IMG/VR virus record: IMGVR_UViG_3300005512_000009
Location: 1 to 64,000 of that record
Reading direction: 5' to 3' (one strand)
Length of the DNA: 64,000 bases
DNA from: a virus
Lineage: Duplodnaviria; Caudoviricetes
Part shown: positions 1 through 64,000 of the stretch, one piece after another
How the letters are laid out: the number at the start of each line of letters is the position of its first letter
How positions within the stretch are numbered: position 1 is the first letter of the stretch
Program-made: the position numbers and the translations under genes
Notes under the pieces: model-generated
Databases searched by the model: none
Seen by the model: only the letters and a program-made list of their open reading frames with translations
What the model was told of the DNA's origin: nothing

Positions 1-290
1 AATATTCTGATAATTTAGTATATGCACCCTGGATTCATAAACATAATAATACTATTATGGATTGGTTAAATTTTTCAAATTCACAAATAATGGATAAATA
101 TGTTGAAGTTTTTAATAATTTACATAAATATAAAACTCAAAATATACAAATGACATCTGGTGAATCATTATTAAGTCACCACTTGAACACTAACAATGTT
201 AAATATAAAAGCTGTAATATAGATTGTAAGCTTATACGTACAAATACAAACGCAAATCCAAATACTTGGGTTAATATAAATCAATTATAA
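1..290 (+). CDS. 3' part of a hypothetical (probably glycosylation-related) protein
   Basis: ORF ends at 290 abutting the next start; probably begins before the window. Confidence 0.5.
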   Translation, partial: YSDNLVYAPWIHKHNNTIMDWLNFSNSQIMDKYVEVFNNLHKYKTQNIQMTSGESLLSHHLNTNNVKYKSCNIDCKLIRTNTNANPNTWVNINQL

Positions 291-1193
291 ATGGATAAAT
301 CTAAAATATTAATAACAGGGGGTACAGGGATGGTTGGTCATGCTTTACAAAAAATAATTCCCGATGCTACCTATATTTCTTCGAAGGATTATGATTTGAC
401 TAATGAACAACATGTTAAAACATTGATGCAAGAATCATCATGGGATGTAGTTATTCATTTAGCAGCTAAAGTCGGAGGCATCATAGACAACATGACAAAG
501 CAGTCTGACTATTTTGAAGAAAATGTATTGATGAATACTAATCTAGTAAAATGGGCTAGACAGACAAATGTTAAACAATTTATAGGTGTATTGAGTACTT
601 GTATTTATCCAGACATAGTAGATTCATATCCAATGAATGAATCTGTTTTGCATCTTGGCCCACCTACACCCACTAATTTTTCATATGGGTATGCAAAGCG
701 ATGTTTAGCAGTACAAATAGATGCTTGTAATGCACAATATGGTACAAAGTTTCAATATTTAACGCCGTGCAATATGTATGGCCCTAATGATAAGATTGGT
801 TCAAGAAGTCATTTTGTATCGGCACTATTAAATAAAATAAAACAAGCTGAAAAGGATGGTGCTGATCATATAAAATTGTTTGGTACTGGAAAACCTTTGC
901 GGCAATTTATGCATTCAGATGATTTTGCAAAAATAATCAAGCTCTGTATTGACAATAATGTCTATGAAAGTTTCAATGTAGCTACACCTGAAAATTTGTC
1001 AATCAACGATATTGCAACATTAGCTCTTGAAGTTACAAACAACAGGCATATGAAAATTGAATATGATCATACAAAGCCAGATGGACAATACCGTAAAGAT
1101 GTATGCATAGATAAAATGTATTCATTATTTCCAGAAATTGAATTAAAAAGTTTAAAACAAGGATTGAAAGAGACTTATGATCAAATTAGTTAG
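291..1193 (+). CDS. fcl: GDP-L-fucose synthase / GDP-colitose synthase (ColC-like) SDR
   Basis: GGTGMVG, HLAAKVGGI, LSTCIYP, YGYAKR, PCNMYGPND, GTGKPLRQF motifs. Confidence 0.9.
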   Translation: MDKSKILITGGTGMVGHALQKIIPDATYISSKDYDLTNEQHVKTLMQESSWDVVIHLAAKVGGIIDNMTKQSDYFEENVLMNTNLVKWARQTNVKQFIGVLSTCIYPDIVDSYPMNESVLHLGPPTPTNFSYGYAKRCLAVQIDACNAQYGTKFQYLTPCNMYGPNDKIGSRSHFVSALLNKIKQAEKDGADHIKLFGTGKPLRQFMHSDDFAKIIKLCIDNNVYESFNVATPENLSINDIATLALEVTNNRHMKIEYDHTKPDGQYRKDVCIDKMYSLFPEIELKSLKQGLKETYDQIS

Positions 1194-2334
1194 TGATACT
1201 ATTGACCGAGCAGACATCACTGCATTAACTGAATGGCTGAGACAAGAACCTATTCCAAGACTAACAAAAGGTGAATTAACTTGGGAGTTAGAAAAGCGAT
1301 GGGCTGAAAAGATCGGTACAAAATATTCAGTGTTTGTTAATTCTGGGTCATCATCGATACTGTTAACATTAGCAGCATTAAAAGAATCCGGAACGTTACC
1401 TAATAATAAGATAGTCGTTCCATCACTTAGTTGGGCAACTGATGTTAGTTCTCCCATGTTGTTAGGTTATGATATAACAATGTGTGATTGTAATCTGCAA
1501 GATCTTTCATGTGATTTAACGCAATTAGAACAAATATTTTCTGAATCTAACCCATCAGTACTCATATTAGTTTCGCCATTAGGATTAGTTCCTAGAATGA
1601 AAGAAGTAGTTGAATTATGTGAAAAATATGATGTAATACTACTTGAAGATGTTTGTGAAAGTATGGGGTCTAAATATCAAGGACAATATTTAGGCTCATT
1701 TGGGTTTGCTTCTTTCTTTTCAATGTATTTTGGACATCATCTATCAACTATTGAAGGTGGGTTCATAAATACTAACGATGAAGAGTTTTATCATTTATTA
1801 CTAATGATGAGAAGCCATGGCTGGGATAGAGATTTACCTTCATGGAAACAAAATGAATTGAGAGAGCAATATTCATGCACAGATTTCGATTCATTATATA
1901 ACTTTTATGTGCCTGGAATGAATCTTCGTTCTACAGATTTACAAGCATTTATTGGTCTTCGGGCTATTGAAAAATTAGATAGTTATTCAGTTAAGCGAAG
2001 AGACAATTTTAATTATTATGTAACTAACTTAAATAGTAACATGTTAGATCTACACGAACAAAATGGCGACTTTGTTTCTAGTTTTGCAATACCAATTGTA
2101 CACAAACAAAGAAATAATATTATACAGGATCTAATGAATGCTGATATTGAAGTTCGCCCACTAATTGCCGGCGATATGTCTCAAAAGCCAATGTGGATGA
2201 ATAAATATCGGCCGACACATGATATGCCAAATTGTAAAATGCTAAATGAATTTGGATTCTATATCCCGAATCATCAAGATTTATCAAACAAAGATATAGA
2301 TACCATTACAAATATTATCAATTGCTATGAATAA
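1177..2334 (+). CDS. colD: GDP-4-keto-6-deoxymannose 3-dehydratase (ColD-like, DegT/DnrJ family)
   Basis: LLEDVCESMG, FGHHLSTIEGG (His at the usual catalytic Lys), MRSHGWDRDL. Confidence 0.8.
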   Translation: MIKLVSDTIDRADITALTEWLRQEPIPRLTKGELTWELEKRWAEKIGTKYSVFVNSGSSSILLTLAALKESGTLPNNKIVVPSLSWATDVSSPMLLGYDITMCDCNLQDLSCDLTQLEQIFSESNPSVLILVSPLGLVPRMKEVVELCEKYDVILLEDVCESMGSKYQGQYLGSFGFASFFSMYFGHHLSTIEGGFINTNDEEFYHLLLMMRSHGWDRDLPSWKQNELREQYSCTDFDSLYNFYVPGMNLRSTDLQAFIGLRAIEKLDSYSVKRRDNFNYYVTNLNSNMLDLHEQNGDFVSSFAIPIVHKQRNNIIQDLMNADIEVRPLIAGDMSQKPMWMNKYRPTHDMPNCKMLNEFGFYIPNHQDLSNKDIDTITNIINCYE

Positions 2335-3976
2335 ATGTTCGACACTATTTATGGGCGGTCTAGGAAACATGATGTTTCAAGCTGCAGCATCATATGCATA
2401 TTCTAAAAAATATGGATTAGAACATGTATTATTAAGTCAGCATCAAGGAACATTACATAACTCACCATCATATTATTTTGATAATATATTTCGAAACTTC
2501 GCAAAAAGTGAAGAAACCAATTGGTCAGTTTGCACAGAACCTACAGATGCTAGACCTTGCGTATACAAAGAAATTCCTAACCCAGAAAATGATGAAAATA
2601 TAATTCTTAAAGGTTTTTTTCAAAGTGAAAAATATTTCGAATCCTTTCATCATGATATTAGAAACTTATTTAAGCCGTCTACAGAAATATTAAACTACAT
2701 ATATGAAAAGTATGAAGTTTTAAAAACAAATACATGTATATCAATTCATATAAGACGTGGCGATTATGTAAACTTACAAAGACAACATCATAATTTAGAT
2801 ATAGGATATTATGTTAATGCAATAGACTATTTTCAAACAATTCCTAATACTAAATATTTAGTTTTCAGTGATGATTTAGAATGGTGTAAACAAGTTTTCG
2901 GCGAGTCTAATGATTATGTATTTGTCAACGAATTAGATTATATTAGTATGTATATGATGGGGCTATGTAATCATAACATTATTGCAAATAGTACATTTAG
3001 TTGGTGGGGAGCATATCTTAATAATCATACAGATAAAATTGTAATACATCCTGATAAATGGTTTGGAGTTGAAAATGATCATATAATTTTAGATGATTTA
3101 TTTCCAAAGTCGTGGATATGTATGAGCGAATCATATCCTAAAATGATGATTAACTTAATGGGAGGTATTTGTCGACACTTAACAAAAAATAACGGTCGAT
3201 GGTCTACGGTACATGATAAGATATCATCATATGTTAAAATAGTACGAGATACACCATACTATGGAGATGTTGTAATATATTCAGATGACACTATACAAAC
3301 CGATTTACCTAGAACATTAGAAGCTAAAAATAAAATTGGGTGGTTAATGGAAACGAGAGAAATCAGTCCTGCACGTTATGATAACTTCGAAAGTTACCAA
3401 AATAATTTTGATTTTATCATGACTCATGACAAACAATTATTAGAAGAATACCCAGATAAAACAAAATTTATTCCATTCGGCGGAAGTTGGATAAAAGATT
3501 ATAATTTTAAAATGTTCCCAAAAACAAAGAATGTATCTATGATATATTCAAATAAAAATTTCATGCCTGGACATAAGATTAGACATCAAATTGTAAATGT
3601 GGTTAAAAATATTGATTTGTTTGGGAGAGGTTCGAATCATCCAATTGAATATAAAGAAGATGCACTTAAAGATTATCGATTTTCAATAGTTGTAGAAAAT
3701 TCAAAGACTGATAATTATTTTACAGAAAAATTAATTGATTGTTTCGCGGTAGGAACAATTCCGATATATTGGGGGTGTCCAAATATTGATAAATTTTTTA
3801 ATACACAAGGAATGTTGTTATTTGATACTTTAGAAGAACTACAAGATATTATTAGTTCTTTATCTGCAGATAAATATGAATTAATGAAACAAGCTGCTAA
3901 TCAGAACTTGTTGTTATCAAAAAATTACAATGTTATTGAAGATTGGATGTATAAAAATATTTTAAAGGATATATGA
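2327..3976 (+). CDS. Fused GT11 (alpha-1,2) and GT10-like (alpha-1,3/4) fucosyl/colitosyl-transferase
   Basis: N-half GGLGNMMFQ, HIRRGDY, IIANSTFSWWGAYL; C-half YRFSIVVENS..YFTEKLIDCF..GTIPIYWG. Confidence 0.8.
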   Translation: MNKCSTLFMGGLGNMMFQAAASYAYSKKYGLEHVLLSQHQGTLHNSPSYYFDNIFRNFAKSEETNWSVCTEPTDARPCVYKEIPNPENDENIILKGFFQSEKYFESFHHDIRNLFKPSTEILNYIYEKYEVLKTNTCISIHIRRGDYVNLQRQHHNLDIGYYVNAIDYFQTIPNTKYLVFSDDLEWCKQVFGESNDYVFVNELDYISMYMMGLCNHNIIANSTFSWWGAYLNNHTDKIVIHPDKWFGVENDHIILDDLFPKSWICMSESYPKMMINLMGGICRHLTKNNGRWSTVHDKISSYVKIVRDTPYYGDVVIYSDDTIQTDLPRTLEAKNKIGWLMETREISPARYDNFESYQNNFDFIMTHDKQLLEEYPDKTKFIPFGGSWIKDYNFKMFPKTKNVSMIYSNKNFMPGHKIRHQIVNVVKNIDLFGRGSNHPIEYKEDALKDYRFSIVVENSKTDNYFTEKLIDCFAVGTIPIYWGCPNIDKFFNTQGMLLFDTLEELQDIISSLSADKYELMKQAANQNLLLSKNYNVIEDWMYKNILKDI

Positions 3977-4734
3977 AACAAAATAAATTTATTATAATTA
4001 CAACAGTATACAATCTTAAGGATTGGTTGCCAATGAATATTAACATGATGAAATATCAAAATTTTGATAACTGGCATTGTGTATACATAGACGATTGGTC
4101 AGACGATGGGTCATATGAATATTTAGTAGAAGAATTAAATAATGATCCTAGATTTACCATACTTCGTACAGAACATCCAAAGAGTCGTCAAGGAGCAGGA
4201 TTTTTATCTGCTATAGATCATCTACAAAATGAACTTAATGATGATGACATTATTGTAGAGGTAGACGGAGATGATTGGTTGAGTTCTGTATTTGTATTAG
4301 ATTATTTAAATCGAGTATATCAAGACGAAAATATATGGATGTCATATGGCCAATATCAAATTTACCCTACGGGACAGTTAGGCGGGCATTGGAATATGGA
4401 TATTTCAGATGATGTAGACTCTAGAAACGATTATCGTAGTCATCCATTTCCATATTCGCATTTGAAAACATACAAATACTGGTTATTTAAAAAAATAGAT
4501 CGAAAAGATTTAATCGATCCATCGACTAACAAAGTTTGGTCTAGTGCTTGGGATCACGCACTATGTCTTCCAATGGTAGAAATGTCAGGCAAAGGTAGAA
4601 TACATCGATGTACTGATATTTTATATTCATTGAATAGATCACAAGAATTGCAGAACGAAGGCAAAACAAGATTAAACGAACAAAAAAATACTGAACAATT
4701 AATACGACAAGGAACTCGTTATGAACGAATCTAG
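3973..4734 (+). CDS. Glycosyltransferase family 2
   Basis: IITTVYN, IDDWSDDGS, VDGDDWL. Confidence 0.8.
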   Translation: MKQNKFIIITTVYNLKDWLPMNINMMKYQNFDNWHCVYIDDWSDDGSYEYLVEELNNDPRFTILRTEHPKSRQGAGFLSAIDHLQNELNDDDIIVEVDGDDWLSSVFVLDYLNRVYQDENIWMSYGQYQIYPTGQLGGHWNMDISDDVDSRNDYRSHPFPYSHLKTYKYWLFKKIDRKDLIDPSTNKVWSSAWDHALCLPMVEMSGKGRIHRCTDILYSLNRSQELQNEGKTRLNEQKNTEQLIRQGTRYERI

Positions 4735-5698
4735 AGCTTTAATAACAGGAATAAATGGTCAAGATGGATCATATTTAGCAGAGTTTTTACTAAAAAAAGG
4801 CTATGAAGTTTGGGGAATAGTAAAAAGAAATTCAGTAGCTGAAACGCAGACTTCAAGACTTGATTCTATATTTGATAAAATTAATTTGAGATATGCAGAC
4901 TTAACAGATTTATCATCTTTAATTAATGTAATACAAGAATGTAACCCAGATGAAATATATAACTTAGCTGCACAATCGCATGTACGTATAAGTTTTGACC
5001 AACCAATTTATACTGCTAATGTAACTGCACTAGGAACGTTAAATGTATTAGAAGCAGTACGCTTAACAAATAAAAAAATACGAATATATCAAGCTTCGTC
5101 ATCTGAAATGTTTGGTAATAATATTGACGAAGATGGGTTTCAGCGAGAAACAACACCAATGAATCCAGTTTCTCCATATGGATGTTCAAAAGTTTTTTCT
5201 TATAATATATGTAATAATTACAAAAATTCATACGGAATGTATGTAACAAATGGCATATTGTTTAATCACGAATCGCCAAGGCGCGGAACGAATTTCGTAA
5301 CTAATAAAGTAGTGAAAACAGCTGTTGAAATTAAACGTGGTCTTAGAGACAAATTAGTATTAGGAAATCTAAGTTCGACCAGAGACTGGGGACATGCAAA
5401 AGACTATGTTGAAGCTATGTGGATGATAATGCAACAACACAACCCGGACAATTATGTTTGTGCTACAGGGCAATCACATTCAGTACTTGATTTAGTTACA
5501 TATGTATTTGATAAATTAGATTTAGATGTTGAAAAACATCTAGAAACGAGTACAAAATATTATAGACCAGAAGAATTAGACGATCTAAAAGGCGATAGTA
5601 CTAAATTGCGTCTTGCAACTGGGTGGGAACCTAAATATACATTTGAATCAATGTTAGATGAAATGATAAATCATTGGATGGGAATATATTCAAAATGA
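4721..5698 (+). CDS. gmd: GDP-mannose 4,6-dehydratase
   Basis: ALITGINGQDGSYLAE, YNLAAQSHV, QASSSEMFG, SPYGCSK, LFNHESPRRG, RDWGHAKDY. Confidence 0.95.
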   Translation: MNESRALITGINGQDGSYLAEFLLKKGYEVWGIVKRNSVAETQTSRLDSIFDKINLRYADLTDLSSLINVIQECNPDEIYNLAAQSHVRISFDQPIYTANVTALGTLNVLEAVRLTNKKIRIYQASSSEMFGNNIDEDGFQRETTPMNPVSPYGCSKVFSYNICNNYKNSYGMYVTNGILFNHESPRRGTNFVTNKVVKTAVEIKRGLRDKLVLGNLSSTRDWGHAKDYVEAMWMIMQQHNPDNYVCATGQSHSVLDLVTYVFDKLDLDVEKHLETSTKYYRPEELDDLKGDSTKLRLATGWEPKYTFESMLDEMINHWMGIYSK

Positions 5699-6615
5699 AA
5701 GTAGCATTTTTTACAGAGATGGAGTTCCGGGGCAAAGTGCCAAGAACTCATCCAAATATGAGAACTGAGTTTGCTTGGATGGTTGCATTAGATGCTGATC
5801 ATTACAATCTAAACCATGATGTAACGAAAAAATATGATTTGGGTATTGTAATTACTCCAAAAAATTCTCCAGATAAAGTAAACATTAACCATATGAAAAC
5901 GTTTTGTGAACGAGTTGGGGTGATGCAAGAAGGGCCATTTTGGTACTTTCAAGACTATGAACTTGCAAATCAAATTCACTATTTTAATAACTTAACTTCT
6001 GCAGATATTATATTTGCTCATAATGAGCAAGACAAACAATACTATAAAGGATTAACAGGACACTCAGATGTTAGAGTTTTACAATCTTTAATGATAGAAG
6101 ATGCATTATTAAATGTTCAATTGCAACACCCTGAAGGTAGAGATGGTATTATGATTGGAGGAAATATGAAGAGTTGGTATGGAGGTTTTGATTCATACAT
6201 GATAGCATCGTCAGTAACTGATAAAATATATCAACCTAAGATGGGTAGACGTCAAGAAGGTGAAGAACAATTAGGATTAACACAATTACCATATTTACAA
6301 TGGAATGAATGGATTTCTGAGTTAAGTAAAAGAAAAATAGGAATTCATTTAATGAGAACGCATGCAGCAGGTACCTTTGCACTTAATTGTTCATATTTAG
6401 GAATTCCATGCATTGGGTATGAAGGTTTAGATACTCAAAGAGAGTTACATCCCGAATTAACTGTTAGAGATGGCGACTTGGAAACTGCAAGAAAAAAGAT
6501 TATATTATTATATAATGATCAAGATTTTTATAAACAGTGTTCAGAAGAAACAATAAAACTTTATAAAAGTAAATATTCTGAAGAAGTGTTTAAAACAAAG
6601 GCAATAATATGTTAG
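5695..6615 (+). CDS. Putative GT-B glycosyltransferase-like protein
   Basis: Locus context; C-terminal AAGTFALNCSYLGIPCIG; start likely MKVAFFTE. Confidence 0.5.
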   Translation: MKVAFFTEMEFRGKVPRTHPNMRTEFAWMVALDADHYNLNHDVTKKYDLGIVITPKNSPDKVNINHMKTFCERVGVMQEGPFWYFQDYELANQIHYFNNLTSADIIFAHNEQDKQYYKGLTGHSDVRVLQSLMIEDALLNVQLQHPEGRDGIMIGGNMKSWYGGFDSYMIASSVTDKIYQPKMGRRQEGEEQLGLTQLPYLQWNEWISELSKRKIGIHLMRTHAAGTFALNCSYLGIPCIGYEGLDTQRELHPELTVRDGDLETARKKIILLYNDQDFYKQCSEETIKLYKSKYSEEVFKTKAIIC

Positions 6616-7202
6616 AAGCGTGGATGCATCCGGCAGAAAAAGAGTTAATTACAAAACATTTTTCGCCAGAAAAAACAATGTTAGAATGGGGCTCAGGCGG
6701 ATCTACAGTAGAGTTTGCAAAACATGTTAAAAAATTATATTCAATTGAACATAATGTAGAATGGTATGATAAAGTACAGAGCGAATTAACTAGATTGAAT
6801 ATAACAAATGTAGACTATAATTTTGTAAAGCAAAATGAAGATAGAGACGAAGGTCAGAGTACATACGATCAATTTAGAGACTATATTGATAAAGTAGACG
6901 ACTTCAATGAAAAGTTTGATATAGTTTTAATAGATGGTCGAGCTCGAAGACTTTGTGCATACAAGATCATTCCATACTTAAAAAAAGATGCAATTGTTAT
7001 AATACACGATTGGGTGTTACGACACGTATATCATTGTGTAACTGATTATTATGATTTATTTGAATATATAGCACATACACCACAAACAATTGCAACATTT
7101 AAATTAAAAGATAATTATACTAAAACATATGATCTTTCATTGGGTGGATTTGATAGAGTAGATACCGAGAAAGATAATTATTTTAAAAGTTACTTCTTAT
7201 AA
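6609..7202 (+). CDS. Class I SAM-dependent methyltransferase
   Basis: LEWGSGGST, SIEHN, FDIVLIDGRAR. Confidence 0.8.
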   Translation: MLEAWMHPAEKELITKHFSPEKTMLEWGSGGSTVEFAKHVKKLYSIEHNVEWYDKVQSELTRLNITNVDYNFVKQNEDRDEGQSTYDQFRDYIDKVDDFNEKFDIVLIDGRARRLCAYKIIPYLKKDAIVIIHDWVLRHVYHCVTDYYDLFEYIAHTPQTIATFKLKDNYTKTYDLSLGGFDRVDTEKDNYFKSYFL

Positions 7203-7215
7203 TCTTAGGATAAAA

Positions 7216-8454
7216 ATGAAAATTAGTTTTATACAACCAAGCAGAAACAATCTTAAATATCTTAAATGGTCTTATGATGCCATACGCAAAAATCAAGGTG
7301 AACATACAGTACAAATTTGCGTAGCCGACGATGCATCTACAGATGGTACATGGGAATGGTGTCAAGAAAGAATGAAAAGTGATGAACATTTCTCAGCAAT
7401 TCTTAATGATACTGGAAAGCGTCAGGGTCATACAATATTATATGACCGATTAGTTAATGAAGTAGCAGAACACGATGTTTGTATGATATATCATGCGGAT
7501 ATGTATTTGTGTCCTGGAGCTTTAGATGCTATTGAAAAACATATGTACCAAACACGTACATTGCTTTCAGATCCGCCGCAAGAAAGATTAGTTCCGAATG
7601 AAAAAACTATAGTATCACTTACAAGAATTGAACCACCATTACATCCAGATGGGCCTGAGAAGATTTTATGGGATGGGGGCGTAGAACCAGAAGAATTCAA
7701 AGAAGCAGAATTATTAAGTAATTTATCTGAATTTACACAACAAGATAAAACTACAGAAGGTATATTTGCTCCGTGGGCATTCTGGAAATCAGACTTTCAA
7801 GAAATAGGAGGTCATGACCCATTATATGCTCCGCAATCAAAAGAAGACTCAGATATTTTCAATCGTTTTCATTTAAATGGCGTTAAGTTTGTTCAAACAT
7901 GGGAAGGATTTGTGTATCATATGACCTGCAGGGGTTCAAGAAGAAATACTGCAGATAAAGCTACAAGCATTTATCAAGACTCTCCAGAGTGGTTGGAACA
8001 AAATAAACGAAGCACTAGAAACTTTATTAGGAAATGGGGACATTTCGTAGCACATGATGCTTTAATGAAGCCGATTGTGCCGCCTAAATATGATATCGGA
8101 TTTAGAGTCAAAACATGTAACAGTGAATTATTAGAAGCATTAGAACCATGGTGTAGTAATATACTAATCGATGACGAAATTCAAGTATTAACAACTCATT
8201 ACATAGACAAAGAGCAGAAAAATACTTTGTATAAATTAGAAGATAGAATTAAATCAACACCTTTTGAAACTTTAGACAACGAAATAATAGTTACGATAGA
8301 TAGAAAGACTTTTACACAACAAGATTTTTTATTAATTCAACAGTTGAGTCAAATCATTCAAGATAGCGGATCTGTTGGAGAGTTTCAAATTGGTAATTTG
8401 TATTTGAATATCAACAAAATGAATGAATATCAAACTGAGTTAGTTAAACTATGA
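7216..8454 (+). CDS. Glycosyltransferase family 2
   Basis: ADDASTDGT, HADM, EIGGHD, EDSD. Confidence 0.8.
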   Translation: MKISFIQPSRNNLKYLKWSYDAIRKNQGEHTVQICVADDASTDGTWEWCQERMKSDEHFSAILNDTGKRQGHTILYDRLVNEVAEHDVCMIYHADMYLCPGALDAIEKHMYQTRTLLSDPPQERLVPNEKTIVSLTRIEPPLHPDGPEKILWDGGVEPEEFKEAELLSNLSEFTQQDKTTEGIFAPWAFWKSDFQEIGGHDPLYAPQSKEDSDIFNRFHLNGVKFVQTWEGFVYHMTCRGSRRNTADKATSIYQDSPEWLEQNKRSTRNFIRKWGHFVAHDALMKPIVPPKYDIGFRVKTCNSELLEALEPWCSNILIDDEIQVLTTHYIDKEQKNTLYKLEDRIKSTPFETLDNEIIVTIDRKTFTQQDFLLIQQLSQIIQDSGSVGEFQIGNLYLNINKMNEYQTELVKL

Positions 8455-8630
8455 AAAAATTAACACAACAAGACTTAGAAAACTTATTGAACGACGAAGC
8501 TGATCCGGATGCGGTAAATCGTAAAGAACAAAAAAGCAAAAAGAAAAAACGCAATCATATTTATAATAAAGAATCAAAATAAGTTATTCTTCTCATCCAG
8601 TTATGTCAATGATTCAATAAAAGGAGTCAT

Positions 8631-8864
8631 ATGGCGTTTAAAGATATTTTCAAAGATAACAATGTATTTAACGAAAAAAACATTGTAGGCTTTGCATCAT
8701 TTGCAATCATGGCCGTATTTGCTGCAGCAGATGTAATTACCGGCTTTATGGGTAAAGAACTTGTTATCAGCGATACTATTTTCAATTCATTTGTAATCAT
8801 TACATTGGGTTCGTTTGGAATCGACGGTGTTACAAAAATATTTCAAAAAAAGGATGAGGAATAA
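8631..8864 (+). CDS. Small two-TM membrane protein (holin-like)
   Basis: Two hydrophobic segments and charged C-tail, directly before a putative cell-wall hydrolase. Confidence 0.45.
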   Translation: MAFKDIFKDNNVFNEKNIVGFASFAIMAVFAAADVITGFMGKELVISDTIFNSFVIITLGSFGIDGVTKIFQKKDEE

Positions 8865-8867
8865 TAA

Positions 8868-9476
8868 ATGGCGTGTTTTACAAGAGAACAAATACAACAA
8901 GCAGTAGAAGGTAAAGGTTATCGTTGGTTTGAAGGCGGTGACTACAATTTGAATATTGTAGGAGTTAGAAATTCAGAAACTGGCGGGAAAGTTACTAATA
9001 AATTTGATGACTGCGTAACTGTATCATATAGTGTGAATGGCGAAAACAAATTTCACTGTTTTGAAGCAACAACTGACCCTGGTTCACATTGGGAAAGAAA
9101 CCTATTAAACAAAGATGGTGTTGCAATCTTAGTACCTGGTCAATATAGAGGTTCTCATACAATTGGGTTACATCAAGGTAAGTATGAAGCTCTTAGACAA
9201 CATAAACCATTAAAAGTTTATAGAGATAAAAACAAAGATGGTGTATATGACTTCTTAGAAGAAAATATTCACGAAGGTATATACGGAATCAACATTCACA
9301 GAGCCACTTCAAGAGAAGGTGGGAAATCTGTACAGATTGATAAGTGGTCAGCAGGTTGCCAAGTAATCGCAGCAAATGCAGACTTCAAATTGTTTATGGA
9401 GTTAGTGAATAAGGCTGCAAAACTTTACGGAAATTCATTTACTTATACTTTGATTGAAAGTAAAGATATTTCATAA
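8868..9476 (+). CDS. Putative peptidoglycan hydrolase, L,D-transpeptidase/YkuD-like
   Basis: GINIHRA...WSAGCQV His/Cys motif; flanked by holin-like genes. Confidence 0.55.
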   Translation: MACFTREQIQQAVEGKGYRWFEGGDYNLNIVGVRNSETGGKVTNKFDDCVTVSYSVNGENKFHCFEATTDPGSHWERNLLNKDGVAILVPGQYRGSHTIGLHQGKYEALRQHKPLKVYRDKNKDGVYDFLEENIHEGIYGINIHRATSREGGKSVQIDKWSAGCQVIAANADFKLFMELVNKAAKLYGNSFTYTLIESKDIS

Positions 9477-9592
9477 TGAAAGAATTATCTGATATATTTA
9501 TAACAAAAGAGTTCAAAGAACTTCGATGGACTCAACGATTGTGGATACGAATAAAAGTAGCATTCATAGAATTAATTCAATATGGGTTCTAA
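9476..9592 (+). CDS. Small hypothetical protein (38 aa)
   Basis: Fills gap with overlapping stop/start; MKELSDIFITKEF... Confidence 0.4.
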   Translation: MKELSDIFITKEFKELRWTQRLWIRIKVAFIELIQYGF

Positions 9593-9593
9593 A

Positions 9594-10022
9594 ATGGAAT
9601 TATTAAAATCAACCTGGATACAGGTTATTATGTCGATTAGTACGGCGTGTGCATTTATGGGTTCATATTTTATGAATTTAACCGCAGACAATACAGAACA
9701 ATATCTTGCATTAGTTGCAGTTGTTCTATTAGATGGATTCTTTGGTCTTATTGCTGGAATTAAAAGAGAAGGATTCAAAACATACAAAGCAGTTAAAGTA
9801 TTAAAAACACTATTTGCTTGGATATTAATATTAACAGTAATTCTTTCAGTAGAATTAGGATTTAAAGGCACATCTTGGTTATCAGAAACCATTTTGATGC
9901 CTTTTATTGTTTTCCAACTTATCTCAGCTCTTAAAAATGCTTCAATGAGTGGTTTCATCAAAACAGAGTTACTTAATAAGATTCTTGATAAGATTGACCA
10001 ACATAAAGGAGATAGAAAATGA
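9594..10022 (+). CDS. Phage holin (family 4-like)
   Basis: VVLLDGFFGLIAGIK, three TM segments, SALKNA..G, basic C-tail. Confidence 0.65.
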   Translation: MELLKSTWIQVIMSISTACAFMGSYFMNLTADNTEQYLALVAVVLLDGFFGLIAGIKREGFKTYKAVKVLKTLFAWILILTVILSVELGFKGTSWLSETILMPFIVFQLISALKNASMSGFIKTELLNKILDKIDQHKGDRK

Positions 10023-10219
10023 AAACATTACTACAATATATAACATCAACCAGAATGGTTTACTTTCTAATGTCGATGGTATTGATAGTAGGGTATCTAC
10101 TTCAATCTTGGGAAGTTGTAATATTTGTTTGTTTGATGTTACAAATCGGCCTTTGGACAGGATTCTGTCCTTCAAAATACTTTTTTGAGAAATGTGGGTT
10201 TAAGAAAACGGAGCTGTAA
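10019..10219 (+). CDS. Small membrane protein, DUF2892/YgaP-like
   Basis: Two TMs followed by TGFCP. Confidence 0.5.
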   Translation: MKTLLQYITSTRMVYFLMSMVLIVGYLLQSWEVVIFVCLMLQIGLWTGFCPSKYFFEKCGFKKTEL

Positions 10220-11506
10220 ATGAACGCTCTGGATGGAATATCTATAAATTCCAAAATCTCCCTAATAGTTGCAGGTCTAATTATGATGACCTTCTTTGCA
10301 GTACAAACCTGTATTGTATTTGGGATATGTGAACCAACCTTATTTCTTGCCAAATTTGGATGGGGATGTGTTGTATTCTTTATGCCACCATTCTTTAAAG
10401 TGGTACAAGAGTTTATTAAGAAAACTAAAATTAAAGAAGCTAAAATTAATACTCAACTAAACGCAATTGATAAATCTAATTTAATAGTAACTCTAGGAAT
10501 GGACACTACTATATTATCAGCTAATCAAAATTTTCTTAATGTAGTAGGTTATTCAGAAGACGAAATACTAAATAGCAAACACCCTGATTTATGTACTACT
10601 GATTTTAAATCAAGTAAAGAATATAAAACTTTCTGGGAAAAATTACACAATGGAGAATTTGTTTCTGGGGAATTTGAACGTGTAAATAAAAACGGAGAAT
10701 CAATATGGTTATTTGGTACATATACCCCGTTACGGAATGCTAACGGAGTGTATGATAAAGTACTTAAAATAGCTGTTGATATTACATCACAACATAAAGC
10801 TGAAGCAGAAGTTAAACAAAAAAGTATTTACTTAGAACACGCTGCAAAAATCATTAGACATGATATGCATAGTGGTATCAACACTTACATTCCAAGAGGA
10901 TTAAATTCACTTCAAAGAAGGTTGGATGATGAACAAAAGAAAAAACTAAGAGCACCACTACAATTGTTAGGAGATGGTGTTAAACATGCTCAAAAAGTAT
11001 ATAGTGGAGTATATGAATTTACTAATTTAGTAAAAGAAAATGCTCAGATGCCGAAAACACCAAATAACATTAAACAAATCTTAGATGAATATTTATCACT
11101 TACTGCATATAAAAATCAGGTTCTTTTAGATGATAATTTACCTGTATCATTAGAAGTAAACGAACCACTTTTTTGTACTGCAATTGATAACTTAATTAGA
11201 AATGGATTAAAGTATAATGATTCACCAACAAAATGGGTTAAAATATATTTTGAAGGTAATTATAATAAAGGGAGCTTCATTGTTATCGAAGATAATGGCA
11301 GAGGTATGACTCAGAGTGAATTTGATGAGTTATCTAAACCATATGTTCGTAAAGAAGGTCAAAAAGAGAAAGGAACGGGTCTTGGTTTAAATATTTGTAA
11401 AGCTATACTAAAGGAGCATGGTTTTGAACTTTCAATTGAAGAAATAGAAGATGACCCCGACACAGTTGAAATTGAAAGTGGAACTAAAATGAGAATAAAG
11501 ATATGA
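10220..11506 (+). CDS. Membrane-bound PAS-domain sensor histidine kinase
   Basis: 2 TMs, PAS/PAC (FWEKL..GEF..GESIWL..YTP), H-box IRHDMH, N-box IDNLIRNGLKYN, EDNGRGM, GTGLGLNIC. Confidence 0.92.
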   Translation: MNALDGISINSKISLIVAGLIMMTFFAVQTCIVFGICEPTLFLAKFGWGCVVFFMPPFFKVVQEFIKKTKIKEAKINTQLNAIDKSNLIVTLGMDTTILSANQNFLNVVGYSEDEILNSKHPDLCTTDFKSSKEYKTFWEKLHNGEFVSGEFERVNKNGESIWLFGTYTPLRNANGVYDKVLKIAVDITSQHKAEAEVKQKSIYLEHAAKIIRHDMHSGINTYIPRGLNSLQRRLDDEQKKKLRAPLQLLGDGVKHAQKVYSGVYEFTNLVKENAQMPKTPNNIKQILDEYLSLTAYKNQVLLDDNLPVSLEVNEPLFCTAIDNLIRNGLKYNDSPTKWVKIYFEGNYNKGSFIVIEDNGRGMTQSEFDELSKPYVRKEGQKEKGTGLGLNICKAILKEHGFELSIEEIEDDPDTVEIESGTKMRIKI

Positions 11507-11940
11507 TTGATTCGTTAATGTTAGTAGATGATGAAAATTTGTTTCATCTTGTGTTTGAAGATGCGTGTTCTCTATTAGATATTACTCTTGCATTAGAAGC
11601 ATTGGATTCTTCTGATGAAGCAGATAAACTTTTTAAGAAATGGTTTACAGATGGTCCTGTAGATGAAAGACCAGAGTGTGTATTTGTTGATTTAAATATA
11701 ATTGGGTCTTCGTTTGATGGTATTGAACTAATCAGAAAAATAAATTATGAGTATGGTAATGGAGTGGTTATCGGAATCATCTCATCTTCTCAGGATGAAC
11801 AAGAAATCGAAAAGGCTAGAGCCGTTGGAGCTCAATTTTGGATTATTAAATCAGATGATATAGAACCTCGATTAGAAGAATTTAAAGCTGATTATGAAGG
11901 TTATAAAAATAGAACAGCACCTTTCAAAGTGTACAAGTAA
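11503..11940 (+). CDS. Stand-alone response regulator receiver
   Basis: LVDDE, VFVDLN (phosphoacceptor), DGIELI, ISSS, WIIKS. Confidence 0.9.
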   Translation: MIDSLMLVDDENLFHLVFEDACSLLDITLALEALDSSDEADKLFKKWFTDGPVDERPECVFVDLNIIGSSFDGIELIRKINYEYGNGVVIGIISSSQDEQEIEKARAVGAQFWIIKSDDIEPRLEEFKADYEGYKNRTAPFKVYK

Positions 11941-11949
11941 TGAAGAAAG

Positions 11950-12627
11950 ATGAAAATACAAAAATCTACGAGGGATATTCTATTAGAAATAGCCAAACAT
12001 AAGAGAGTTTATGTTGAGGGCAACTTTCTAAAACTAATTGAGCCAGAAGAAGGTGATGAAGAGTTCGAAGAATATTTAAAGTTATGTAAAGAAAAAGATT
12101 CAACTTCTCGTAGAAAAAGATTAGAAGTTACAAAACAAGTTCAAAAACAAAATTCTGAATTAGAGAAGGCTCAAAAAGAAAACAAACGAGTAAATAGACA
12201 ATTAGAAAAAGCTCTTAACGAAGCCATATATTCTGCAGAACAATCAAAAAAATCAAAAGAAGAAGCCGAAAAGGCAAAAGAAGAATTGGAAGTTGCATTA
12301 CAACTTGCAGAACAATCTAAAGAAGAAGCCCATAAATTAAAGGCTGAAGCAGAACACGCAAAAGAGGTTGCAGAAACCGACCTCTCATTACTACAAAAGA
12401 AAACACAAACCGAATTGATGGGTAACATCGTAAGAGTTGCTCTATGGGTTATTATGGGTGTAGGCTTACTTACTACAGCATTATATGTATTTGTGATGGT
12501 AAGAGGGTTGGATGCTAAAATTATTGAATCAACCTGGTCAAATCTATTTGGTATCTTACTTACAAATTCATTTAGTATTATTGGTACTATTATGGGTGTT
12601 AAACACGCTACTAAAGACAAAGAATAG
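11950..12627 (+). CDS. Coiled-coil protein with two C-terminal TM helices
   Basis: E/K/A-rich heptads then two hydrophobic segments. Confidence 0.7.
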   Translation: MKIQKSTRDILLEIAKHKRVYVEGNFLKLIEPEEGDEEFEEYLKLCKEKDSTSRRKRLEVTKQVQKQNSELEKAQKENKRVNRQLEKALNEAIYSAEQSKKSKEEAEKAKEELEVALQLAEQSKEEAHKLKAEAEHAKEVAETDLSLLQKKTQTELMGNIVRVALWVIMGVGLLTTALYVFVMVRGLDAKIIESTWSNLFGILLTNSFSIIGTIMGVKHATKDKE

Positions 12628-12658
12628 GATCTTCCCAATATTTTCATTATAATATAGT

Positions 12659-13006
12659 ATGGATTATAAAAACATACTGTACGGAGCATTGTTATTTATC
12701 ATTGGGCAAGCCATTGTTTGGATGCAAATTAATAGCCCGATTATATGGAATCTTTCTAAGCAACAAAAATGGGCTTTAATATTTTTAGGTGTGCCAATTA
12801 CATGGTTATTTATGGAAGGAACTAAATCTTTAGTAATTGGGTTTAATGGATCTTTTTGGCCCGGTAGATTCATCTCATTTGTAATGGGTATTATTGTTTT
12901 TACTATATTCACATACATTTTCCGGGGAGAAGGAATAACTATTAAGACTGCTATATCGTTAGTACTTGCACTCGGCATCATTTGTACACAGCTCTTTTGG
13001 AAGTAA
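12659..13006 (+). CDS. Four-TM membrane protein (DMT/SMR-like)
   Basis: Four hydrophobic helices; C-terminal GEGITIKT. Confidence 0.5.
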   Translation: MDYKNILYGALLFIIGQAIVWMQINSPIIWNLSKQQKWALIFLGVPITWLFMEGTKSLVIGFNGSFWPGRFISFVMGIIVFTIFTYIFRGEGITIKTAISLVLALGIICTQLFWK

Positions 13007-13044
13007 ACATATTTATAATAAATGAATATGTACTGGAGTATATA

Positions 13045-15165
13045 ATGAATATAGATAATATCATTAAAGAAGAAATTGCTCGATTAAATGAAACTGCTGG
13101 TAAAAATATGCCAGATACATTTTTTGATCGGGTTGTACAAAAGCTTGGAGGAACACCAACTCAAGAAAAAAGAAGATTTTTCAGAGCATGGAAACGAGCT
13201 GAAGGCACTGATGCTAAAAATAATCCATTAGCAACAACACTTAAACTTAAAACCTCACATGGTGGTTCGACTGACATGAAAGGTAGCTATAATAACGGCC
13301 AGCCAGTTCAAGATTATAAAACAATGGATGCTGGTGTTGATGCTACATTTTGGACGTTAAAAAATACATATGGAGGTAAGGCTTATCAAAATTTAGTTGA
13401 TAAACTAAAATCTGATGATATAACTGCAGAAGAATTAGCTGCAGAAAAGAAAGAATTAGCTACTTGGTCAATGACGGCTGGAAATTATGTAGCAGATCAA
13501 CTCCCATATGTAGCAGATCAACTAGGACCTGGACAAGTGTCTACTAAAAACAATGATGCAGAACAAAAGCCACAACAAAATGGTTTAGATATATCCGATA
13601 AAGAAATTGCTAAATCATTTCAACAAGCATCTTTAGACCGAATATCTGATAAAGAACATGAAGAGCAGTTGGATAAGATTCAAAGATACTTAGATTATGG
13701 CGGATTTATTCCATTCATTGGGGATGCAGTAGATGCATTAAACGGTGTTCTTTACTTTGCTCGTAACAAACCAATGGAAGGAATATTGTCTTTTATCGCT
13801 ATTATCCCAGGTGTTGGCTCAGTAATAGCAGTACCACTTAAACTTGTATTACGTAGCATCAAAGCCGTTCCTAAAATAGCCTTTCTAGCCAGCAAAAATG
13901 GGGTTAGTTGGTTATCAAAGAATATATTTAAGAATCCTTTATTTAATAAACTAGTTTTAAAAAAATATGGACCGAATTCACTGAAACAAGTGTTAGATGC
14001 AGGAGAACCATTTTTGCGCGCACTTAATGGTTTGCCAACGAAATTAAAAGGCATACCTATAGTAAACCGACTTGCAAATCCTGCAGATCAAGCCGCTAAA
14101 GTATTTGAGAATTTCTTAAAAGCTGGCAGAAAAACATATGACGATATGTTAGCTGCAGCTAGCGGCGGCGCTGCAAAAGCAGCTGAAGCTGGATCTGAAA
14201 CAGTGTTTGCAGCAGTAAAAAAATATGGAAAAATATTGGGCCGATCAAAATTAAATAAAATATTTGGTGGAAAGACAATAGACGCGTTTGTAAAATTTGG
14301 AACAAAAAATTTAGATCAGGTACTTTCTAAAAATATTATCAATAAGATTGTTACTAGAGTTGCAAGAAACCCAGAAGCGTTTCAGCAGTTATTGCGACAA
14401 GTTGATTTTGATAACCCAGCTACAAAGAAAAAAATCAAAGAGTTTTTAGAAGGAGCATTTATTAAAGACCCAGACCTTGCTAAATTATACTCAGGGTCGC
14501 GCGGCACGCGTTTAACCCAAAGAGCTATCGATACAATACCAAACGCGTCATCAGATCAAATAAAACGGCTTCTTGGCGATACTAGGATGTTTAATTCAAA
14601 ATTTAGAAAACGATTCTTAGAATATGTTACAAACAGCCCTGACGCTGGTTCATATTTTCGAAAGTTTAATGATGTATTTAAATCTAGAGCTGGTATACAA
14701 GCGGAAAAAGAAATGGCAAACATTACAAACTTTTTCCGCGGTGTAGATGTACGTGGCTTTTTTCTTGGTAAACGAGTTCCAAAAAATGCTAATTTTTGGG
14801 ATAAACTTGGAAAACTTGGTGAAAATATTAATGCGCCAAAAATACTTACGAAACTACCTTATATCCTCGATGATTTTGAAAAAATACAATTCGTACAGGA
14901 TGCAGAAGTAGAAGATCCGAAAATAAAACTTATGTTTGAAAAATTAAAAGGTCAGGTACTCTCGTTGTATGCAAACAAGTTTTATCAAATACCTGGCTTT
15001 TTATCTGCAGATGAGATAGATGAAATAAATGAACGATATAAAAATAATTTGCAAGAAATTCAAAAAATACAAAGCTTGATAGCAAATGATATTGCTTCTG
15101 GAAAAGAAGATTATACAGAAGGCGATTTAAAGGCTTTAGAATTGGCAGCAGAATTAACAGAATAA
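13045..15165 (+). CDS. Large putative virion protein: lysozyme-like N-domain, pre-toxin-like motif, basic C-region
   Basis: AWKRAEG..NNPLATT..QDY; LDYGGFIPFIGDAVDALNG..SFIAIIPGVG. Confidence 0.6.
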   Translation: MNIDNIIKEEIARLNETAGKNMPDTFFDRVVQKLGGTPTQEKRRFFRAWKRAEGTDAKNNPLATTLKLKTSHGGSTDMKGSYNNGQPVQDYKTMDAGVDATFWTLKNTYGGKAYQNLVDKLKSDDITAEELAAEKKELATWSMTAGNYVADQLPYVADQLGPGQVSTKNNDAEQKPQQNGLDISDKEIAKSFQQASLDRISDKEHEEQLDKIQRYLDYGGFIPFIGDAVDALNGVLYFARNKPMEGILSFIAIIPGVGSVIAVPLKLVLRSIKAVPKIAFLASKNGVSWLSKNIFKNPLFNKLVLKKYGPNSLKQVLDAGEPFLRALNGLPTKLKGIPIVNRLANPADQAAKVFENFLKAGRKTYDDMLAAASGGAAKAAEAGSETVFAAVKKYGKILGRSKLNKIFGGKTIDAFVKFGTKNLDQVLSKNIINKIVTRVARNPEAFQQLLRQVDFDNPATKKKIKEFLEGAFIKDPDLAKLYSGSRGTRLTQRAIDTIPNASSDQIKRLLGDTRMFNSKFRKRFLEYVTNSPDAGSYFRKFNDVFKSRAGIQAEKEMANITNFFRGVDVRGFFLGKRVPKNANFWDKLGKLGENINAPKILTKLPYILDDFEKIQFVQDAEVEDPKIKLMFEKLKGQVLSLYANKFYQIPGFLSADEIDEINERYKNNLQEIQKIQSLIANDIASGKEDYTEGDLKALELAAELTE

Positions 15166-15950
15166 TGATACGAGAATATCAAACACAGAATGAATTGAAT
15201 CCAAAGCTTTGGGATGGTGGCCAATTAAAACCTAGTCTTCGTCTCAAACTGCTTAAGATTGCCCAATACTTTTATGAGTTCTTGGGCATTGATGCTCCAA
15301 TCAAAGGAGTTATTCTTACAGGTAGCAATGTAAATTATAATTGGACTGATACTTCTGATATTGATCTTCATGTTCTTATCAATTATAAAGATGTAAATGA
15401 CAGCATACCATTTGTCAGAGAATACATGATGGCAAAAAAGAGTATTTGGAACAATACTTATCCATTACAATATAAAGGTATGCCAATTGAATTGTATGCA
15501 CAGGATGAAAATGAGCCTCATGCATCAACTGGTGTATATTGTTTGAGTTGTGATAAATGGTTGAAACAACCATCCCCAGAACAAGTATCAGTAGATGATG
15601 TTGAAATAGATCGTAAAGCTGATCCTTATAAGTTTGAAATAGACAATCTTCAAGCAGATGATCCGCAACTTGAAATGAAGATCAAAAGTCTTAAAAAGAG
15701 ATTGAAACGAATGCGTCAAACAGGTCTTGAAGCTTCAGGTGAATATTCAGTTGAAAACTTGGCATTCAAAACACTTCGTAATTCAGGACATTTAGCTAAA
15801 CTCAATGATTTGCAACAAGGCAATGTAATGAGTTCATTAGCATTAGAAGCTTCAGTAGATGAAGTGTATGCAGATAGTGGTTTAGGTAAATGGTTTGGTA
15901 AAGGAAAAGAAGGAGGTGTTGGCGGCACATGGAGGAAATCAAAGAAATGA
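15165..15950 (+). CDS. Pol-beta superfamily nucleotidyltransferase
   Basis: LTGSNVNYNW..SDIDLHV, IELYAQD. Confidence 0.75.
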   Translation: MIREYQTQNELNPKLWDGGQLKPSLRLKLLKIAQYFYEFLGIDAPIKGVILTGSNVNYNWTDTSDIDLHVLINYKDVNDSIPFVREYMMAKKSIWNNTYPLQYKGMPIELYAQDENEPHASTGVYCLSCDKWLKQPSPEQVSVDDVEIDRKADPYKFEIDNLQADDPQLEMKIKSLKKRLKRMRQTGLEASGEYSVENLAFKTLRNSGHLAKLNDLQQGNVMSSLALEASVDEVYADSGLGKWFGKGKEGGVGGTWRKSKK

Positions 15951-16366
15951 AATTAAAATATTTAGCATTAGAAGCCAAAACAAAATGTCCTGCACCAACT
16001 CAAGACATTGCACTCAATTTGAAGAACAGACAGACTGCAATTGATGAATATGGGTATGGTCCTGCTGATCCATCTCAAAAGAATGAAAAGTTTTGGCAGA
16101 AGAAACAGGATATGTGGAACACTGATTCTGCAGACGAATTAAAAAATATGATTTGTGGCACATGTGCTGCATTTGACATAACAAACAAAACATTGGATTG
16201 TATCAGTAAAGGCATTGGAGGTGAGGAAGCAAATGACCCATATGATGTTATCGATGCAGGAAAATTAGGTTATTGCAGATTTCTTAAATTTAAGTGCGCC
16301 TCTAAAAGAACTTGCGATGCTTGGGTATCCGGAGGACCAATAAAAAAGGAAAAGAATGAAAAGTAA
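15947..16366 (+). CDS. Cys-rich phage protein
   Basis: CPAPTQD..CGTCAAFD..GYC..FKC..RTCDAW. Confidence 0.65.
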   Translation: MKLKYLALEAKTKCPAPTQDIALNLKNRQTAIDEYGYGPADPSQKNEKFWQKKQDMWNTDSADELKNMICGTCAAFDITNKTLDCISKGIGGEEANDPYDVIDAGKLGYCRFLKFKCASKRTCDAWVSGGPIKKEKNEK

Positions 16367-16520
16367 AGGTTTAGGTGATGACATTGCAAAGATTACGTCA
16401 GCAACACGTTTGGACAAGTTAGCAGAACGTATCAATGAAATCATTACTGGCGATAAAGACTGCGGATGCAGCAAGAGACAAGATAAATTGAATAAGATAT
16501 TTCCATATAAGGATAAATGA
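16356..16520 (+). CDS. Small phage protein (54 aa)
   Basis: Read manually: MKSKGLGDDIAK...DCGCSKRQDKLNKIFPY. Confidence 0.7.
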   Translation: MKSKGLGDDIAKITSATRLDKLAERINEIITGDKDCGCSKRQDKLNKIFPYKDK

Positions 16521-17113
16521 TGAGCAAGAAAAAATTACAAGAAGGATTTGGAATAGGAGAACTTCCTTCATCTAAACTAATGAAGATGAAAGTGGGACTT
16601 AAAGATCTTATGCCAGAAGGCGATGGATACCAAGTAGTTCCAGGCAAAGTATATGACAATCCATATGCAATGGCATTCAAACCAGTTGATCATGATGACA
16701 CTAAAGGAATGGGTTTGACTCATTCTTATACTACTGATTATGATCATGAAGGCAAAATGGCACGTACACAGCTTGAGCGTTGCATTGACACATCAAAAAT
16801 GCTTCGTGGTATGATTGATGAAAAAGCTGAATTGCCGGCATGGGTGCAAGCCAAACTGACTAAAGCAGCAGACTATTTGCAATCGGTTCATAACTACATG
16901 GATGGTCAAGATGGATTAGCAGATGACGGCCTGTTTCGTAAAAAAGAATTGATTGCTTCTATTCAACAAGACTTAGATGAAAAGATTCGCAAAGTAGAAG
17001 ATGGTTGGGCTGTATATCCAAGTGCGGGAGGAAAACGTTTAGGTACGCATCCTACAAAGAAAGCAGCTTTAAAACAATTGGCAGCTATTGAGATCAGCAA
17101 ACAAAAGAAATGA
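16517..17113 (+). CDS. Hypothetical putative head-associated protein
   Basis: DHEGKMA..LPAWVQAKLTKAADY; C-terminal LGTHPTKKAALKQL. Confidence 0.6.
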   Translation: MMSKKKLQEGFGIGELPSSKLMKMKVGLKDLMPEGDGYQVVPGKVYDNPYAMAFKPVDHDDTKGMGLTHSYTTDYDHEGKMARTQLERCIDTSKMLRGMIDEKAELPAWVQAKLTKAADYLQSVHNYMDGQDGLADDGLFRKKELIASIQQDLDEKIRKVEDGWAVYPSAGGKRLGTHPTKKAALKQLAAIEISKQKK

Positions 17114-17742
17114 TTAAGCTCAAAGACATATTACTAGAGGCTCCTAAAACAAATTTTAATGCCGAACTCATTGATTTTAATGAATCAAATGTATCTGCAG
17201 GACAAATGATATTTGATTATATTCGTAGTCATGAAAAGTTCGTACCATTTACTTATGATGATAAGGCAGGATATCCTCCAAAGCCATATGACAAATCAAA
17301 AGGTGCACCTAAGGGACGTTTAACAATTGGCTATGGAAGTACAGACCCAGAGTATGCATACCCAGGAAATAAAATAACAGAAGTAGAAGGTAAAAGACTT
17401 TCAGTAACAGGCATCAATGATGCTGCTGATTGTATACGTCGTTGGCAAAGCAGATCTAATGAGTTTGATGTGCATCAAAGAAAAATAACATTGAATATGT
17501 TTAGAGCATTAATTGACTTTGTATATAATGTTGGTTGTTCAGCTGCAGTGAATGGCGCAGTGTTTGAGTCAATTGAAGCAGGCGATTATGAAGATGCATA
17601 TACTCGTCTTAAAACTGGGAATTGGGGACACGAATCTAGACGTACAGAGACTGCAGAATTATTTGCACAAGAAGGGTTTCCTAATAGATATATCAATACA
17701 GCAAATCTGCAGTCCATGGCAAATTTCAAAACCAAAAAATAA
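17110..17742 (+). CDS. Lysozyme (GH24-like) with N-terminal leader
   Basis: IRSHEKF..YDD..LTIGYG, ALIDFVYNVG, RRTETAELF. Confidence 0.8.
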   Translation: MIKLKDILLEAPKTNFNAELIDFNESNVSAGQMIFDYIRSHEKFVPFTYDDKAGYPPKPYDKSKGAPKGRLTIGYGSTDPEYAYPGNKITEVEGKRLSVTGINDAADCIRRWQSRSNEFDVHQRKITLNMFRALIDFVYNVGCSAAVNGAVFESIEAGDYEDAYTRLKTGNWGHESRRTETAELFAQEGFPNRYINTANLQSMANFKTKK

Positions 17743-17777
17743 TTTGGATCTTCCTACATAATTTAGTATAATACAGT

Positions 17778-17981
17778 ATGATAACGGGGTTTGGAATGTA
17801 TGTAAATCATTTAGATAAATTTCTCAAAGTTGTGTTTAGCAATACAGAGGTTTGGCAATGGCCCACATCATGGTCAGAACTTGATAAACTTAAGTTTATT
17901 GATGAAGGATTAGAATATTTAGAAAAACAAGAAATGTACGAAGAATGCAAAAAGTTATATGAGCTCAAAAAGACGATCTAA
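17778..17981 (+). CDS. Hypothetical protein
   Basis: ORF behind TTGGAT-N17-TATAAT promoter. Confidence 0.5.
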   Translation: MITGFGMYVNHLDKFLKVVFSNTEVWQWPTSWSELDKLKFIDEGLEYLEKQEMYEECKKLYELKKTI

Positions 17982-18213
17982 GTATCAATTGGTTTTAAAA
18001 AATGATGACGAGAATTCATTTCAACACGTAATTACTTGCTTAATGGAAATTTGTAATCATAACTATTATCAGGCAGGTCAATGTGCAAACATAGTTCATA
18101 CTAATGGACAATGTTGTGTGTATGTTGGGTGGAAAGATGAAGTAGAAGAAGTATATGAGTTGATGCAGGCAGAGGGGTTGAAATTAGAACTTGTAAAGCA
18201 TACAGGTCGGTAA
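17959..18213 (+). CDS. clpS: Clp protease adaptor ClpS
   Basis: LVLKNDDENSFQHVI..L..IC..QA.QCA.IVHTNG. Confidence 0.85.
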   Translation: MSSKRRSKYQLVLKNDDENSFQHVITCLMEICNHNYYQAGQCANIVHTNGQCCVYVGWKDEVEEVYELMQAEGLKLELVKHTGR

Positions 18214-18270
18214 TGGTATTCTGAGTCATATGTTTTGTAAAAATACAAGAGATGTAGGATTTGAATAAAG

Positions 18271-18450
18271 ATGTTTAAAGTTATAGCAAATATTAGAATA
18301 GGGTTGCTTCATGCAACATTTCATCGCAATATGAGACGTGCAACAGCTGCACGAAAGACTCAAGATATTGCAAAATTCAAACGTTATATATATGCAGCAG
18401 AAGATGCATGGAGAAACTTAGTTTTAATCAAAGAAAAATACAAATTATAA
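18271..18450 (+). CDS. Small hypothetical protein (59 aa)
   Basis: Read manually: MFKVIANIRIGLLH... Confidence 0.5.
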   Translation: MFKVIANIRIGLLHATFHRNMRRATAARKTQDIAKFKRYIYAAEDAWRNLVLIKEKYKL

Positions 18451-18453
18451 GTT

Positions 18454-18837
18454 ATGGGAAAACGAGGATACCAAGGCGAATCGCCAAAAGACAGAGCAAC
18501 CAATATCATGGATAAGTTTATCCAACGATCAGATCGTAAAGCTGCTCAGCAAGAAATAAAACCATTAAGACGAAAAGACCCAAATATTCCAATGGAATTG
18601 TGGCCATTGAAAGACCAAATTGAATATTGGGATAATCGTACGCCAGAACAAATATTTCGTTATAAATACACATACTCTTCTTGGTATAATGAAGTATTAG
18701 AAAAATCTGGTATGTACCCAATCACATTCAGAGACTGTGTAGCTAAGCACAAGAGTAGATTGCAAGAATTATTCAATCAATGTACTTCTACTAGAGAAGC
18801 AGTTTCAACATTGCAAAAGGAGAATATTATTTTCTAA
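18454..18837 (+). CDS. Hypothetical protein
   Basis: ORF in operon. Confidence 0.6.
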   Translation: MGKRGYQGESPKDRATNIMDKFIQRSDRKAAQQEIKPLRRKDPNIPMELWPLKDQIEYWDNRTPEQIFRYKYTYSSWYNEVLEKSGMYPITFRDCVAKHKSRLQELFNQCTSTREAVSTLQKENIIF

Positions 18838-19397
18838 TGTGTGCAGATAAGTCACAATACAAGTATGTATATGGCAGAGGCCGTTCTGCGTTTAATCTGT
18901 CAGAGTCTGATGTACGTTATGCAATAGACAATACAAAGTCTAATGCTGAAGCAGCTCGTTTCATGAAAGTGTCATTCACTACATGGAAAAAGTATGCAAA
19001 AATGTATACAGATGCAGAGACGGGAAAGACTCTATATGATACGCATACTAATATTGCTGGTGTTGGAATATCTAAACGAGCACCTAGAGCATCAGCTGGG
19101 CCGTATCAAATTGATGAAATTCTACAAGGAAAATATCCAAAATATCCTGCATGGAAGCTTCGTAACAGATTGTTAGCATTAGGTATTATGGAAGAAGAAT
19201 GTAATAGTTGTGGATATAATGAACATAGAATTACAGATGACACAGTGCCTGTATTGTTAGATCATATTAATGGAGATAACACAGATCATCGTTTAGAAAA
19301 TTTACAGTTGCTTTGTCTAAATTGTTATTATCAACAGGTAGGAAATCCATTCAAGCAAAAATCTCCGAGATTTTGGAATTACAATGACTTAGATTAA
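18837..19397 (+). CDS. HNH endonuclease with N-terminal HTH
   Basis: CNSCG..LDHINGDNTDHRLENLQLLCLNC. Confidence 0.8.
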   Translation: MCADKSQYKYVYGRGRSAFNLSESDVRYAIDNTKSNAEAARFMKVSFTTWKKYAKMYTDAETGKTLYDTHTNIAGVGISKRAPRASAGPYQIDEILQGKYPKYPAWKLRNRLLALGIMEEECNSCGYNEHRITDDTVPVLLDHINGDNTDHRLENLQLLCLNCYYQQVGNPFKQKSPRFWNYNDLD

Positions 19398-19454
19398 GTA
19401 AAGATTAATGAAAAAGTTAGTTACTTAATATTTATTTAAAATAAGGAGGTAACT

Positions 19455-19652
19455 ATGAAAGTTTTATTAGCAGTTACCACAATCTTTTTACTTGTAACAA
19501 GTTGCTCAACTACAGGATCTGTTAAATTTTCTGGAACTAATTTAGACGGGTCAAATGTTACAGTATATCGTGATGCTGAATCAGGCGCAATGCTAAAACA
19601 AGTAATAGACGATGATTCTAGAAAGATTGTAGTAATATACAAAAATCGTTAA
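19455..19652 (+). CDS. Small lipoprotein
   Basis: Signal peptide with lipobox VTSC; AGGAGG SD. Confidence 0.6.
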   Translation: MKVLLAVTTIFLLVTSCSTTGSVKFSGTNLDGSNVTVYRDAESGAMLKQVIDDDSRKIVVIYKNR

Positions 19653-19658
19653 GATGAG

Positions 19659-19682
19659 AGAGGCTTCGGCCTCTTTCTTTTT
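19659..19682 (+). terminator. Intrinsic terminator with C(UUCG)G loop
   Basis: AGAGGC-TTCG-GCCTCT then T-tract. Confidence 0.8.
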
Positions 19683-19701
19683 GTTCAATATTTATATGTG
19701 T

Positions 19702-20475
19702 ATGATATCTTTAAAACGTTTAATAATTGAAGGTCGTTACGATTCAATAGTAACAGCATTGAGCAGAGAAATGTTGAATGCAATCAAATCTAGTTTTGAA
19801 TCAACTAAAACAAAAAACGGCAAATTTGCGGGAACTAAAATATATTTCCGTAAAGGAGAGCAAGTACCTACAATAGATGGTGATGATTTCAGTCATATCT
19901 ATTTTCATGAAGTTGAAAATGAACAAATACCATTAGAGTTCAAGATAGCACTACGGGTACAATGGATTGAAGGACTTGATGATTACAGAAAAGGTGGTGA
20001 TGCATACAATGATCAGACCGATGATCCTGCTGATGCAACTACCGATCCATATATAGAAATACGATTTGAATTAGACCCAGCAGATGCTCCAAACATATAC
20101 AGCAAAGTTGCAATGGATCTAAGAGATACAATCCGACATGAAATAGAACATATTACACAAACTGGATGGAATTTGTTGCCAGGAAAGTATCTTCCGAGTG
20201 ATCAGGAACGAAGAAAACAAATCGAAACAGGCGAATTACCTGCTCGAGAATATTTCCTACTTCCAATGGAAATACCAGCTATGATACAAGGAATGTATCT
20301 GCAAGCAAAAAAATCAAGACAACCATTTTCTAAAATTGTTAATGACTATTTAGATCATTTCATTGCAATGAAAGACGAAAATGGTAATTCATATATCACT
20401 CCAGACGACAAAGAACAGATTCTTGCAACATGGAGAAAACATGTACCTAAATTGGGACTAAAGGTAAAATTATGA
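19702..20475 (+). CDS. Putative zinc metallopeptidase-like virion protein
   Basis: IRHEIEH HExxH; MISLKRLIIE leader. Confidence 0.6.
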   Translation: MISLKRLIIEGRYDSIVTALSREMLNAIKSSFESTKTKNGKFAGTKIYFRKGEQVPTIDGDDFSHIYFHEVENEQIPLEFKIALRVQWIEGLDDYRKGGDAYNDQTDDPADATTDPYIEIRFELDPADAPNIYSKVAMDLRDTIRHEIEHITQTGWNLLPGKYLPSDQERRKQIETGELPAREYFLLPMEIPAMIQGMYLQAKKSRQPFSKIVNDYLDHFIAMKDENGNSYITPDDKEQILATWRKHVPKLGLKVKL

Positions 20476-21026
20476 TCAAATTGAAAAGTTTATTAGAATC
20501 AAAAGCGTTGATGTCAGAAGCAATGCAATATCATTATGATAATAAAATTAGTATCACCGAAAACATATTTCGTGTGCAAAGCGAAGCAAGTTTCAATTTA
20601 ATTGTTGAAGCACGTGAAATGTTTGATGCTGGCCATGCATGGTTTGAAGGACGTGATAAAGAACTTTTTGAAACTACTGATATAGGTAGATTTGCTACAT
20701 TTGAAGGCAAACGTGTTCCGTTAGATCACCCAATGGAAATTCCACTCGATGAAGCAGAATACCAAGGCAAAAAAGTAAGTCTAGGAAAGCCAACCAAAGG
20801 CGGTCGTAAAAAGTATCAAGTATATGTTCGCAATAACAAAGGCAATGTAATTAAGATTTCATATGGTGATTCTGGAATGAAGGCAAATTGGAATGACCCT
20901 GGAGCTAGAAAGTCATTTGCAGCTCGTCATAGATGTCATATGAAAAAGGACAGAACTAAAGCTGGTTATTGGGCTTGTCGAGCACATAAAGATTTCGGAC
21001 GTAACGTTTCAGGCAGATTCTGGTAA
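20472..21026 (+). CDS. Conserved-type phage protein with leader and basic C-domain
   Basis: EAEYQGKKV..KKYQVYV..RKSFAARHRC..AGYWAC. Confidence 0.65.
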   Translation: MIKLKSLLESKALMSEAMQYHYDNKISITENIFRVQSEASFNLIVEAREMFDAGHAWFEGRDKELFETTDIGRFATFEGKRVPLDHPMEIPLDEAEYQGKKVSLGKPTKGGRKKYQVYVRNNKGNVIKISYGDSGMKANWNDPGARKSFAARHRCHMKKDRTKAGYWACRAHKDFGRNVSGRFW

Positions 21027-21027
21027 T

Positions 21028-21306
21028 ATGGTAGAAGAACGAGTTCCGTACGAAAATTTAGAGGTTACAGAAGAATACATTATTCGCAAGTTTCCACACG
21101 ACACAGAAGCAGAAGATCTTCTTTGGCATCGTGATAGAGAAAATCGCTTGATAGAACACGTGTCAGGAACAGGATGGAGTTTTCAATATGATAATGAATT
21201 ACCTATACCAATTGAGCCAAATCATTACATCGACATTCCAGCTGGTGCTTGGCATCGCATACATCGCGGATCAGATGATTTGATAATCAAAATAAATTTC
21301 CTATAA
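21028..21306 (+). CDS. Cupin-like protein
   Basis: WHRDRE..IPAGAWHRI. Confidence 0.55.
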   Translation: MVEERVPYENLEVTEEYIIRKFPHDTEAEDLLWHRDRENRLIEHVSGTGWSFQYDNELPIPIEPNHYIDIPAGAWHRIHRGSDDLIIKINFL

Positions 21307-21312
21307 TAGGAT

Positions 21313-21840
21313 ATGAAATGTCCTTATACAACAGCAAAACGAATGATCGCCTACATTCGCAATGTTTTGTCAGTACCATCTGACGATTACGGAGGACTTC
21401 CGCCATGCCCATTTGTAAAAGCAGAATTAGATAGTAGAAAACTAATGTTAGCAGAGTTAGATCCAGAACAAGAAAATTTACTTGCCATCATACAAGAATT
21501 TTCAAAATCTTCATATGAAAGTTTACTTGTAGCTCAGAAAATGCCGGCTGGAGAATCTTTATCAGCTAAAGAAACTGGGTACTATCAAAAACAAGTTAAT
21601 CGCATCCTTAAGAAGATGGGCATGAAAGAATACAAATGCATTTGCTTCAACCCAAATGATCGAGTTGGTCGCGTAAGGCAACAGGCACCGTACTTTTTGA
21701 TTAACATTGCACGTGCGGATGTTTTGAATGCAGCACACAAGAAAATAATGCAAACAGATTACTTTGCTTATATGTCAGAAGAGTACGTTAAATTTCTTCA
21801 TGTAGACCCAAAAAAAGTTATTAGAAAGGTTGGATCTTAA
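21313..21840 (+). CDS. Hypothetical protein (DUF1415-like)
   Basis: LPPCPF..FNP..APY. Confidence 0.45.
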   Translation: MKCPYTTAKRMIAYIRNVLSVPSDDYGGLPPCPFVKAELDSRKLMLAELDPEQENLLAIIQEFSKSSYESLLVAQKMPAGESLSAKETGYYQKQVNRILKKMGMKEYKCICFNPNDRVGRVRQQAPYFLINIARADVLNAAHKKIMQTDYFAYMSEEYVKFLHVDPKKVIRKVGS

Positions 21841-21891
21841 ATGTATATTTCTTATATTATAATATAGAAATTAGAAATTAAATTTAAGGTT

Positions 21892-23025
21892 ATGAAAAAG
21901 AAATTTGGTATTGTTAAAGACGGCATCGTAACAGATGCAACAACAGGAGAAGTAATTACATCACTCTTCCGAGACATCATGATTGAAAAGGCTGAAGCAA
22001 ATGGTCAAGCTCTTGCATTTGATGAAGAAACGGGTAGAGCACGAAGAATTGAAATATCAGAGGTTGAAATAGATCCAGTTGAAGATGTTCCTAAACAAGA
22101 AGTAAATGTAGAAGCAGACCCAGTATTAGCTCTTATTAAGAATTCAGCTGATCTTCGTCCTGAGACACTCGAAATGACGGATCTTAAATGGAAGTATCTT
22201 GTAAGGTCAGCATTGCGTGGTAAGAATATCATGATGGTTGGTCCTGCAGGATGTGGTAAGACAGAAGCTGCAAAAGCATTGCCAGCAGCAACGGATCGTC
22301 CATTCTTTTATTTTAACTTGGGAGCAACGCAAGATCCAAGAGCCACTCTTATTGGTAACACTCACTTCAAAGACGGCGAAACAGCATTTGATCAGTCAGC
22401 ATTCGTAAAAGCAATTCAGACTGAGAACGCAGTGATTCTGCTTGATGAATTGTCTCGTGCGCATCCAGAAGCATGGAACATCCTGATGACAGTATTGGAT
22501 GAAGGTCAAAGATATCTAAGATTAGATGAAGATATCAATGCTCCAACCATTCATGTAGCATCTGGTGTATCCTTTATTGCCACAGCAAATATTGGTACGG
22601 AGTATACTTCAACCAGAGTATTAGACCGTGCATTGATGGATCGATTTGAGATTATTGAAGTAGACATTTTGAGCAAGGAGCGTGAGTCGTCTTTGTTGGC
22701 AAAGCGTTTTCCAAAACTTGAAGCTGGATTGATTGAAGCAGTCGCAGACATTGCAGACTTGACTCGTAAAGAGTGGAGATCAGAAGAAGGCAAGCTCAAT
22801 ACTATGGTATCCACTCGTATGACAGTCAGAGTATGTGATTTGTTGGCAGATGGATTTACTTTGGCAGAAGCAGCAGATGTAGCCATTCTTCCATTCTTTG
22901 ATCAGTCAGGAGGTGCTGATTCTGAAAGGACGTTCCTAAAACAGATTATTCAGAAGCACATGGCAACCGCTGAAGAAGATATCTTCAATACAGGTACAGA
23001 AGAGACAATGGAGAATCCATTCTAA
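21892..23025 (+). CDS. MoxR/CbbQ-type AAA+ ATPase
   Basis: GPAGCGKT, ILLDELSR, IATAN, DRALMDRF. Confidence 0.9.
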   Translation: MKKKFGIVKDGIVTDATTGEVITSLFRDIMIEKAEANGQALAFDEETGRARRIEISEVEIDPVEDVPKQEVNVEADPVLALIKNSADLRPETLEMTDLKWKYLVRSALRGKNIMMVGPAGCGKTEAAKALPAATDRPFFYFNLGATQDPRATLIGNTHFKDGETAFDQSAFVKAIQTENAVILLDELSRAHPEAWNILMTVLDEGQRYLRLDEDINAPTIHVASGVSFIATANIGTEYTSTRVLDRALMDRFEIIEVDILSKERESSLLAKRFPKLEAGLIEAVADIADLTRKEWRSEEGKLNTMVSTRMTVRVCDLLADGFTLAEAADVAILPFFDQSGGADSERTFLKQIIQKHMATAEEDIFNTGTEETMENPF

Positions 23026-23076
23026 GTTACACTATTTGTTTTACAAAGGTAGCCATATTTATACTAAAGGAGTTTT

Positions 23077-23721
23077 ATGTATATTTATGGCTACCAAAAC
23101 AAAATAAATCAAAAATGGTATATTGGTAAAAGTGAGTGTAAAAATAAAACGCGTCGACATACTGAACACGTAAAACACGTACGTAATAATATGAAAACGC
23201 AGTTTTATGATGCAGTACGAAAATATGGATGGAAAATGTTTGATCGTCATATTTTATTTGAGTGTGACTCACGTATTGAACTAAATCAAAAAGAGATCGA
23301 ACTGATTGCTGAGTATAATAGTTACCGTAAAGGTTACAATGCGACTCAGGGAGGAGATGGCGGTGATACATTTTCATCATTATCAGAATCTCAAAAAATA
23401 GAAGCGAACAAAAAACGTTCAGCTTCATTGAAAGAAGCCTGGGTTCGAGATAGAGAAAAATGGATGAAATCATTTTCAGACACAGATTACTCATACCGAC
23501 GAACAAAGGAGTATAGAAAAGCACAATCTGAACGTTGTAAAACGATCAAAAAAGTAATAGACCCAGCTGGTAATGTTTATGAGTTCAAAGGTTTGGAAGA
23601 AATGAAAACGTATTTCAAAGATGTTGTAAACAAAGATATACCAATGAGAAACCCACATCGTGTGTCGCCAACGGTTATAGCTTGGCATGGTGAAAGTAAA
23701 GGCTGGAAGTTGATAGAATAA
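23077..23721 (+). CDS. GIY-YIG homing endonuclease (Seg-like)
   Basis: YIY..N.IN.KWYIGKS, AVRKYG, E..LI, GYN.T.GG.GG. Confidence 0.85.
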   Translation: MYIYGYQNKINQKWYIGKSECKNKTRRHTEHVKHVRNNMKTQFYDAVRKYGWKMFDRHILFECDSRIELNQKEIELIAEYNSYRKGYNATQGGDGGDTFSSLSESQKIEANKKRSASLKEAWVRDREKWMKSFSDTDYSYRRTKEYRKAQSERCKTIKKVIDPAGNVYEFKGLEEMKTYFKDVVNKDIPMRNPHRVSPTVIAWHGESKGWKLIE

Positions 23722-23763
23722 AAGTTTTCATAACCGAGAAGCAGTCATGTAAGTCGTCAGCTA

Positions 23764-24138
23764 ATGAAGTCAACGCATTGGCTGCTTCTTTTTATTTGTT
23801 TTGAAATGGAAAAGGAATATTGGACGGAAACGCAGTGGAGATTCTTGAAGAAGTGCTGTGATTTCAACTTGCAACAACACAACATACTGGTAAAAGTTAC
23901 TAGTCCACTGTATGTGCAGGAAGAAGATGTGTTGTTTGAAAACATATCATTTGAAACCGTTTTACACGAAGGATTATGTATTACAGGCCGGGTGCTAACA
24001 TCACGTGGCCAGGAAAGCCGATTCACATCTCTTCCAGCAGAATATTTCAAAGAAGGCGAACACGAGATGAAGCCGTGGGTGAAAGCCGTTATGAGAGTGG
24101 TGTTTGATTATTGGACCATGACCTACAAACACAACTAA
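23764..24138 (+). CDS. Hypothetical protein
   Basis: ORF; true start may be downstream. Confidence 0.5.
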   Translation: MKSTHWLLLFICFEMEKEYWTETQWRFLKKCCDFNLQQHNILVKVTSPLYVQEEDVLFENISFETVLHEGLCITGRVLTSRGQESRFTSLPAEYFKEGEHEMKPWVKAVMRVVFDYWTMTYKHN

Positions 24139-24192
24139 CATTTCTCAGAAAAAGGTTGTAAAAGTAAATTAGTTTATATATATTATAGTAAG

Positions 24193-24279
24193 ATGAAGAA
24201 AATTAATCAACATATGGTCTCGTTTAGTAAGCAGTGGCTGAATTATATTCGCACTGTAACATCCGGATACAAGAGTTGA
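24193..24279 (+). CDS. Putative leader peptide (28 aa)
   Basis: MKKINQHMVSFSKQWLNYIRTVTSGYKS just upstream of a terminator. Confidence 0.45.
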   Translation: MKKINQHMVSFSKQWLNYIRTVTSGYKS

Positions 24280-24310
24280 TTTAAGAATACATATCATATT
24301 TTTTAATTTA

Positions 24311-24349
24311 AATCCGGATTGCTAAACAAAGCAGTTCGGATTTTTTTTT
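24311..24349 (+). terminator. Intrinsic terminator / attenuator hairpin
   Basis: 13-bp stem AATCCGGATTGCT/AGCAGTTCGGATT plus T-run. Confidence 0.8.
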
Positions 24350-24450
24350 GAAAAAAGTTTCAAAAAAAGGTTAGATTGTAAAGATATTTTTCTTATCTTT
24401 AAGTATAGAAATTAGAAAAAAAAGTTCATTGACATCTTGAAAAACCCAAA

Positions 24451-24535
24451 GGAAGAGTGGCAGAGTGGTCGATTGCACTTGTCTTGAAAACAAGCGTACA
24501 GAGATGTACCGTAGGTTCGAATCCTACCTCTTCCG
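24451..24535 (+). tRNA. tRNA-Ser(TGA)
   Basis: Cloverleaf with long variable arm. Confidence 0.92.
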
Positions 24536-24542
24536 CATTTAT

Positions 24543-24613
24543 TGTCCTGTGGTGTAATGGCAGCACATCTGGTTTTGGTCCAGAGAATCGAGGTTCGAAT
24601 CCTTGCGGGACAA
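24543..24613 (+). tRNA. tRNA-Gln(TTG)
   Basis: Anticodon arm tctgg-ttTTGgt-ccaga. Confidence 0.92.
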
Positions 24614-24619
24614 CTATTC

Positions 24620-24693
24620 GCCCTCTTAACTCAGTTGGCTAGAGTACCACACTTTTAATGTGGGAGTCCAGGGTTCGAGTCCCTGAGGGGGTA
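24620..24693 (+). tRNA. tRNA-Lys(TTT)
   Basis: ccaca-ctTTTaa-tgtgg. Confidence 0.92.
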
Positions 24694-24800
24694 CAAGCTG
24701 TTCTGCATCAGAAGTGCTGGGTAGGTGAAACATTCTATCAGATGAGCCCATCAAAATGTGAGTAGTTTTGTGGTAACTACTTAAAAGTAAACCACATTAT

Positions 24801-24883
24801 GCCCGAGTGTTGGAATTGGTAGACAAAGCGGTCTTAGAAACCGTGGCTGTAATGGCTTGAGAGTTCGAGTCTCTCCTTGGGTA
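24801..24883 (+). tRNA. tRNA-Leu(TAG)
   Basis: gcggt-ctTAGaa-accgt. Confidence 0.92.
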
Positions 24884-24890
24884 CAACAAT

Positions 24891-24962
24891 GCACCTTTAG
24901 CTCAGAGGGAGAGCGCTTGCCTTACATGCAAGATGTCGGTGGTTCGAATCCATCAAAGTGCA
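24891..24962 (+). tRNA. tRNA-Val(TAC)
   Basis: cttgc-ctTACat-gcaag. Confidence 0.9.
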
Positions 24963-24969
24963 CTATTAT

Positions 24970-25055
24970 TGGTAGGTGGTCGAGTGGTTAAAGGCGGCAG
25001 ACTGTAAATCTGCTCTCTTCGGAGTACGGGGGTTCGAATCCCTCCCTACCAACCA
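24970..25055 (+). tRNA. tRNA-Tyr(GTA)
   Basis: gcaga-ctGTAaa-tctgc; encoded CCA. Confidence 0.92.
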
Positions 25056-25058
25056 TTT

Positions 25059-25132
25059 GCATTGGTAGTTCAATTGGATAGAACACTTCACTACGGATGA
25101 AGGGGTTGAGGGTTCGAGTCCTTCCCAATGTA
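25059..25132 (+). tRNA. tRNA-Arg(ACG)
   Basis: cttca-ctACGga-tgaag. Confidence 0.92.
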
Positions 25133-25138
25133 CAAATT

Positions 25139-25211
25139 GGTACTGTAGCTCAGTTGGTAGAGCAGTTGATTTGTAATCAACCGGTCATCAGTTCGAATCT
25201 GGTCAAAGGCT
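25139..25211 (+). tRNA. tRNA-Thr(TGT) with mismatched acceptor stem (chimeric/pseudo)
   Basis: gttga-ttTGTaa-tcaac; acceptor GGTACTG vs CAAAGGC has three mismatches. Confidence 0.7.
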
Positions 25212-25218
25212 CATTTAT

Positions 25219-25292
25219 CGCCCGTTCGTCTAGCGGTCAAGGACATCGCCCTTTCACGGCGAAGATCACGAGTTCGAATCTCGTACGGGTGA
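25219..25292 (+). tRNA. tRNA-Glu(TTC)
   Basis: tcgcc-ctTTCac-ggcga. Confidence 0.92.
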
Positions 25293-25305
25293 CAGTAAAT
25301 AATAA

Positions 25306-25376
25306 GGCGGGGAGCTTAGTAGCAGCCGGGTCTCATAAGCCATGGTGTGTAGGAGGAGCGTTACCTTCCCCCGCAA
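25306..25376 (+). tRNA. Atypical initiator-like tRNA-Met(CAT)
   Basis: fMet-type acceptor GGCGGGG/CCCCGCA, ctCATaa loop, reduced D arm, non-canonical T loop. Confidence 0.55.
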
Positions 25377-25381
25377 CTAAT

Positions 25382-25465
25382 GCACCTGTGGTGGAATAGG
25401 TAGACACGTGGGACTTAAAATCCCATTCCGTTTTAGGAGTACCAGTTCGATTCTGGTCAGGTGCA
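25382..25465 (+). tRNA. tRNA-Leu(TAA)
   Basis: tggga-ctTAAaa-tccca. Confidence 0.92.
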
Positions 25466-25473
25466 CATATATT

Positions 25474-25545
25474 GGTCCTATGGTTGAATGGTACAATGCC
25501 ACCCTGTCACGGTGCGCGGTACGGGTTCGAATCCCGTTAGGACCG
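25474..25545 (+). tRNA. tRNA-Asp(GTC)
   Basis: cacc-ctGTCac-ggtg. Confidence 0.88.
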
Positions 25546-25553
25546 CAATAAAT

Positions 25554-25627
25554 GGGCTGTTAGTTCAGATGGCTAGAACGCCTGCCTTGCACGCAGGAGG
25601 TCGTGAGTTCGAGTCTCACACGGTCCA
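25554..25627 (+). tRNA. tRNA-Ala(TGC)
   Basis: cctgc-ctTGCac-gcagg; G3-U70. Confidence 0.92.
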
Positions 25628-25634
25628 CAAATAA

Positions 25635-25707
25635 GCGGAAGTAGCTCAACTGGTAGAGTATCAGATTTCCAATCTGGTCGTTGAGGGTTCGAGTCCCTTC
25701 TTCCGCT
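25635..25707 (+). tRNA. tRNA-Gly(TCC)
   Basis: tcaga-ttTCCaa-tctgg. Confidence 0.92.
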
Positions 25708-25712
25708 CAAAA

Positions 25713-25785
25713 GCGAGATTAGCTCATTTGGTAGAGCATCACCTTGCCAAGGTGAGGGTGGTCGGTTCGAATCCGATATCTCGCT
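25713..25785 (+). tRNA. tRNA-Gly(GCC)
   Basis: tcacc-ttGCCaa-ggtga. Confidence 0.92.
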
Positions 25786-25791
25786 CAACAT

Positions 25792-25870
25792 AGGGTAGTA
25801 GAGGAGTCAGGTTTATCTCGCTACATTTGGGATGTAGAGCACGCTGGTTCGAATCCAGTCTACCCTACCA
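25792..25870 (+). tRNA. tRNA-Pro(TGG)
   Basis: ctaca-ttTGGga-tgtag; encoded CCA. Confidence 0.9.
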
Positions 25871-25950
25871 TAGTATGGTTTTAACAAATGCCTGTGCCAG
25901 AATGTCGACCAAAATACAGGGATATGTAGGTAGCGACTTACCGCTAAACA

Positions 25951-26024
25951 GGACTTGTAGCTCAGTTGGTTAGAGCACCGCACTCATAATGCGTAGGTCA
26001 TAGGTTCGAATCCTATCTGGTCCA
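25951..26024 (+). tRNA. tRNA with CAT anticodon (Ile2 likely, or elongator Met)
   Basis: cgca-ctCATaa-tgcg; Ile-like body. Confidence 0.85.
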
Positions 26025-26031
26025 CTGATTT

Positions 26032-26105
26032 GCACCCATAGCTCAGCTGGATAGAGCAACTCACTTCTAATGAGTAGGTCAAAGGTTCGAATCCTTTTGG
26101 GTGTA
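26032..26105 (+). tRNA. tRNA-Arg(TCT)
   Basis: actca-ctTCTaa-tgagt. Confidence 0.92.
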
Positions 26106-26139
26106 CAACTTTATTTAGTTCCAAATATTTATAAGTGTT

Positions 26140-26319
26140 ATGAAAGGCAAATACAAGGATAAGACGGCTACGGGCCAGTCATTTGGTGAAGTCATGCACC
26201 ACATTGGAAAACAAACAACGGAGCAAGTAAAGAAGTCTAAAAAGAATTATTCTAGAAAGCAAAAACATAAAAATGGCGAATGGGATGATTGGTGTCCTGA
26301 TTATCCTTTATTCATTTGA
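26140..26319 (+). CDS. Small basic protein, ArfA-like motif
   Basis: Read manually, 59 aa; QVKKSKKNYSRKQKHK. Confidence 0.5.
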   Translation: MKGKYKDKTATGQSFGEVMHHIGKQTTEQVKKSKKNYSRKQKHKNGEWDDWCPDYPLFI

Positions 26320-26345
26320 TCTTACCAATATTTTCATTATAATAA

Positions 26346-27992
<1,647 letters not shown>

Positions 27993-28016
27993 GATAAAAC
28001 GAGTCAAGTTTAATTC

Positions 28017-28051
28017 AAAGAGGATTCATAGGAAACTATGGATCCTTTTTT
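28017..28051 (+). terminator. Intrinsic terminator after groEL
   Basis: AGGATTCATAG-GAAA-CTATGGATCCT plus T-run. Confidence 0.8.
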
Positions 28052-28124
28052 ACTATCTTTTTTTACATAATGGTTGGATCTGTACGGCTTTTTTCTTATA
28101 TTATAATATAATTAAGAAGTAGAT

Positions 28125-30182
28125 ATGGGAAAGATAAAAAATTACGGATCCAGCTTTTGGTTAGATGATGACTTTGACACAGACTTCACTTCATGGGATG
28201 ACAGTGGTACAAGGAAAAGAAAGATTGTCGATCATACCAAGCTCGCATCCACTCAGAGAGCCATTAGCAACTTTGTTAATATTGTTACAGGCAAGCAGAT
28301 TCCAGTACGCTTTCAAAGTGCTGATTCAAGTTACACTGATGGAGAAACCGTTACCATCGGTACCAAGCTAGAAGGAAAGAATTTTGACCCTGCAGTAGGG
28401 TTGGCATTGCATGAAGGCTCGCATATTGCTTTCACTGATTTCAATATTCTTAAAAATTGTAATCAAATTGGTAGTGCATTTCATTCAGCAGTTGCAATGC
28501 AAGGTTGTGATCCGGATATGAATATGACTTCAGAGCAGCTCATGATCATCAAAGACATTTTGAATTGGGTTGAAGATAGAAGAATTGATTATCGTGTATA
28601 CACCACAGCTCCAGGATACCGAGTGTATTATGAGGCAATGTATGACAAATACTTCAACGATAAGGTCATTGACAAAGCATTAGAGTCAGGTGAGAAATGT
28701 GAAGAGACATGGGATGATTACCTATTCCATATCATCAACTTTACTAATCCAAATCGACAATTAGATGCATTGAAAGCTCTTCGATCAATTTGGAATGTAG
28801 TTGATCTCAAGAATATCAATCGATTGAAAAACACGCAAGATGCCTTAGTTGTGTCGTGTGAGATTTACAAATTGATTAAAAAGGCAGTAGCAGAAGAAGA
28901 ATCACAGAATCAAGGATCAGGTCAAAGCAATGAAGAACCCCAAGAACAAAATGATTCTCAAGCTTCTGGCTCAGGTCGAGGAGATGATATTGCAGAAGAT
29001 GCTGAATTTGAAGTAGCAGAAGGTGATGGTGCAGGTGGTTCAAGACAATCATCATCTAATTTGAGTCCTATGCAGCAAAGGAAACTTGAGAAAGCAATAC
29101 AAAAGCAACGAGAGTTTTTGAATGATGACGCAAAAAAGACAGGTCGTTTATCTAAGAAAGATGCTCGTGTAGTTGAGACATTGAAAAACTCAGGCACAGA
29201 GTCAAGAGAGGTAAATGCTGGAGGTAGTGAGTCTGCTCCAGTGCCAGTTCAAACCACAGTTATCAAAAAATTGAATCAGGCTGTGATTATGACGCTCGAT
29301 GATATGTTTGATACATACACTGCAGAGAGAGTATTCACACAAGGCATAGATCCATTGAATACAGATAAATGGGGCTTCAGATGTTATCAAGATATGCACA
29401 AGGCAGTAACCGAAGGTATCGTCTTAGGTCGTCAATTGGGTCAAAAGCTTCAAATTAGAAATGAAGAAAGATCATTGAAGAGTACAAGATTGCAAAGTGG
29501 TAAGATCGATAGAAGGTTAGTATCCAGTTTAGGCTTCGGGAATGATTCAGTATTCCATCGCATTGTAACGGATCGATTCAAGAACTTCTTCATCCATATT
29601 TCAATTGATGCATCGGGTTCAATGGGCGGCAAACGTTTTGAAAACGCAATTAAATCTGCGGTAGCAGTTGCACAAGCAGCTTCAATGACAACCGGGATTC
29701 GAGTGCAAATTTCATTGAGAGGTACAACGGGACACTATGATAGTTCCAAATCAACCACGCTGTATGCATATGATTCAGCTCATGACAAAATGAGCAAGAT
29801 CAAAACATTGTTCCCTTGGTTGAAAACCTTTGGAATGACACCAGAAGGTATTGCTTTCGAAAGCATTTACCGAGACATCAAAAAGGATGCAAAAGGAGAT
29901 GAATGTATCTTTATTAATTATTCAGATGGTATGCCAGGCGGTGTTGCTGGGGTTTCATATTGTTGGGATGGAGTTGAGTATACACGCAGAGTTGTTAACA
30001 AAATGAGAGAGATTGGTATCAATATTATTAGTTATTTTATTGATGGATCAGAAGATGGTTATTCAGCAGATTTCTTCCGTAAAATGTATGGACAAGAAGC
30101 AGAGTTTATTGATCCGACATCGCTAACTAAAGTATCAAGATCATTGAATCGCAAGTTTTTAGAGTTAGGAGAGGCAGCATAA
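28125..30182 (+). CDS. vWA-domain protein with N-terminal HExxH (MoxR partner, CobT-like)
   Basis: ALHEGSH, EDRRID, acidic linker, MIDAS IDASGSM, SDGMP. Confidence 0.85.
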   Translation: MGKIKNYGSSFWLDDDFDTDFTSWDDSGTRKRKIVDHTKLASTQRAISNFVNIVTGKQIPVRFQSADSSYTDGETVTIGTKLEGKNFDPAVGLALHEGSHIAFTDFNILKNCNQIGSAFHSAVAMQGCDPDMNMTSEQLMIIKDILNWVEDRRIDYRVYTTAPGYRVYYEAMYDKYFNDKVIDKALESGEKCEETWDDYLFHIINFTNPNRQLDALKALRSIWNVVDLKNINRLKNTQDALVVSCEIYKLIKKAVAEEESQNQGSGQSNEEPQEQNDSQASGSGRGDDIAEDAEFEVAEGDGAGGSRQSSSNLSPMQQRKLEKAIQKQREFLNDDAKKTGRLSKKDARVVETLKNSGTESREVNAGGSESAPVPVQTTVIKKLNQAVIMTLDDMFDTYTAERVFTQGIDPLNTDKWGFRCYQDMHKAVTEGIVLGRQLGQKLQIRNEERSLKSTRLQSGKIDRRLVSSLGFGNDSVFHRIVTDRFKNFFIHISIDASGSMGGKRFENAIKSAVAVAQAASMTTGIRVQISLRGTTGHYDSSKSTTLYAYDSAHDKMSKIKTLFPWLKTFGMTPEGIAFESIYRDIKKDAKGDECIFINYSDGMPGGVAGVSYCWDGVEYTRRVVNKMREIGINIISYFIDGSEDGYSADFFRKMYGQEAEFIDPTSLTKVSRSLNRKFLELGEAA

Positions 30183-30364
30183 GTTGCCTCTCCTTTTGGA
30201 AAAGTAAATATTAATTCATATAATAAGTTATGATGACGCATATCGCTAACTAAAGTATCAAGATCATTGAATCGCAAGTTTTTAGAGTTAGGAGAGGCAG
30301 CATAAGTTGCCTCTCCTTTTGGAAAAGTAAATATTAATTCATATAATAAGTTATGATGACGCAT
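30119..30364. repeat. Exact tandem duplication, 2 x 123 bp
   Basis: 30119-30241 is identical to 30242-30364. Confidence 0.95.
30167..30197 (+). terminator. Terminator overlapping the vWA stop (second copy 30290-30320)
   Basis: AGGAGAGGCAGC-ATAA-GTTGCCTCTCCT-TTT. Confidence 0.8.
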
Positions 30365-30558
30365 ATCAAGCAAAAAAACGCGGATGTAATGGAGTAATAG
30401 CAGGACATATACATACACCCGCTGATAAATTCATAGAAGGCATTCATTACTTGAATTGCGGCGATTGGATTGAAAATAATAGTTATATTACATATATGGA
30501 TAAAAAATTTACCATATTATTTAAAGAAATAAATGATTTAAATCAGAAAATTAATTAA
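30361..30558 (+). pseudogene. C-terminal remnant of LpxH-like metallophosphoesterase
   Basis: AKKRGCNGVIAGHIHTPA..IHYLNCGDWIENNS; no in-frame start. Confidence 0.75.
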
Positions 30559-30564
30559 AAAGTT

Positions 30565-30906
30565 ATGTTACACGAATTAGGAGCTAAATTAGGCTGGAAG
30601 ATCCGAAGATGGAATTACGGGTTTGAACTATTTACAATGAATATCGGATATACTGAAGAATTAGGATTTAGGTTTTGTACCTTTCAATGCCAGTTCCGAG
30701 ACTATTCCTTAGTATCCTTTTTTATCTCGTTGCCTAACCGTACTACAAGACAACGCATTGTTGTGACAGAATGGGATGTGCTTTGGTTGAGAAACAGGTT
30801 GTGGAAACGGTATGACAGATTAACGGATAGCTTGATGTGGGGACAAAGAGAACCAAGCAGAACGGAAGCCATTGAGCTTTGGATATTGGAAAGATTATTT
30901 GTATAA
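30565..30906 (+). CDS. Hypothetical protein
   Basis: ORF with AAGTTATG start. Confidence 0.55.
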   Translation: MLHELGAKLGWKIRRWNYGFELFTMNIGYTEELGFRFCTFQCQFRDYSLVSFFISLPNRTTRQRIVVTEWDVLWLRNRLWKRYDRLTDSLMWGQREPSRTEAIELWILERLFV

Positions 30907-30944
30907 TAGAGTATGAATGATAAAGGGTATCTTAACAGATTAAT

Positions 30945-31319
30945 ATGAATTCGAATGTAGAAGGACCTATATCCAAACGTAATCAACTTACACAGAGACA
31001 GACACAAGCATTGATTAAGTTGTGGGAGAAGTGGGGAAATAATTCTAATTTAAAGCTAAATAGACTAGCATATTCACCATATGGTTTAGATCAGATCGAA
31101 GAACTCTACCCATATATTTCAATAGAACGTAGAGATGATTTACTCGATAAAAAGTTTAAATGGGATTGGTGTATTTCATATCATGAAGAGTATGACGGAC
31201 AAGGAACTCAATTAACTTGGCGTAGCGATTCAAAAGAACCGATGCCGGATTTGATTAAAACGTTTTTACGGAAAGCATATGATAGAGAGTTTATGAGTAT
31301 CCACCAAACTAGTTTATAA
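30945..31319 (+). CDS. Hypothetical protein
   Basis: ORF. Confidence 0.55.
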   Translation: MNSNVEGPISKRNQLTQRQTQALIKLWEKWGNNSNLKLNRLAYSPYGLDQIEELYPYISIERRDDLLDKKFKWDWCISYHEEYDGQGTQLTWRSDSKEPMPDLIKTFLRKAYDREFMSIHQTSL

Positions 31320-31477
31320 AGTTGTAACGGCCCGGCTTATGAAAGCGAAAAGAAAAACCAATGCGAAGAACACGAAGAGACACGCATACGAATAAAGCAA
31401 CGAGTCAATGTATATCGTATGTATATGCGCATACGCTTCGTCCACAGAGAAGAGCAAGACTTGTAATTAATTAATAT

Positions 31478-31690
31478 GGTGTCTCAGGTTCCAGGTGTCC
31501 CTAGTATAACGCACAGAGTGGGCAAAGAGTCAGAAAATCTGAATTATAATTATTAAGCATAGTTCTTGGGTTGAATCGTCCAGGGTTGGGTAGTATTGGA
31601 TGACAGTAAAGGAAACCCCACTCTACCGTGTCTCGCCTAGTTTCCTAGAGCATAATGCTCTTTATTCGGATTACCTGGTGCTTAGGTACC
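31478..31690. ncRNA. Putative ~213-nt structured non-coding RNA
   Basis: Nested long-range stems (31478-31500/31668-31690; 31515-31522/31617-31624) plus several hairpins. Confidence 0.55.
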
Positions 31691-31731
31691 CTAAACGGCC
31701 TAGAATGCAGTATACGCAGTCTATTTGTGTC

Positions 31732-31838
31732 GTATTATTCGTGTATTATTCGTGTATAAATGGCGTATTTTTCGTCCATTCATCGCTCGCTGCGCTCGCT
31801 ACCCGGTACCCGGCACGTATTTTTCGTGTATTTTTCGT
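31732..31838. repeat. Five GTATT(A/T)TTCGT direct repeats
   Basis: Copies at 31732, 31743, 31765, 31817, 31828. Confidence 0.85.
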
Positions 31839-32036
31839 CCATTATTAGTGTGTATGCGTGTCTATACGTAGTGTATATTTGGCGTATGTGTGTATCGAAC
31901 AATGTCTAGTATATATAAGTATTTGGTTTGGTCTTGACGTATAGTACGAGTAAACGTTTCTTCGTATTTTTAATAGGCATTGTCCGGCGATTTGCGGTTG
32001 GATCCGTACGGATTATTTCTTATAATATAGAAAAAG

Positions 32037-32231
32037 ATGTTGAACGTAATATTGTGGATCATAGGGATCGCGATCTTGTTCTATATAGTTGTATACTTGT
32101 TGAGGCCGGCAATAGTAGCGCTTGTCTTGCTTGCCGTGGCGGGATCGATATTCGGCTTCTGGCCAGGAGTCATAGCTGCAGGGATCGGCTTCTTTTGGAT
32201 GTTGTCTGTGCAATTCAATGAAGAGGATTAG
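32037..32231 (+). CDS. Small membrane protein
   Basis: Hydrophobic ORF behind TTGGAT-N17-TATAAT. Confidence 0.6.
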   Translation: MLNVILWIIGIAILFYIVVYLLRPAIVALVLLAVAGSIFGFWPGVIAAGIGFFWMLSVQFNEED

Positions 32232-32280
32232 ATAACAAGTATACTGAGGGATCGATAAATTGTGAATAACTTTTCTTACA

Positions 32281-32339
32281 AAATGCTTGACACGCACACA
32301 TATTCTTCTTATATTTATGTAAATTAAAAGATAAGAGCA
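32281..32339 (+). promoter_or_regulatory. Early-type promoter repeat 1
   Basis: TTGACA-N17-TATATT plus TATGTAAATT leader. Confidence 0.85.
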
Positions 32340-32612
32340 ATGTTAGACACTTTAAAATGGGAGTTGGATCAAGCACTCCTAGTATGCGCAGACGGAACGG
32401 ATATTCCACTCACACAACGTTGGGAGTTGTCGTTGCAAGACATTGAATGCTGGTATGCAGAGATGATCCTGCTAGCAGAGAGTTACGGCAGGATCGTGAC
32501 ACACGTATTTACATTCTTCGAAGATGCACCTACCATGTTTTGGTTGGATGACTTGACTGGAGAGCTTAGAGCATTGGATGTTACAGACACAGAGAAAATC
32601 AATTTAAATTAA
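32340..32612 (+). CDS. Small early protein
   Basis: Directly behind promoter repeat. Confidence 0.65.
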   Translation: MLDTLKWELDQALLVCADGTDIPLTQRWELSLQDIECWYAEMILLAESYGRIVTHVFTFFEDAPTMFWLDDLTGELRALDVTDTEKINLN

Positions 32613-32617
32613 TAGAC

Positions 32618-32839
32618 ATGACAGATTTACAATTTACCCGGGACATTATTAAGTTTGATGCAGCCCATATGGATGCCGAAGAGTTCCAATTGTTTTTATA
32701 TGAGAATGACATTGAGCATGAGTGGCAAGAAGCTAATCCGGAAAACTTTAATGATGGCGTGTATGATGTGTTTTTGTTTGACTATGAAATGCCAGTACGC
32801 TTTATTAATGGCAAGTATATCTCAGAAGAAGATTTGTAA
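32618..32839 (+). CDS. Small acidic early protein
   Basis: D/E-rich 73-aa ORF. Confidence 0.65.
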   Translation: MTDLQFTRDIIKFDAAHMDAEEFQLFLYENDIEHEWQEANPENFNDGVYDVFLFDYEMPVRFINGKYISEEDL

Positions 32840-32850
32840 AAAAGTTTACA

Positions 32851-32910
32851 AAATGCTTGACACGCATTGAATTTTGTCTTATATTTATGTAAATTTAAAA
32901 ATTAAGAGAT
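32851..32910 (+). promoter_or_regulatory. Early-type promoter repeat 2
   Basis: TTGACA at 32857. Confidence 0.85.
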
Positions 32911-33285
32911 ATGGCTACAAGAAGCAGAATTGGAATGGAACAGCCTAACGGCGAAGTACGAAGCATTTATTGTCATTGGGATGGATATCCTGAGGGAGTA
33001 GGAGCAACGCTCCAGGAGCATTACGTGGATCCGGAAAAAGTAGAAGCACTCATTGCATTAGGTGATATTAGCGTATTACAACCATTAGTAGAGCCAGACG
33101 TGCCGGGAGTAGAGCATTCTTTTGCAAACCCAGCTCCATGCGTAACTGTTGCTTATCACAGAGACAGAGGAGAGAGTTTCTTCCCACCACGTGTTGATGC
33201 TAGCGTTGAATCGTTCAGCCAAAGCGACATTGAAGAGTACGGATATGTGTTTACTCAGTCTGGCGAATGGAAAACATTTTCGTAA
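32911..33285 (+). CDS. Conserved-type phage early protein
   Basis: MATRSRIG..SIYCHWDGYP..AYHRDRGE. Confidence 0.75.
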   Translation: MATRSRIGMEQPNGEVRSIYCHWDGYPEGVGATLQEHYVDPEKVEALIALGDISVLQPLVEPDVPGVEHSFANPAPCVTVAYHRDRGESFFPPRVDASVESFSQSDIEEYGYVFTQSGEWKTFS

Positions 33286-33296
33286 AAAAGTTTACA

Positions 33297-33356
33297 AAAT
33301 GCTTGACACGCACGAGAATAGTCCTTATATTTATGTAAATTAAAAGATTAAAGGTT
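33297..33356 (+). promoter_or_regulatory. Early-type promoter repeat 3
   Basis: TTGACA at 33303. Confidence 0.85.
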
Positions 33357-33542
33357 ATGAGTAAGAATAGTAGAAATTCCGGAAAGTTTAAGCAAGACGC
33401 AATATTGGGTCAGTTCCGTAGAGATGCACGCAGTAGCAATGAGAATTGTGCAGTTATGCAATGCATGAATAAAGCACCTAAAAAGGTTCAGAAGGAAGAA
33501 CCGGTAAGAATGAGTTTAAATTTTTTAGCAACCGGCAAGTAA
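33357..33542 (+). CDS. Small early protein
   Basis: Behind promoter repeat. Confidence 0.6.
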   Translation: MSKNSRNSGKFKQDAILGQFRRDARSSNENCAVMQCMNKAPKKVQKEEPVRMSLNFLATGK

Positions 33543-33543
33543 T

Positions 33544-33711
33544 ATGAATAATAGAGCAATTGACATTCTATTGAACAGAGGCTTAGCAGTTGTCATTCGA
33601 AAAGAATTGATTCAAGCAACGCGCGCAGCTTTGCAAGCAGAAGGCTTTGATACCGAATTCATTACAGATAGTGAAATTTTAGAATTAGTTAAACAAATTA
33701 ACGAGATATGA
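33544..33711 (+). CDS. Small early protein (55 aa)
   Basis: Read manually: MNNRAIDILLNRG...; stop overlaps sigma start. Confidence 0.55.
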   Translation: MNNRAIDILLNRGLAVVIRKELIQATRAALQAEGFDTEFITDSEILELVKQINEI

Positions 33712-34415
33712 ACAAGATATATGTTACCACAGGCGCAGTAGCCACAGAGACCCGGTCAGTAAAGAAGTATATGGCTGACATCAAGAAACCCAAATTACTA
33801 ACCCGAGAGCAGGAGGCAGATGCTACCCGAGATCAATTGATTGAATCCAATCTGCGATTTGTAGTTCAAGTAGCCAAGCAGTACCAGGGAATGGGATTGG
33901 AGCTAGAGGACCTGATAGGGTTCGGCAATGTAGGATTGTTTGAAGCTGCAGAGCGATTCGATCCCACTAGAAAGATCAAGTTCATTACCTTTGCAGTATG
34001 GTATATCCGAGCAGAGATTACCAAGGCATTAAATGATATGGGCCGCACAGTAAGGATCCCATCTCATAGAACAGCCACAGAAGAATATTCAACCATCTCC
34101 ACACAGACAGTGATTGGCGATGACGAAGACTCAGAGACTTATGCGGACCGATTCTTGCCAGCCGAGACGGATGTGAGCCGACAAGACCAAAGAGATCTTA
34201 ATGACATGATAGCAGCCGCATTGGCTCAGCTCAAACCCAAGCAGCGTGATGCAGTAGCATTGTTTTATGGGATCGGTGTAGAGTATCCAAGCTGCATGGA
34301 AGACATTGCTGAGAAGCTCGGCGTGTCAAATGAGAGAGCCAGACAATTGGTTAGAGCAGGCGAGGATGGGTTGAGGAACCTATCAGGATTAGAGATCCTG
34401 CAGCAGTATTTGTAA
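33708..34415 (+). CDS. Sigma-70 family RNA polymerase sigma factor
   Basis: LIESNLRFVVQVAKQY, DLIGFGNVGL, KFITFAVWYIR, region 4 IAEKLGVSNERARQ. Confidence 0.9.
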   Translation: MNKIYVTTGAVATETRSVKKYMADIKKPKLLTREQEADATRDQLIESNLRFVVQVAKQYQGMGLELEDLIGFGNVGLFEAAERFDPTRKIKFITFAVWYIRAEITKALNDMGRTVRIPSHRTATEEYSTISTQTVIGDDEDSETYADRFLPAETDVSRQDQRDLNDMIAAALAQLKPKQRDAVALFYGIGVEYPSCMEDIAEKLGVSNERARQLVRAGEDGLRNLSGLEILQQYL

Positions 34416-34443
34416 ATCATATCTTTTAATTTTTCATATCTCT

Positions 34444-34475
34444 AGGGCGGATCCAAATGCGGGTTCGCCCTTTTT
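34444..34475 (+). terminator. Intrinsic terminator
   Basis: AGGGCGGATCC..GGGTTCGCCCT-TTTT. Confidence 0.8.
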
Positions 34476-34520
34476 CTGCTGTGAATAACTTGTGAATAAC
34501 ACAGTTAAACTTTTCTTGGA

Positions 34521-34580
34521 TTTTGCTTGACTCGCATGCGTATTGTCCTTATATTTATGTAAATTAAAAGATTAAGAGAT
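34521..34580 (+). promoter_or_regulatory. Early-type promoter repeat 4
   Basis: TTGACT at 34527. Confidence 0.85.
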
Positions 34581-34856
34581 ATGGCATTTACGATTAAGAC
34601 CCAGGAAGAGTTCAACGAGTGTTTAATGTGGATCAGTGATTTATCCAAAGATGCCTATGGCTTCAGGGTACGTAACCGGGATTGGGCTTCAATGAGCTTT
34701 GAGGAGCTTGCAGCAGAGGTTAATTTCTTTTCTGACATTGTTGCTAGGGAAGAAGAGGAGTATGCCAAATACGAAGAAAGAGCCATCCAGAGATGTTTGG
34801 ATGCTGGAGCTCCAGACATAGAGACCGCAAAGCGTTGGTTAGAAGACGCAATGTAG
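34581..34856 (+). CDS. Small early protein
   Basis: ISDLSKDAYGFR..GAPDIETAKRW. Confidence 0.7.
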   Translation: MAFTIKTQEEFNECLMWISDLSKDAYGFRVRNRDWASMSFEELAAEVNFFSDIVAREEEEYAKYEERAIQRCLDAGAPDIETAKRWLEDAM

Positions 34857-34885
34857 GGCTAAAAAAAGTTTCAAAAAAGTTTCCA

Positions 34886-34945
34886 AAAAGGTTGACACGC
34901 ACGGGAAAAGACCTTATATTTATGTAAATTTAAAAATTAAGAGAT
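34886..34945 (+). promoter_or_regulatory. Early-type promoter repeat 5
   Basis: TTGACA at 34892. Confidence 0.85.
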
Positions 34946-35893
34946 ATGCAAAAAGTTTTTGAGCCGGCCAGGGTAGATGGCAAATTAGTAGCACGCAATG
35001 TAGCAACCGGAGAAGTAGCTCCAGACTCACTCATCCGTTATATTATGATCAACAAGGCAGAGAAAGCCAACCAAGTGCTAATGGTAGATACCGACACCGG
35101 CAGAGTGAAGCGCTTGGCCCGTACGGCAAAGACGCAGAAGGCTGCAGAGGATGCCAACAAGATGTCATTCCGCAACACCCTAGAGAAAAGGGATCCGAAG
35201 GTGATGTTTGACAACCTGGAGAGATTGACCAAGATGGTAGGTAGAGGAATCCAACCATCCCTAGTAATTACCGGTATGGCAGGAATGGGTAAGACTCACA
35301 TTGTAAAGGAGACCTTGAAGAATATGGGATTGAAAGAGTCTACCGACTTTGTTCACTTCAAAGGTAGAGCAACGGCAGCGGGTCTGTTTATTACGCTTTA
35401 TGAGAATAGTGACGCAGTAATTGTGTTGGATGATTGTGACTCAGTATTCAAGGATGATGATGCAGTGAATATATTGAAGGCAGCATTAGACTCATATGAT
35501 ACCAGAAGGATATCATATATAAGCAGCAAGCCACTCAAGGATGCATATGATCAGGCAGTGCCCCGACATTTTGAATTCACCGGCAAGATCATATTCATAT
35601 CCAATATTGCTCAAAGCAAGTTGGATGAAGCAGTTAAGTCTCGTAGCTTTGTAGCAGACATATCAATGAACACCAAGCAGATGTTTACCAGAATGGAGCA
35701 GCTCATGGACAAGATGGAGCCACGTATTCCAATGAAGGCTAAAGAAGAAGCATTGCGTTGCATGAAGGAGCTCAATGAAGAATTTGCCGGAGTAGAGATC
35801 AACCTGCGAAGCTTTATCAAGGCAGCCAGAGTAGCAGCAATGGGTTTTGACAATACCAAAGACATGATTGCCGAGCAAATCATTCCGGCATAG
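34946..35893 (+). CDS. AAA+ ATPase (phage type)
   Basis: GMAGMGKT, IVLDDCD, NILKAALD, IIFISN. Confidence 0.85.
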   Translation: MQKVFEPARVDGKLVARNVATGEVAPDSLIRYIMINKAEKANQVLMVDTDTGRVKRLARTAKTQKAAEDANKMSFRNTLEKRDPKVMFDNLERLTKMVGRGIQPSLVITGMAGMGKTHIVKETLKNMGLKESTDFVHFKGRATAAGLFITLYENSDAVIVLDDCDSVFKDDDAVNILKAALDSYDTRRISYISSKPLKDAYDQAVPRHFEFTGKIIFISNIAQSKLDEAVKSRSFVADISMNTKQMFTRMEQLMDKMEPRIPMKAKEEALRCMKELNEEFAGVEINLRSFIKAARVAAMGFDNTKDMIAEQIIPA

Positions 35894-35909
35894 AAGATGC
35901 ATATCTCAG

Positions 35910-35939
35910 AAGGGGAGTAGTCGCAAGGCTGCTCCTTTT
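35910..35939 (+). terminator. Intrinsic terminator
   Basis: GGAGTAGTC-GCAA-GGCTGCTCC-TTTT. Confidence 0.8.
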
Positions 35940-35961
35940 CAACTATTCAAACTTTTCTGGC

Positions 35962-36023
35962 AAAAAGGTTGACACGCACGGATATTATTCTTATATTTAT
36001 ATCATAATATAAAATTAAAAGAC
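35962..36023 (+). promoter_or_regulatory. Early-type promoter repeat 6
   Basis: TTGACA at 35969. Confidence 0.8.
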
Positions 36024-36305
36024 ATGACAAGAGAAGACGTATTATCAGGAATGAAGTTTAAGTGGAACCGCAATACATATGTCGCCAAAGCTGATCCCTT
36101 TGGAGCTGAAGGAGGCTCAATCCAGGCTGGATGCGAACTATTATTATGCAAAGGCAATGTTCAGACGTATGAATGCAATGTGGAAAGCTTCGGCCCGTAC
36201 GCAATGCATTGGTACACCTATGTAATGGGTAAGCGGGTAAGTGGCACAATCAATTACAAGAGTCTAGAGGCGTTTGTAGAAGCACCGAAGGCAGAAGCGG
36301 CTTAA
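36024..36305 (+). CDS. Small early protein
   Basis: Behind promoter repeat. Confidence 0.65.
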   Translation: MTREDVLSGMKFKWNRNTYVAKADPFGAEGGSIQAGCELLLCKGNVQTYECNVESFGPYAMHWYTYVMGKRVSGTINYKSLEAFVEAPKAEAA

Positions 36306-36322
36306 CGGATTCAGAAAGGGTT

Positions 36323-36343
36323 GGGGGGCTTTGCCCCCCTTTT
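36323..36343 (+). terminator. Intrinsic terminator
   Basis: GGGGGGC-TTT-GCCCCCC-TTTT. Confidence 0.75.
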
Positions 36344-36352
36344 GTACTGTTC

Positions 36353-36410
36353 GGGGGGAGGGGGTGTAAAAAGGGGGTCTAAGGGGGGTGTTTAGGGGGG
36401 GTGGGGAGGG
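36353..36410 (+). other. G-run tract (G-quadruplex potential)
   Basis: Seven runs of 3-7 G. Confidence 0.8.
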
Positions 36411-36595
36411 TTTCGTTAAGCCCCCATGATCCAGGTGCGGGTAGAGCTGGTTATATATGTTTTTCTCGCACGGATAGATTTTTTGCTATATAGGTGGTCT
36501 TTATTGGATATACGTGCGTATATAATATATGTAGCAATATTTATTATTATAACGAGCCTACCAAGCCCAGCGCTGGCAGGACGAACACAAGGAAC

Positions 36596-36949
36596 ATGAT
36601 GAATTTACGAAACATTATCACAGAGTCAGTTACCATACAAGGACACCAGGTCTCTGCAAGCAATGATCGCATAGAGATACAGACACCTGCAGGACAGCGT
36701 TACACGTACGGCATGGAAGTCAGCGGATTCACAATTCCTATATATTCAATTGCGGCTGCGCAGGGTCAATACGTGATGCGTTACGGTAAGCCTAGTATAG
36801 GTTTTACCGGTATATCATATGAACCACAGACGACTCGTTTAAACACGCAACGCATTGCAAGTCTGTTTCCAAATTTGGGTCGGCCGGAGTTACCTCTCAC
36901 AGTGCAAACACCAAAAGGCGAAAAGTCAGTAACGTTTAAACTCGCGTAA
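36596..36949 (+). CDS. Hypothetical protein with leader MMNLRNIITE
   Basis: ATG after ATATTTAT motif. Confidence 0.55.
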   Translation: MMNLRNIITESVTIQGHQVSASNDRIEIQTPAGQRYTYGMEVSGFTIPIYSIAAAQGQYVMRYGKPSIGFTGISYEPQTTRLNTQRIASLFPNLGRPELPLTVQTPKGEKSVTFKLA

Positions 36950-36979
36950 TCAAAAATTCAATTGATAACAAGGAATCCC

Positions 36980-37552
36980 ATGAAATACATCTTAACCATC
37001 ATGATCACAATGTGTGTAGCCTTCGGCTATGCACAGACACGCAGTGTTCGTACACCCTGGTACCAGGTAGAATATGACGAAACCTTAGAACAGCCTGTAC
37101 AGGTCATGTACCAGGTTCAGTGCACCACCACCACCGTATCCAGAAAAGGCATGGACTTCAAACGAGTCGACAGCATACACACATCCAACAAAAAGGATTA
37201 TGAGGACAACCCATGGGATAAAGGCCATATGGCGCCGGCGGCAGCATTTGCCTGCAACAAGGCGGCTCTCAAGGCCACGTTCCTGTATGTGAATTGTGCA
37301 CTGCAGCATCAGTCATTGAATCGAGGTGCATGGCGTCAATTGGAGGCCTGGGAACGCAAGCAAGCCGAGGGTAGCCCTGTGCGGGTGGAGATTCGAGTAT
37401 GTTGGGAAGGAGCTGCAATACAGCTGCCAACGGGGGCAGTGGTACCAACTCATTTTGAAAAAACAGTTTGGGCGAATGGTACCACTTATCGGTTTCGTTT
37501 TCCTAATGTGGATACATATGGTTCAAAATTTTGGCAGTTTGAACAACGATGA
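36980..37552 (+). CDS. Secreted DNA/RNA non-specific endonuclease (NucA family)
   Basis: Signal peptide; WDKGHMAPAA, TF.YVN..LQ..LNRG.W..LE, VPTHF. Confidence 0.88.
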   Translation: MKYILTIMITMCVAFGYAQTRSVRTPWYQVEYDETLEQPVQVMYQVQCTTTTVSRKGMDFKRVDSIHTSNKKDYEDNPWDKGHMAPAAAFACNKAALKATFLYVNCALQHQSLNRGAWRQLEAWERKQAEGSPVRVEIRVCWEGAAIQLPTGAVVPTHFEKTVWANGTTYRFRFPNVDTYGSKFWQFEQR

Positions 37553-37657
37553 TATGACCTGATTATGACCTGGAAGGTCGTACAAACGTTTTAACTGTGC
37601 TGCTAACTAACTTTTGTTTAATCATATTTATTATAAATCAATATTAGGATATCTATC

Positions 37658-38089
37658 ATGAAAAATATTTTAGCAGAAAATATGCGTCGCTTTGGGACTA
37701 AGAATTTGGCGGAAGGTTTGTTGGATGTTGGCAAACTAGCAATGTATAAAGATGATTTTGAAATTATACTTACACCTAGGCAATCAGAAGATGTTATTAA
37801 TAGTACTATCAATTCGATGATTCAAGACATGGGCGGGCCTGCTGAAGCGGCTGAACTTATGCAAGGAGCATTGGAATCGATTGATAGGATTAAAGGCCTT
37901 TTGAAACCATTAATTGCCAAAGATGCTACATTGGATGTAACGATGTTGAATAAGATTGTTGATAGTTTACCATTTGATGAAGCGACTAAAAAACAGCTTC
38001 AAAGTAATATTATGAACTTGGCTCAAGATTTAAATGTAGCTATGCGTGGTAGTGGAGCGGATACTAGCACCGCATCAAAATTAACATAA
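37658..38089 (+). CDS. Hypothetical protein with leader MKNILAE
   Basis: After ATATTTAT motif. Confidence 0.6.
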   Translation: MKNILAENMRRFGTKNLAEGLLDVGKLAMYKDDFEIILTPRQSEDVINSTINSMIQDMGGPAEAAELMQGALESIDRIKGLLKPLIAKDATLDVTMLNKIVDSLPFDEATKKQLQSNIMNLAQDLNVAMRGSGADTSTASKLT

Positions 38090-38150
38090 ATAAATTGTAA
38101 TTAATTTGGATATACGCAAATCTTTTCTTATAATATAGAAAATAGAAAAA

Positions 38151-38708
38151 ATGAAAAGATTTGCATTTATTGTTTCTTTGATAATATCATCAACGGGATA
38201 TTCACAAACACAAAATATTTTATTAGCTCAAGTATCAGGCACAGATACGTTATATTATGCTACTTTGCCAGCATTTACAATACAAGCCAAAAGGTCTGCG
38301 GCATCTAAACGTAAGCATGTAAGATTGATAGCCGACATTAAACGGGTTTATCCATATGCTAGATTGGGTGCTAAAATTTTAGACTCATATCGAGATAGTA
38401 TTGCAAGTGCTGAGACAGATCGTGAAGCTCGAGTGTTTTATAAACGAGCAGAACAAGAGTTGAAAACGCAATATGGACGAGAAATAAAAGCATTGAATCA
38501 TCGTCAAGGACTTTTGTTAATCAAACTTATTGATCGAGAAACATCACATACAGCATATCAAATTATTTCAAATTCTCGTTCAAATCTAACTGCGGGGTTA
38601 TATCAAGGCATTGCAAGAATATGGGGTTATAATCTTAAGACTCGATATGATGCTACAAAAGAATATGAAATTGAATCAGCATTGTATGATATATATGGAG
38701 TGATATAA
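38151..38708 (+). CDS. DUF4294-like exported protein
   Basis: IKRVYPYA..QG.LLIKLIDRET..YNLKT.YD. Confidence 0.7.
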   Translation: MKRFAFIVSLIISSTGYSQTQNILLAQVSGTDTLYYATLPAFTIQAKRSAASKRKHVRLIADIKRVYPYARLGAKILDSYRDSIASAETDREARVFYKRAEQELKTQYGREIKALNHRQGLLLIKLIDRETSHTAYQIISNSRSNLTAGLYQGIARIWGYNLKTRYDATKEYEIESALYDIYGVI

Positions 38709-38747
38709 TCTAGATCGTGTTTTTTATATATAAAAATAAAAATTGTT

Positions 38748-39041
38748 ATGGGAAAATTAAAATCAAAGTACAAAAGGGATAATTCGGAACTTATCCAGTC
38801 TGTTATTGATAGTGGAGTAAATACATTTATCACTAAAATAAAGATGATAGAAACATCAAAAGTTAAAGGATATCAAATTTATGAATGTGATTATGTTGAT
38901 AATGGTGCTATTCGCAATGTAAACATTATTGCAATGGATATCGAAGATGCCGTATCCAGATTGGATGGTTTGGTAAATAAAGGAATTCCTTCGCAGACTG
39001 CAAATTATTTGTTAAGTAGTAAAACATTGAATAATAAATAA
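38748..39041 (+). CDS. Hypothetical protein
   Basis: ORF. Confidence 0.55.
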   Translation: MGKLKSKYKRDNSELIQSVIDSGVNTFITKIKMIETSKVKGYQIYECDYVDNGAIRNVNIIAMDIEDAVSRLDGLVNKGIPSQTANYLLSSKTLNNK

Positions 39042-39044
39042 GTT

Positions 39045-39443
39045 ATGGATCACTATTCTTTTGGTGGAAGTCGTTGGCTGCGAATTCGTAGTCGCATCGT
39101 TTCAAGTTTTGTGTGGAGTGGATGTGGTATTAGCCGTTTCTTTGTGTGGATGGCGCGGCGAATAAATGGCATCAGCATACAATTGTCTCGCAGAGTGAAA
39201 CAGTTAAGGGAACAGGCTGAACCAACTACCATTCACATAAACAAAGTAGTTCCGCTTGACAAATGGACTATGCGCATTGAGTTTACAGTAGATCGCAAAG
39301 AACGACGATGCGTGCATTTACAATCAATGACACCAATTTATGCTGAAACGTTTGCTTCATATAAGCGTGGAGAAGAAGTGGAAATTGTAGATCTTCATTA
39401 TTATTCGGTAGTAGGAATGCAATCAGAATGGAAAACGATGTAA
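39045..39443 (+). CDS. Hypothetical protein
   Basis: ORF. Confidence 0.5.
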   Translation: MDHYSFGGSRWLRIRSRIVSSFVWSGCGISRFFVWMARRINGISIQLSRRVKQLREQAEPTTIHINKVVPLDKWTMRIEFTVDRKERRCVHLQSMTPIYAETFASYKRGEEVEIVDLHYYSVVGMQSEWKTM

Positions 39444-39459
39444 ACGAATATTTATTAAT

Positions 39460-39762
39460 ATGAATATGAAATTAACATCTTTATTAAGTGAAAGAACCGA
39501 GTCGACTCGTATTACAATAGCAGGCGTTTCATTTAGGGTATTTGGCCATGAAAATCGTTTGTATCTTTTACCGGAGACTACAAAAGATTTAGATCTTATT
39601 GATGACCGCGGTGGCAAAGAAGCTTTTATTCAAAATGAAACATTTCCATTTCTAGAAACAGTAACTGGCATTACGTGGCAATGGGATGAAGCTAATCCGG
39701 GAGCAGGTCATATATTCGAAGTAGACTTAGATGTTGTGATTCAAAGTCTTAAAGGAGCATGA
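39460..39762 (+). CDS. Hypothetical protein with leader MKLTSLLSE
   Basis: After ATATTTAT motif. Confidence 0.6.
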   Translation: MNMKLTSLLSERTESTRITIAGVSFRVFGHENRLYLLPETTKDLDLIDDRGGKEAFIQNETFPFLETVTGITWQWDEANPGAGHIFEVDLDVVIQSLKGA

Positions 39763-40142
39763 TGAACAAGACGTTATTAAAACAACTTATCCGAGAAGAG
39801 ATAAAGAATGTACGAGAGCAAATGTCAGATGACTTAGAAAATACAACATCAAATGATGATGCATATTCAAAAGCATTTGATTCAATGGATACAGATCCGA
39901 TTGTTCATCCCCAAGCTATTGAGAAAATGGCTGACGCATTAGACGTTAAAGTAAGCATACACTTAGGTGCTGGTTATAACAAATTAACTTTTAACCAACG
40001 TGAAGATGTTGATGAAAAGACATTTGAACGAATGATTCAGTTTTTAGAACGAATAGGATACAATGTTGATTTAGGACAGAGTGACAGAATGTATGATTTT
40101 GAGCCAGGCGAGCGCGATTATTATCCTCGAATAGTATTCTAA
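39759..40142 (+). CDS. Hypothetical protein with LKQLIREE leader
   Basis: ORF. Confidence 0.6.
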   Translation: MMNKTLLKQLIREEIKNVREQMSDDLENTTSNDDAYSKAFDSMDTDPIVHPQAIEKMADALDVKVSIHLGAGYNKLTFNQREDVDEKTFERMIQFLERIGYNVDLGQSDRMYDFEPGERDYYPRIVF

Positions 40143-40162
40143 AATAAAATAAAAAAAAGATT

Positions 40163-40201
40163 AGGAGTGAGATTGGATTCTTGCTCCTTTTTTACTATAA
40201 T
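40163..40201 (+). terminator. Terminator with embedded TTGGAT-N17-TATAAT promoter
   Basis: AGGAGTGAGA..TCTTGCTCCT-TTTT; TTGGAT 40173, TATAAT 40196. Confidence 0.7.
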
Positions 40202-40206
40202 AGGTT

Positions 40207-40890
40207 ATGAAAATTAGAATTACATTCATATCAGATACCCATACTAAACACAAACAATGTGAAATGGATTTACCAGGCGGTGATATCTTAATCCATTCTG
40301 GTGATTTTATGAGTACAGGTTATTATTTGAATGAAGCATCTTCATTTTTAGAATGGTATGATGGATTATGGCAATATGATAATAAGATTTTGATTGCAGG
40401 AAACCACGATAGATGGTTCGAAGATAATATGAAGGAGATACCTAAGTTAATGGAAATGTATCCTAACATCAAATATCTATTAGACCAACAAACAGAAATA
40501 TTTGGTTTAAAGATTTGGGGTTCTCCTTGGCAGCCTGAGTTTTGCAATTGGGCATTTAACTTAGAAAGAAATGGTGAAGATTTAAGAGAGAAGTGGTTTT
40601 GGATTCCATCTGATTGTGATATCTTAGTAACACATGGACCTGCATATGGTCATTTAGATATATCAGGTTATGGTAATCAGAATGTAGGTTGTGAATTACT
40701 TAGAGAAAGAGTTGATGTAGTAAAACCATTGATTCATTCATTTGGACATATTCATGGAAGTGCTGGATACAAGTTTGATGGTAATACTCATTATTTTAAT
40801 GCATCAATCTTAGATGAAAGATATGAGTATAGAAATAAACCAATGACAATTGATTTGGATTTAGAAACAAGAGAAATTGAGTTTGTATAA
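40207..40890 (+). CDS. Metallophosphoesterase (calcineurin-like)
   Basis: ISDTH, HSGDF, AGNHD, THGP, FGHIH. Confidence 0.9.
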   Translation: MKIRITFISDTHTKHKQCEMDLPGGDILIHSGDFMSTGYYLNEASSFLEWYDGLWQYDNKILIAGNHDRWFEDNMKEIPKLMEMYPNIKYLLDQQTEIFGLKIWGSPWQPEFCNWAFNLERNGEDLREKWFWIPSDCDILVTHGPAYGHLDISGYGNQNVGCELLRERVDVVKPLIHSFGHIHGSAGYKFDGNTHYFNASILDERYEYRNKPMTIDLDLETREIEFV

Positions 40891-41008
40891 AATATGAGCA
40901 AGTTAAAAGTAAAATGGACACCATCCGTAGAAGATGATTTACATTCATTTGTTGTGTGTGGTGTTTTAACTCAAGAACAAGCAGATGAATTATTAAAAGA
41001 ATTTAAAG

Positions 41009-41497
41009 ATGAGAAACTTTAATTACATAAAAGTATTTAATTCACCTTTCAAACGACCAAAACTAAAATGGTATTTTGGTAAGATTGCTATTGGTACTCC
41101 TTACTTCTTTCCGAGAAGATGGGTTGGAAGATGGGTTGATAATCCTGATAAACCAGGTTACCAAAAAGCAGTTCCAAAAAAGATTGGATTTGATTTTGTT
41201 GGATTGGGATACAAAACTAAATGGAGTGATACTGATTACAGATTTGAGTGGGGGCCACTTATTTCATTTGTGTTCTTTAAATGGCAGATTGCTGTAATGC
41301 TGAAAGTTCCACATCCAGAACATTATTGGGCTTGTTGGTTAACTTATGAAAATGATACAGATAAAGATTTATCTACAGAAGCACGAATCAAATTAGCAAA
41401 AGAAATTAATCCTGAAGTTTGGACTTCAAGTAAGGGTGATGGTAAAAAAGAAACAATTTGTTATTGGGATAAAGTTTTAAAAGATAAATGGTTATGA
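41009..41497 (+). CDS. Hypothetical protein
   Basis: ORF. Confidence 0.6.
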   Translation: MRNFNYIKVFNSPFKRPKLKWYFGKIAIGTPYFFPRRWVGRWVDNPDKPGYQKAVPKKIGFDFVGLGYKTKWSDTDYRFEWGPLISFVFFKWQIAVMLKVPHPEHYWACWLTYENDTDKDLSTEARIKLAKEINPEVWTSSKGDGKKETICYWDKVLKDKWL

Positions 41498-41679
41498 ACG
41501 AAGAAGTACTTGATAAACTAAAAGACTTCATTGATGTATATGAAACTGAGTATGGTGATGTTGAAGGATTTGAAGTAACTTTGGAACATCCTATTGTGGA
41601 TGGTGAACGACAAGCTTATGCAGATATCAAAGAGTTTATAGTAAAAAGAATTGTAAAAGAACAAATTAAGATAAAATGA
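41488..41679 (+). CDS. Hypothetical protein
   Basis: ORF. Confidence 0.5.
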   Translation: MVMNEEVLDKLKDFIDVYETEYGDVEGFEVTLEHPIVDGERQAYADIKEFIVKRIVKEQIKIK

Positions 41680-42038
41680 TAGGCGGAGTACAACCTAAAC
41701 TCATAGTTGGTTTCGATGAAGAAGGCAATATGACACTTGATGAAACCCAAGCTGAATTGCTAGGTTTGATAGAAAAAGAATTCAATTGGAAATTGGTTCG
41801 TGAACGAGATGGTTTAACTAAACAATCTAAAGAAATAAAATGGTTAGAATGGGATAATGAAGGTCGATACAAAGCTGATTATCAAGAGCCTGCTATTGGT
41901 CGTTCATTGATTATGTCCCCATTTAATGATTACTTTACTTGGCAAACAACTGATGTTATCGAAATCGTAGAAGAACGAGAAGATTACGTTAAATTCAAAA
42001 CACAAAATAGTAATTACGAATTATGGAAGCTATCTTAA
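41676..42038 (+). CDS. Hypothetical protein
   Basis: WQTTDV.EI..FKTQNS.YEL. Confidence 0.6.
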   Translation: MIGGVQPKLIVGFDEEGNMTLDETQAELLGLIEKEFNWKLVRERDGLTKQSKEIKWLEWDNEGRYKADYQEPAIGRSLIMSPFNDYFTWQTTDVIEIVEEREDYVKFKTQNSNYELWKLS

Positions 42039-42081
42039 AATTTAACTTAGACAATCCAGATGATAAAATGGTGGGATTAGT

Positions 42082-42387
42082 ATGAGTATAAAAAAAATTG
42101 GAAAGGAGTATAGAGAAACTCCTAAACGAGAAATTCGCGAAGCTGCTATTGAGAACTTCGTGTATGGGTTCTTGGGGTCAATCATTGTAGTGTTTATTAC
42201 ATTAAGAATTGATATTGCTGTATTGCTTGCATATATGACTTATTACTTCTTTGTAGGTAAGGTTGTTAATAGACCTAAATACGTTACATCATTAGGTAAG
42301 TTTATTATATTTCCTGTACCAACTGCACTTGGAGCATTCGCAGGATACAAACTCGTAAATTTAATTGTCAGTATTTATAATATATGA
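42082..42387 (+). CDS. Membrane protein
   Basis: Three hydrophobic segments. Confidence 0.6.
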   Translation: MSIKKIGKEYRETPKREIREAAIENFVYGFLGSIIVVFITLRIDIAVLLAYMTYYFFVGKVVNRPKYVTSLGKFIIFPVPTALGAFAGYKLVNLIVSIYNI

Positions 42388-42737
42388 ACTACGTAATAAT
42401 AGGAACAAACAAATTCAGCACAGAAATTCAACGTACTGAATGGCAACATGCACAAGGGATGCAAGGACGTACATGGAATGGTAGTGATTCTATGTATTTT
42501 GCAATGACACCAAGAATGCATTCTTTTCATACGCAGAATTGTATTGTACCAATGGATATCGTTTTTGTTAATAATGGCAAAATTATCAAGATTTATCCAA
42601 ACTGCGTACCGAATTCGGGTGAGTCTTATGTTGGGTTTGGAGATGCAGTCGTTGAATTACCAGCCAATACCGTTTTTAAATATCGAATAACACCAGGGCA
42701 AACAGTTACATTATGGCAACACAAGGATCATATCTAA
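42384..42737 (+). CDS. DUF192 family protein
   Basis: GMQGR..MYF..F..QNC.VPMDIVF..VVELPA. Confidence 0.75.
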   Translation: MNYVIIGTNKFSTEIQRTEWQHAQGMQGRTWNGSDSMYFAMTPRMHSFHTQNCIVPMDIVFVNNGKIIKIYPNCVPNSGESYVGFGDAVVELPANTVFKYRITPGQTVTLWQHKDHI

Positions 42738-42988
42738 GATTACCGCTCGTAATCACTTATCGACGCACTCAGAGAAGCAAAAAGAAGCTCATAAAAATAT
42801 TGAGAGGCAAGACATCTGACAATATTGACAAATTGGTCGATCTCAAAGTGCACGGAATCAATGAAAATACAGTAATTGACCATGTAGGAGTTGGGTATCA
42901 ATACGTTCCGCAAGACAAATTAACGGCATCTGATCATAAGGGTATGGCTGCTGTTCAAGCAGAAACTTTGAAAAACATGGCAAAGTAA
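42713..42988 (+). CDS. Hypothetical protein
   Basis: ORF. Confidence 0.5.
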   Translation: MATQGSYLRLPLVITYRRTQRSKKKLIKILRGKTSDNIDKLVDLKVHGINENTVIDHVGVGYQYVPQDKLTASDHKGMAAVQAETLKNMAK

Positions 42989-43028
42989 CATTTCTGATAT
43001 TTATTATTAAATAAAAGGATAATGTTAT

Positions 43029-43214
43029 ATGACATCGCAAGAAATTTACGATGAAATGAAGCAAACCTGGGATGCGTTTGAGAAAGATCACATAAGATTT
43101 TACGAAAAAAACATCAAAGCAGCAGGTGCAAGAGCAAGAAAGGCAGCAACACACCTTAAAAAACTTGCAAGTAATTACAGACATACAAATTTATCCGAAA
43201 CAAGAGACAAATAA
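43029..43214 (+). CDS. Histone H1-like (Hc1-type) small protein
   Basis: EKNIKAAGARARKA..LKKLA..YR. Confidence 0.65.
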   Translation: MTSQEIYDEMKQTWDAFEKDHIRFYEKNIKAAGARARKAATHLKKLASNYRHTNLSETRDK

Positions 43215-43976
43215 ATGGATGTACGTAAAATAGTTCAAGAAGAATTGCAAAGAATTGTTGCTGAACAGGCAGAAGAGGTGGATACTTCACCATTTTCTGC
43301 AGAAGAACAAGCATTCTTAGGCAAATTTGCAGAGAAAGGAAGTCAATACTTAGGCATTCTTTATTCAAAAACTGATATTGGCTTCGAAGAGTTCATTACA
43401 CGAGCGGGGTCGACATTAAATTTAACACGTCCAGTGCTTGATAACCTCATAAAAAATAAAATTGTAAGTGTTACACCATATGGCGGATACGGACGCAATG
43501 AAGATTACACCATAAAGCTCAATATCAAGCTAGATGATGTGATGCCTTTCAAAGGTATGGACGGCGATGATGCTGCCGCGGCTGGAGCAGAAGGTGGTGC
43601 AGGCGCACCGGAAGAGGTAGGCGCTGAAGTTCCTGAAGCTGGACCTACTGAGTGGGTGGCTAATTATGGGGACGTTCTTACAGAAACAGTTAATGTAGCA
43701 AAAAAGGTCATGACTTCTAAAAAAAAGAACGAAGCTAAGGTATATGCGAAGTCAGCAAGAACACTTCAACGACTTCCAAAAGGATATTTACGGTATCTAG
43801 AGCAAATTATTCGCATACTGTCTAAAAAGGTGCATAACAATTTAGAAAGAGAACATCTTGTTGCTGACATACTTGACAATTTAGCACATAATTTTGGTTT
43901 AACGCCTACACAGATATATCGTAGCTATATTTATTATAAATCACAGAATCGTTTACAACGAATAGTAGGAAAATAA
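43215..43976 (+). CDS. Hypothetical putative virion protein
   Basis: RKIVQEEL leader; acidic Gly/Ala linker. Confidence 0.6.
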   Translation: MDVRKIVQEELQRIVAEQAEEVDTSPFSAEEQAFLGKFAEKGSQYLGILYSKTDIGFEEFITRAGSTLNLTRPVLDNLIKNKIVSVTPYGGYGRNEDYTIKLNIKLDDVMPFKGMDGDDAAAAGAEGGAGAPEEVGAEVPEAGPTEWVANYGDVLTETVNVAKKVMTSKKKNEAKVYAKSARTLQRLPKGYLRYLEQIIRILSKKVHNNLEREHLVADILDNLAHNFGLTPTQIYRSYIYYKSQNRLQRIVGK

Positions 43977-43977
43977 C

Positions 43978-44958
43978 ATGATTAAATTGAAAAGTATATT
44001 GCGTGAAGCTGGATTGTTAGGTGAACAAGCTAATCAAACACAAGTTTTAAATGTAACCCCAGGTGATACTCAGCAACAATTACAGCAACAATTAATTGAT
44101 TCTGAATTAGATTTAACTAATCCGGTAACTATTAATTTAACATTTAGTTCACAATTACCAAATAATGGTGTTCCATCTTCTAACCAAATAACTCAGTTAC
44201 AAACTACACTAACAGCAATAGGTGCAATTGGAAAAAATGTATCAGCAGTTGTTAATGCAGGCACTACAGCTACTAGAGCTACTGGTACTGGAGCTCCTGT
44301 TAGTCAATTTACACAAGGTGGAGCAGCTTTTGCGAGGGCATTTCCTAATATTGCGCAAGCATACCCAGTTACTAATAATGAAACTAGTAATAACTTTTTA
44401 TTATTAAATAGAGCTGGTGCTATATATCAAGCTGCAATCAATGCCGGTATTCAAAATGTTACTACAACAATACCAACTGATGGCACTGCTACAAGACAAC
44501 AAACCAGATTTGCAACACTAAGCGTTACTGGGGTTTTTAAGCTTGAAGCAAAAGTAGAATTTGCATTTGACGTCGCAGTTAGAGTACCAAATCAAACGGA
44601 ATTACGTAGCGGTAGAGCATATACTATTCCGTTTTATGTAAAAAGGGGATATAACGTTAAAATGCCTGGAACATGGACGAATATTGGTTCTCAAGCTAAC
44701 TTTGAATCATTTGTATCAAAGGCAGCTTCTGGTAAAAATTGGTCTGGTTCCGAGTTGGATGATAAACGGTTTGCAACCATTGACCCAACAACGTTTGCGA
44801 AGTTTCAAACACTAAATAGTCTAATATCAAAAATTGATATCATGGATTATTTACGAACTAATGCAGCTGAGTTATCTGAAAAATCTTTTTTAGAGCCATG
44901 GAGACAAGATAAAGCTGCGATTGGTATTGATAATGTAATTAAACTTTTCAGTGAATAA
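43978..44958 (+). CDS. Putative virion protein with MIKLKSILRE leader
   Basis: T/N/Q-rich. Confidence 0.65.
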   Translation: MIKLKSILREAGLLGEQANQTQVLNVTPGDTQQQLQQQLIDSELDLTNPVTINLTFSSQLPNNGVPSSNQITQLQTTLTAIGAIGKNVSAVVNAGTTATRATGTGAPVSQFTQGGAAFARAFPNIAQAYPVTNNETSNNFLLLNRAGAIYQAAINAGIQNVTTTIPTDGTATRQQTRFATLSVTGVFKLEAKVEFAFDVAVRVPNQTELRSGRAYTIPFYVKRGYNVKMPGTWTNIGSQANFESFVSKAASGKNWSGSELDDKRFATIDPTTFAKFQTLNSLISKIDIMDYLRTNAAELSEKSFLEPWRQDKAAIGIDNVIKLFSE

Positions 44959-45008
44959 TTTTGGATTCTATTTCTTTTTTTCTTATATTATAGTATAATT
45001 TAAAAGGG

Positions 45009-45527
45009 ATGAAAAAGTTATTGATTATTGTATTCGTAAGTGTATCGCAAATTTGTTTTGGTCAGAATACACCATCACCAAATTTGGCTGATTATTTACC
45101 TAAAGATACAACTACTAAAATACACGTAAGCCAGACAATTGAATACAACATTCGATTTCAAACAGAGTTTTACAAACAAATAAATACATATCGAAAAGCA
45201 AATGGTAAGAAACCTCTTCAACCAGATTCTGTGTTAGAAGCTAGTGCACTTCAACATTCTAAATATCAAGCGTATGAGGGAGAAATGACTCATATTGAAA
45301 CCAATAAAAATAATCCATATTATGTTGGGGAACAAGTATCTTGGCGAAATGGTAATGGTGAAAATGTTATGTATGGCATTGGAGGCCATGACCCGGATGC
45401 ATCTGCGTCGTTTGCATTTACACTTTGGAAATTGTCACCAGGACATAGACAGAATATGTTAAGCGATTACAAATTTGTTGGTGTTGCGGTGTATGATGGA
45501 TATGCTACAACAGTATTTGGATTATAA
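45009..45527 (+). CDS. Secreted CAP (SCP) domain protein
   Basis: Signal peptide; INTYRK..L..A..HS, GENV, WKLSPGHRQNML. Confidence 0.85.
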   Translation: MKKLLIIVFVSVSQICFGQNTPSPNLADYLPKDTTTKIHVSQTIEYNIRFQTEFYKQINTYRKANGKKPLQPDSVLEASALQHSKYQAYEGEMTHIETNKNNPYYVGEQVSWRNGNGENVMYGIGGHDPDASASFAFTLWKLSPGHRQNMLSDYKFVGVAVYDGYATTVFGL

Positions 45528-45567
45528 ATAAATATTCATTATAATTAATTAAAATCAAATATAAATT

Positions 45568-45777
45568 ATGGCGTATTACACAGCACGAGTACAATGGGTT
45601 GATGTCGTTGACACCCCAAAAGGACAAAAAGAAAAGAAAGTAACCGAAACCTATCTGATTGATGCAATGTCAGTGACAGAAGCAGAAGCAAAGGTAGTAA
45701 AAGACTTCGAAGGTTACAGCTTCGATTTTGAAGTAAAAGGAGTTAATCAGAGTAAGATCGTAAAAATTATTGACTAA
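45568..45777 (+). CDS. DUF4494-like protein
   Basis: KKVTETYLIDAMSVTEAEAKV. Confidence 0.7.
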   Translation: MAYYTARVQWVDVVDTPKGQKEKKVTETYLIDAMSVTEAEAKVVKDFEGYSFDFEVKGVNQSKIVKIID

Positions 45778-46085
45778 TGACCGGATATACAGAAGGAGAT
45801 ACAGTAATTGTATTCAATAAAGACCGTTATCAGGTTGCAATGATTGTTGGCAAGTCCAATGTCAATAAAAAGACACTTTATGATGTTTTGCTTGAAACAA
45901 GATCGATTATTGCAGCAGTTCCACGAGGTGCAGTATCTAAACAGGCTTATATAGATGATAATCTAACTAAGCGATTGGTTTCAACAGGAGAAATTGAATC
46001 AACGCTACCAGAATATACTCATATGGTAGAGCAATGGTTGATTCCAGCATACAATGAAACATCATCTGGCCCAAGAAGCTTCTAA
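45777..46085 (+). CDS. Hypothetical protein
   Basis: ORF. Confidence 0.55.
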   Translation: MTGYTEGDTVIVFNKDRYQVAMIVGKSNVNKKTLYDVLLETRSIIAAVPRGAVSKQAYIDDNLTKRLVSTGEIESTLPEYTHMVEQWLIPAYNETSSGPRSF

Positions 46086-46086
46086 C

Positions 46087-46386
46087 ATGGCAAAGTTGAA
46101 ATTATCAAATATTGAAAAACTGCAGCGCAGGGTACGAAAAAGGTATCCTGGCGCTTATGCAGTTAATGATGTGGGTTGGCACATTGTGTGGAATGGTATT
46201 AATCTCAATGACATATTTTTATTGGATAATTCAGATACAGAGGAAGCTGCGTGGGAACAGGCTGTTACTGTTGCTAAACATGAGCAGCATATTAATCGTA
46301 CACATCCATTAAAGAAGATGTGGAGCCAAACAGCTAAGAATCAAAATAAAGAACGAATAGCAAACCGTATACATTATGCTAGATAA
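46087..46386 (+). CDS. Hypothetical protein
   Basis: ORF. Confidence 0.55.
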   Translation: MAKLKLSNIEKLQRRVRKRYPGAYAVNDVGWHIVWNGINLNDIFLLDNSDTEEAAWEQAVTVAKHEQHINRTHPLKKMWSQTAKNQNKERIANRIHYAR

Positions 46387-47035
46387 ATTACGAGAAAAAA
46401 TATTATCTATATTGTCTGGGCAATTAGATGAAGAGACAATTAAAGCGGACTCATTGCCGCCTGCAGATCCAGATTTCATGAAAAATTCACCTAAAGCGGT
46501 TGGATTTGAATCTACTTCAGAACAAATGAATTTATTTTTAAATTTATTGTTCGGATATAGCCCCACATCAGATACTATTACAGATGTAGGCGCGGGCCGT
46601 GCTGATCTTTATGGATTTATCAAAGACTTTTATGGCGTAGAACCTAGTTATTATGGGTTTGAACAAAGTCCGTTGCTGGTAGACGCAGCAGCAGAAAAAT
46701 GGGGCGTTAGTTTAGATAATCGCAATTTTGATGATATGAATGAACTACCTCGAAAAAGTTGGGTAGTTGCAAATGCATTTTTCTTTCAAAGACGACACGA
46801 ACGAGAAGATGAAGATCTTAATTATTTGTTAGATGCAGTTGATAAGATGTATAACTCTGCGTCTACTGCAGTATCTTTCAACTTATTATCTCCTATCAAC
46901 AACGAAATACATGATGGACATTTTTATGTGCATCCTGGTCTTATATTGGATATGCTGATTGAAAAATATCAATTAGTAACCATAAAACACAATTATTCAA
47001 ATTCAATCTATACAGTAACAATTTATAAATACTAA
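46376..47035 (+). CDS. Class I SAM-dependent methyltransferase
   Basis: ITDVGAGRADLY, YYGFE, VSFNLLS. Confidence 0.7.
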   Translation: MLDKLREKILSILSGQLDEETIKADSLPPADPDFMKNSPKAVGFESTSEQMNLFLNLLFGYSPTSDTITDVGAGRADLYGFIKDFYGVEPSYYGFEQSPLLVDAAAEKWGVSLDNRNFDDMNELPRKSWVVANAFFFQRRHEREDEDLNYLLDAVDKMYNSASTAVSFNLLSPINNEIHDGHFYVHPGLILDMLIEKYQLVTIKHNYSNSIYTVTIYKY

Positions 47036-47039
47036 AAAA

Positions 47040-47429
47040 ATGGCAGGAAGTGTTAATCACCCATGGGGTATCCCAGAAAAAGCAATACAGAGATACGGCA
47101 AAACATGGGCAAATACAGATTTCGTAATACAAAACATTTACGAATCTCAATTTAAAAATGATCCAATGAATACAAAAGTTGGAACATTGTATGTTGGAAA
47201 TGCAAAAATTCCAATGAAGTTTAAAAATGTAATATCTGAAGCTACCAAGTTATTCAATACTTTAGATGCTTTGTATCCATACAGAAAAGATAAAAGTCGA
47301 AAATTTGAAGTTTCGATCATGAACAAAGACTTTGTGTTATCACAGTTAGAAATACGAAAAGTTGCTGAAACATTAGAAACAGCAGCTGAAATTATTCCGA
47401 AAGGATATCAGTTAGGATTATATTTATAA
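47040..47429 (+). CDS. Hypothetical protein
   Basis: ORF. Confidence 0.55.
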   Translation: MAGSVNHPWGIPEKAIQRYGKTWANTDFVIQNIYESQFKNDPMNTKVGTLYVGNAKIPMKFKNVISEATKLFNTLDALYPYRKDKSRKFEVSIMNKDFVLSQLEIRKVAETLETAAEIIPKGYQLGLYL

Positions 47430-47438
47430 TAAAGTGAT

Positions 47439-47630
47439 ATGCTGACAGACGACGACATATTAGAAATACAAAACATGATAAACAAAAGTAATTCAAATGA
47501 AGAATTATTTGCAAGTTTAAAATCATATTTTATACAAACTAAAACTAAGACGTCTAAATTAAAAGATGATCCATTGTATGTTGCTTGGACGGTATATCAA
47601 AATATAATTCAAAACAAACGTATTGTATGA
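47439..47630 (+). CDS. Hypothetical protein
   Basis: ORF. Confidence 0.45.
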   Translation: MLTDDDILEIQNMINKSNSNEELFASLKSYFIQTKTKTSKLKDDPLYVAWTVYQNIIQNKRIV

Positions 47631-48064
47631 ATCTTTTTGAAAATATACATGTGCCGAATGCTGAGATCGAATATGTCATCGGGTTACCGCCGAGTGAACG
47701 AGTTCATTATTTGTTTGAGTTGTATGATTTAGAACGAGCAAAAAAGCAAAATCCTAATTTAAATTTAAGAGATTTTTTCAGTGAGTTAGAAGATGCTGAA
47801 TTTATTCCCGAAGATTCTCCCAATATTGAAGAGTTTGAAGTAGGAGACAATCACCAAGTTGATGTGATGATAGACGATCAAAATATTTTGATTGAGTCTA
47901 ATAGTCTAAAAGCATTACGTATTATCAGAAATCGTTTCATAGAAAATGGGTTTATTCTGTTAAGAGATGAAGATACAGAAAAAATGTTTAAGCAGGATAA
48001 AATTACAAAATATCTTAGAGTATTTCGTATTGTGAGTCAAGTAGATCCACTTTGTTGGAATTAA
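47627..48064 (+). CDS. Hypothetical protein
   Basis: ORF, start probably MNLFENI. Confidence 0.55.
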   Translation: MNLFENIHVPNAEIEYVIGLPPSERVHYLFELYDLERAKKQNPNLNLRDFFSELEDAEFIPEDSPNIEEFEVGDNHQVDVMIDDQNILIESNSLKALRIIRNRFIENGFILLRDEDTEKMFKQDKITKYLRVFRIVSQVDPLCWN

Positions 48065-48150
48065 CATATTTATATAAGAGACACGGAAGGTCTTTTTTAT
48101 TAACAACAACGGTTAGCTAATGCAACCGCATAAACACAGGAGGTTTAATT

Positions 48151-48561
48151 ATGACACTAATTAATGAGCGAATGCTAAATGATTTAGATTTAGTATTCAA
48201 AAATTTCTTTGATCAACGACCTTATACTTCAGTTCGTGAAAGTAAAATAGGTTATCCAGTAGACATTATTAGAACAACAGAAGGCGTTCGTTTTGAAATA
48301 GCCGCAGTAGGCTTAGAGAAAACGGATGTTACTATTACTACAGAAGGAGAAACACTTCGAGTAGCATACAAGCCTGATGCTAAACAGGATGATGAAATTT
48401 ATATTCATCGAGGCATAGCACGTAGGTCTTTTGACTTGGCTTGGAAAATTTCTTCTGACTTAGACTTACATAAGGCTTCGGCTACTATGGATAAAGGGCT
48501 TCTTACAGTGGAAGTTCCGTTTGCTGAGTCTAGAGCACCAAAACAATTAAAAATTAAGTAA
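48151..48561 (+). CDS. Small heat shock protein Hsp20/IbpA-like
   Basis: YPVDI, EIAAVG, YIHRGIARRSF, ATMDKGLLTV, C-terminal LKIK. Confidence 0.9.
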   Translation: MTLINERMLNDLDLVFKNFFDQRPYTSVRESKIGYPVDIIRTTEGVRFEIAAVGLEKTDVTITTEGETLRVAYKPDAKQDDEIYIHRGIARRSFDLAWKISSDLDLHKASATMDKGLLTVEVPFAESRAPKQLKIK

Positions 48562-48581
48562 ACGCAGTAAAAGACCTTCCT

Positions 48582-48785
48582 ATGCTCTGTTATCCTATAG
48601 TTGAGTTTCAAAACAAGTTATATCAAGTAAAAAGAAAAATCCGCGAGCCTCATAGTCCTATTTTAGAAGCGTGGAAAGAAGTTACGGGGTCTGATACAGT
48701 ACTTAGAAAAGATGGTTACTTTTGGTTTGTATCAGAAATAGAAGAAGCAGAAATTATAGAATTCACACCATGGGAAGATTCTTGA
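48582..48785 (+). CDS. Hypothetical protein
   Basis: ORF. Confidence 0.5.
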   Translation: MLCYPIVEFQNKLYQVKRKIREPHSPILEAWKEVTGSDTVLRKDGYFWFVSEIEEAEIIEFTPWEDS

Positions 48786-48831
48786 TTGGATCTTCCCATT
48801 TTTTATCTTATATTATATAAAAGTTATAGTT

Positions 48832-49059
48832 ATGGCAAACACAGAAAACAAAACCGAAGTTAAAAGTGTATTTGATGATTCATTTTTTCATGCAGCACGT
48901 TATGAGGATGAAAGTCGTGAAGATTATAAAAAACGACAAAAAGCTAACAATCAATTTTTAAAGATGTACAAACGCTTTGGTAGAGAACGTTTCATCCAAT
49001 TCATGGACTTCATGAAGAAAATGGGCGAGCAAGAAATACCACAACATGATGCAGAATAA
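48832..49059 (+). CDS. Hypothetical protein
   Basis: Behind TTGGAT promoter. Confidence 0.55.
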   Translation: MANTENKTEVKSVFDDSFFHAARYEDESREDYKKRQKANNQFLKMYKRFGRERFIQFMDFMKKMGEQEIPQHDAE

Positions 49060-49273
49060 TTTTTTACGTGTATCTACAAAAGCTGGCATAACGCATTATG
49101 TGAATATTGCTCATATTATAGATCTACATGATACTGCAAATGGCAGTAGTACGTGTATAGAAACAATTAATGGTACGATTTACTCTGATAGTCCGTTGGT
49201 TGAGTTAATTGAACGTATTTATAAAATTCAATGGGATGGCGAAACAAAAGATACCAACTTCAATTCAAAATAA
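49046..49273 (+). CDS. Hypothetical protein (FlbD-like)
   Basis: YVNIAHI..TCIETING. Confidence 0.45.
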   Translation: MMQNNFLRVSTKAGITHYVNIAHIIDLHDTANGSSTCIETINGTIYSDSPLVELIERIYKIQWDGETKDTNFNSK

Positions 49274-49775
49274 ATTTACCCGAGAACTTTACAAAGTCGG
49301 CGATTATGTTTATTTTGATTGGTTAGGACAAAAAGAATATGGGCATGTTATACGAATTTATCAGAGCAGTGGAACGACTATGTACATGGTTCAAGGAAAA
49401 AAGTATCGCTATCCGTGCGGCGTTCAAATCAAAACATGTCGATCTGGTACCGCTGGACATATCTTCTATGAACAGACACAAGAATTCGGACAAGATGAAA
49501 TTCGAAGAAGATTTGAGTCTAGAACAGTATCTCAAGACAGCACAAGGACAAAAAGAACTCAGTCAAGCAAAGATAAAGTTCGGGGAGGAAATTCTAAAGC
49601 AACTAACAATGAGGTATCACAGCCTAAAAGAGCCACCAAGCACCGCACAGAAAATGATGATAAGTCTAGCAATACAGCAAACAGTAAGGGAACTACAACT
49701 AGAAGAAGAAAAAGCTATTCCAAACTAGACGAGGCAGTACAAAAACAAAAAGATTTTTTAAGAAAGTTTACATAA
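49236..49775 (+). CDS. Hypothetical basic protein
   Basis: ORF, start probably MAKQKIP. Confidence 0.5.
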   Translation: MAKQKIPTSIQNKFTRELYKVGDYVYFDWLGQKEYGHVIRIYQSSGTTMYMVQGKKYRYPCGVQIKTCRSGTAGHIFYEQTQEFGQDEIRRRFESRTVSQDSTRTKRTQSSKDKVRGGNSKATNNEVSQPKRATKHRTENDDKSSNTANSKGTTTRRRKSYSKLDEAVQKQKDFLRKFT

Positions 49776-49826
49776 TGGTTGGATCGTGTCTCTTTTTTTC
49801 TTATATTATAATATAAATTAAAAGAG

Positions 49827-50081
49827 ATGAAATATAGACTTCAAAACGATTATGATAATGTAATAGATTTAATTGATAATCTATTAGACATAAATACATT
49901 TAAGAATTCAGATACATTTTTTAATTGGTGTGTAGATGTATTAATTTTTATATCAAATACTCTTAATATTTCATATGAAGAGGCTAATATTCTTATTTTT
50001 GTAATTATACACCCAATAATTACCATGATATTAGCACTAGTTGTATTAAAGCAGCGCCGAAAAATAAAAAGATTAAGTTAA
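49827..50081 (+). CDS. Small membrane protein
   Basis: FNWCVDVL..ISYEEANILIFV. Confidence 0.6.
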   Translation: MKYRLQNDYDNVIDLIDNLLDINTFKNSDTFFNWCVDVLIFISNTLNISYEEANILIFVIIHPIITMILALVVLKQRRKIKRLS

Positions 50082-51089
50082 CGTATTAGGATCGATAGTT
50101 AAATTTACTGATAAGGCCTTTTCAGGTATATTGTCTGGATAATCAACCCATCCCTTTACACGAGCAGCTTCGTAGTAACTTAAATCATATTCGTCTTGTA
50201 ACTCAGATATAGATTTTCCTTCAAGCGATTCTCGATTGATACCTGATATTGCTGCATATCTTGGATCTTTAAAATCATATTTATCTGTTATAGTATATGT
50301 ACCATCACTATTTTTATTCCAATTAAAACGTCCTAATAATGTTGCCATAGCAAATTTCATATCAAATGTTATCGCACCCCATGCAGCCTCCCATGTGCTA
50401 GGACTTCCTTTTTCATTTTGAAATTTTGATGCAACCTCTTGACCATAATCAATATATTTCGTACTACCACTATTTGTACGATTGAGTCTTTTAGCAGATT
50501 GTTGTATTACATTTAATAGTATTTTTTGTTGTTCATCAGTAAAATCTGCAGTTGTTAAAGATTTACCTTTAAGTAATTGAACAACGTTTGGAAACCCTTT
50601 TCTAATGTATTGAAACCAACCTTCATCAGACTCAGGTTCTTTACTAGTAATTTTGTTCATTGTTTTTTGATCTTGCTTTTGCGGTGTTTGAAGCATCATA
50701 TAATTTAATCTTTGCTCAATATCTTCTCGATCAGCTCCAGCAACATATGTAGACATTCCAGGCATATTACTACCATGATCAACTTTGAAATCAAAATCAT
50801 CAACCGTAACAAGTTTATCTAATTCTGCAGTTGTTTTAGGGCCGACTACACCATCCCATTCTTTTGGGTTGTTAGGAAATTGTTTTTCTTGAAATTTCTT
50901 CACAGCAGCTGCTGTTTTAGGACCATAGATACCATAACTTGTATCCGGTATTGGATTCATTATCCCAGCATCAATTAATTTTTGTTGTATTTTTGCAATG
51001 GGGCCGGTTTTAGTTCCAACCCGCGGGTCTCGCATTCCTCGTTTAAACAACCTTGTTTGTTCTTGTAATAATGATTTTAGTTTTATCAT
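50073..51089 (-). CDS. Peptidoglycan-binding domain protein with MIKLKSLLQE leader
   Basis: IQQKL..GIYGPKTAAAVKKFQ..DGVVGPKT. Confidence 0.75.
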   Translation of the reverse strand: MIKLKSLLQEQTRLFKRGMRDPRVGTKTGPIAKIQQKLIDAGIMNPIPDTSYGIYGPKTAAAVKKFQEKQFPNNPKEWDGVVGPKTTAELDKLVTVDDFDFKVDHGSNMPGMSTYVAGADREDIEQRLNYMMLQTPQKQDQKTMNKITSKEPESDEGWFQYIRKGFPNVVQLLKGKSLTTADFTDEQQKILLNVIQQSAKRLNRTNSGSTKYIDYGQEVASKFQNEKGSPSTWEAAWGAITFDMKFAMATLLGRFNWNKNSDGTYTITDKYDFKDPRYAAISGINRESLEGKSISELQDEYDLSYYEAARVKGWVDYPDNIPEKALSVNLTIDPNTLT

Positions 51090-51163
51090 ATACGCCCTGT
51101 AATCATAATTATAAATATTTGGTTTATTGAAAACATGTTCTTATATTATATAAAAGAAACATT

Positions 51164-52186
51164 ATGGTTAGATATGGGTATTGTTGCATCAACATGGAGT
51201 TGGGCAAGCAAAAGATTCGTACGGGTCGTACGATGATTCAGCGAAAATTTGAAGAAGGTGGCTTGCAACTTGCTTCTGATATATCTTTAGAAAATGCAAT
51301 GGATTTGCTTCCTATACTTCAGTGGAATGAAGAGAGAGGCATTCGATTGTTTCGAATTGGCTCTGAGATATTTCCTCGTTGGAATCATTACAAACTAGAA
51401 GATTTACCTGAAATTGATCTTATTGCAGACATACTTCGTGAAGCGGGCGATTATGCTCGTGAACATGGTCATCGACTCACTACACATCCGGGTCCGTTCA
51501 ACATCTTGGGTTCTCCAGATCCGGTTGTAGTAGACAATACAATTGTTAGTCTCGAACGACATTCAGAGATGTTTGATTTGTTAGGTTATGATGATGCTAC
51601 TCCTGATAACCTTATCAATATTCATATAGGTGCTACTTATGGCGATAAGCCTAATACGATTGCCAGATGGCTTCGTAATTTTGATCGCTTGTCAGATCGC
51701 CTTAAAGCTCGCTTAGTTGTAGAGAATGATGACAAGGCTTCAATGTATTCTGTACGAGATCTTTATGAAATGGTACATAAGCAGACAGGCACTCCGGTTA
51801 CTTTTGATTATTGGCATCACAAATTCAATACCGGTGATTTGTCTGAAGAAGAAGCTTTCTATATGGCTCGAGAAACATATGAGGTGCATGGCGTTACCCA
51901 ATGTACCCATTATTCTGAATCTCGTCGCAAAGAATACCAAAAGAAGTTAGAATTGATTTGTGAACAACACGATATTCCATTTGACAAATTAGAAGAATGG
52001 CCGACATTTGAAAAGTTATACAAAGAATTCAGCAAGATCAAAGAACAGGCACATAGTGATTATATCTTAGAATTACCTAATACTTATGATGTTGATGATT
52101 TAGACATCGAGGTTGAAGCTAAAGCAAAAGAACAGTCATTGTTGCAAATTGGGTTGTACGAAACACCACAGATTTTACAAGATTAA
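51164..52186 (+). CDS. uvsE: UV-damage endonuclease
   Basis: GYCCIN, LFRIGSEIFP, TTHPG, IHIG, VVENDD, FDYWHH, HYSESR, AHSDY, EAKAKE. Confidence 0.92.
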   Translation: MVRYGYCCINMELGKQKIRTGRTMIQRKFEEGGLQLASDISLENAMDLLPILQWNEERGIRLFRIGSEIFPRWNHYKLEDLPEIDLIADILREAGDYAREHGHRLTTHPGPFNILGSPDPVVVDNTIVSLERHSEMFDLLGYDDATPDNLINIHIGATYGDKPNTIARWLRNFDRLSDRLKARLVVENDDKASMYSVRDLYEMVHKQTGTPVTFDYWHHKFNTGDLSEEEAFYMARETYEVHGVTQCTHYSESRRKEYQKKLELICEQHDIPFDKLEEWPTFEKLYKEFSKIKEQAHSDYILELPNTYDVDDLDIEVEAKAKEQSLLQIGLYETPQILQD

Positions 52187-52207
52187 TATTTATACAAAAG
52201 GAAAGTT

Positions 52208-52387
52208 ATGGCAAATTATCGTTTTAAAGCAAAAATTTCTGATGACATGGTAGATGCAATGGAGATTATTAAAAGTGCAGGAAAATCTATTGCAGCAGGT
52301 CATGCAGACAAAAATGCAATACTAACAAATTTAACTGCTGCTTATAGAAAATTAGAATCAGCAAAGTATTATTTAGATAGAGAATAG
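52208..52387 (+). CDS. Small hypothetical protein (59 aa)
   Basis: Read manually: MANYRFKAKISDD... Confidence 0.55.
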   Translation: MANYRFKAKISDDMVDAMEIIKSAGKSIAAGHADKNAILTNLTAAYRKLESAKYYLDRE

Positions 52388-53343
52388 TGAAAAATGTTTT
52401 TCCATACATTGTATACGCTTCAGCATTTGCATTAGCCGGCAGTGCTGCCTATTACAGTGTATTCGGATTAAGCAAATTATTTTCAGCTCAGGCATTAGCT
52501 GTTGTCATAATGGCTGGTACTTTAGAAGTATCTAAACTTATTACTGCATCATATCTTCATCGATATTGGAAACGCATAGGACTTTTATTAAAGACCTATC
52601 TTGTTACTGCAGTATTTGTGTTGATGTTTATTACATCTATAGGTATATATGGATTCTTAGTATCAGCGTATCAAACAACAGCAGATCAGCTTACAGTATT
52701 AGACAAACAAGTAGATGTAATTGAGTTGAAGCGTGAAAGATTTCAAACGCAACTAGATGAATATTCTGCAGAAAAGAAACAATTGAGCGAATCAATATCA
52801 GAATTATCTAAAGGTTTATCTAACAATGTAATTCAATATCGTGATAAAGAAACTGGTGAAATTATAACAACAACATCGTCCTCTACTCGTAAAGTTTTAG
52901 AAAGACAACTTGATGATTCTAAACAACAAAGAAATACAGTAAATTTAAAAATAGAATCATTAACTGATTCAATTACTAGTTTGGATTTGCAAGTATTAGA
53001 TATAGAATCAAATAATGATGTTGCTGCAGAATTAGGCCCGTTGCGATATGTAGCTGAATTAACTAATCAACCAATGAATCAGGTTGTGAATTGGTTCATT
53101 CTTATTTTTATTTTTGTGTTTGATCCGTTAGCAGTAACCTTACTAATTGCGGCACAAATTGCAAATAAAAAAACAGATATAACCGAACAAGATGTAAAAA
53201 CAATCACGAATGATGGTTTGGATGACACGTTAGCAGCAGAAGAATTTGAAGTCGACGATATTGAATGGCTCCAAAAACAAGCTGAACGGGAAGAATTATA
53301 TCAAGAAAAGAAAAAAACAAATAGACCTAAAATTATATCATAA
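52387..53343 (+). CDS. Membrane protein with coiled coil
   Basis: SAAYYSVFGL, ITS.GIYGFL, IFVFDPLAV. Confidence 0.7.
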   Translation: MKNVFPYIVYASAFALAGSAAYYSVFGLSKLFSAQALAVVIMAGTLEVSKLITASYLHRYWKRIGLLLKTYLVTAVFVLMFITSIGIYGFLVSAYQTTADQLTVLDKQVDVIELKRERFQTQLDEYSAEKKQLSESISELSKGLSNNVIQYRDKETGEIITTTSSSTRKVLERQLDDSKQQRNTVNLKIESLTDSITSLDLQVLDIESNNDVAAELGPLRYVAELTNQPMNQVVNWFILIFIFVFDPLAVTLLIAAQIANKKTDITEQDVKTITNDGLDDTLAAEEFEVDDIEWLQKQAEREELYQEKKKTNRPKIIS

Positions 53344-53346
53344 GTT

Positions 53347-53544
53347 ATGGCAAAAAAGAAGTTACGATCAGATGGTTATGTTACCATGAAATGTAAATTA
53401 TGTTCAAACAAAGTAGAACGTGTTGATTCTTCAGCAAAATCAGTAATGTGCTGGGAGTGTACACAATTATATACTGAAGGATATTCTTTACAAGAAATTT
53501 CAGAAATGGGTGAAAAAGAAAGAAGTGTTATCTTTGTTAGATAA
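53347..53544 (+). CDS. Small zinc-finger protein
   Basis: CKLC..CWEC. Confidence 0.55.
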   Translation: MAKKKLRSDGYVTMKCKLCSNKVERVDSSAKSVMCWECTQLYTEGYSLQEISEMGEKERSVIFVR

Positions 53545-53581
53545 CTTTTTTTCATTATATTATAAATAAAAACAGTTACGA

Positions 53582-54358
53582 ATGAATCTATCCGCAGAGA
53601 CAATCAAGCAAAATTGGGAAACATATCGTTCTAGAGTAAATGAACTATTTCCTACACGAAAAGACTCGCTCAACAAAATGTATGACGAGTATGAAAATAG
53701 AATGGCTATGATGCCAGCATCATCAGTTGCTCATTATCATAATGCATTTGCCGGAGGCTATGTTGCACACGTTTTAAATGTAATGCGTTGTGCAGAGTTA
53801 CAATATAATATGTGGAAAGGCGCGGGTGCTGATATGTCTGGTTATACTTTCGAAGAATTGATGTTTGCAGCAATGCATCATGATTTAGGCAAAGCAGGAT
53901 TTCCAGGCGAAGGTAATGAAGTATACCAAGTTGAAACATCTGATTGGCATCGGAAGAATATGGGAAGGATGTATAAGCATAACGAAAATATTCCTTTCAC
54001 GATGGTACCTGATTTATCAATATTTTTGCTTCATCAATATGGTGTTGATATGTCTTGGAATGAATACCAAGCTATCAAAATTCACGATGGTATGTATGAT
54101 GATGGCAACAAACCATACTTCGTTGCAAGGACAGCTAAAGCAAAATTAAAAACAAATTTACCGTTAATTCTTCATCATGCAGATCATATGGCAGCTCAAA
54201 TTGAATATGAAACATGGAGAAATTCACAAAACGAAACACCTAAAGTGTCAGCCCCAAAAGCTAAAGCAACTAAAACAACAGCTGTAAAGAATTTAGCTGA
54301 AAATAATCCTGAGTCAGGAAAGGGTATTGCTGATATCTTTAGTTCATTTGGAGAATAA
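53582..54358 (+). CDS. HD-domain phosphohydrolase
   Basis: PASS..HNAF.GGY..H, HHDLGK, HDG, LHHAD. Confidence 0.85.
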   Translation: MNLSAETIKQNWETYRSRVNELFPTRKDSLNKMYDEYENRMAMMPASSVAHYHNAFAGGYVAHVLNVMRCAELQYNMWKGAGADMSGYTFEELMFAAMHHDLGKAGFPGEGNEVYQVETSDWHRKNMGRMYKHNENIPFTMVPDLSIFLLHQYGVDMSWNEYQAIKIHDGMYDDGNKPYFVARTAKAKLKTNLPLILHHADHMAAQIEYETWRNSQNETPKVSAPKAKATKTTAVKNLAENNPESGKGIADIFSSFGE

Positions 54359-54359
54359 T

Positions 54360-54659
54360 ATGACAATTGTATTTTCAATTATAATGACAATATTTGGCTT
54401 TGCTGCTGGATATTTTGGGTATCGTGCTTACATCCTAGCAGGAGTAGTTGCTGACGACAGAGAATATTTAGAACAATTAGAATTTACATACGCAATGTTG
54501 TTAGATAGAGTGCAAAAATCATATGACGAAATGCAACGCATAGATTCTAAAGGAGCATTTGAATCAGACGACGAAGCCGGAACAACATTTGCTTTATTAA
54601 AACAAGTTATAGACGATTTATATGAGGAAGCAAATGGGCCGCAAAAAGAAGAAGAGTAA
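54360..54659 (+). CDS. Membrane-anchored hypothetical protein
   Basis: N-terminal TM; ID.KGAFESDDE. Confidence 0.6.
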   Translation: MTIVFSIIMTIFGFAAGYFGYRAYILAGVVADDREYLEQLEFTYAMLLDRVQKSYDEMQRIDSKGAFESDDEAGTTFALLKQVIDDLYEEANGPQKEEE

Positions 54660-55335
54660 TAGATATTGGACGCAGATAACAGAACTTGCAGTCACTGCAT
54701 ATAATCTTTCTGAACCAGAGCCTGTGCTTCGTGAACGCATATATAGAAGATTTTTATTTCCTGCACTAATGAAAATGGCAGAAAATTTAATCAACAAGAT
54801 GAAGCCGGATTATATTGATTCATCATTTCAAGACCTTCAGACAGATCTAGTAACATATCTTACAGAACGTCTAAGTAAGTTTAATCCAAATGCTGGGAAA
54901 GCATATTCATATTATACAAGAACTGCATTCAACTATTTAATTGCTGAGAATCAAAAAGGTTATGCAAAACTTAAAAGTAATCTAGAACCACTCAATATTG
55001 ATGAAGAACGCAACGTGTTGATAGAAATGCATAACGATGAAATGTCTGAAACGATTGAGTATTTCATGAATGCATATGTAGATTATTGTTACGATAATCT
55101 AAATCACATATTTTCAAATTCAGCTGATATCCATGTTGCTGACTCTGTATTACACTTATTTGAAAATCGAGAAAATATTGAGCAATTCAATAAAAAGGCT
55201 CTTTATATCTTTATAAGAGAACGAACTGGTTTAGAAACTAACAACATTACTAGAGTTGTAAAAGTCTTAAAACAAATATATCAAGACAAATTCAAAGAAT
55301 ATGAAACTAATGATTTCATGATTCTGCCGTTCTAA
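54634..55335 (+). CDS. Putative late sigma-like factor (gp55-like)
   Basis: KFNPNAGKAYSYYTRTAFNYLI resembles sigma region 2; precedes structural genes. Confidence 0.55.
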   Translation: MGRKKKKSNRYWTQITELAVTAYNLSEPEPVLRERIYRRFLFPALMKMAENLINKMKPDYIDSSFQDLQTDLVTYLTERLSKFNPNAGKAYSYYTRTAFNYLIAENQKGYAKLKSNLEPLNIDEERNVLIEMHNDEMSETIEYFMNAYVDYCYDNLNHIFSNSADIHVADSVLHLFENRENIEQFNKKALYIFIRERTGLETNNITRVVKVLKQIYQDKFKEYETNDFMILPF

Positions 55336-55358
55336 TATTTATTTTAAAGGACGGTTTC

Positions 55359-55796
55359 ATGGAAAATACGGAAGAATTATTTAAAGGGGTATCATTTTCT
55401 GACCTGATGTCTGACGTATATCATAATAGTAAGAAAAAAGATCGCCAGATCAATCAACTTATATCTCAGTTACAACCACTAATTAAAACTACATCTGACG
55501 CTACAATTGTAGTTCCATTAATCAAAGAATATTTAGATATTGCAGTTAAAAATGATGATCATCTTGTTAAATTAACTGCAATAGTTCAACGGTTTATTTC
55601 TACAAAACAAACTATTACTGGAGAAGGTTCATTGCTTTCAGAAGACGAGAAAAAACAACTTCTTGCGGTAGCAAATGAAACATTTGAAAATGAATTAACG
55701 GAAGAAGTAGAACGTCTTGAAAATGAAGATCGTGTTCTTAAACAAAAAATTGCTGAAGTTAAAGAGAAGGTGAGTCAGAATCATGACAAAGACTAA
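55359..55796 (+). CDS. Hypothetical protein
   Basis: VPLIKEYLDIAVKNDD. Confidence 0.65.
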   Translation: MENTEELFKGVSFSDLMSDVYHNSKKKDRQINQLISQLQPLIKTTSDATIVVPLIKEYLDIAVKNDDHLVKLTAIVQRFISTKQTITGEGSLLSEDEKKQLLAVANETFENELTEEVERLENEDRVLKQKIAEVKEKVSQNHDKD

Positions 55797-56823
55797 AATT
55801 GAATTTTTCATAGGGGAGGTTGTTGAAGTATATGAAGAAACATATCAAGACAACAATTCTAACAATCTGTATTCAATATTAGTAAAACCATATAATGATT
55901 ACAATTCACAGAACATTTATTGTAGTCCTGCAAATATTAATATTAAACAAATACCATTAGTTGGAGAACACGTTTTTATTTATAGAAGTTTAAATGCTGA
56001 ATCAAATGATAATAAAGTACGAACAAGATGGTATTATTTAAATACATTACCTTTACAATCGTCAATTCATCATAATTCTTTACCAGGAACAACAAAGAAA
56101 GTACAACAACAAAAAACAGATATTGATTCTTCTGTTCCGAAGTCTACTCAAGACGCCAACACTTCACAGCAAACGGCGTTAGGTGATACCTTTCAAGAAA
56201 GAAGTGATATTCCATTCTTACAACCATTCGAAGGTGATCTATTAATAGAAGGACGTTTTGGAAATTCTATTCGATTTGGAAGTACTCATACTGGCACGGG
56301 TAAATACAGTCAGGCTCAATCTTCTGCGCTTAGCGGGCCTGCAGGAAGCCCTATCATAATTTTATCAAACAGAAAACCAGGTACACCTAAAAAATTTACA
56401 TTAGAAAATGTTAATGATGATTATTCTTCAATATATTTAACATCGCCTAATCAAGAAATAAAAACAATACAACTTTCTAAAGAATTAACACGCTCGAATG
56501 GGTTCAGTGGTTCACAACTCATTGGCTCAGCTGATAAAGTAGTATTACAAGCTAAAACTGGAACAATTGTATTAGATGCATCTAAAAGAATATCAATGAA
56601 TGCCGATGAAATACTATTGGGTAGTGAAGGAGCCACTTCGCCATTAGTAAAAGGTGATGTATTAGAACAAGTATTGAAAGCAATAATTTCTGCAATTAGA
56701 GCAGGCGTCATTGGCCCGGCCGGTGCATATTCAACACCAGTACCAGGCGAAGGCGCTCTAGCTACAGCAGAAGGATTATTAAATTCAATGAAAAGTACTA
56801 AATTTAAAATAGACAAGGAATAA
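55783..56823 (+). CDS. Baseplate hub/spike (gp5-like)
   Basis: PLVGEHV, EGDLLIEGRFGNSIRFGST, LG..PLVKGD. Confidence 0.65.
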   Translation: MTKTKIEFFIGEVVEVYEETYQDNNSNNLYSILVKPYNDYNSQNIYCSPANINIKQIPLVGEHVFIYRSLNAESNDNKVRTRWYYLNTLPLQSSIHHNSLPGTTKKVQQQKTDIDSSVPKSTQDANTSQQTALGDTFQERSDIPFLQPFEGDLLIEGRFGNSIRFGSTHTGTGKYSQAQSSALSGPAGSPIIILSNRKPGTPKKFTLENVNDDYSSIYLTSPNQEIKTIQLSKELTRSNGFSGSQLIGSADKVVLQAKTGTIVLDASKRISMNADEILLGSEGATSPLVKGDVLEQVLKAIISAIRAGVIGPAGAYSTPVPGEGALATAEGLLNSMKSTKFKIDKE

Positions 56824-56826
56824 GTT

Positions 56827-57624
56827 ATGCCAGTAAGTCCTCCATTAGATAAAATACCAGCAGTTCCAGCACAGGCAGTAACTGCAATCATGGAATTAAT
56901 AAGCAATCAAATTAACAATCTACAAGAACAAGCAATCGATGCTATTGAACGTTCTTCATTGCCTGATCAGGTTGATTGTGATGATCCGAGAGTTCAAGCA
57001 GCTATCGAAGCATTTAATAATTTGAATGATTTAATCAATAGAATTCGTGATTTAATACCTACAATACAGCGTATTACTAACACGATACAAACCGTGATCG
57101 GTGTTGCCCAGGCAGTAAAAGCTGCGCAACTTCTTAACCCAGCAACTGCCCCAGCTGTTATCGCTGCAGAATTGGTAATTGTACAAAACATGACTATTGC
57201 AAATGCATTAATTGCAGTACAACAATTTCGAAATATTCCAACACTAATTGAAAATGCAATATTAGGATTAGGACCAACACTGTTAGATGTAGCACAACGT
57301 TTAGCAACTGTATGTGATGAAAATGGAATAGAATTTAACATTGACAATTTGAATTTAAATGCACTAGGTGAAATTGATGTTGATGGCGATGGTATTGGAG
57401 ATTTAGGTATTGATGGTCTTAATCAACTTGATGGGTTACTTAAGCAGCAGCAAGATTTATTGCAATCATTAGAAGAAGCTCCAAGTAAAGTATATTCTGA
57501 CAATGGAGCGCCGGGTTCAGATCTAGGAAAGCCTGGCGATTATTATATTGATTTACAAAATAAATTGATATATGGCCCGAAGCCTACAAGAACAGAATGG
57601 GCAGATGGAATAAATTTTGAATAA
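56827..57624 (+). CDS. Putative structural protein
   Basis: In baseplate operon; GKPGDYYID..IYGPK. Confidence 0.55.
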   Translation: MPVSPPLDKIPAVPAQAVTAIMELISNQINNLQEQAIDAIERSSLPDQVDCDDPRVQAAIEAFNNLNDLINRIRDLIPTIQRITNTIQTVIGVAQAVKAAQLLNPATAPAVIAAELVIVQNMTIANALIAVQQFRNIPTLIENAILGLGPTLLDVAQRLATVCDENGIEFNIDNLNLNALGEIDVDGDGIGDLGIDGLNQLDGLLKQQQDLLQSLEEAPSKVYSDNGAPGSDLGKPGDYYIDLQNKLIYGPKPTRTEWADGINFE

Positions 57625-57661
57625 AATTACAGTGTAAATATTTATTAAAAAAGAAGAAACT

Positions 57662-58153
57662 ATGGATTCAAAAACATTAGTTAAAGTTTTAAAAAAAGTG
57701 GTAAGAGAAGAAGTTCGTTCTGTTATTAAAGAAGAACTTTCTGAAATCTTGCAAGAAGGGTTACAATCAACAATCAACGAAATGTCGATTACAGAAACAG
57801 CAACGCAAACGCCACAAATTACAAAATCAAAGAAAAAGAAAATTGAATTTAAAAAAAATAAATTTTCAGACATTCTTAACGAAACAGATTCGTTGCGAGA
57901 ACAATCGCCATATGGTGCGATGATGAATCAGCCATTAAATGAAAACATTACAATGACGTCAGCCGACGCACAAGGCTTTGGTGCAGTACATGAAAAAATG
58001 CGTGCACAAATGATGGGTATCGAAACCCCTTCTGTAATGGCTGATCCAGAAACTGGCAAATCTTTACAAGTAGATCCAGTTGTAGCAAAAGCAATGACAC
58101 GTGATTATTCAGCATTAATGAAAGCAATGGATAAGAAAAAAGGTAAAGGATAA
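57662..58153 (+). CDS. Hypothetical virion protein
   Basis: KKVVREEV leader; TRDYSALMKAM. Confidence 0.6.
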   Translation: MDSKTLVKVLKKVVREEVRSVIKEELSEILQEGLQSTINEMSITETATQTPQITKSKKKKIEFKKNKFSDILNETDSLREQSPYGAMMNQPLNENITMTSADAQGFGAVHEKMRAQMMGIETPSVMADPETGKSLQVDPVVAKAMTRDYSALMKAMDKKKGKG

Positions 58154-58157
58154 GTAA

Positions 58158-58604
58158 ATGGGGTTTAGAATAGAGTCTAGAGAGTCGTTTCGTAGAGATG
58201 ATTCGCCAATTGCAATTAAGACGCAATTTGCTAAAGACAAACTATTCACTCAATCATTTACTACAGATGATCAAGCAGTTTCTAATCTAAAGAATTTATT
58301 GCTAACACGTAAAGGCGAACGATACAATTTACCAACTTTTGGATCTAGTTTGCTAAACTTAATATTTGAACCAAATACAGATCAATTAGTTCAAGCAATA
58401 CAAGATACTATTAAAGAAGCAGTTTCATTTTGGTTACCATACATACAAATTACCAATATCGATGTTACGACTGGCCAAGGCAATGCAACATTAGTACATC
58501 AGGTTAATGTAACAGTATCGTTTCTAGTAAAACCTACAGGTTCTGAATTAACTATTGCTGTTTTTGCAAATGAAAATGGCGACTTCGAAGTAGCAGAGGG
58601 ATAA
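58158..58604 (+). CDS. Baseplate wedge subunit (gp25-like)
   Basis: NLKNLLLTRKGER..PTFGS..FEP. Confidence 0.85.
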   Translation: MGFRIESRESFRRDDSPIAIKTQFAKDKLFTQSFTTDDQAVSNLKNLLLTRKGERYNLPTFGSSLLNLIFEPNTDQLVQAIQDTIKEAVSFWLPYIQITNIDVTTGQGNATLVHQVNVTVSFLVKPTGSELTIAVFANENGDFEVAEG

Positions 58605-58605
58605 A

Positions 58606-60492
58606 ATGGCAACTGAAATTAAAAAAGACGTAACATATTTAGGAAAAGATTTTGGTCAATTCAGAAAAAATCTAATTGATTTTACCAAACAATATTTTCC
58701 AGATACCTATCGAGATTTTAACGAATCGTCGCCTGGAATGTTGTTTTTAGAATTAGCATCATATGTTGGTGATGTTTTATCATATTATACTGATACTAAT
58801 CTAAAAGAGTCATTTTTACAACATGCACAAGAAGAAGGTAATGTATTTGATATTGCTAGATCATTAGGATATAATGTAAAAGCTTCAACGCCAGGATATA
58901 CTAATATCGATGTATTTCAACTACTTCCGGCTTCGGGTTCTGGAGATGCAGTTGCCCCAGATTTTAGATATGCATTATCGATACGTACTGGGATGCAAAT
59001 AAAACAAGCATCAGGTGATGCTACTTTCAGAACATTAGACTCAATTGATTTTGGCTTTTCTTCATCATTTGACCCAACTGAAATTACAATATATGAAACT
59101 AATGATGCTACTAATGCACCAACATATTATTTAGCTAAGAAAACGGTACGTGCTGTATCTGGAACAGTAAGAACGTCGACCTTTACATTTAATGCACCTG
59201 TTGCATATGATAAAGTTGTATTGCCGGACACTAACGTTATTGACATAGTTTCGGTAGAAGAATCAGATGGAGATAATTGGTACCAAGTTCCTTATTTAGC
59301 TCAAGATACTGTTTTTGAAGAAGTTCCAAATTTAGCAGAAAATGATCCAGACTTAAATGTATATAGAGCGAGTGCTCCATATCTTTTAAAGATGAGAAAA
59401 TCTTCTAAAAGATTTGTTACTAGACTTAGACAAGACCGTTTAACAGAGCTTCAATTTGGTGCAGGTGTTTCTGATAATAATGATGAAGAAATTATTCCAA
59501 ACCCAGACAATGTAGGATCTGGTTTAGCTGGTTTTAGACGAAGTATTGATGTTGATATAGACCCATCAAACTTTTTATATACACGAGCATATGGACAAGC
59601 TCCTGCTAATACAACTCTTACAGTTACATATACAGTAGGAGGCGGATTTGCTGACAATGTAGAAGCAAATACATTAACATCAATTTCTTCAGTAAGTTAT
59701 GATGATGATCCAAATGCTGACATATCAGGTGGTGTATTGAATTTTGTTAAAAGTTCAATTGCAGCAAATAACCCAGAGCCAGCACGAGGAGCAAAGTCGA
59801 CGGATAACATTGAAGATATCAAAAATAATGCACTAGCTAATTTTGCAACACAAAACAGATTGGTAACAAGAGAAGATTATATTATTAGAGCATATTCTAT
59901 GCCAGCTCGTTTTGGTAGCATTGCAAAAGCATACATTGTTCCCGACGATCAAATCGCTCAAGACGATTTAGAAGAAAGACGAGTTTCAAATCCATTGGCA
60001 ATGAATCTTTATGTATTAGGATATGATGCAACTAAAAAGTTAGTTAATTTAAATGATGCTGTAAAAGAAAATTTAAAAACATATCTTGGAAATTATCGCA
60101 TATTAACAGATGCAGTTAACATAAAAAATGCATTCATTATCAATATTGGCATTAATTTTGAAATTAGTGCTAGAGCAAATTATAATAGTAATGATGTTCT
60201 ACTTCGTTGTGTTGATCGTCTAAAGCGTTATTTTGAAATTTCAAGATGGCAGATCAATCAACCAATAATTAAATCTGAAATATTGAATGCATTGGGCAAC
60301 GTTGATGGTGTTCAGTCAGTGTTAGATGTACAGTTTACTAATTTATATGACACAACCCAAAATTATTCTGGAAATATATACGATTTAAATACGGCAGAAA
60401 AGAATGGCGTTGTATATCCATCATTAGATCCTTCAATTTTTGAAGTTAAATTTCCAAACCAAGACATCAAAGGACGAATAGTATCTTACTAA
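58606..60492 (+). CDS. Baseplate wedge subunit (gp6/J-like)
   Basis: YLGKDF, DFNESSPG, YVGDVLSYY, LQFGAG, QNRLVTREDY. Confidence 0.85.
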   Translation: MATEIKKDVTYLGKDFGQFRKNLIDFTKQYFPDTYRDFNESSPGMLFLELASYVGDVLSYYTDTNLKESFLQHAQEEGNVFDIARSLGYNVKASTPGYTNIDVFQLLPASGSGDAVAPDFRYALSIRTGMQIKQASGDATFRTLDSIDFGFSSSFDPTEITIYETNDATNAPTYYLAKKTVRAVSGTVRTSTFTFNAPVAYDKVVLPDTNVIDIVSVEESDGDNWYQVPYLAQDTVFEEVPNLAENDPDLNVYRASAPYLLKMRKSSKRFVTRLRQDRLTELQFGAGVSDNNDEEIIPNPDNVGSGLAGFRRSIDVDIDPSNFLYTRAYGQAPANTTLTVTYTVGGGFADNVEANTLTSISSVSYDDDPNADISGGVLNFVKSSIAANNPEPARGAKSTDNIEDIKNNALANFATQNRLVTREDYIIRAYSMPARFGSIAKAYIVPDDQIAQDDLEERRVSNPLAMNLYVLGYDATKKLVNLNDAVKENLKTYLGNYRILTDAVNIKNAFIINIGINFEISARANYNSNDVLLRCVDRLKRYFEISRWQINQPIIKSEILNALGNVDGVQSVLDVQFTNLYDTTQNYSGNIYDLNTAEKNGVVYPSLDPSIFEVKFPNQDIKGRIVSY

Positions 60493-60529
60493 GGAATATT
60501 TATTATAAATAAACTAGTAAGGATAACTC

Positions 60530-61669
60530 ATGTTCAGAATATTTTACGCAGAAAAAGATGCTACATTATATGAATCGGTGCCGACACTTAATACTGGTAT
60601 CGATGAAATTCTTGAAGTAGGCAAACGCATTAATACTTCTGGAGATGCTTATGTACGAAGTAGGTCTCTTCTTAAGTTTGATATGTCTGAAATTCAATCG
60701 ACATTAACAAAATATTCTACAACTTTAGATGCATGTAAGTTTGTTTTACAACTATATACTTCTCATGCAAAAACACTTTCTTCAGAATATACAGTTGAAG
60801 CAAAAATTGCATATGATTCCTGGGTGAATGGCGTTGGTTTTGAAAATTCATCACCTTCCATTACCGATGGCGTATCGTGGCAATATCCTGCTTCAGGTTC
60901 ATCATGGACTACATCAGGTGATGTTACGCCATCTTTAAAAATTACCGGAAGCCAAGGTGGTAGCTGGATATATCAAAGTGGATCTGGATCATATGATTTA
61001 ACGCAATACGATCAAAGTTTTTATACGCAGCCGGGCTTAGAAGAACAAGAGTCATTTAGTTATCGTCCTACTGATATTAACATGGATGTAACAGATGCAG
61101 TTAAATTATGGATTAGCGGTAGTGCAGGAACAATAATTTCAAATAATGGATTCTTGCTTAAATTTTCTGATGCCGATGAAGCGTCTGGTGACACTACTGG
61201 GTATGTAAGATTCTTTAGTAGAGAAACTCATACTATATATGTTCCGAAGCTAACTATGTATTGGGATCAGTCAGCGTATTCTAGCACGTTAGACGCACTT
61301 GATTTAGAATCGAATATCATTTACCCAAAAATTAATAAATCGTATAAAGACACGGAAATAGCTCGTATACGCTTTTATGGACGTGATAAATATCCACAAA
61401 AATCAGCTACAAATTTATTTCCATTACAGACAGTTAAGCGCTTGCCAGAGACTACATATTATTCAGTTGTCGATGCTGCTACAGATGAAACAATAATTCC
61501 ATTTGACGATATTTATACTAAAGTGAGTTGTGATGATGTCAGCAACTTCATTTATTTAGATATGAATGGGTTGATGCCAGAGCGTTATTATCGCATAGCA
61601 TTAAAAATTGTTGATGGTTTCACAGAACAGTATATTGATAATGAATATTATTTTAAAGTAGTTAGATAA
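60530..61669 (+). CDS. Structural protein (DNRLRE-like)
   Basis: EKDATLYE, NTGIDEILE, RSLLKFD, FFSRETHTIY.P. Confidence 0.65.
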   Translation: MFRIFYAEKDATLYESVPTLNTGIDEILEVGKRINTSGDAYVRSRSLLKFDMSEIQSTLTKYSTTLDACKFVLQLYTSHAKTLSSEYTVEAKIAYDSWVNGVGFENSSPSITDGVSWQYPASGSSWTTSGDVTPSLKITGSQGGSWIYQSGSGSYDLTQYDQSFYTQPGLEEQESFSYRPTDINMDVTDAVKLWISGSAGTIISNNGFLLKFSDADEASGDTTGYVRFFSRETHTIYVPKLTMYWDQSAYSSTLDALDLESNIIYPKINKSYKDTEIARIRFYGRDKYPQKSATNLFPLQTVKRLPETTYYSVVDAATDETIIPFDDIYTKVSCDDVSNFIYLDMNGLMPERYYRIALKIVDGFTEQYIDNEYYFKVVR

Positions 61670-62634
61670 TGGCAAAACAACAAATATCGTATAGTCAGCC
61701 ACAACAATTAACGTTGAGTGATTCTGTTTTATCAGAAGCTTCTGCATTTGTTAGTGACGATGCAGTTCTAGAAATGCGTGAGCAAACTAGAGCTGAAATA
61801 TTACAGTCTACCTCATACGAACAATCCTTTCAACTAGCTAGCAGACAAGAGCAAATCATTTATGATCAAAAAGGATTAGACTATGCATCTAACTTACTAT
61901 TTGTGAATAAAAGAGATGCAGCAGGCAATTTAATTATTAATGGTACTGTACAAGAAGTTACTGATGAAGAAGCTGCACAATACAATGAAACGGTAATTGT
62001 TGAAGCTAATGATAGACTGTATACAAATCGTTCTGTTAATAGAGCGGTCGACACACAGTTTAAATATTTTAAATTTCCACCAACTATTATCTCAAGGCAA
62101 ACTGATATTGGCGAAATTGATGTTGAATTGCCAGAAAATGAATTAGATGTATTCAGCGCAAGATATACGCCAGATTTTGTAACACAGTGGTTTACAATGG
62201 CTCTAAGTTATCAAAAATTAGAATATAATAATGTTCTTCGAGGGCCGCAACAAAGTGATCCAGGAACTTATATGATTACTCCAGAATTAATCGAATCTGG
62301 TAAAAATCTTCGTATGAGATATGCAGTAGATGTACATAATTCTTATGCAGCAGATGCACTAAATAGCGATGGAACCCCGGCAAATGTTGGTTTCGCTGCA
62401 AGACTACAAAGAACATCGGCAGACTATCAACCAAGCTTAACAAATGCAGGAGTCACAGATTTTAAAATAGTTCCGCCACAAGGCTGGGATACACTGCGCG
62501 GAGAATATACAGTACTAAATAGTCAAATGAGACCGTGGGACAAATGGTATATTGAAGGTGAATGCGGTACTAGCACAAACGGCCGTTATGTAGCCGATAA
62601 GTCATATTGGGTAATTGAAGCGGTAGATCCGTAA
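61669..62634 (+). CDS. Putative structural protein
   Basis: ORF in operon. Confidence 0.55.
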   Translation: MAKQQISYSQPQQLTLSDSVLSEASAFVSDDAVLEMREQTRAEILQSTSYEQSFQLASRQEQIIYDQKGLDYASNLLFVNKRDAAGNLIINGTVQEVTDEEAAQYNETVIVEANDRLYTNRSVNRAVDTQFKYFKFPPTIISRQTDIGEIDVELPENELDVFSARYTPDFVTQWFTMALSYQKLEYNNVLRGPQQSDPGTYMITPELIESGKNLRMRYAVDVHNSYAADALNSDGTPANVGFAARLQRTSADYQPSLTNAGVTDFKIVPPQGWDTLRGEYTVLNSQMRPWDKWYIEGECGTSTNGRYVADKSYWVIEAVDP

Positions 62635-62645
62635 TTGGAATAAGT

Positions 62646-64000
62646 ATGTTATCACAATACAAAAATATCGATAAAATTCTTAGCTCAACAAAAGCTACGC
62701 AAGGGCAACGATTTTCAGACAAAGAAATTGAATTGTTGTCTTCACCGGCATTAAAATATGCTTGGAAAAATAACATATTAAAATCTAGTGCTAAAGATAA
62801 TGGAATTGAGTTTCATGTATATTCTGGCGATACTTGGATTACAGGAAATCATCGAATTGATTTACAGCCTAAAAATCAGACTACATATACTGACCCGGAG
62901 AGTAACGTTGATTATAGATTGCCAGCAGTACCATGGCAGATTAATCTATTCAATGAATTCAATAATCTGAATATTCAAAAAGGTGAATATAGAATCGCGG
63001 TAAATTTCTTTACCAACCTTATTGGGTCATATGAATCGCAAAAATTAAAAATAGATGAAATATCTCCAGATCGTACAGAATTACGATTACGAGCAATTGA
63101 TCCAGATGACTCAGAATTTTTAGAGCAGATTACAAATTACATACAAAGTGTTGGAAATGCTGTTACACGTTTAACTTCAACAGAATCATATCGTACACTG
63201 CTTGTTAATTTTAGCAGAAACCAAACTGCGTTGTTTACTAATAGTGTAGTAATTGGAGAATATGTTTATGTAAAATTGTATGAGCCATTAGCAGATGATA
63301 TTGAAAAAGATTTCAAATGTTGGATAGTTGAAGAACAACGTCCTACATATATTGATCGTGTTATATTAGAAACTTTCGGCTTAGGCATAACAGAGCCAAC
63401 TAGAAAATTAGCTGGACCGAATTGGGATGCATCCGATCGTGCTAGCACAAGCACAGACACAGGTTTAAAAAATTGGAATGACATATTAGGATCAAGCGTT
63501 TCAACATCACAGCAATTGGTTGATTCGATATTTTCTGGAAGTCTTTCGGGTATTGATTTGAATATTGATTATTCAGATTTTAATAACTTTGTATTTTATA
63601 GTTCGGCTACAGAACGAGTTAAGAATTTTAAATATAAAATCGGATTGATTGAATATTATGATTCGCAATTAAATACTTTAGGTTCTATATCAGGCAGTAC
63701 TGCTGTTACTAATATTCAAGAATTTACAAATCTTAAAAATGCATTGATTGGTGGATTTGATGAATTTGAAAAGTATCTTTATTTTGAATCATCATCAACA
63801 CCATTCACATATGATCTACCATTAGCAGATCCTAATGTTTCGTACCTTACGGGTAGTTATATTGATCCGTGGCCTAAGACAACAACATCTCGTCCGCATA
63901 CGTTGTATAGTAGCACATCAAGCATTGCACAAGAATGGTATTCAACCTTGTTAGACAACGCAGATATATATGATCGCGCGAATTATAATTCTTTGATTAA
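62646..64000 (+). CDS. Large structural protein (5' part; runs off window)
   Basis: Frame from MLSQYKN with DEISPDRTELRL and FVFYSSATERV; no stop seen before window end. Confidence 0.65.
   Translation, partial: MLSQYKNIDKILSSTKATQGQRFSDKEIELLSSPALKYAWKNNILKSSAKDNGIEFHVYSGDTWITGNHRIDLQPKNQTTYTDPESNVDYRLPAVPWQINLFNEFNNLNIQKGEYRIAVNFFTNLIGSYESQKLKIDEISPDRTELRLRAIDPDDSEFLEQITNYIQSVGNAVTRLTSTESYRTLLVNFSRNQTALFTNSVVIGEYVYVKLYEPLADDIEKDFKCWIVEEQRPTYIDRVILETFGLGITEPTRKLAGPNWDASDRASTSTDTGLKNWNDILGSSVSTSQQLVDSIFSGSLSGIDLNIDYSDFNNFVFYSSATERVKNFKYKIGLIEYYDSQLNTLGSISGSTAVTNIQEFTNLKNALIGGFDEFEKYLYFESSSTPFTYDLPLADPNVSYLTGSYIDPWPKTTTSRPHTLYSSTSSIAQEWYSTLLDNADIYDRANYNSLI

Follow-up and report, generated by a model that had tools for sequence, protein, structure and literature searches.

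A complete two-component signaling system lies among the genes with which a phage bursts its host. On what might it act? We addressed this question in a window of 64,000 nucleotides, covering positions 1 to 64,000 of the IMG/VR record IMGVR_UViG_3300005512_000009. The source phage is uncultured and aquatic. The list of open reading frames contains eight closely spaced genes in the same direction at positions 8631-12627 of the window (plus strand), with junctions of -11 to +9 nt. A sequence-only reading had seen a two-component system within the lysis cassette here. This observation is confirmed by the reading frames, all found where that reading had placed them, and by the catalytic residues. 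Its interpretation stands for the intact module, the output-less receiver and the hairpin candidate, but not for a redox- or oxygen-sensing PAS domain or for the rarity of such systems. The system sits inside the gene cluster for bursting the host, and some 200 related phages, when compared, point to the hairpin protein as what the sensor feeds. Lysis in these phages is thus probably timed by a signal that they sense.

Gene content and boundaries of the lysis block

The block begins with tm77 (8631..8864, plus strand), a holin-like candidate of 77 amino acids with two transmembrane (TM) helices and a charged C-terminal tail. No Pfam or PHROG family was matched. A homologue lies 5' of the endolysin in Flavobacterium phage immuto. 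The second gene, lys202 (8868..9476, plus strand), encodes a putative endolysin of 202 amino acids and of an uncharacterised type. It matches phrog_3000 (1.4e-34) and the endolysin family phrog_33083 (3.5e-16), and its slot in relatives is held by a PG_binding_1 plus Amidase_2 or a GH19 endolysin. The label of a YkuD-like hydrolase found no support, with no match in Pfam, NCBIfam or PDB and an unusable AlphaFold2 (AF2) model (pLDDT 38). Only the spacing of the invariant residues H144 and S161-x-G163-C164 resembles the YkuD motif. The conserved 38-amino-acid reading frame o38 (9476..9592, plus strand) was recognized from its conservation among relatives, where it accompanies tm66 and the kinase even without a nearby holin (e.g., L056). 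It is followed by a predicted holin of 146 amino acids (9582..10022, plus strand), which matches Phage_holin_4_1 (PF05105, 28.5 bits at a cut-off of 22.2) as well as the holin family phrog_199. It shares 65% identity with a phage immuto protein annotated as a holin, and is predicted to form holes.

The signaling genes are co-oriented with the lysis genes downstream of a promoter-like motif, as had been proposed. The motif ATATTTATAATAAA lies at 8557..8570 (plus strand), 61 nt upstream of the first gene, and ATATTTAT is indeed present at 8557 and 9494. Allowing at most one mismatch, ATATTTATWATAAA has 13 matches versus 0.84 expected, with 12 of the 13 on the plus strand. Matches are mostly directly 5' of gene starts, including genes adjoining the baseplate wedge gene. 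The same promoter-like motif precedes the lysis block in three related loci (L010, L017 and L019) and the o38-tm66-kinase genes in L056. Its timing of expression is likely late. A sequence scan recovered no plus-strand terminator-like site between the genes of the block, in agreement with the earlier claim. The transcription unit probably ends at the next ATATTTATAATAAA motif (13009..13022, plus strand). The final gene before it, tm115 (12659..13006, plus strand), encodes a multi-TM protein of 115 amino acids matching no Pfam or PHROG family. The gene is found 3' of the coiled-coil gene in several relatives and, judged by position alone, may be part of the unit. Purifying selection (dN/dS 0.04-0.42) acts on every part of the system, and each is intact.

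The sensor kinase and its probable membrane partner

Directly upstream of the kinase gene, tm66 (10019..10219, plus strand) encodes a 66-amino-acid protein with two TM helices (...WTGFCPSK...). The motif T-x-FCPSK is invariant in the alignment, and dN/dS is 0-0.13. The gene is present in 45 of the 62 loci whose kinase has a two-TM sensor and in none without that sensor. Hence, tm66 is probably an accessory partner of the membrane sensor. Its proposed assignment to DUF2892 (YgaP-like_TM, PF11127) is weak, with matches in three of nine tm66 relatives (best E 0.0084) and none for the protein of the window itself. Among atlas neighbors of tm66 (scores 0.87-0.88), 10-25% of members carry PF11127.

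The sensor histidine kinase (10220..11506, plus strand; 428 amino acids) was recognized by Pfam PAS and HATPase_c domains and by alignment to HK853 of T. maritima. It opens with a tight two-TM hairpin (residues 1-66, 10220-10417) bearing the invariant cysteines C31, C37 and C50. We read the TM helices from the alignment as residues 13-35 and 41-63, with an intervening loop of about CEPT. Two TM helices, a minimal outer loop and a co-inherited membrane partner in tm66 fit the layout of intramembrane-sensing kinases, and a sensing function is predicted. The PAS domain (PAS_3/PAS_9; residues 88-192, 10481-10795) was suggested to sense redox state or oxygen. This is not supported, as the domain lacks a conserved cysteine or a recognisable cofactor motif and is absent from near-identical relatives, with 93% identity over the rest of the kinase.

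The catalytic core resembles HK853 (E 1.5e-12), with H214 (10859-10861) at the phospho-acceptor position of the DHp domain; Pfam HisKA had no match at E <= 0.1. The HATPase_c domain (residues 318-427, 11171-11500) scores 56.4 bits at a cut-off of 26.4 and is the only one in the 93.5-kb record. Eight relatives show no variation in the H-box YLEHAAKIxRHDMHSGINTY or in the segments DNLIRNGLKYN, DNGRG and GxGLGLN, which correspond to the N, DxGxG and GxGLG boxes of a GHKL ATP-binding domain. Both the HK853 alignment and this invariance support the claim of intact kinase boxes.

A conserved receiver without an output domain

The stand-alone receiver (11503..11940, plus strand; 145 amino acids) carries its phospho-acceptor D63 at 11689-11691. 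With 29.3 bits, it falls slightly below the Pfam cut-off of 30.2 for Response_reg. The orthologue in L097 reaches 44.2 bits and database homologues carry PF00072. PDB profile matches are weak (best natural match 3ILH at 5e-4, Spo0F at 3e-3), and D63, S94 and K116 line up with the matching receiver positions. Across 15 relatives there is no change at D9, D10, D63, S94 or K116, so the catalytic site is intact as had been claimed. Within its 145 amino acids only the receiver was detected, consistent with the absence of a DNA-binding output.

No other protein of the cassette is as conserved as the receiver (dN/dS 0.04-0.12). Its relatives in IMG/VR are 78-86% identical, and those on contigs with a GC content of 39-67% are 65-77% identical. 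The notion that such systems are rare is not supported, with 3853 database matches for the receiver family and the cassette on hundreds of viral contigs. Nevertheless, no cultured phage carrying the cassette was recovered in database searches, and a literature search found no paper describing a kinase-receiver-hairpin system.

A virus-only hairpin protein as candidate output

The last gene of the block, cc225 (11950..12627, plus strand), encodes a coiled-coil protein of 225 amino acids and is the proposed output. A small N-domain is followed by a coiled coil of variable length and a two-TM hairpin (residues about 157-223, 12418-12618) with the near-invariant sequence WSNxFGILLTNSFSIxGTIMGVKYAT. 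The basic motif RxKRLxVTKQVQxQN is invariant in the alignment. In the AF2 model (pLDDT 83), one unbroken helix (residues 37-185) extends from the N-domain into the first TM helix. The family was found in viruses only, with dN/dS of 0.07-0.2. Searches of Pfam, PHROG and NCBIfam identified no holin, antiholin or lysis-regulator family, Foldseek identified no PDB fold, and no homology to the tm77-like family was detected.

We compared 196 viral loci, de-duplicated on the DNA of the hairpin, with neighbors counted within 3 kb. The kinase, the receiver and a hairpin protein with the N-domain occur together in 124 loci. This trio persists across contigs whose GC content ranges over 39-67%, and the sensor part of the kinase varies among its loci between two TM helices, two TM helices plus PAS, PAS only, and GAF plus PAS. 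In 64 loci the kinase, the receiver and the N-domain are jointly absent, and a PAS or GAF domain is fused straight onto the coiled coil and hairpin. Examples are a GAF-coil-hairpin protein (P0155) and three PAS-coil-hairpin proteins (P0161, P0174 and P0176). The N-domain is missing from every fused form, and a single locus has a receiver without an N-domain. In L097, the N-domain is also fused to HisKA and HATPase_c directly 3' of the receiver gene. Sensors joined directly to the hairpin, with kinase, receiver and N-domain gone, mark the hairpin as the output. Co-inheritance, the tracking of N-domain and receiver, and the natural fusions make the coiled-coil protein by far the best candidate for the target of the receiver, as had been proposed.

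Linkage to lysis genes and alternative explanations

The anticipated synteny with lysis genes was recovered for most loci. Of the 196 loci, 133 have a peptidoglycan hydrolase no more than 3 kb away, 147 have any lysis-type gene there and 75 a relative of tm77, counts that are not independent events because the loci are related to one another. The hydrolases are of four unrelated types, namely GH19 (51), Peptidase_M15_3 (47), Amidase_2 (27) and the lys202 type (23), and median gaps per neighbor cluster are 15-261 nt. The lysis neighborhood is retained in at least seven distinct gene orders. For instance, L259 has a tm77-like gene, a PAS-hairpin gene, an M15 endolysin and a lipoprotein with a C-terminal TM helix, and L145 has a small TM protein, a tm77-like gene, a PAS-hairpin gene and GH19. 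The synteny does not extend to about a quarter of the loci, where the 3 kb to either side hold nothing recognisable as a lysis gene, and the refuting observation named in the earlier reading, a block unlinked to lysis genes in relatives, therefore applies in part. In complete genomes, the cassette adjoins ribonucleotide reductase (L022) or sits between tail-fibre and capsid genes (L048 and L060), and on other contigs it adjoins UDG, methylase or topoisomerase genes.

Such placements raise the possibility of a mobile accessory module that alters another membrane property, including energy state, transport, envelope stress response or superinfection exclusion. Accessory genes are known to settle at the edges of lysis cassettes, and proximity to lysis genes might merely reflect a late-gene border that tolerates insertions. 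The cassette moves as a unit among genomes of unrelated type, with sizes of 64-65 kb, 117 kb and about 170 kb, and phage immuto shares the tm77 and holin genes but lacks the cassette. The lack of similarity between the hairpin protein and known lysis proteins points the same way. However, endolysins of four non-homologous types are repeatedly found beside the cassette, with the genes in many different orders. Fused sensor-hairpin forms with full flanks have a peptidoglycan hydrolase or lysis-type gene nearby in 35 of 37 cases, whereas a randomly placed gene would lie that near an endolysin in a few per cent of cases, by a rough estimate rather than a whole-genome computation. We consider an accessory module of this kind unlikely, though a serious competitor.

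The hairpin protein could itself be a signal-gated holin or depolarising pore, opened by the receiver or by the fused PAS or GAF domain. A pore would fit the predicted N-in/C-in hairpin, which has a short, charged tail and a near-invariant helix (GILLTNSFSIxGTIMG) with many small and polar residues. The gene directly adjoins endolysins, and sensor domains are linked to the hairpin by a continuous helix. Yet the window already encodes a Pfam-supported holin and tm77, no holin family matches the hairpin protein, and 44 of 46 fused loci have a further gene for a small membrane protein in the same orientation, no more than 2 kb away. A pore function appears rather improbable.

Finally, phage proteins might act on host signaling, with the kinase phosphorylating host regulators or the receiver draining phosphate from host kinases and the hairpin protein serving merely as its membrane tether. 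The receiver is far more conserved than the kinase (65-86% versus 45-64% identity), as would be expected if it must fit several partners, and a precedent is the phage protein PIT4, which is reported to interfere with host two-component systems (PMC10714779). We regard this as very improbable, given that the kinase accompanies the receiver in 124 of 127 receiver loci, that fused PAS- and GAF-hairpin forms drop both and keep the hairpin and the lysis neighborhood, and that hosts spanning 39-67% GC make no single host partner evident.

A possible mechanism for signal-dependent lysis

We lean, with some reserve, towards a lysis cassette equipped with a three-part signaling device that shifts holin triggering via the hairpin. 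The kinase has no periplasmic domain and would read a membrane-borne cue through its cysteine-bearing two-TM hairpin, with the GFCP protein tm66 probably joining in membrane sensing. The dispensable cytoplasmic PAS domain might provide a second input. The kinase would autophosphorylate at H214 and pass the phosphate to D63 of the receiver. The phosphorylated receiver may then dock on the N-domain of cc225, as suggested by their co-occurrence only. The resulting change could run along the single long helix of cc225 into the near-invariant hairpin and alter hairpin association in the inner membrane. This would shift the triggering of one or more holins and thus the moment of lysis. The holin as the target is our conjecture, as is any particular signal or direction of the effect, be it delay or acceleration.

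Comparison with known systems

The Clostridioides difficile phage phiCDHM1 encodes an AgrC-type kinase and likewise is a case of a phage-encoded sensor histidine kinase. The kinase family differs, and no phage receiver, hairpin protein or lysis-cassette context is known for it. Pairs such as HK853-RR468 of T. maritima, and single-domain receivers such as CheY, Spo0F and DivK, share a class I HisKA-type core combined with an output-less receiver. The receiver described here is very divergent and its proposed partner is a virus-only membrane protein. LiaS-LiaF and BceS-BceAB are intramembrane-sensing kinases with accessory membrane proteins. They share with the phage system a tight two-TM sensor, scarcely any extracytoplasmic loop and a small membrane protein that is encoded directly upstream and inherited along with the sensor. 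In contrast, the phage accessory is a weakly YgaP-like two-TM protein of 66 amino acids with an invariant cysteine, and the regulator is a receiver only. Homology to either LiaF or BceAB was not detected.

The cellular LytSR system of staphylococci controls the holin-like and antiholin-like LrgAB/CidAB proteins and similarly ties a two-component system to holin-type membrane proteins and membrane state. LytS, a kinase with multiple TM helices, belongs to the His_kinase family (PF06580), and LytR is a transcription regulator with a LytTR DNA-binding domain. A LytSR-type identity was rejected, the phage kinase being of the HisKA/HATPase_c type and the receiver having no LytTR domain. The system described here is viral, with an HK853-like kinase, a receiver without a DNA-binding domain and an output proposed to work through protein contact.

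The hairpin protein was also considered as a relative of described lysis regulators and antiholins (T4 RI/RIII, lambda S107 and P1 LydB), but it shows no lysis-family homology. Searches with Pfam, PHROG and Foldseek revealed no sequence or fold relation between the cassette and the T4 lysis-inhibition proteins. The closest functional parallel might still be lysis inhibition, which in T4 involves the holin T and the antiholins RI and RIII, with a comparable system in Vibrio phage ICP1 (PMC11413866, PMC8385771, PMC7182436). In these phages as in ours, a phage sensing device with membrane and cytoplasmic parts lies among lysis genes and is proposed to alter, in response to a signal, when the holin triggers. 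T4 senses superinfection by means of a periplasmic protein in direct contact with the holin, whereas here either a complete His-Asp phosphorelay or a fused sensor domain (PAS or GAF) is predicted to act from the cytoplasmic side on a new two-TM hairpin.

A two-component system in the lysis block

The block at window positions 8631-12627 (+ strand) contains the eight open reading frames that the sequence-only reading had placed there, and their junctions range from -11 to +9 nt. It is part of a 93.5-kb IMG/VR virus record estimated as 55% complete (CheckV). The window has a GC content of ~32%, and almost every gene runs on the + strand. Among cultured phages, the closest relative is Flavobacterium phage immuto (160 kb). 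Its holin is 65% identical to that of the window in amino acids, and it also shares the 77-aa two-transmembrane (2-TM) holin-like candidate tm77 and a GroEL gene. The host is thus probably an aquatic member of Bacteroidota. The 146-aa holin matches Phage_holin_4_1 (28.5 bits, Pfam cut-off 22.2). The 202-aa protein lys202 matches a PHROG endolysin family, and its slot is occupied by PG_binding_1+Amidase_2 in relatives and by a GH19 enzyme in immuto. A role of lys202 as endolysin is credible from these matches. It had been read as YkuD-like; PDB searches with the single sequence and with a profile gave no match.

The surroundings of the block encode further functions. A Phage_lysozyme gene (PF00959, 53 bits; phrog_7 endolysin) is located 4.5 kb downstream at 17110-17742, hence the phage carries two unrelated muralytic genes. 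Directly upstream lies a glycan-modification cluster (5674-8454) including a GT2 glycosyltransferase (7216-8454) and a Methyltransf_24-like protein (6609-7202; 23.2 bits, under the cut-off of 26.3). Cassette-bearing phages and immuto also have in common a membrane and coiled-coil protein of 357-398 aa after the lysis region (L005:8826-9899, L014:6007-7203 and immuto gp86, L002:10152-11297), with a weak EAD9 match (E 5.6e-4). This protein was not found near the block in the window.

Both signalling partners have intact motifs, as had been noted. The 428-aa kinase carries a PAS domain (residues 88-192) and a HATPase_c domain (56.4 bits, Pfam), and none of its H, N, G1 and G2 boxes varies among eight relatives. 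The core aligns to T. maritima HK853, placing H214 at the phospho-acceptor position. The 145-aa receiver scores just under the Pfam cut-off for Response_reg (29.3 versus 30.2 bits), with the active residues D9, D10, D63, S94 and K116 invariant in fifteen receivers. It is unusually divergent, the best natural PDB matches by profile being 3ILH (5e-4) and Spo0F (3e-3), and its family comprises 3853 metagenomic matches. A PF00072 search of the 93.5-kb record for a second receiver gave zero matches and, as it missed the known receiver too, carries no information on this point. Compared with close relatives, dN/dS was 0.04-0.12 for the receiver, 0.07-0.2 for the third protein cc225 (225 aa, 11950-12627, + strand), 0-0.13 for the 66-aa GFCP membrane protein tm66 and 0.19-0.42 for the kinase core.

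Variable inputs of the kinase

The best-conserved part of the kinase is a tight 2-TM hairpin at residues 1-66, with almost no outer loop and including C31, C37 and C50. The PAS domain is cleanly missing in many relatives, some of them 93% identical in the remaining kinase sequence, and is therefore a dispensable input that was recently gained or lost. Across window positions 10418-10795 (residues ~67-190) the domain is present or absent in comparison with loci L010, L013 and L014, with the rest of the kinase 86-93% identical, and the difference is a recent in-frame domain gain or loss. The kinase C-terminus of L014 is far closer to that of the window than the flanking genes are, which suggests mosaic recombination. 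The nearest PAS matches in the PDB and NCBIfam are of the MmoS, LOV, Aer and NifL types. The assignment as a LOV or redox PAS was rejected as unsupported, since the domain has no conserved Cys and only the His of a G-x-x-H motif.

The small protein tm66 is present in 45 of the 62 loci having the 2-TM kinase sensor and never occurs without that sensor. Such a distribution is the pattern of a putative accessory partner of an intramembrane-sensing kinase. The earlier DUF2892/YgaP-like label of tm66 received weak support by sequence similarity. A Cys-bearing sensor and its GFCP partner invite speculation about a thiol, redox or membrane-energy signal.

Searches with the kinase, receiver and coiled-coil protein recovered 328 loci, or 196 after de-duplication on hairpin DNA, and all three proteins occur together at 124 of the 196. 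Contigs whose GC content spans 39-67%, and which were assigned to MAG bins from five phyla, still carry the trio. On these contigs the receiver retains 65-77% identity, the kinase 45-50% and the coiled-coil protein 34-44%. The kinase differs between loci in its sensor part, which may consist of 2 TM, 2 TM with PAS, PAS without TM (L093), other TM segments with PAS (L096) or GAF with PAS. Such changing inputs, combined with a constant receiver and a constant third protein, would be expected of a system in which the third protein serves as output.

Some loci show additional components. A 162-aa protein with ~4 TM helices and a coiled coil at its C-terminus, for which no family was found, is inserted between receiver and hairpin protein at L005:7695-8183, in L006-L008 and in others. 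At L094:3923-7510, two different kinases (one with TM and 2xPAS, the other with signal peptide, coil and TM) precede the same receiver and hairpin protein, and genes for a T4-type topoisomerase follow downstream. The arrangement suggests two inputs converging on one output.

The membrane hairpin as candidate output

In aligned homologs of cc225, a small N-domain is followed by the basic motif RxKRLxVTKQVQxQN, which is invariant, then by a coiled coil whose length varies and by a 2-TM hairpin. The second helix of the hairpin (WSNxFGILLTNSFSIxGTIMGVKYAT) shows almost no variation even where overall identity drops to 43%. AlphaFold2 predicts a single continuous helix (residues 37-185; pLDDT 83) that leads out of the cytoplasmic part and into TM1. 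Judged by charge distribution, the N-domain and coil are predicted to be cytoplasmic, on the same side as the receiver. Foldseek gave no match to the PDB, and the matches from an atlas search were confined to viral hypothetical proteins and generic long helices. Descent of the hairpin as a paralogue of the tm77-like holin candidate was rejected (hhalign probability 0.8%).

Searching 1.84 billion representative proteins with a profile yielded 245 clusters, among which the hairpin is joined to sensors as GAF-coil-hairpin (P0155), PAS-coil-hairpin (P0161, P0176) and PAS-PAS-coil-hairpin (P0174). The cc225-type N-domain is itself fused to HisKA+HATPase_c in P0236, P0259, P0261 and P0267. At the 64 fused-form loci, kinase, receiver and N-domain are all absent, and a receiver without the N-domain was found at one locus only. 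From these fusions and the joint absence of kinase, receiver and N-domain we conclude that the hairpin would be an output module driven by cytoplasmic sensors through the helix, and that the N-domain would be the input standing in for fused sensors when a receiver is present. A signal would thus pass from the kinase to the receiver, on to the N-domain, and through the helix to the hairpin. That these elements form one pathway is highly probable.

A cellular-looking Bacteroidetes MAG contig (L097:5709-9090) encodes a 3xPAS kinase, a receiver of the same family and, directly after these genes, a soluble kinase with the N-domain as sensor fused to HisKA+HATPase_c. Adjoining genes have T9SS sorting domains. 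These genes may form a kinase-receiver-kinase relay and may hint at where the phage cassette originated.

Association with lysis genes

The sequence-only reading had linked the signalling genes to lysis. We counted neighbors within 3 kb of the signalling block at the 196 loci, which are related so that counts are not phylogenetically independent. A peptidoglycan hydrolase of any kind was found at 133 loci (GH19 at 51, Peptidase_M15_3 at 47, Amidase_2 at 27 and lys202-type at 23), a tm77-like 2-TM protein at 75 and a Phage_holin_4_1 holin at 30. At least one of these lysis-type genes is present at 147 of the 196 loci, with median gaps of 15-261 nt per neighbor cluster. Restricting the count to loci with full 3-kb flanks gives 83/108 (fused forms 35/37, two-component forms 48/71). 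As the loci were collected with signalling proteins, lysis genes were not selected for. The lysis neighborhood is kept through many gene orders, including tm77-like protein, PAS-hairpin, M15 endolysin and a spanin-like lipoprotein with C-terminal TM (L259), or small TM protein, tm77-like protein, PAS-hairpin and GH19 endolysin (L145).

Synteny with lysis genes held at most loci but not throughout. In a first tally of 81 loci, 17 lacked any homolog of the lysis genes from the window over a distance of 2.5 kb. The cassette follows ribonucleotide reductase in a complete 117-kb genome (L022) and lies between tail-fibre and capsid genes in 64-65-kb genomes (L048, L060). Contigs without the lysis link also include UDG, methylase or topoisomerase neighbors. 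The holin family of the window is missing from five such records searched in full. One member of the 65-kb group (L061) still has, immediately upstream, a tm77-like protein together with a TM protein of 53 aa. By its gene neighborhoods, the cassette is a mobile unit that strongly, though not absolutely, prefers lysis cassettes.

The hairpin could itself be the pore, or could regulate one. A small membrane protein is encoded on the same strand within 2 kb at 44 of the 46 fused loci, and this nearby second small membrane protein mildly favors the hairpin as regulator.

Transcription of the block

No + strand terminator-like site was found in 8631-12627, as the earlier reading had it. The motif ATATTTAT from that reading extends to ATATTTATWATAAA, with 13 matches (≤1 mismatch) where 0.84 would be expected. 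Twelve of the matches are on the + strand and most stand shortly before start codons, including those of genes adjoining the baseplate wedge gene. Both of the earlier sites were recovered, a perfect copy at 8557 before the first block gene and one with a single mismatch at 9494. Another perfect copy, at 13009, follows just after the last membrane gene. The motif also precedes the lysis block in relatives and, in L056, the 38-aa open reading frame o38, tm66 and the kinase, with no holin near. The simplest reading is a single late transcript from 8557 to about 13006.

Six sigma-70-like promoter repeats occur at 32311-36000 (TTGACAcgcac and ATATTTATgtaaatt, separated by ~17 nt), and a small gene begins ~25-30 nt after each of them. 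The repeats resemble an early promoter bank of a different class from ATATTTATWATAAA. The 64-65-kb phages have TATCTTTG after a hairpin terminator (L048:6500-6535, L060:6505-6545). The Bacteroidota -7 promoter consensus is TAnnTTTG, and the fit of TATCTTTG to it hints at the host phylum of these phages.

Significance

The timing of lysis determines burst size and ranks among the main fitness traits of phages. That one kinase-receiver-hairpin pathway exists and also modulates lysis is, taken together, slightly favored. We tentatively propose, at a little under even chances, that many uncultured tailed phages of aquatic bacteria carry an undescribed class of signal-gated lysis controller, with a near-invariant 2-TM hairpin on a rigid coiled coil driven by a phage-encoded His-Asp phosphorelay or a fused PAS or GAF domain. 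If true, these viruses would time the bursting of the cell by the host's internal or membrane state, and many environmental phages would tune lysis to host physiology through a widespread, self-contained sensor-to-membrane device, which matters to how viral mortality and the release of carbon in waters are modelled. The hairpin device offers a compact, modular and sensor-swappable lysis switch to study, and the natural series of 2-TM, PAS and GAF inputs, fused or relayed, renders the question of lysis control directly testable.

None of 50,697 deposited phage records (GenBank/INPHARED) contains the receiver or the hairpin protein. Deposited phages also showed neither the kinase nor a PAS-hairpin fusion, and searches for the kinase and PAS gave just weak generic domain-level matches. 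Full-text literature searching found no publication on such a cassette. The cassette is composed of standard two-component parts and a new output. Two-component signalling would gain a new output domain, in the first such system with a membrane hairpin in that role, and phage biology a first lysis clock under phosphorelay control. To our knowledge, the only well-understood case of signal-adjusted phage lysis timing is the lysis inhibition of T-even phages.

Follow-up and report, generated by a model that had tools for sequence, protein, structure and literature searches.

A short N-terminal leader shared by unrelated proteins of an uncultured phage: a probable capsid targeting sequence and propeptide of T4 type

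Results

A common leader at the start of 13 genes

The window analyzed here is a 64,000-nucleotide stretch of viral DNA from a 93.5-kb contig (G000) that is about 55% complete and from which the capsid and scaffold genes are absent. The GC content of the genome is 30–42%. A leader with the consensus M-I-K-L-K-x-(I/L)-L-x-E was found at the start of 13 genes in the window, and six further leader genes lie on the remainder of the contig, for a total of about 13–19. An earlier note on this DNA had listed the 13 N-termini; all were re-read and agreed with it in sequence and position. In what follows a slash marks a predicted cleavage point, and genes are on the plus strand except where stated.

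Several proteins with a class-1 leader could be assigned to families. A T4-type lysozyme (GH24; 17110..17742; leader MIKLKDILLE/) matched Phage_lysozyme in Pfam (PF00959, E=4.9e-14) as well as phrog_7. Across 15 lysozyme homologues the leader is better conserved than the linker after it, with M1, I2 and L4 invariant even in homologues of only 25–33% identity, and mosaic breaks between strains at this locus fall at the ends of the leader. The minus-strand gene at 50073..51089 (leader MIKLKSLLQE/), which has ATATTTAT 21 nt upstream, encodes a PG_binding_1 domain (Pfam PF01471, E=1.8e-8) and a C-terminal domain. A Cys-rich protein of 139–145 aa with seven Cys (15929..16366) starts (MEEIKE)MKLKYLALE/AKTKCPA, and its orthologue in L032 starts MEKLKHLLQE/AKSGCPA, indicating that the boundary between leader and cargo is conserved in this protein. 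The earlier note had listed lysozyme, HExxH peptidase, PG-binding and Cys-rich domains downstream of the leader. The protein at 19702..20475 (leader MISLKRLIIE/) does contain an HExxH motif, and the surrounding RHEIEHITQ is invariant in 34 homologues, but searches tied it to none of the known peptidase families or folds, and we do not call it a peptidase. The model of this protein has a pLDDT of 85 with leader residues 1–8 disordered, and its comparison with solved structures gave no convincing match (best Foldseek E=0.31; best VIA Z 5.5).

The other class-1 genes encode a basic 175-aa protein of phrog_7595 (20472..21026; MIKLKSLLE/), a 107-aa ORFan (36599..36949; MNLRNIITE/) with ATATTTAT 51 nt upstream, a 124-aa protein (37658..38089; MKNILAE/NMRRFGTKNLAE/), an 89-aa ORFan (39466..39762; MKLTSLLSE/) and a 310-aa ORFan (43978..44958; MIKLKSILRE/AGLLGE/). 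Three genes of the complete relative G001 have the same ILAENMRRFGTKNL start as the 37658 protein, and the 43978 protein had no family and, in protein searches of cultured phages and IMG/VR, no relatives. Most of the cargo had no family in Pfam or PHROGs, and Atlas searches of the cargo gave sub-threshold leads only.

The variant leader class proposed in the earlier note (class 2, with two or more sites) proved to be real and is kept in relatives. Its largest member is a 706-aa protein (13045..15165) with the double-site leader MNIDNIIKE/EIARLNE/TAGK, a GH73-like N-terminal domain (residues 20–158), a TM-like segment (residues 247–265) and a net charge of +20. Aligned with VIA-align, the N-domain model resembled AtlA (7qfu_A; Z 8.0, 129 residues aligned, rmsd 3.5), FlgJ (5dn5_A; Z 7.1) and 4qdn_A (Z 6.6), in each case over residues 13–159. 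A Pfam search found no domain in it; Atlas feature matches to PF01832 scored 0.81 and are taken as a lead only. A Foldseek search with the entire 706-aa model was discarded as meaningless, being dominated by low-confidence helices. Leaderless orthologues begin no more than two residues from LNE/, the predicted mature end, and in P0027 the leader and C-terminus are retained with the N-domain swapped. For one leaderless orthologue, P0031, no relative was found in IMG/VR.

The remaining class-2 genes encode an acidic 107-aa protein (39762..40142; MNKTLLKQLIRE/EIKNVRE/), a 236-aa protein (43215..43976; MDVRKIVQE/ELQRIVAE/) and a helical protein with a multi-site leader (57662..58153; VVRE/EVRSVIKE/ELSEILQE/). 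The dialect of the first, MKxSxLKxLIKEEI, recurs in at least five tandem genes in G004 and in several genes of phage immuto. The last, encoded immediately 5' of the baseplate wedge genes, has eight [LI]xE sites in 163 aa and looks scaffold- or core-like.

The leader is enriched at N-termini and conserved as peptide

The motif is more frequent than background; the contrary outcome would, by the earlier note, have counted against the idea. A tight pattern derived post hoc (L[KRT]x[LI][LIA]x0-1E or MK[SN][IL]LxE) matched 14/720 N-terminal positions versus 1/25,913 internal positions of the same proteome, an enrichment of about 500-fold (Fisher 1e-21); relative to the interior of the encoded proteins, enrichment ranged from 29- to 500-fold. 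The T4 rule taken a priori and alone, [LI]xE ending at residue 7–13, was matched by 25/120 genes where 10.1 were expected (binomial 1.8e-5), which implies about 15 true members and about 10 by chance. Two loose-motif matches, the DNA primase (G000 73755, phrog_47) and the terminase (G000 86421), were rejected as false positives. Within the window, the leader closes with [LI]-x-E at residue 7–12 in 10 of the 13 genes, the exceptions at P3 being A in 15947 and V in 43215 and 57662.

Conservation is concentrated at L4, I/L7, L8 and E10. A hydrophobic residue occupies P7 as well as P4 at 14 of 25 N-terminal [LI]xE sites versus 38 of 309 internal ones (p=1e-6); hydrophobicity at these two positions is a constraint on N-terminal sites additional to the cleavage motif. 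Outside the leader, an all-vs-all BLASTP comparison showed no significant similarity, so the proteins are unrelated, as had been claimed. The leaders differ in synonymous codons (ATT/ATC/ATA, CTC/TTG/TTA/CTA, AGT/TCA, GAG/GAA), which argues that selection acts on the peptide, and the DNA 5' of the leader genes is not conserved among members. On the codon and upstream comparisons, a DNA-level repeat was rejected.

Across the sequence, ATATTTAT occurs at 35 sites where 13.1 were expected, and eight of the window's 13 leader genes have it no more than 70 nt upstream; 43215, the second gene of its unit, is a ninth leader gene associated with it. The earlier observation that most leader genes follow this motif thus stands as a count but not as a specific association, since the baseplate, portal and lysis genes are likewise preceded by it. 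ATATTTAT is a general promoter-like element common to leader and virion genes.

A gp21-type protease is encoded on the contig

A Peptidase_S77 gene is located at 91675-92298 of the contig (PF03420, E=3.8e-35, above the cut-off, domain 91696-92208; phrog_207, 1.4e-55). Its locus has the T4 gene order terminase-portal-x-x-protease, and an S77 protease is encoded by 6/6 complete or near-complete leader-carrying relatives. The protease itself begins MNNLLLE/, and its T4 counterpart MNEPQLLIE/. The neighboring genes on both sides carry a leader and many L-x-E sites; homology of these core-like genes to gp67 or gp68 was not detectable with Pfam or PHROGs. In relatives, an acidic L-x-E-rich gene lies between the protease and the capsid protein, a region before which our contig stops. 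The capsid proteins of relatives contain IVSE/A, LISE/A, LVKE/A or LVTE/A, which align with FLTE/AEIGG of T4.

Mature domains begin at the leader's end, where exchange also occurs

Homologues with a leader, within polyproteins and without a leader agree in where the mature domain starts, right past the Glu. In the HExxH family, for example, a GRYD motif directly follows the leader Glu, or LKE/, LTE/ or LEE/ where the domain is part of a polyprotein. In AlphaFold models the leaders have a pLDDT below 50 and are separate from the folded domains. Internal [LI]xE sites are depleted in mature cargo (0.71 vs 1.27 per 100 aa, P=0.001), although the depletion is modest once composition is corrected for (observed/expected 0.80 vs 1.22). 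Cysteine is absent from 14/19 cargo proteins versus 27/101 others (p=1.5e-4), and the net charge of the cargo, from −11 to +20, is not uniformly basic.

Comparison of near-identical strains upheld the proposal of a modular, swappable cargo, the exchange falling exactly at the leader boundary. Against L029, DNA homology stops immediately past the leader's Glu codon; against L028, in which an additional leader gene is inserted, it starts at the leader ATG. A megablast search of the 3.8-kb stretch 26376-30182 against cultured phages and IMG/VR gave no matches. More widely, of the 143 pattern matches listed from IMG/VR, 125 were at ORF starts, and among those listed at least 128 leader proteins fell into at least 80 clusters. 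Literature searches on the leader itself and on two cultured relatives that carry leader dialects, Mel-JY01 and Flavobacterium phage immuto (host Flavobacterium sp. LMO8), found neither virion proteomics nor a description of the leader.

Discussion

The leader is probably a capsid targeting sequence (CTS) combined with a propeptide, in a "far-T4" phage that itself probably belongs to a host among the Bacteroidota. Given that the same tag, with the cut site of a maturation protease, stands on about 13–19 unrelated proteins, the most likely reading is that these are loaded into the capsid and trimmed in the manner of the T4 internal proteins. The T4-like reading of the earlier note made testable predictions at the sequence level, and they held: an S77 gene, an L/I-x-E end, conservation at the functional positions, conserved boundaries and swapping.

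By analogy with T4 we infer that the leader proteins bind the core, are cleaved, reside in the virion and are ejected. They would be late products of −35-less ATATTTAT(A) promoters common to virion genes, and the leader would dock the cargo onto the prohead's scaffolding core. Docking may rely on a pattern of hydrophobic P7, P4 and P3 together with Glu at P1, whose i, i+3, i+4 spacing resembles one face of a helix. The gp21-type serine protease (Peptidase_S77) would then cleave after the Glu and leave the mature protein free within the head, from which at least some cargo proteins would exit together with the DNA. Because the leader alone would be needed, it could act as a portable joint, with recombination at both ends exchanging cargo between strains; the cargo domains also recur elsewhere as polyprotein modules with L-x-E linkers.

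A different explanation is that the leader is a protease site and nothing else, serving for instance in zymogen control, and that some other route brings the proteins to the prohead or elsewhere. The leader does end in L/I-x-E, after which gp21 cuts (PMC9026906), and several of the cargo enzymes are plausible as zymogens. The T4 shell protein gp24 also has a similar 10-residue propeptide, so the leader alone is no proof that a protein is internal cargo. We nevertheless consider this explanation improbable. Cleavage would not account for constraint on P7 and P4 at N-terminal but not internal sites, nor for M1, I2 and L4 remaining invariant in the diverged lysozymes, and the positions concerned coincide with targeting residues of T4: in the IPIII CTS, residues 4 and 7 serve targeting and residues 8 and 10 processing (PMC9026906). 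Moreover, what gp21 cuts in T4 are the constituents of prohead core and shell (PMC9026906), and its substrates must therefore already be inside.

We give very little credence to a tag for some other enzyme or pathway, such as a RiPP-like maturase, secretion or a degron, even though two of the cargoes act on peptidoglycan, outside the cytoplasm. A radical-SAM tag was rejected on the finding that the 93.5-kb, incomplete contig has no PF04055 gene, in a search whose control was positive in 14/14 genomes. A Sec or lipoprotein signal peptide was rejected as well, as the leaders are charged and amphipathic and have no hydrophobic core of ~10–15 residues; no N-terminus has a TM-like window, the 13045 protein is the only cargo with such a window anywhere, and the genuine signal peptides in the window (36980, 38151) are of a different kind. 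Furthermore, the leader ends as the protease rule requires and is the same as the linkers within the polyproteins, and every complete leader-bearing genome encodes S77. Least credible of all is an effect of nucleic acid or composition, whether AT-rich MIKLK codons aiding initiation in a low-GC phage without a strong Shine-Dalgarno sequence or a recently copied promoter-leader cassette: the genome is low in GC, AT-rich genomes commonly have M-K/I-K-L starts and closely related strains do have leader DNA in common, but synonymous codons differ (among them AGT and TCA for Ser, CTC and TTG for Leu), upstream DNA lacks conservation, the enrichment over internal positions is large, and codon bias cannot explain a Glu at fixed distance or hydrophobic P3 and P4.

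Beyond the reading of the leader as targeting sequence and propeptide, we offer a broader and decidedly speculative proposal. The T4 superfamily might use a leader grammar, h(P7)-x-x-h(P4)-h(P3)-x-E, in lineage dialects that are each matched to their own scaffold and protease and that double as recombination joints. The cargo found here (GH73-like with TM segment, GH24 and PG-binding) might then be a head-stored, T7-like ejection set for penetrating the cell wall. The dialects observed are MIKLKxLLxE, MKxSxLKxLIKEEI, M(K)[DE]NFDLKKFLVE and MKHIKLFExFxxE; the phage has T4-type head and baseplate-wedge genes.

If the targeting function is confirmed, sequence would directly reveal which proteins of a large lineage of uncultured phages are held inside the head and probably injected, yielding dozens to hundreds of uncharacterized protein families as candidates for anti-defence, host take-over and cell-wall penetration. 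It would also extend the T4 CTS principle, for which experimental proof has so far come from T4 only, to distant T4-type phages, identify leader-boundary mosaics as a mechanism of fast cargo exchange and supply a packaging tag for engineering Flavobacteria phages.

In T4, the CTS is carried by IPI, IPII and IPIII (and Alt) and removed by gp21 (Mullaney & Black 1996, reviewed in PMC9026906 and PMC3012670). Read by the same script, T4 gave MKTYQEFIAE for ipII/ipIII, MAKINELLRE for gp24, MLKEQLIAE for gp22 and MNEPQLLIE for gp21, which agree with the leaders here in length and in their h-x-x-h-h-x-E spacing. Both systems have a ~10-residue N-terminal leader, hydrophobic at 4, 7 and 8 with Glu at 10, and the conserved positions here are the functional ones of the IPIII CTS. 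In both, a gp21-family (S77) protease gene lies beside the portal and core genes, otherwise unrelated proteins have nothing but the leader in common, and the cargo loci are plastic. The likeness extends to the T4 core and shell propeptides (gp24, gp22, gp67, gp68, gp21 and the gp23 delta-domain), which obey the same protease rule, and the many L-x-E sites in the neighbors of the protease gene recall gp22, gp67 and gp68, although the capsid and scaffold genes are off our contig. The dialects differ, however (MIKLKxLLxE here, MKTYQEFIAE in T4), and about 13–19 tagged genes on half a genome contrast with three to four cargo proteins in T4. Whereas the T4 cargo consists of small basic proteins, that found here includes GH24 lysozyme, GH73-like, PG-binding and HExxH proteins and reaches 706 aa with a TM-like segment; we know of no T4 precedent for a head-packaged lysozyme. 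A second, double-site leader class is a further difference, and the T4 system was established by experiment while the present one is predicted from sequence.

In the giant phages phiKZ, 201phi2-1 and SPN3US, a diverged homologue of gp21 cleaves head propeptides after Glu (PMC5694885, PMC7411985, PMC10052503, PMC9026906). Such phages resemble the system predicted here in having a large internal cargo and many (8–19) head and ejection proteins that an S77-related protease processes after Glu. Their propeptides are long, and the motif reported for them is small-x-E rather than L/I-x-E; to our knowledge, no short shared leader of 10 residues has been described in them. A parallel to the swapping may be the IP locus of T-even phages, for which Repoila et al. 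in 1994 reportedly described polymorphism, with different proteins bearing CTS-like leaders at the same locus in related phages. Varied leader-tagged proteins likewise alternate at one locus here, but in an unrelated phage lineage and with the joints located precisely, at the leader's first codon and at its last.

A shared leader heads unrelated proteins

The 13 N-termini in the window bearing the leader, a MIKLKx(I/L)LxE-type tag, all read as the earlier note gave them, and the contig (G000) has six further members past the window's end: MIRLKTILE (71479), MIKLTTLLIE (72053), MKSILQE (80766), MKSLLKE (90768), MKSNLKYILE (92300), and MNNLLLE (91675), the last heading the prohead protease itself. 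A tight pattern matched 14 of 720 N-terminal positions versus 1 of 25,913 internal ones. This pattern was drawn from the data themselves; the published T4 rule alone was used as a second test. An [LI]-x-E ending at residue 7–13 was found in 25 of 120 genes with 10.1 expected (p=1.8e-5), which implies some 15 true members and some 10 chance matches. Primase and terminase were rejected as members, being chance matches to the motif. Synonymous codons differ among members and their upstream DNA is unrelated. The mature parts lack similarity to one another, as had been proposed.

The phage is a member of the T4 superfamily. Its linear IMG/VR contig (93,542 bp, the window being the first 64 kb; estimated completeness ∼55%) keeps T4 gene order at its end, with terminase, portal, two genes of no known function, and prohead protease, and stops just past a bS21 ribosomal protein gene (G000 93084–93320, E=8.7e-10), ahead of the scaffold and capsid genes that come next in relatives. 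By portal tblastn, Microcystis phage Mel-JY01 comes closest among cultured phages (58.7%), followed by Flavobacterium phage immuto (50%) and then Rhodothermus phage RM378 (35%), with T-even phages and cyanomyophages at ∼25%. The window also holds 16 plus-strand tRNA genes (24451–26106), a UvdE UV-damage endonuclease gene (51164–52186, E=3.2e-53) and, just downstream of the tRNA array, a full-length GroEL-type chaperonin (26376–27992, Cpn60_TCP1 E=3.4e-75). Because the T4 capsid needs the host's GroEL to fold, a T4-type phage that carries its own copy deserves a look.

The leader matches the T4 capsid targeting sequence

The gene at G000 91675–92298 encodes Peptidase_S77, the family of the T4 prohead protease gp21; each of the six complete or near-complete genomes with leaders has S77, as do several fragments. 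Like T4 core proteins, the proteins encoded on either side of the protease gene are rich in L-x-E. In T4, gp21 cleaves after L/I-x-E, and the first 10 residues of IPIII are enough for packaging, with residues 4 and 7 serving targeting and residues 8 and 10 processing (PMC9026906). Read by the same script, T4 gave MKTYQEFIAE (ipII, ipIII), MAKINELLRE (gp24), MLKEQLIAE (gp22), and MNEPQLLIE (gp21), which share the length and hydrophobic spacing of MIKLKxLLxE. Fifteen lysozyme homologues only 25–33% identical keep M1, I2, L4, L8, and E10 invariant, while their post-leader linker is variable and indel-rich. Counting back from the predicted cut, P7 and P4 are both hydrophobic at 14 of 25 N-terminal L/I-x-E sites versus 38 of 309 internal sites, indicating that the leader holds information beyond a cut site. 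T4 gp23 loses a 65-residue propeptide at the established site FLTE↓AEIGG (PMC9026906); relatives' capsid proteins have IVSE↓A, LISE↓A, LVKE↓A, or LVTE↓A aligned to it (arrows mark the known cut in T4 and putative ones elsewhere).

Domain boundaries coincide with the leader glutamate

The HExxH leader protein (19702–20475; invariant motif RHEIEHITQ in the family alignment, A1) has ∼100 relatives in IMG/VR. Close relatives carry a conserved GRYD motif after the leader Glu; elsewhere the domain is the C-terminal module of 500–1000-aa proteins, immediately behind LKE↓, LTE↓, or LEE↓, and one homologue has no leader and begins at the mature end. In immuto and one other relative (G004) the domain is fused behind a nucleotidyltransferase-like module that is here a separate leader gene (G000 80754), whose product has PLTE↓GVLLTE↓G linkers in its C-terminus. 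The protein encoded after it (G000 81658–83673) matched no Pfam family, and the HExxH model (pLDDT 85) had no structural match in the PDB. Members of the RHEIEHITQ family occur widely among phages that encode S77, some as leader proteins standing alone and others as the C-terminal module of a polyprotein.

The 13045–15165 product (706 aa, charge +20, a TM-like segment by hydropathy) is a candidate GH73-like cargo. Most homologues retain MNIDxII(K/R)E↓EIxxLNE↓TAGK; six are leaderless, starting at most 2 residues from LNE↓, and one has a different leader dialect ahead of the same TAGK. Three GH73 structures match its modeled N-domain over the whole domain (Z 6.6–8.0), which is suggestive, not proof, of a GH73-like domain. 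The homologue P0027 has the same leader and a 546-aa C-terminus 89% identical, with an unrelated N-domain of ∼140 aa; the pair reads as a domain cassette swap within one cargo protein. In the AlphaFold models of the HExxH and 13045 proteins, residues 1–8 and 1–17, respectively, are of low confidence and are followed by well-folded domains.

Other cargo includes a GH24 lysozyme, a PG_binding_1 protein, and several ORFans. Internal L/I-x-E is scarcer in mature cargo, and 14 of 19 members are Cys-free versus 27 of 101 other proteins. HNH (phrog_10822) and GIY-YIG endonuclease genes (18837–19397 and 23077–23721) are located within the cargo cluster or close to it.

Cargo exchange and leader dialects

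The cargo set had been predicted to be swappable, and comparison with related strains bears this out. Strain L029 is 85–91% identical in the flanks; homology spans the leader (29 of 30 nt), ends right after its Glu codon at 17138, and resumes past the gene end, the L029 cargo being unrelated. In strain L028 homology begins at the leader ATG, and a ∼1 kb insertion after the 20472 gene bears another leader gene. A small gene with a signal-like N-terminus was inserted along with it. Genes for small proteins with such classical signal- or lipoprotein-like N-termini (e.g. ...CVAFGYAQT, ...SSTGYSQT) are interspersed among the leader genes at 36980–37552, 38151–38708, and 45021–45527. We take these N-termini to resemble Bacteroidota-type signal peptides; this would suggest a host among the Bacteroidota, although the closest isolate is catalogued as a Microcystis phage.

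IMG/VR was searched with a degenerate nucleotide pattern encoding MIKLKx(h)LxE. Among the 143 matches listed, 125 lay where an ORF of 60 aa or more begins, and at least 128 distinct proteins in at least 80 clusters carry the leader. Other lineages use the dialects MKxSxLKxLIKEE(I/V), M(K)[DE]NFDLKKFLVE, and MKHIKLFExFxxE, all sharing h(P7)-x-x-h(P4)-h(P3)-x-E; the first corresponds to the "variant" of the earlier note and heads genes of other lineages. The third occurs on many small genes of L075, L076, L094, and L104 (G011–G014), fragments of much larger phages (CheckV 20–41% complete at 62–125 kb); in G011 and G012 the S77 domain lies inside a ∼720-aa protein.

The promoter-like motif ATATTTAT is 2.7-fold above chance and does precede leader genes as claimed, but it also lies ahead of baseplate, portal, and other virion genes. 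It splits into two classes: six copies at 32.3–36.0 kb have a TTGACA -35 element, and the remaining copies, those upstream of leader and virion genes, have none. The placement of the latter fits co-expression of leader and virion genes, with presumed timing. The six form near-identical cassettes (32311–36000), TTGAC(A/T)CGCA-N12-CTT-ATATTTAT-(G/A)T(A/C)A, each 21–23 nt upstream of a small gene.

The leader is best read as probably serving capsid targeting and processing of the T4 type, with packaging, cleavage, and injection of the cargo predicted. T4 already provides the principle (PMC9026906, PMC3012670); new here are the lineage and a cargo set that is larger than that of T4, enzyme-rich, and demonstrably swappable.

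Follow-up and report, generated by a model that had tools for sequence, protein, structure and literature searches.

Results

A candidate leader ahead of a phage tRNA array

The DNA analysed here, referred to as the window, covers the first 64 kb of a viral contig of 93.5 kb and about 33% G+C, which is about 55% complete and carries nearly all of its genes on the + strand. Between the genes for an AAA ATPase and for GroEL lie a GIY-YIG endonuclease gene, a gene for a protein of 124 residues and an array of 16 tRNA genes, the array being preceded by a short open reading frame (ORF) placed between a promoter-like sequence and an intrinsic terminator (Table 1). A preliminary description of this stretch had listed a promoter-like sequence, a 28-codon ORF and a strong terminator in this order, and all three were recovered where it had placed them.

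Table 1. Positions of the features discussed in the text; window numbering unless a contig is named.
Feature	Position	Strand	Details
AAA ATPase gene	21892-23025		5' flank of the leader/tRNA block
GIY-YIG endonuclease gene	23077-23721		
124-residue gene	23764-24138		Directly ahead of the tRNA cassette
Promoter P1	24149-24184	+	A-rich tract; -35 TTGTAA 24156-24161; 17-nt spacer; -10 TATATT 24179-24184 (consensus scan)
Leader ORF	24193-24279	+	28 codons; ATG start, TGA stop; alternative ATG start at 24214
Antiterminator helix I, 5' strand	24222-24229	+	Predicted to pair with 24320-24327; pair probability 0.95
Internal hairpin	24231-24257	+	Between the two antiterminator helices
Octamer 1, ATCCGGAT	24261-24268	+	Codons 23-26; copy of the terminator 3' arm; 5' strand of antiterminator helix II
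Intrinsic terminator	24310-24349	+	Stem-loop 24310-24343; T run 24341-24349 (nine T)
Octamer 2, ATCCGGAT	24312-24319	+	In the terminator 5' arm
Promoter P2 region	24351-24426	+	-35 TTAGAT 24371-24376; 17 nt; -10 TATCTT 24394-24399
17-nt element (17-mer)	24424-24440	+	10 nt ahead of tRNA-Ser; once in the window
tRNA array, 16 genes	24451-26106	+	Ser Gln Lys Leu Val Tyr Arg Glu Leu Asp Ala Gly Gly Pro Met Arg
tRNA-Thr-like remnant, 5'-truncated	25144-25205	+	51 bits with the tRNA model of Rfam (positions 6-65 of that model); not called by ARAGORN
GroEL gene	26376-27992		3' flank of the leader/tRNA block
L136 leader ORF	L136 8694-8789		19/30 codons, 8/8 tRNAs; 0/251 short ORFs, 0.0014 of gene windows
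L131 leader ORF	L131 1769-1671	-	13/31 codons, 5/5 tRNAs; P 0.013 and 0.004
17-mer copies	L126 104-120 (-); L131 1609-1593 (-); L136 8861-8877; L129 1706-1722 (-); L053 ~10890-10906 (14/17 variant)		

The first promoter, P1, aligns with four other sites in the record that share AAAGG, TTGnnn, a spacing of 17 nt and TATATT. This layout, headed by an A-tract, was observed at window positions 21825, 24151, 24366, 34887 and 35964, the members of the family being P1, P2, the promoter of the ATPase gene and two early promoters. The region of P2 is a paralogue of the ATPase promoter region at 21811-21885, with 76% identity over about 76 nt. A caveat of the preliminary description, namely that a promoter-like site near 24371 could bypass the terminator, is borne out by P2, which sits between the terminator and the tRNA genes in the window and likewise in two related contigs, L121 and L122. 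As such, the arrays of these phages can be transcribed without any read-through of the terminator.

The ATG of the leader ORF lies only 9 nt past the -10 hexamer of P1, and its mRNA would therefore be leaderless or nearly so. No Shine-Dalgarno sequence was found before this ATG (+0.7 kcal/mol, the 13th percentile of the phage's genes). Since only 42% of the phage's genes have such a sequence, its absence is weak evidence against translation of the leader. No Rfam family matches 24150-24350.

Predicted folds of the leader RNA

The stem of the terminator consists of 14 pairs, two of which are G-U, and closes a loop of 6 nt at a predicted -18.0 kcal/mol; its first base is a G in L121, where a G-U pair is retained. 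The octamer ATCCGGAT, which has only 4 occurrences in the 93.5-kb record, is present both at the end of the ORF and in the 5' arm of the terminator, as described before. For the full-length leader, a long imperfect hairpin (24205-24281) followed by the terminator is predicted (-37.1 kcal/mol), with octamer 1 paired to 24217-24225. When the transcript stops before the 3' arm of the terminator, however, the predicted fold switches: 24312-24327 then pairs with octamer 1 and with 24222-24229 (-27.4 kcal/mol), and these two helices form the minimum-energy fold of transcripts ending at 24330-24337. This alternative fold ties up 16 contiguous bases of the terminator (5' arm and loop), while the internal hairpin between the two helices appears in every predicted fold.

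The two octamers had been proposed to pair as an antiterminator, and in the predicted fold they do so. By itself the octamer-octamer helix is weak (-7.9 kcal/mol), but adding the 5' arm and loop to the upstream RNA gains -9.7 kcal/mol, compared to -4.1 +/- 2.3 kcal/mol for dinucleotide-shuffled upstream RNA, a value reached by 14 of 1000 shuffles. It is also the largest gain among nine + strand terminators in the genome, the other eight ranging from 0 to -4.2 kcal/mol. From these statistics we conclude that the octamer pairing is part of a larger and statistically unusual alternative structure. L121 keeps and even strengthens this fold (-32.1 kcal/mol); the three adjacent substitutions that it carries (24258-24260) are in the junction.

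The effect of a translating ribosome was modelled by keeping a footprint of 28 nt unpaired at each position of the A site. The probability of the octamer helix is about 0.93 for an A site in codons 2-19, 0.74 at codon 20 and 0 from codon 21 to the stop codon; the predicted sensing part of the ORF is thus formed by codons 2-19 or 2-20. The earlier suggestion that a ribosome stalled early in the ORF would allow read-through agrees with this model as far as the helix is concerned, whereas translation of the leader, stalling, read-through itself and the physiological signal behind them are what we infer from the sequence. The equilibrium model without a ribosome also favours the antiterminator, which means that termination without translation would need the earlier hairpin to persist kinetically.

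The same leader ahead of a different array

L121 and L122 came from scanning metagenomes for the protein family of the 124-residue gene product. From position 24149 exactly, these contigs and the window are 87-98% identical over P1, the leader ORF, the terminator, P2 and the stretch leading up to the first tRNA, whereas the sequence just upstream of 24149 cannot be aligned and the 124-residue protein is only 42% identical. The leader ORF is intact in both, with two synonymous changes and one replacement, and so are both octamers. Only two distinct versions of the window-type leader exist, and their 95% identity may reflect a recent mosaic exchange. Searches for further copies beyond L121 and L122 found none. 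Since the window and the L121 phage show a mosaic of identities, with 69% in the ATPase promoter, 82% in the ATPase gene and 96% in a neighbouring protein gene, conservation of the leader says little about its function, and we rejected it as evidence thereof.

In L121 and L122 this leader is followed by 12 tRNAs (Ser, Gln, Lys, Tyr, Arg, Phe, Trp, Asn, Ile, Met, His and Cys), which can read 18 of its 27 codons, with 11 of the 12 tRNAs being sampled. Null windows cut from real genes gave 11.9 +/- 2.8 codons and 6.8 +/- 1.5 tRNAs, and reached both values of the leader in a fraction of 0.0009; the corresponding value is 0.009 for random short ORFs and 0.006 under strict wobble rules, figures that must be read with the knowledge that the match was noticed before testing and that three arrays were tried. 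Moreover, the codons read by the array cluster in the predicted sensing part of the L121 leader (15 of 18, versus 3 of 9 elsewhere). No such match is seen for the 16 tRNAs of the window itself (14 of 27 codons, 9 of 16 tRNAs, P 0.6-0.9), as the array of the window was remodelled and the leader no longer corresponds to the tRNA set behind it.

What this remodelling involved can be read from a comparison with L122. The window's array looks derived from an L122-type array, of which it is missing seven tRNAs (Phe to Cys), while tRNAs for Leu-tag and Val-tac have been added. The truncated tRNA-Thr-like sequence within the array falls in a stretch, 25145-25708, that aligns with L122 3975-4540, where a full tRNA-Thr is found at 3969-4042; this remnant marks the junction and is probably the scar of the deletion that took out the seven tRNAs. 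The region of L122 that was lost from the window contains a GOLLD RNA. This RNA (RF02032, 165 bits at 3421-3923), which probably spans about 3000-3940, lies inside the array and has an embedded tRNA, with a P2-like promoter and a degenerate 17-mer on its 5' side and a terminator (3939-3960) at its end.

Comparable leaders in two unrelated lineages

Two further contigs, L131 and L136, were reached only via a 17-mer that they share with the window before the first tRNA, and were thus not picked for their ORFs. Both show the same layout of a promoter, an ORF (32 and 31 codons, respectively), a hairpin with a T run, the 17-mer and tRNA genes, in sequences that are unrelated to the window. Their terminators are long-looped and were missed by a simple terminator scan. 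No promoter-like site was found between terminator and tRNAs in L131 or L136.

In each of the two, the leader codons match the tRNAs that follow (Table 1). For L131, this match drops to P 0.043 without an aberrant Ser-like tRNA with anticodon TGA, located right after the 17-mer at about 1580-1485 on the minus strand; it has good acceptor, anticodon and T arms and an aberrant D region, and was called by neither ARAGORN nor Rfam. Taken over the lineages together, the combined probability of the codon match is 6e-5 or less. Pooled over the three lineages, codons read by the arrays make up 39 of 55 in the sensing part and 11 of 33 in the rest (P 0.0006).

Furthermore, the ORFs of L131 and L136 each contain a 9-nt copy of the 3' arm of their own terminator. 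Counted as a 0-based offset from the ATG, the copy starts at ORF nucleotide 68 in the window (octamer 1), 69 in L136 and 70 in L131. The gains in folding energy are likewise comparable, at -9.7 kcal/mol for the window (P 0.014), -8.3 for L136 (P 0.004) and -8.7 for L131 (P 0.016), with a combined Fisher probability of 1e-4. Judged by eye, the three leader peptides look unrelated, and as such do not appear to form one protein family.

Could all of this be accidental? The terminator might simply end an upstream operon of the ATPase, the homing endonuclease and the 124-residue gene, with the ORF and the repeated octamer having arisen by chance in an AT-rich spacer. Short ORFs are common in the record, with 216 of 28-45 codons, and the single statistics each reach only P values of about 0.004-0.02, for a feature that was picked out by scanning the whole window; the conservation in L121 and L122 may, as noted, stem from recent exchange. 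Chance does not explain, however, why that identity starts exactly at P1, next to upstream sequence that cannot be aligned and an upstream protein that is so much less conserved, nor why the layout is repeated in three lineages with different sequences, for which the combined folding and codon probabilities are given above. We therefore regard a coincidence as quite improbable.

The accessory cassette and its 17-nt element

The tRNA array and its head are an accessory cassette, judging by their absence from the closest relatives and the low number of tRNAs in the wider group. The closest relatives in IMG/VR have ATPase and GroEL genes that are 96% identical in DNA to those of the window, but lack the GIY-YIG endonuclease gene as well as 23839-26113, which takes in the greater part of the 124-residue gene along with leader, terminator and the entire array. 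In one group among them (L084 and L007), a homologue of the 124-residue gene is retained, and behind it lies a hybrid tRNA remnant resembling the recombination product of two tRNA genes. The interval between ATPase and GroEL (23026-26113, compared with L084, L088, L005 and L006) is a hot spot of variation. Only 0-6 tRNA genes are present in each of five nearly complete genomes (158-173 kb) from the wider group, and no clear leader-terminator unit was found in G014, the only one among these five with six. The 124-residue protein belongs to a small orphan family, with only 5 proteins in a large protein collection; its gene adjoins the 5' side of a tRNA cassette in every contig with readable context, and at 42-91% identity the family is fast-diverging.

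The 17-mer occurs once per genome, behind a promoter in some cases and behind a leader terminator in others. Scanning for exact matches located it 7-13 nt ahead of the first tRNA in L126, L131 and L136, viral contigs that are otherwise unrelated, and without an adjacent tRNA in L129, while L053 has a variant matching at 14 of 17 positions. Equivalents of P2 are located 5' of the 17-mer in L129, with a perfect TTGACA, 17 nt and TATATT, and in L053. We considered a role like that of the boxA of rrn operons, which found no support: each of the five Bacteroidota genomes that hold the 17-mer has one exact copy, that of Segatella copri, the only genome whose rRNA operons could be located on the contig carrying the 17-mer, is not beside 16S genes, and no rRNA was found in three Bacteroidales loci that hold it. 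In genome bins of Bacteroidales, the 17-mer is seen within a repeat at contig ends. Our searches found no account of this element in the literature.

Discussion

In this study, we describe a stretch of phage DNA that, with a probability of about 0.55 in our estimate, is a leader-peptide transcription attenuator heading a mobile cassette of tRNA genes. What supports this reading is that the same layout exists in unrelated lineages, that the ORFs of L131 and L136, and the shared leader in L121 and L122, match the tRNA sets behind them, and that the copy of the terminator 3' arm is found at nucleotides 68-70 of each ORF. In the proposed mechanism, P1 would give rise to a short transcript with the 28-codon ORF. 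A fast ribosome that has reached the last codons or the stop codon would cover octamer 1, upon which the terminator hairpin (24310-24343) would form and a leader RNA of about 155 nt would be released. If, on the other hand, lack of a charged tRNA stalls the ribosome with its A site somewhere between codon 2 and about codon 20, octamer 1 would remain free, and in the case of early stalls 24222-24229 would be free too. These free segments could then pair with the 5' arm and loop of the terminator, allowing the polymerase to continue into the tRNA genes. As its codons are of many different kinds, the leader would report on the tRNA pool in general and not on a single amino acid.

The preliminary description had called this arrangement classical attenuation geometry. 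That judgement is strengthened by the recurrence of the layout in L131 and L136, by the codon match and by the footprint model; for the window itself it is weakened by the bypass through P2, by the mismatch between leader and array, and by a start codon that lies almost at the predicted 5' end of the transcript and lacks a Shine-Dalgarno sequence. In the window phage, the attenuator would be one of two inputs, with P2 providing transcription that does not depend on it, and a deletion took away seven of the tRNAs that the leader was apparently built for. Starvation or anticodon nucleases, as had been suggested, would be conceivable triggers.

The presence of P2 also fits a different explanation, in which P1, ORF and terminator make up a stand-alone gene whose product is either a small RNA of about 155 nt or a protein of 28 residues. 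The terminator would mark where this gene ends and insulate it from the array, P2 alone would drive the tRNA genes and the alternative fold would be incidental. In favour of this, the unit has a promoter of its own, a strong terminator with nine T and a separate promoter right behind it, and the transcript has the typical shape of a small RNA: a free 5' end, a long hairpin, an AU-rich spacer and a terminator, with a folding z-score of -3.5. Both readings may even coexist, as attenuator RNAs can double as trans-acting small RNAs, rnTrpL being an example (PMC7968998). With rnTrpL/peTrpL of Sinorhizobium, termination at the attenuator yields a separate small RNA much as proposed here, although that element belongs to the tryptophan operon, unlike the window unit (PMC7968998). 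A stand-alone gene, however, leaves unexplained why codons match arrays in three lineages, why the 3'-arm copy keeps its position in the ORF, and why no promoter follows the terminator in L131 and L136. In view of the codon and cross-lineage tests, we regard this explanation, with P2 as the sole promoter of the array, as unlikely.

How does the attenuator as we propose it compare to known systems? Leader-peptide attenuators are familiar from amino-acid operons of enterobacteria, such as trpL and hisL and the multivalent thr and ilvGMEDA leaders. These have in common with the window unit a promoter, a short ORF, an intrinsic terminator and a segment overlapping the ORF that pairs with the terminator 5' arm; in both, the position of the ribosome is predicted to set the outcome, and multivalent leaders sense several amino acids. 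Unlike them, the window unit precedes tRNA genes in place of biosynthetic enzymes, is borne by a phage, moves with a tRNA cassette and has a second promoter after its terminator. Its leader furthermore has no runs of a single codon, sampling 11 tRNA species one to four times each.

T-box riboswitches (RF00230) resemble the proposed unit in that a terminator/antiterminator switch reports on tRNA charging; they differ in binding uncharged tRNA directly, in having a conserved specifier and T-box sequence, and in regulating synthetase and amino-acid genes. One could suppose that the switch in the window is set by something other than the ribosome, for example by uncharged tRNA as in T-boxes, by a protein or by a small ligand, which would render the ORF irrelevant. 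The alternative folds exist with or without translation and the translation start signals are poor, both of which suit this idea. Nevertheless, no Rfam family matches 24150-24350, the T-box covariance model gave no match anywhere in 23700-26400 (E up to 5), and the three leaders have no common sequence or fold that could provide a shared binding pocket. The codon content and the position within the ORF point to the ribosome instead, and a switch that works without it seems to us very improbable.

The physiology closest to that of the proposed phage attenuator, among what has been published, is that of the trn operon of Anabaena PCC 7120 (PMC8421152; PMC10272220). It is an accessory array of tRNA genes that is silent by default and induced by impaired translation, which is the logic that we propose for the phage array, and translational stress acts there via promoter repeats and, going by the title of PMC10272220, the repressor TrcR (PMC8421152; PMC10272220). 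Control of the trn operon would not run through a leader, unlike in the proposed phage unit, and an attenuator, leader or terminator is nowhere mentioned in PMC8421152. For leader-peptide control of tRNA genes in general, our literature searches found no published account.

It is an old question what phages need tRNA genes for, and to our knowledge almost nothing is known about the regulation of their tRNA arrays. Recent reports connect phage tRNA genes with the evasion of tRNA-cleaving host nucleases (PMC10264068, PMC11464382, PMC11555353). A broader proposal, for which we see slightly less than even odds, is that phages of aquatic habitats possess a modular device for sensing tRNA demand, consisting of a multi-codon leader that tracks the array, an antiterminator copy at ORF nucleotide 68-70, a terminator and the 17-nt element ahead of the first tRNA. 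It would travel with tRNA cassettes and let phage tRNA synthesis respond to the stalling of ribosomes, for instance when host tRNAs are depleted or cut. If this is true, the window presents a natural case of an array that was remodelled and a sensor that was left out of date. The evidence across lineages, which comprises different sequences with the same layout, the same antiterminator position and matching codons, makes the idea testable in any culturable relative, and the shared 17-mer offers a handle for finding further cases. Should the attenuator be real, phages would measure decoding capacity and make tRNAs on demand, and the logic of trp and his attenuation would extend to RNA genes.

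Follow-up and report, generated by a model that had tools for sequence, protein, structure and literature searches.

A conserved folded element beside phased iterons at the head of the early genes of uncultured marine myoviruses

What is the folded element of 213 nt (31478..31690, + strand) that lies ahead of the early genes of an uncultured phage, and what might it do there? The DNA analysed here, called the window, is the 64-kb stretch at the start of an IMG/VR virus contig of 93.5 kb, whose completeness was estimated at 55%. A preliminary description, made from the sequence of the window alone, had likened the element to 6S RNA because of its size and its stem-bubble-stem layout. It proposed a phage-encoded decoy of RNA polymerase or, failing that, an unclassified non-coding RNA. 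The element is real, conserved and undescribed, and the 6S label is to be dropped.

The + strand holds almost all ORFs of the window. Upstream of the element are 16-17 tRNA genes, a GroEL-like gene, the gene for a 685-aa CobT-like vWA protein and small ORFs. Downstream are small early-type genes, a sigma-70-family gene (33708-34415, ~2 kb from the element) and an AAA ATPase gene. Baseplate genes farther on identified the virus as a myovirus. Comparison with three relatives by blastn (L002, L003 and L082) and an alignment of 16 rows placed the element within a conserved, gene-free block of ~725 nt (31305..32029, + strand). The small genes on both flanks of the block differed from contig to contig, and the block itself was conserved. 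Against cultured phages, the block had no match at the DNA level, and the nearest protein matches were remote. The first strong host-type promoter after the block, found by a consensus scan, was a sigma-70-like site at 32287-32315 that agreed with the consensus at 11 of 12 positions. The block has the last genes on one side and strong early promoters of host type on the other. Farther upstream, before the gene of the 685-aa protein, positions 28072-28125 resembled the promoter-bearing end of a relative's block (L002:10790-10842; 83% over 54 nt), which suggests that a promoter-leader cassette has been reused.

The G+C content of the element (0.45) was higher than that of its surroundings (~0.35), in parallel with the tRNA array. 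All stems listed in the preliminary description were present in the sequence. The + strand folded with a minimum free energy (MFE) of -60.7 kcal/mol (z = -1.40), and 19 of 200 shuffled sequences folded at least as well, so that the difference was not significant; for the - strand, the values were -48.0 kcal/mol and z = -0.55. The preliminary description had named a folding energy no better than that of shuffles as a point against the element, and by this measure it is borderline. The MFE fold of the + strand included the closing stem, the inner stem and the hairpins at RNA positions 53-65 and 170-184. The closing stem by itself was far beyond chance. Its duplex alone amounted to -25.1 kcal/mol, and only 11 of the 42650 27-mers of the window paired equally well with its 5' strand, a count that takes in the true partner of the stem and its own complement.

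As delimited by alignment and pairing analysis, the 5' strand of the closing stem (P1) spans 31478..31500 on the + strand. Its 3' strand (31668..31690, +) was nearly invariant among 16 sequences. A second helix, P2, joins 31511..31520 (+, RNA positions 34-43) with 31619..31631 (+, RNA positions 142-154). Within the 3' strand of P2, the beginning of the element is found a second time: RNA positions 151-157 are the same as 2-8, making an alternative pairing with the 3' end possible. The interior also holds hairpin A (31530..31544, +), hairpin B (31565..31584, +) and a variable segment C (31601..31612, +). They are followed by two small, invariant hairpins (31637..31661, +), at RNA positions 160-171 and 170-184, which overlap by two bases. 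The latter hairpin precedes a U-rich run and resembles a weak terminator. Overall, the interior consists of at least two independent hairpins with long, unpaired A/U-rich linkers between them. A sigma-70 consensus scan, which covers sigma-70-like sites only, gave no site directly upstream of 31478, and neither a promoter nor a clean terminator was found to bound the element. No conserved ORF was found in the element, in line with the earlier remark that it holds no credible one. An 82-aa frame (31600-31848) crosses the iterons, whose number varies in steps of 11 nt.

The collection of homologues, recommended in the preliminary description, was productive: 15 further contigs carry the element. 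They comprise two virus contigs and 13 further metagenome contigs, and together with the window they form the 16 rows of the alignment. The source samples of the contigs were estuarine and coastal. All 15 matched a covariance model built from the element. The closing stem, described earlier as ~20 bp long, proved to be not only a rare duplex but one that is maintained, being paired in 10 distinct full-length sequences. Positions 7-13 of P1 vary between alleles, yet they stay paired through a register shift of one base.

Within the element, variation is organized in cassettes. Two unrelated alleles exist for hairpin A (RNA positions 53-67), and each forms a perfect 5-6 bp stem closed by a 3-nt loop. 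For hairpin B (88-107), three to four alleles were distinguished; they retain the pairs 89-106, 90-105 and 91-104, each of which occurs in up to three pair types. In both hairpins, the sequence has thus been exchanged for an unlike one that is itself self-complementary and folds back into a hairpin. Of the three apical hairpins originally drawn, those at 53-65 and 88-107 were maintained through changes on both sides, while the third (117-131) was broken by changes at positions 119 and 130 and by a 7-nt inversion. This inversion defines the two alleles of segment C (124-135), in which seven bases are exactly inverted; the polymorphism separates L174, L183, L186, L187 and L177 from the window (31601-31607). 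The 5' strand of the bubble, formerly read as a 6S-like feature, itself varies between alleles. Because the alleles of the hairpins and of the segment occur in nearly all combinations, free recombination among them is concluded.

In P2, positions 34-37 always pair with 151-154, with A-U/G-U exchanges, and the pairing of 38-43 with 142-147 is weakly supported. The inner stem of the preliminary description (38-45/140-147) is present and belongs to the MFE fold, but several sequences have uncompensated changes in it, at positions 44-45 and 143-145. The two small 3' hairpins were found where they had been drawn; since they never vary, the comparison is uninformative about them.

For the structure as revised, 94.5% of the alignment cells were standard pairs, versus 31-49% when the partners were slid, and no shuffle reached the observed score of either pairing or covariation. 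All five variable pairs in P1, P2a and a helix formed by 111-114/138-141 stay paired, by A-U/G-U or G-C/G-U exchange. One-sided changes in four helices likewise all keep the pairing through G-U. The closing stem has four to five conserved wobble pairs and zero A-C pairs. Since such wobbles and G-U exchanges pair only on the + strand, the fold is specific to that strand, as had been argued before from the G-U pairs of the window. The + strand also folded better in all 10 distinct members of the clade, by ~4 to 13 kcal/mol. RNAalifold was unstable on three sequences. As judged from sequence comparison, the near clade carries a selected nucleic-acid fold on the + strand, and the pairing in the relatives supports the more cautious of the two earlier proposals, an unclassified structured element.

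Known RNA families did not account for the element. The comparison with Rfam suggested in the preliminary description was done with cmscan on 31200-32100 under permissive filters, and no family matched at E <= 10, the 6S models (RF00013 and others, Rfam 15) included. At gathering thresholds, the window gave tRNAs only and the loci of eight relatives were negative. With 6S RNA, the element has in common its approximate size, a long closing stem with interruptions and the unpaired region that follows. However, 6S RNA is a rod with a single continuous apical helix, whereas the interior of the element is branched into separate hairpins. 6S RNA is an independent gene with its own promoter. The scan for sigma-70-like sites gave none directly upstream of the element, which is fixed beside an iteron array. 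Model match and rod architecture were the two features tested for 6S RNA, and both failed. A Y RNA of the YrlA type, acting with a Ro protein, was considered as well, as such RNAs likewise enclose a structured module with a long stem formed by their 5' and 3' ends. It was rejected: the 93.5-kb contig has no Ro/Rsr protein (TROVE, PF05731), in a search to which control genomes responded, and there was neither an Rfam match nor a T-arm-like module kept across alleles. A miniature inverted-repeat mobile element is unlikely, because the contig has one copy, all relatives have theirs at the same place and no duplicated target is seen. A retron is probably not involved either, as no long ORF lies downstream.

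The element is directly followed by a field of iterons with an 11-nt period (31720..31869, + strand), whose copy number varies between relatives by whole 11-nt units. Start-to-start spacings of the repeats are 11, 11, 11, 63 and 11 nt. An iteron 10-mer has five exact copies, which within the window occur only at 31733-31838, against 0.75 copies expected. A 7-mer core of the iteron is enriched in the block, with one copy inside the element. The element is bracketed by the arms of an 18-nt inverted repeat, the left at 31372..31389 (+) and its partner at 31852-31869, within the iteron field. The iterons are followed by an A/T-rich stretch. A promoter-like site, read from the sequence as TTGGAT, 17 nt and TATAAT (31998..32026, +), closes the block.

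Features of two known arrangements can be recognized in this context. As in iteron-type origins, the repeats have the same orientation, are clustered and helically phased, and occur nowhere else in the window. As at T7-like ends, the genes run one way and the site lies between the last genes and strong early promoters of host type. Among the neighbouring genes, no initiator protein was identified. The GC skew did not turn at the block, either in the window or in a complete related genome (G002), a test of little power because nearly all genes are on one strand, which would mask a turn. The context of the element is a single-copy, cis-acting module at the border of the last and the first genes, in a genome that is read one way.

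More distant relatives, with a 54-62% identical sigma factor, have a syntenic gene-free gap ~2 kb upstream of the sigma gene. Their genomes are ~160 kb long, and the gap contains a core of ~230-280 nt common to more than 20 contigs. A profile of this core matched the window at 31650..31725 (+ strand; E = 0.021 for both strands of the 64 kb) in a colinear and syntenic position. The matched stretch holds a motif common to the distant relatives together with the 3' strand of P1, and the 5' motif of the core is also present where the window element begins. Modest evidence from these sequences thus indicates that the element and the core are homologous. A covariance model of the near clade (R1) was run against 122 loci of relatives and five related genomes, near-complete or complete, and had no match; the distant homology therefore rests on the sequence profile, the shared motifs and synteny. 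The distant relatives have iterons of their own: in the complete genomes G002 and G003, a 9-mer occurs in nine same-strand copies within ~510 nt at the locus and at background level elsewhere. In G002 (158320 nt), one strand carries almost all genes, except for a segment of ~6 kb. The ends of this contig overlap by 127 nt, which shows no more than a circular assembly.

The core of the distant relatives is conserved as primary-sequence motifs, several of which are made up of the half-site found at the flanks of their iterons, too. Conservation mainly as half-site motifs suits protein-binding DNA. RNAalifold found no shared fold among these relatives, and their folding z-scores were near zero. 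A closing pairing can be drawn in every core sequence. When closing stems were swapped, the mean was -15.7 kcal/mol with the phage's own 3' end versus -13.3 kcal/mol with that of another phage, a small advantage that is not convincing. One subgroup has differing but complementary outer triplets, which were read by eye in the alignment because register shifts stood in the way of a column-wise count. In two cores (L101:3721-3950 and L103:2210-2439), the - strand had z-scores of about -3.4 and the + strand folded no better than shuffles, a strand preference opposite to that of the window clade.

A further likeness was noticed at the far edge of the early island. After a G-run tract, positions 36431-36458 hold an 8-mer identical to RNA positions 13-20, followed by GGTTATATAT, a 10-mer otherwise absent from the window. 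Within the distant relatives' core, the same 10-mer forms a conserved inner motif, and G003 and G005 have it again several kb downstream of the core. Judging by these motifs, related signals may lie at both ends of the early island. A pattern scan of viral contigs returned mostly unrelated coding sequence and one ordinary terminator (L159), and a scan of bacterial and archaeal genomes returned no matches.

The reading that we tentatively prefer, with somewhat less than even confidence, is that the element yields a structured transcript which works together with a module serving as replication origin or genome junction. The module, single-copy and non-coding, comprises the folded element, the phased iterons and a promoter, and it lies directly upstream of the early-gene island in a broad clade of uncultured myoviruses of ~160 kb. 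The element would be transcribed by read-through from the upstream genes, and trimming of the transcript at its A/U-rich flanks would leave the form closed by the stem. This RNA could then act locally with the iteron array, either as an RNA primer or R-loop for replication, or as a structured stop or insulator where the last genes meet the first. A local role is preferred to that of a free decoy RNA because the block to which the element is linked is cis-acting, bears iterons and is unique. Conservation, strand-specific pairing, compensating hairpins, iteron uniqueness and synteny are observed at the locus. Against the preferred reading stand the weak z-score, the core of the relatives, for which RNAalifold gave no shared fold, the lack of a bounding promoter or clean terminator, the GC skew without a turn and the failure to find an initiator among the neighbouring genes.

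Much of the same context can be explained at the level of DNA, the main and a serious rival, which we regard as possible, if somewhat unlikely. The block would then be a genome end or concatemer junction, with a short terminal repeat between repeat arrays as in T7, or a packaging site, and the fold would either form in a single-stranded DNA intermediate or be a side effect of inverted binding sites. The nearly uniform gene direction in the window and in G002 (158 kb), the position of the block after the last genes and ahead of strong early promoters of host type, and the repeat arrays beside an element of ~200 nt, as at the T7 left end, would all be in keeping with this. Iteron spacings near multiples of the helical turn are a property of DNA, the core of the relatives consists of sequence motifs without a shared fold, and folded single-stranded DNA also tolerates G-T pairs. 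However, segments that are hypervariable yet always hairpins would be unexpected in double-stranded binding sites, as would a 20-bp stem with 4-5 wobbles and no A-C pairs. The contig ends also argue against a common physical end. Five of the 13 metagenome contigs (L177, L178, L179, L184 and L186) end inside the element, where we estimated ~0.7 such ends. As these ends lie at five different positions (RNA positions 40, 46, 86, 118 and 145) beside polymorphic segments, they are probably assembly breaks caused by strain variation.

If, instead, the RNA were free-standing and acted in trans, for example as a protein sponge or decoy, its stem-closed ends, A/U-rich flanks and raised G+C content would be expected, and the compensating hairpins and the + strand-specific fold would be equally at home. 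A phage sigma factor gene 2 kb downstream would also fit. Such an RNA is nevertheless unlikely: it would be branched and without an Rfam match at E <= 10, it would lack a promoter of its own in the sigma-70-like scan and a partner of the Ro/TROVE type in the contig, and its tight linkage to a single-copy iteron array in all relatives would be unaccounted for. The special case of a 6S-like decoy of RNA polymerase is extremely improbable at best, given the missing Rfam match, the branched interior and a locus bound to iterons. Finally, the fold could be a chance arrangement in conserved regulatory DNA, with no structural function. A z-score of -1.4, equalled in 19 of 200 shuffles, would fit, and most helices are invariant among closely related sequences and hence carry no covariation information. 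The rarity of the closing stem, the replacement of two hairpins by new hairpins and the retained pairing of all five variable pairs (P1, P2a and 111-114/138-141) make chance very unlikely.

Several known replication and end systems resemble the locus in part. T7 genomes have a terminal repeat of ~160 bp and flanking arrays of short repeats, followed by strong early promoters of host type. The window shares with them the one-way genes, the repeat arrays beside an element of ~200 nt and the early host-type promoters directly downstream. T7, however, is a small podovirus with its own RNA polymerase, and its terminal repeat is not known as a strand-specific fold. RNA II and RNA I of ColE1 offer a different parallel. 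There, too, a folded transcript lies beside an origin, which in the window is a candidate one, and hairpins diverge among close relatives yet stay hairpins, in the manner of incompatibility determinants. No antisense promoter was found here, however, ColE1-type origins are without iterons, and there is no homology.

Among large myoviruses, T4 has evenly spaced 12-nt repeats at oriE, and transcripts at oriF and oriG serve as RNA primers in R-loops (PMC3016281). The likeness lies in a cluster of short direct repeats, evenly spaced and confined to a single site of a large myovirus genome, in the vicinity of early promoters and in a transcript with a presumed part in initiation. The two differ in that they have no sequence similarity, and no stem-closed fold of 213 nt is known from T4 origins. 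The role of the T4 iterons is itself unproven, and a replication start at the window block is a proposal. In staphylococcal K-like phages, 12-bp inverted repeats mark the borders of the long terminal repeats (PMC6022877). Strings of seven bases in the closing stem (31491-31497 and 31673-31679) are common to these repeats, which is probably a coincidence.

A more specific version of the preferred reading may be put forward as a speculation, which we consider decidedly doubtful. The element would represent a novel RNA class of phages, physically coupled to the iteron array. As a stem-closed transcript, this RNA would prime or gate either replication or the processing of ends, at the genome junction of a widespread clade of marine myoviruses. 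Its hypervariable, freely recombining hairpins would be determinants of specificity between co-infecting relatives, like the loops of plasmid copy-control RNAs.

For uncultured marine phages, origins, genome ends and their partner RNAs are almost unknown. The locus described here is a compact, single-copy landmark ahead of the early genes, and its sequence makes it recognizable in dozens of contigs. If the block is a genome end, it would allow circularly assembled genomes to be oriented correctly. If the fold proves to belong to an RNA that works with the iterons, the locus would offer a new case of RNA-assisted control of replication or genome ends in a large virulent phage, and the independently assorting hairpin alleles would then be a natural experiment in specificity.
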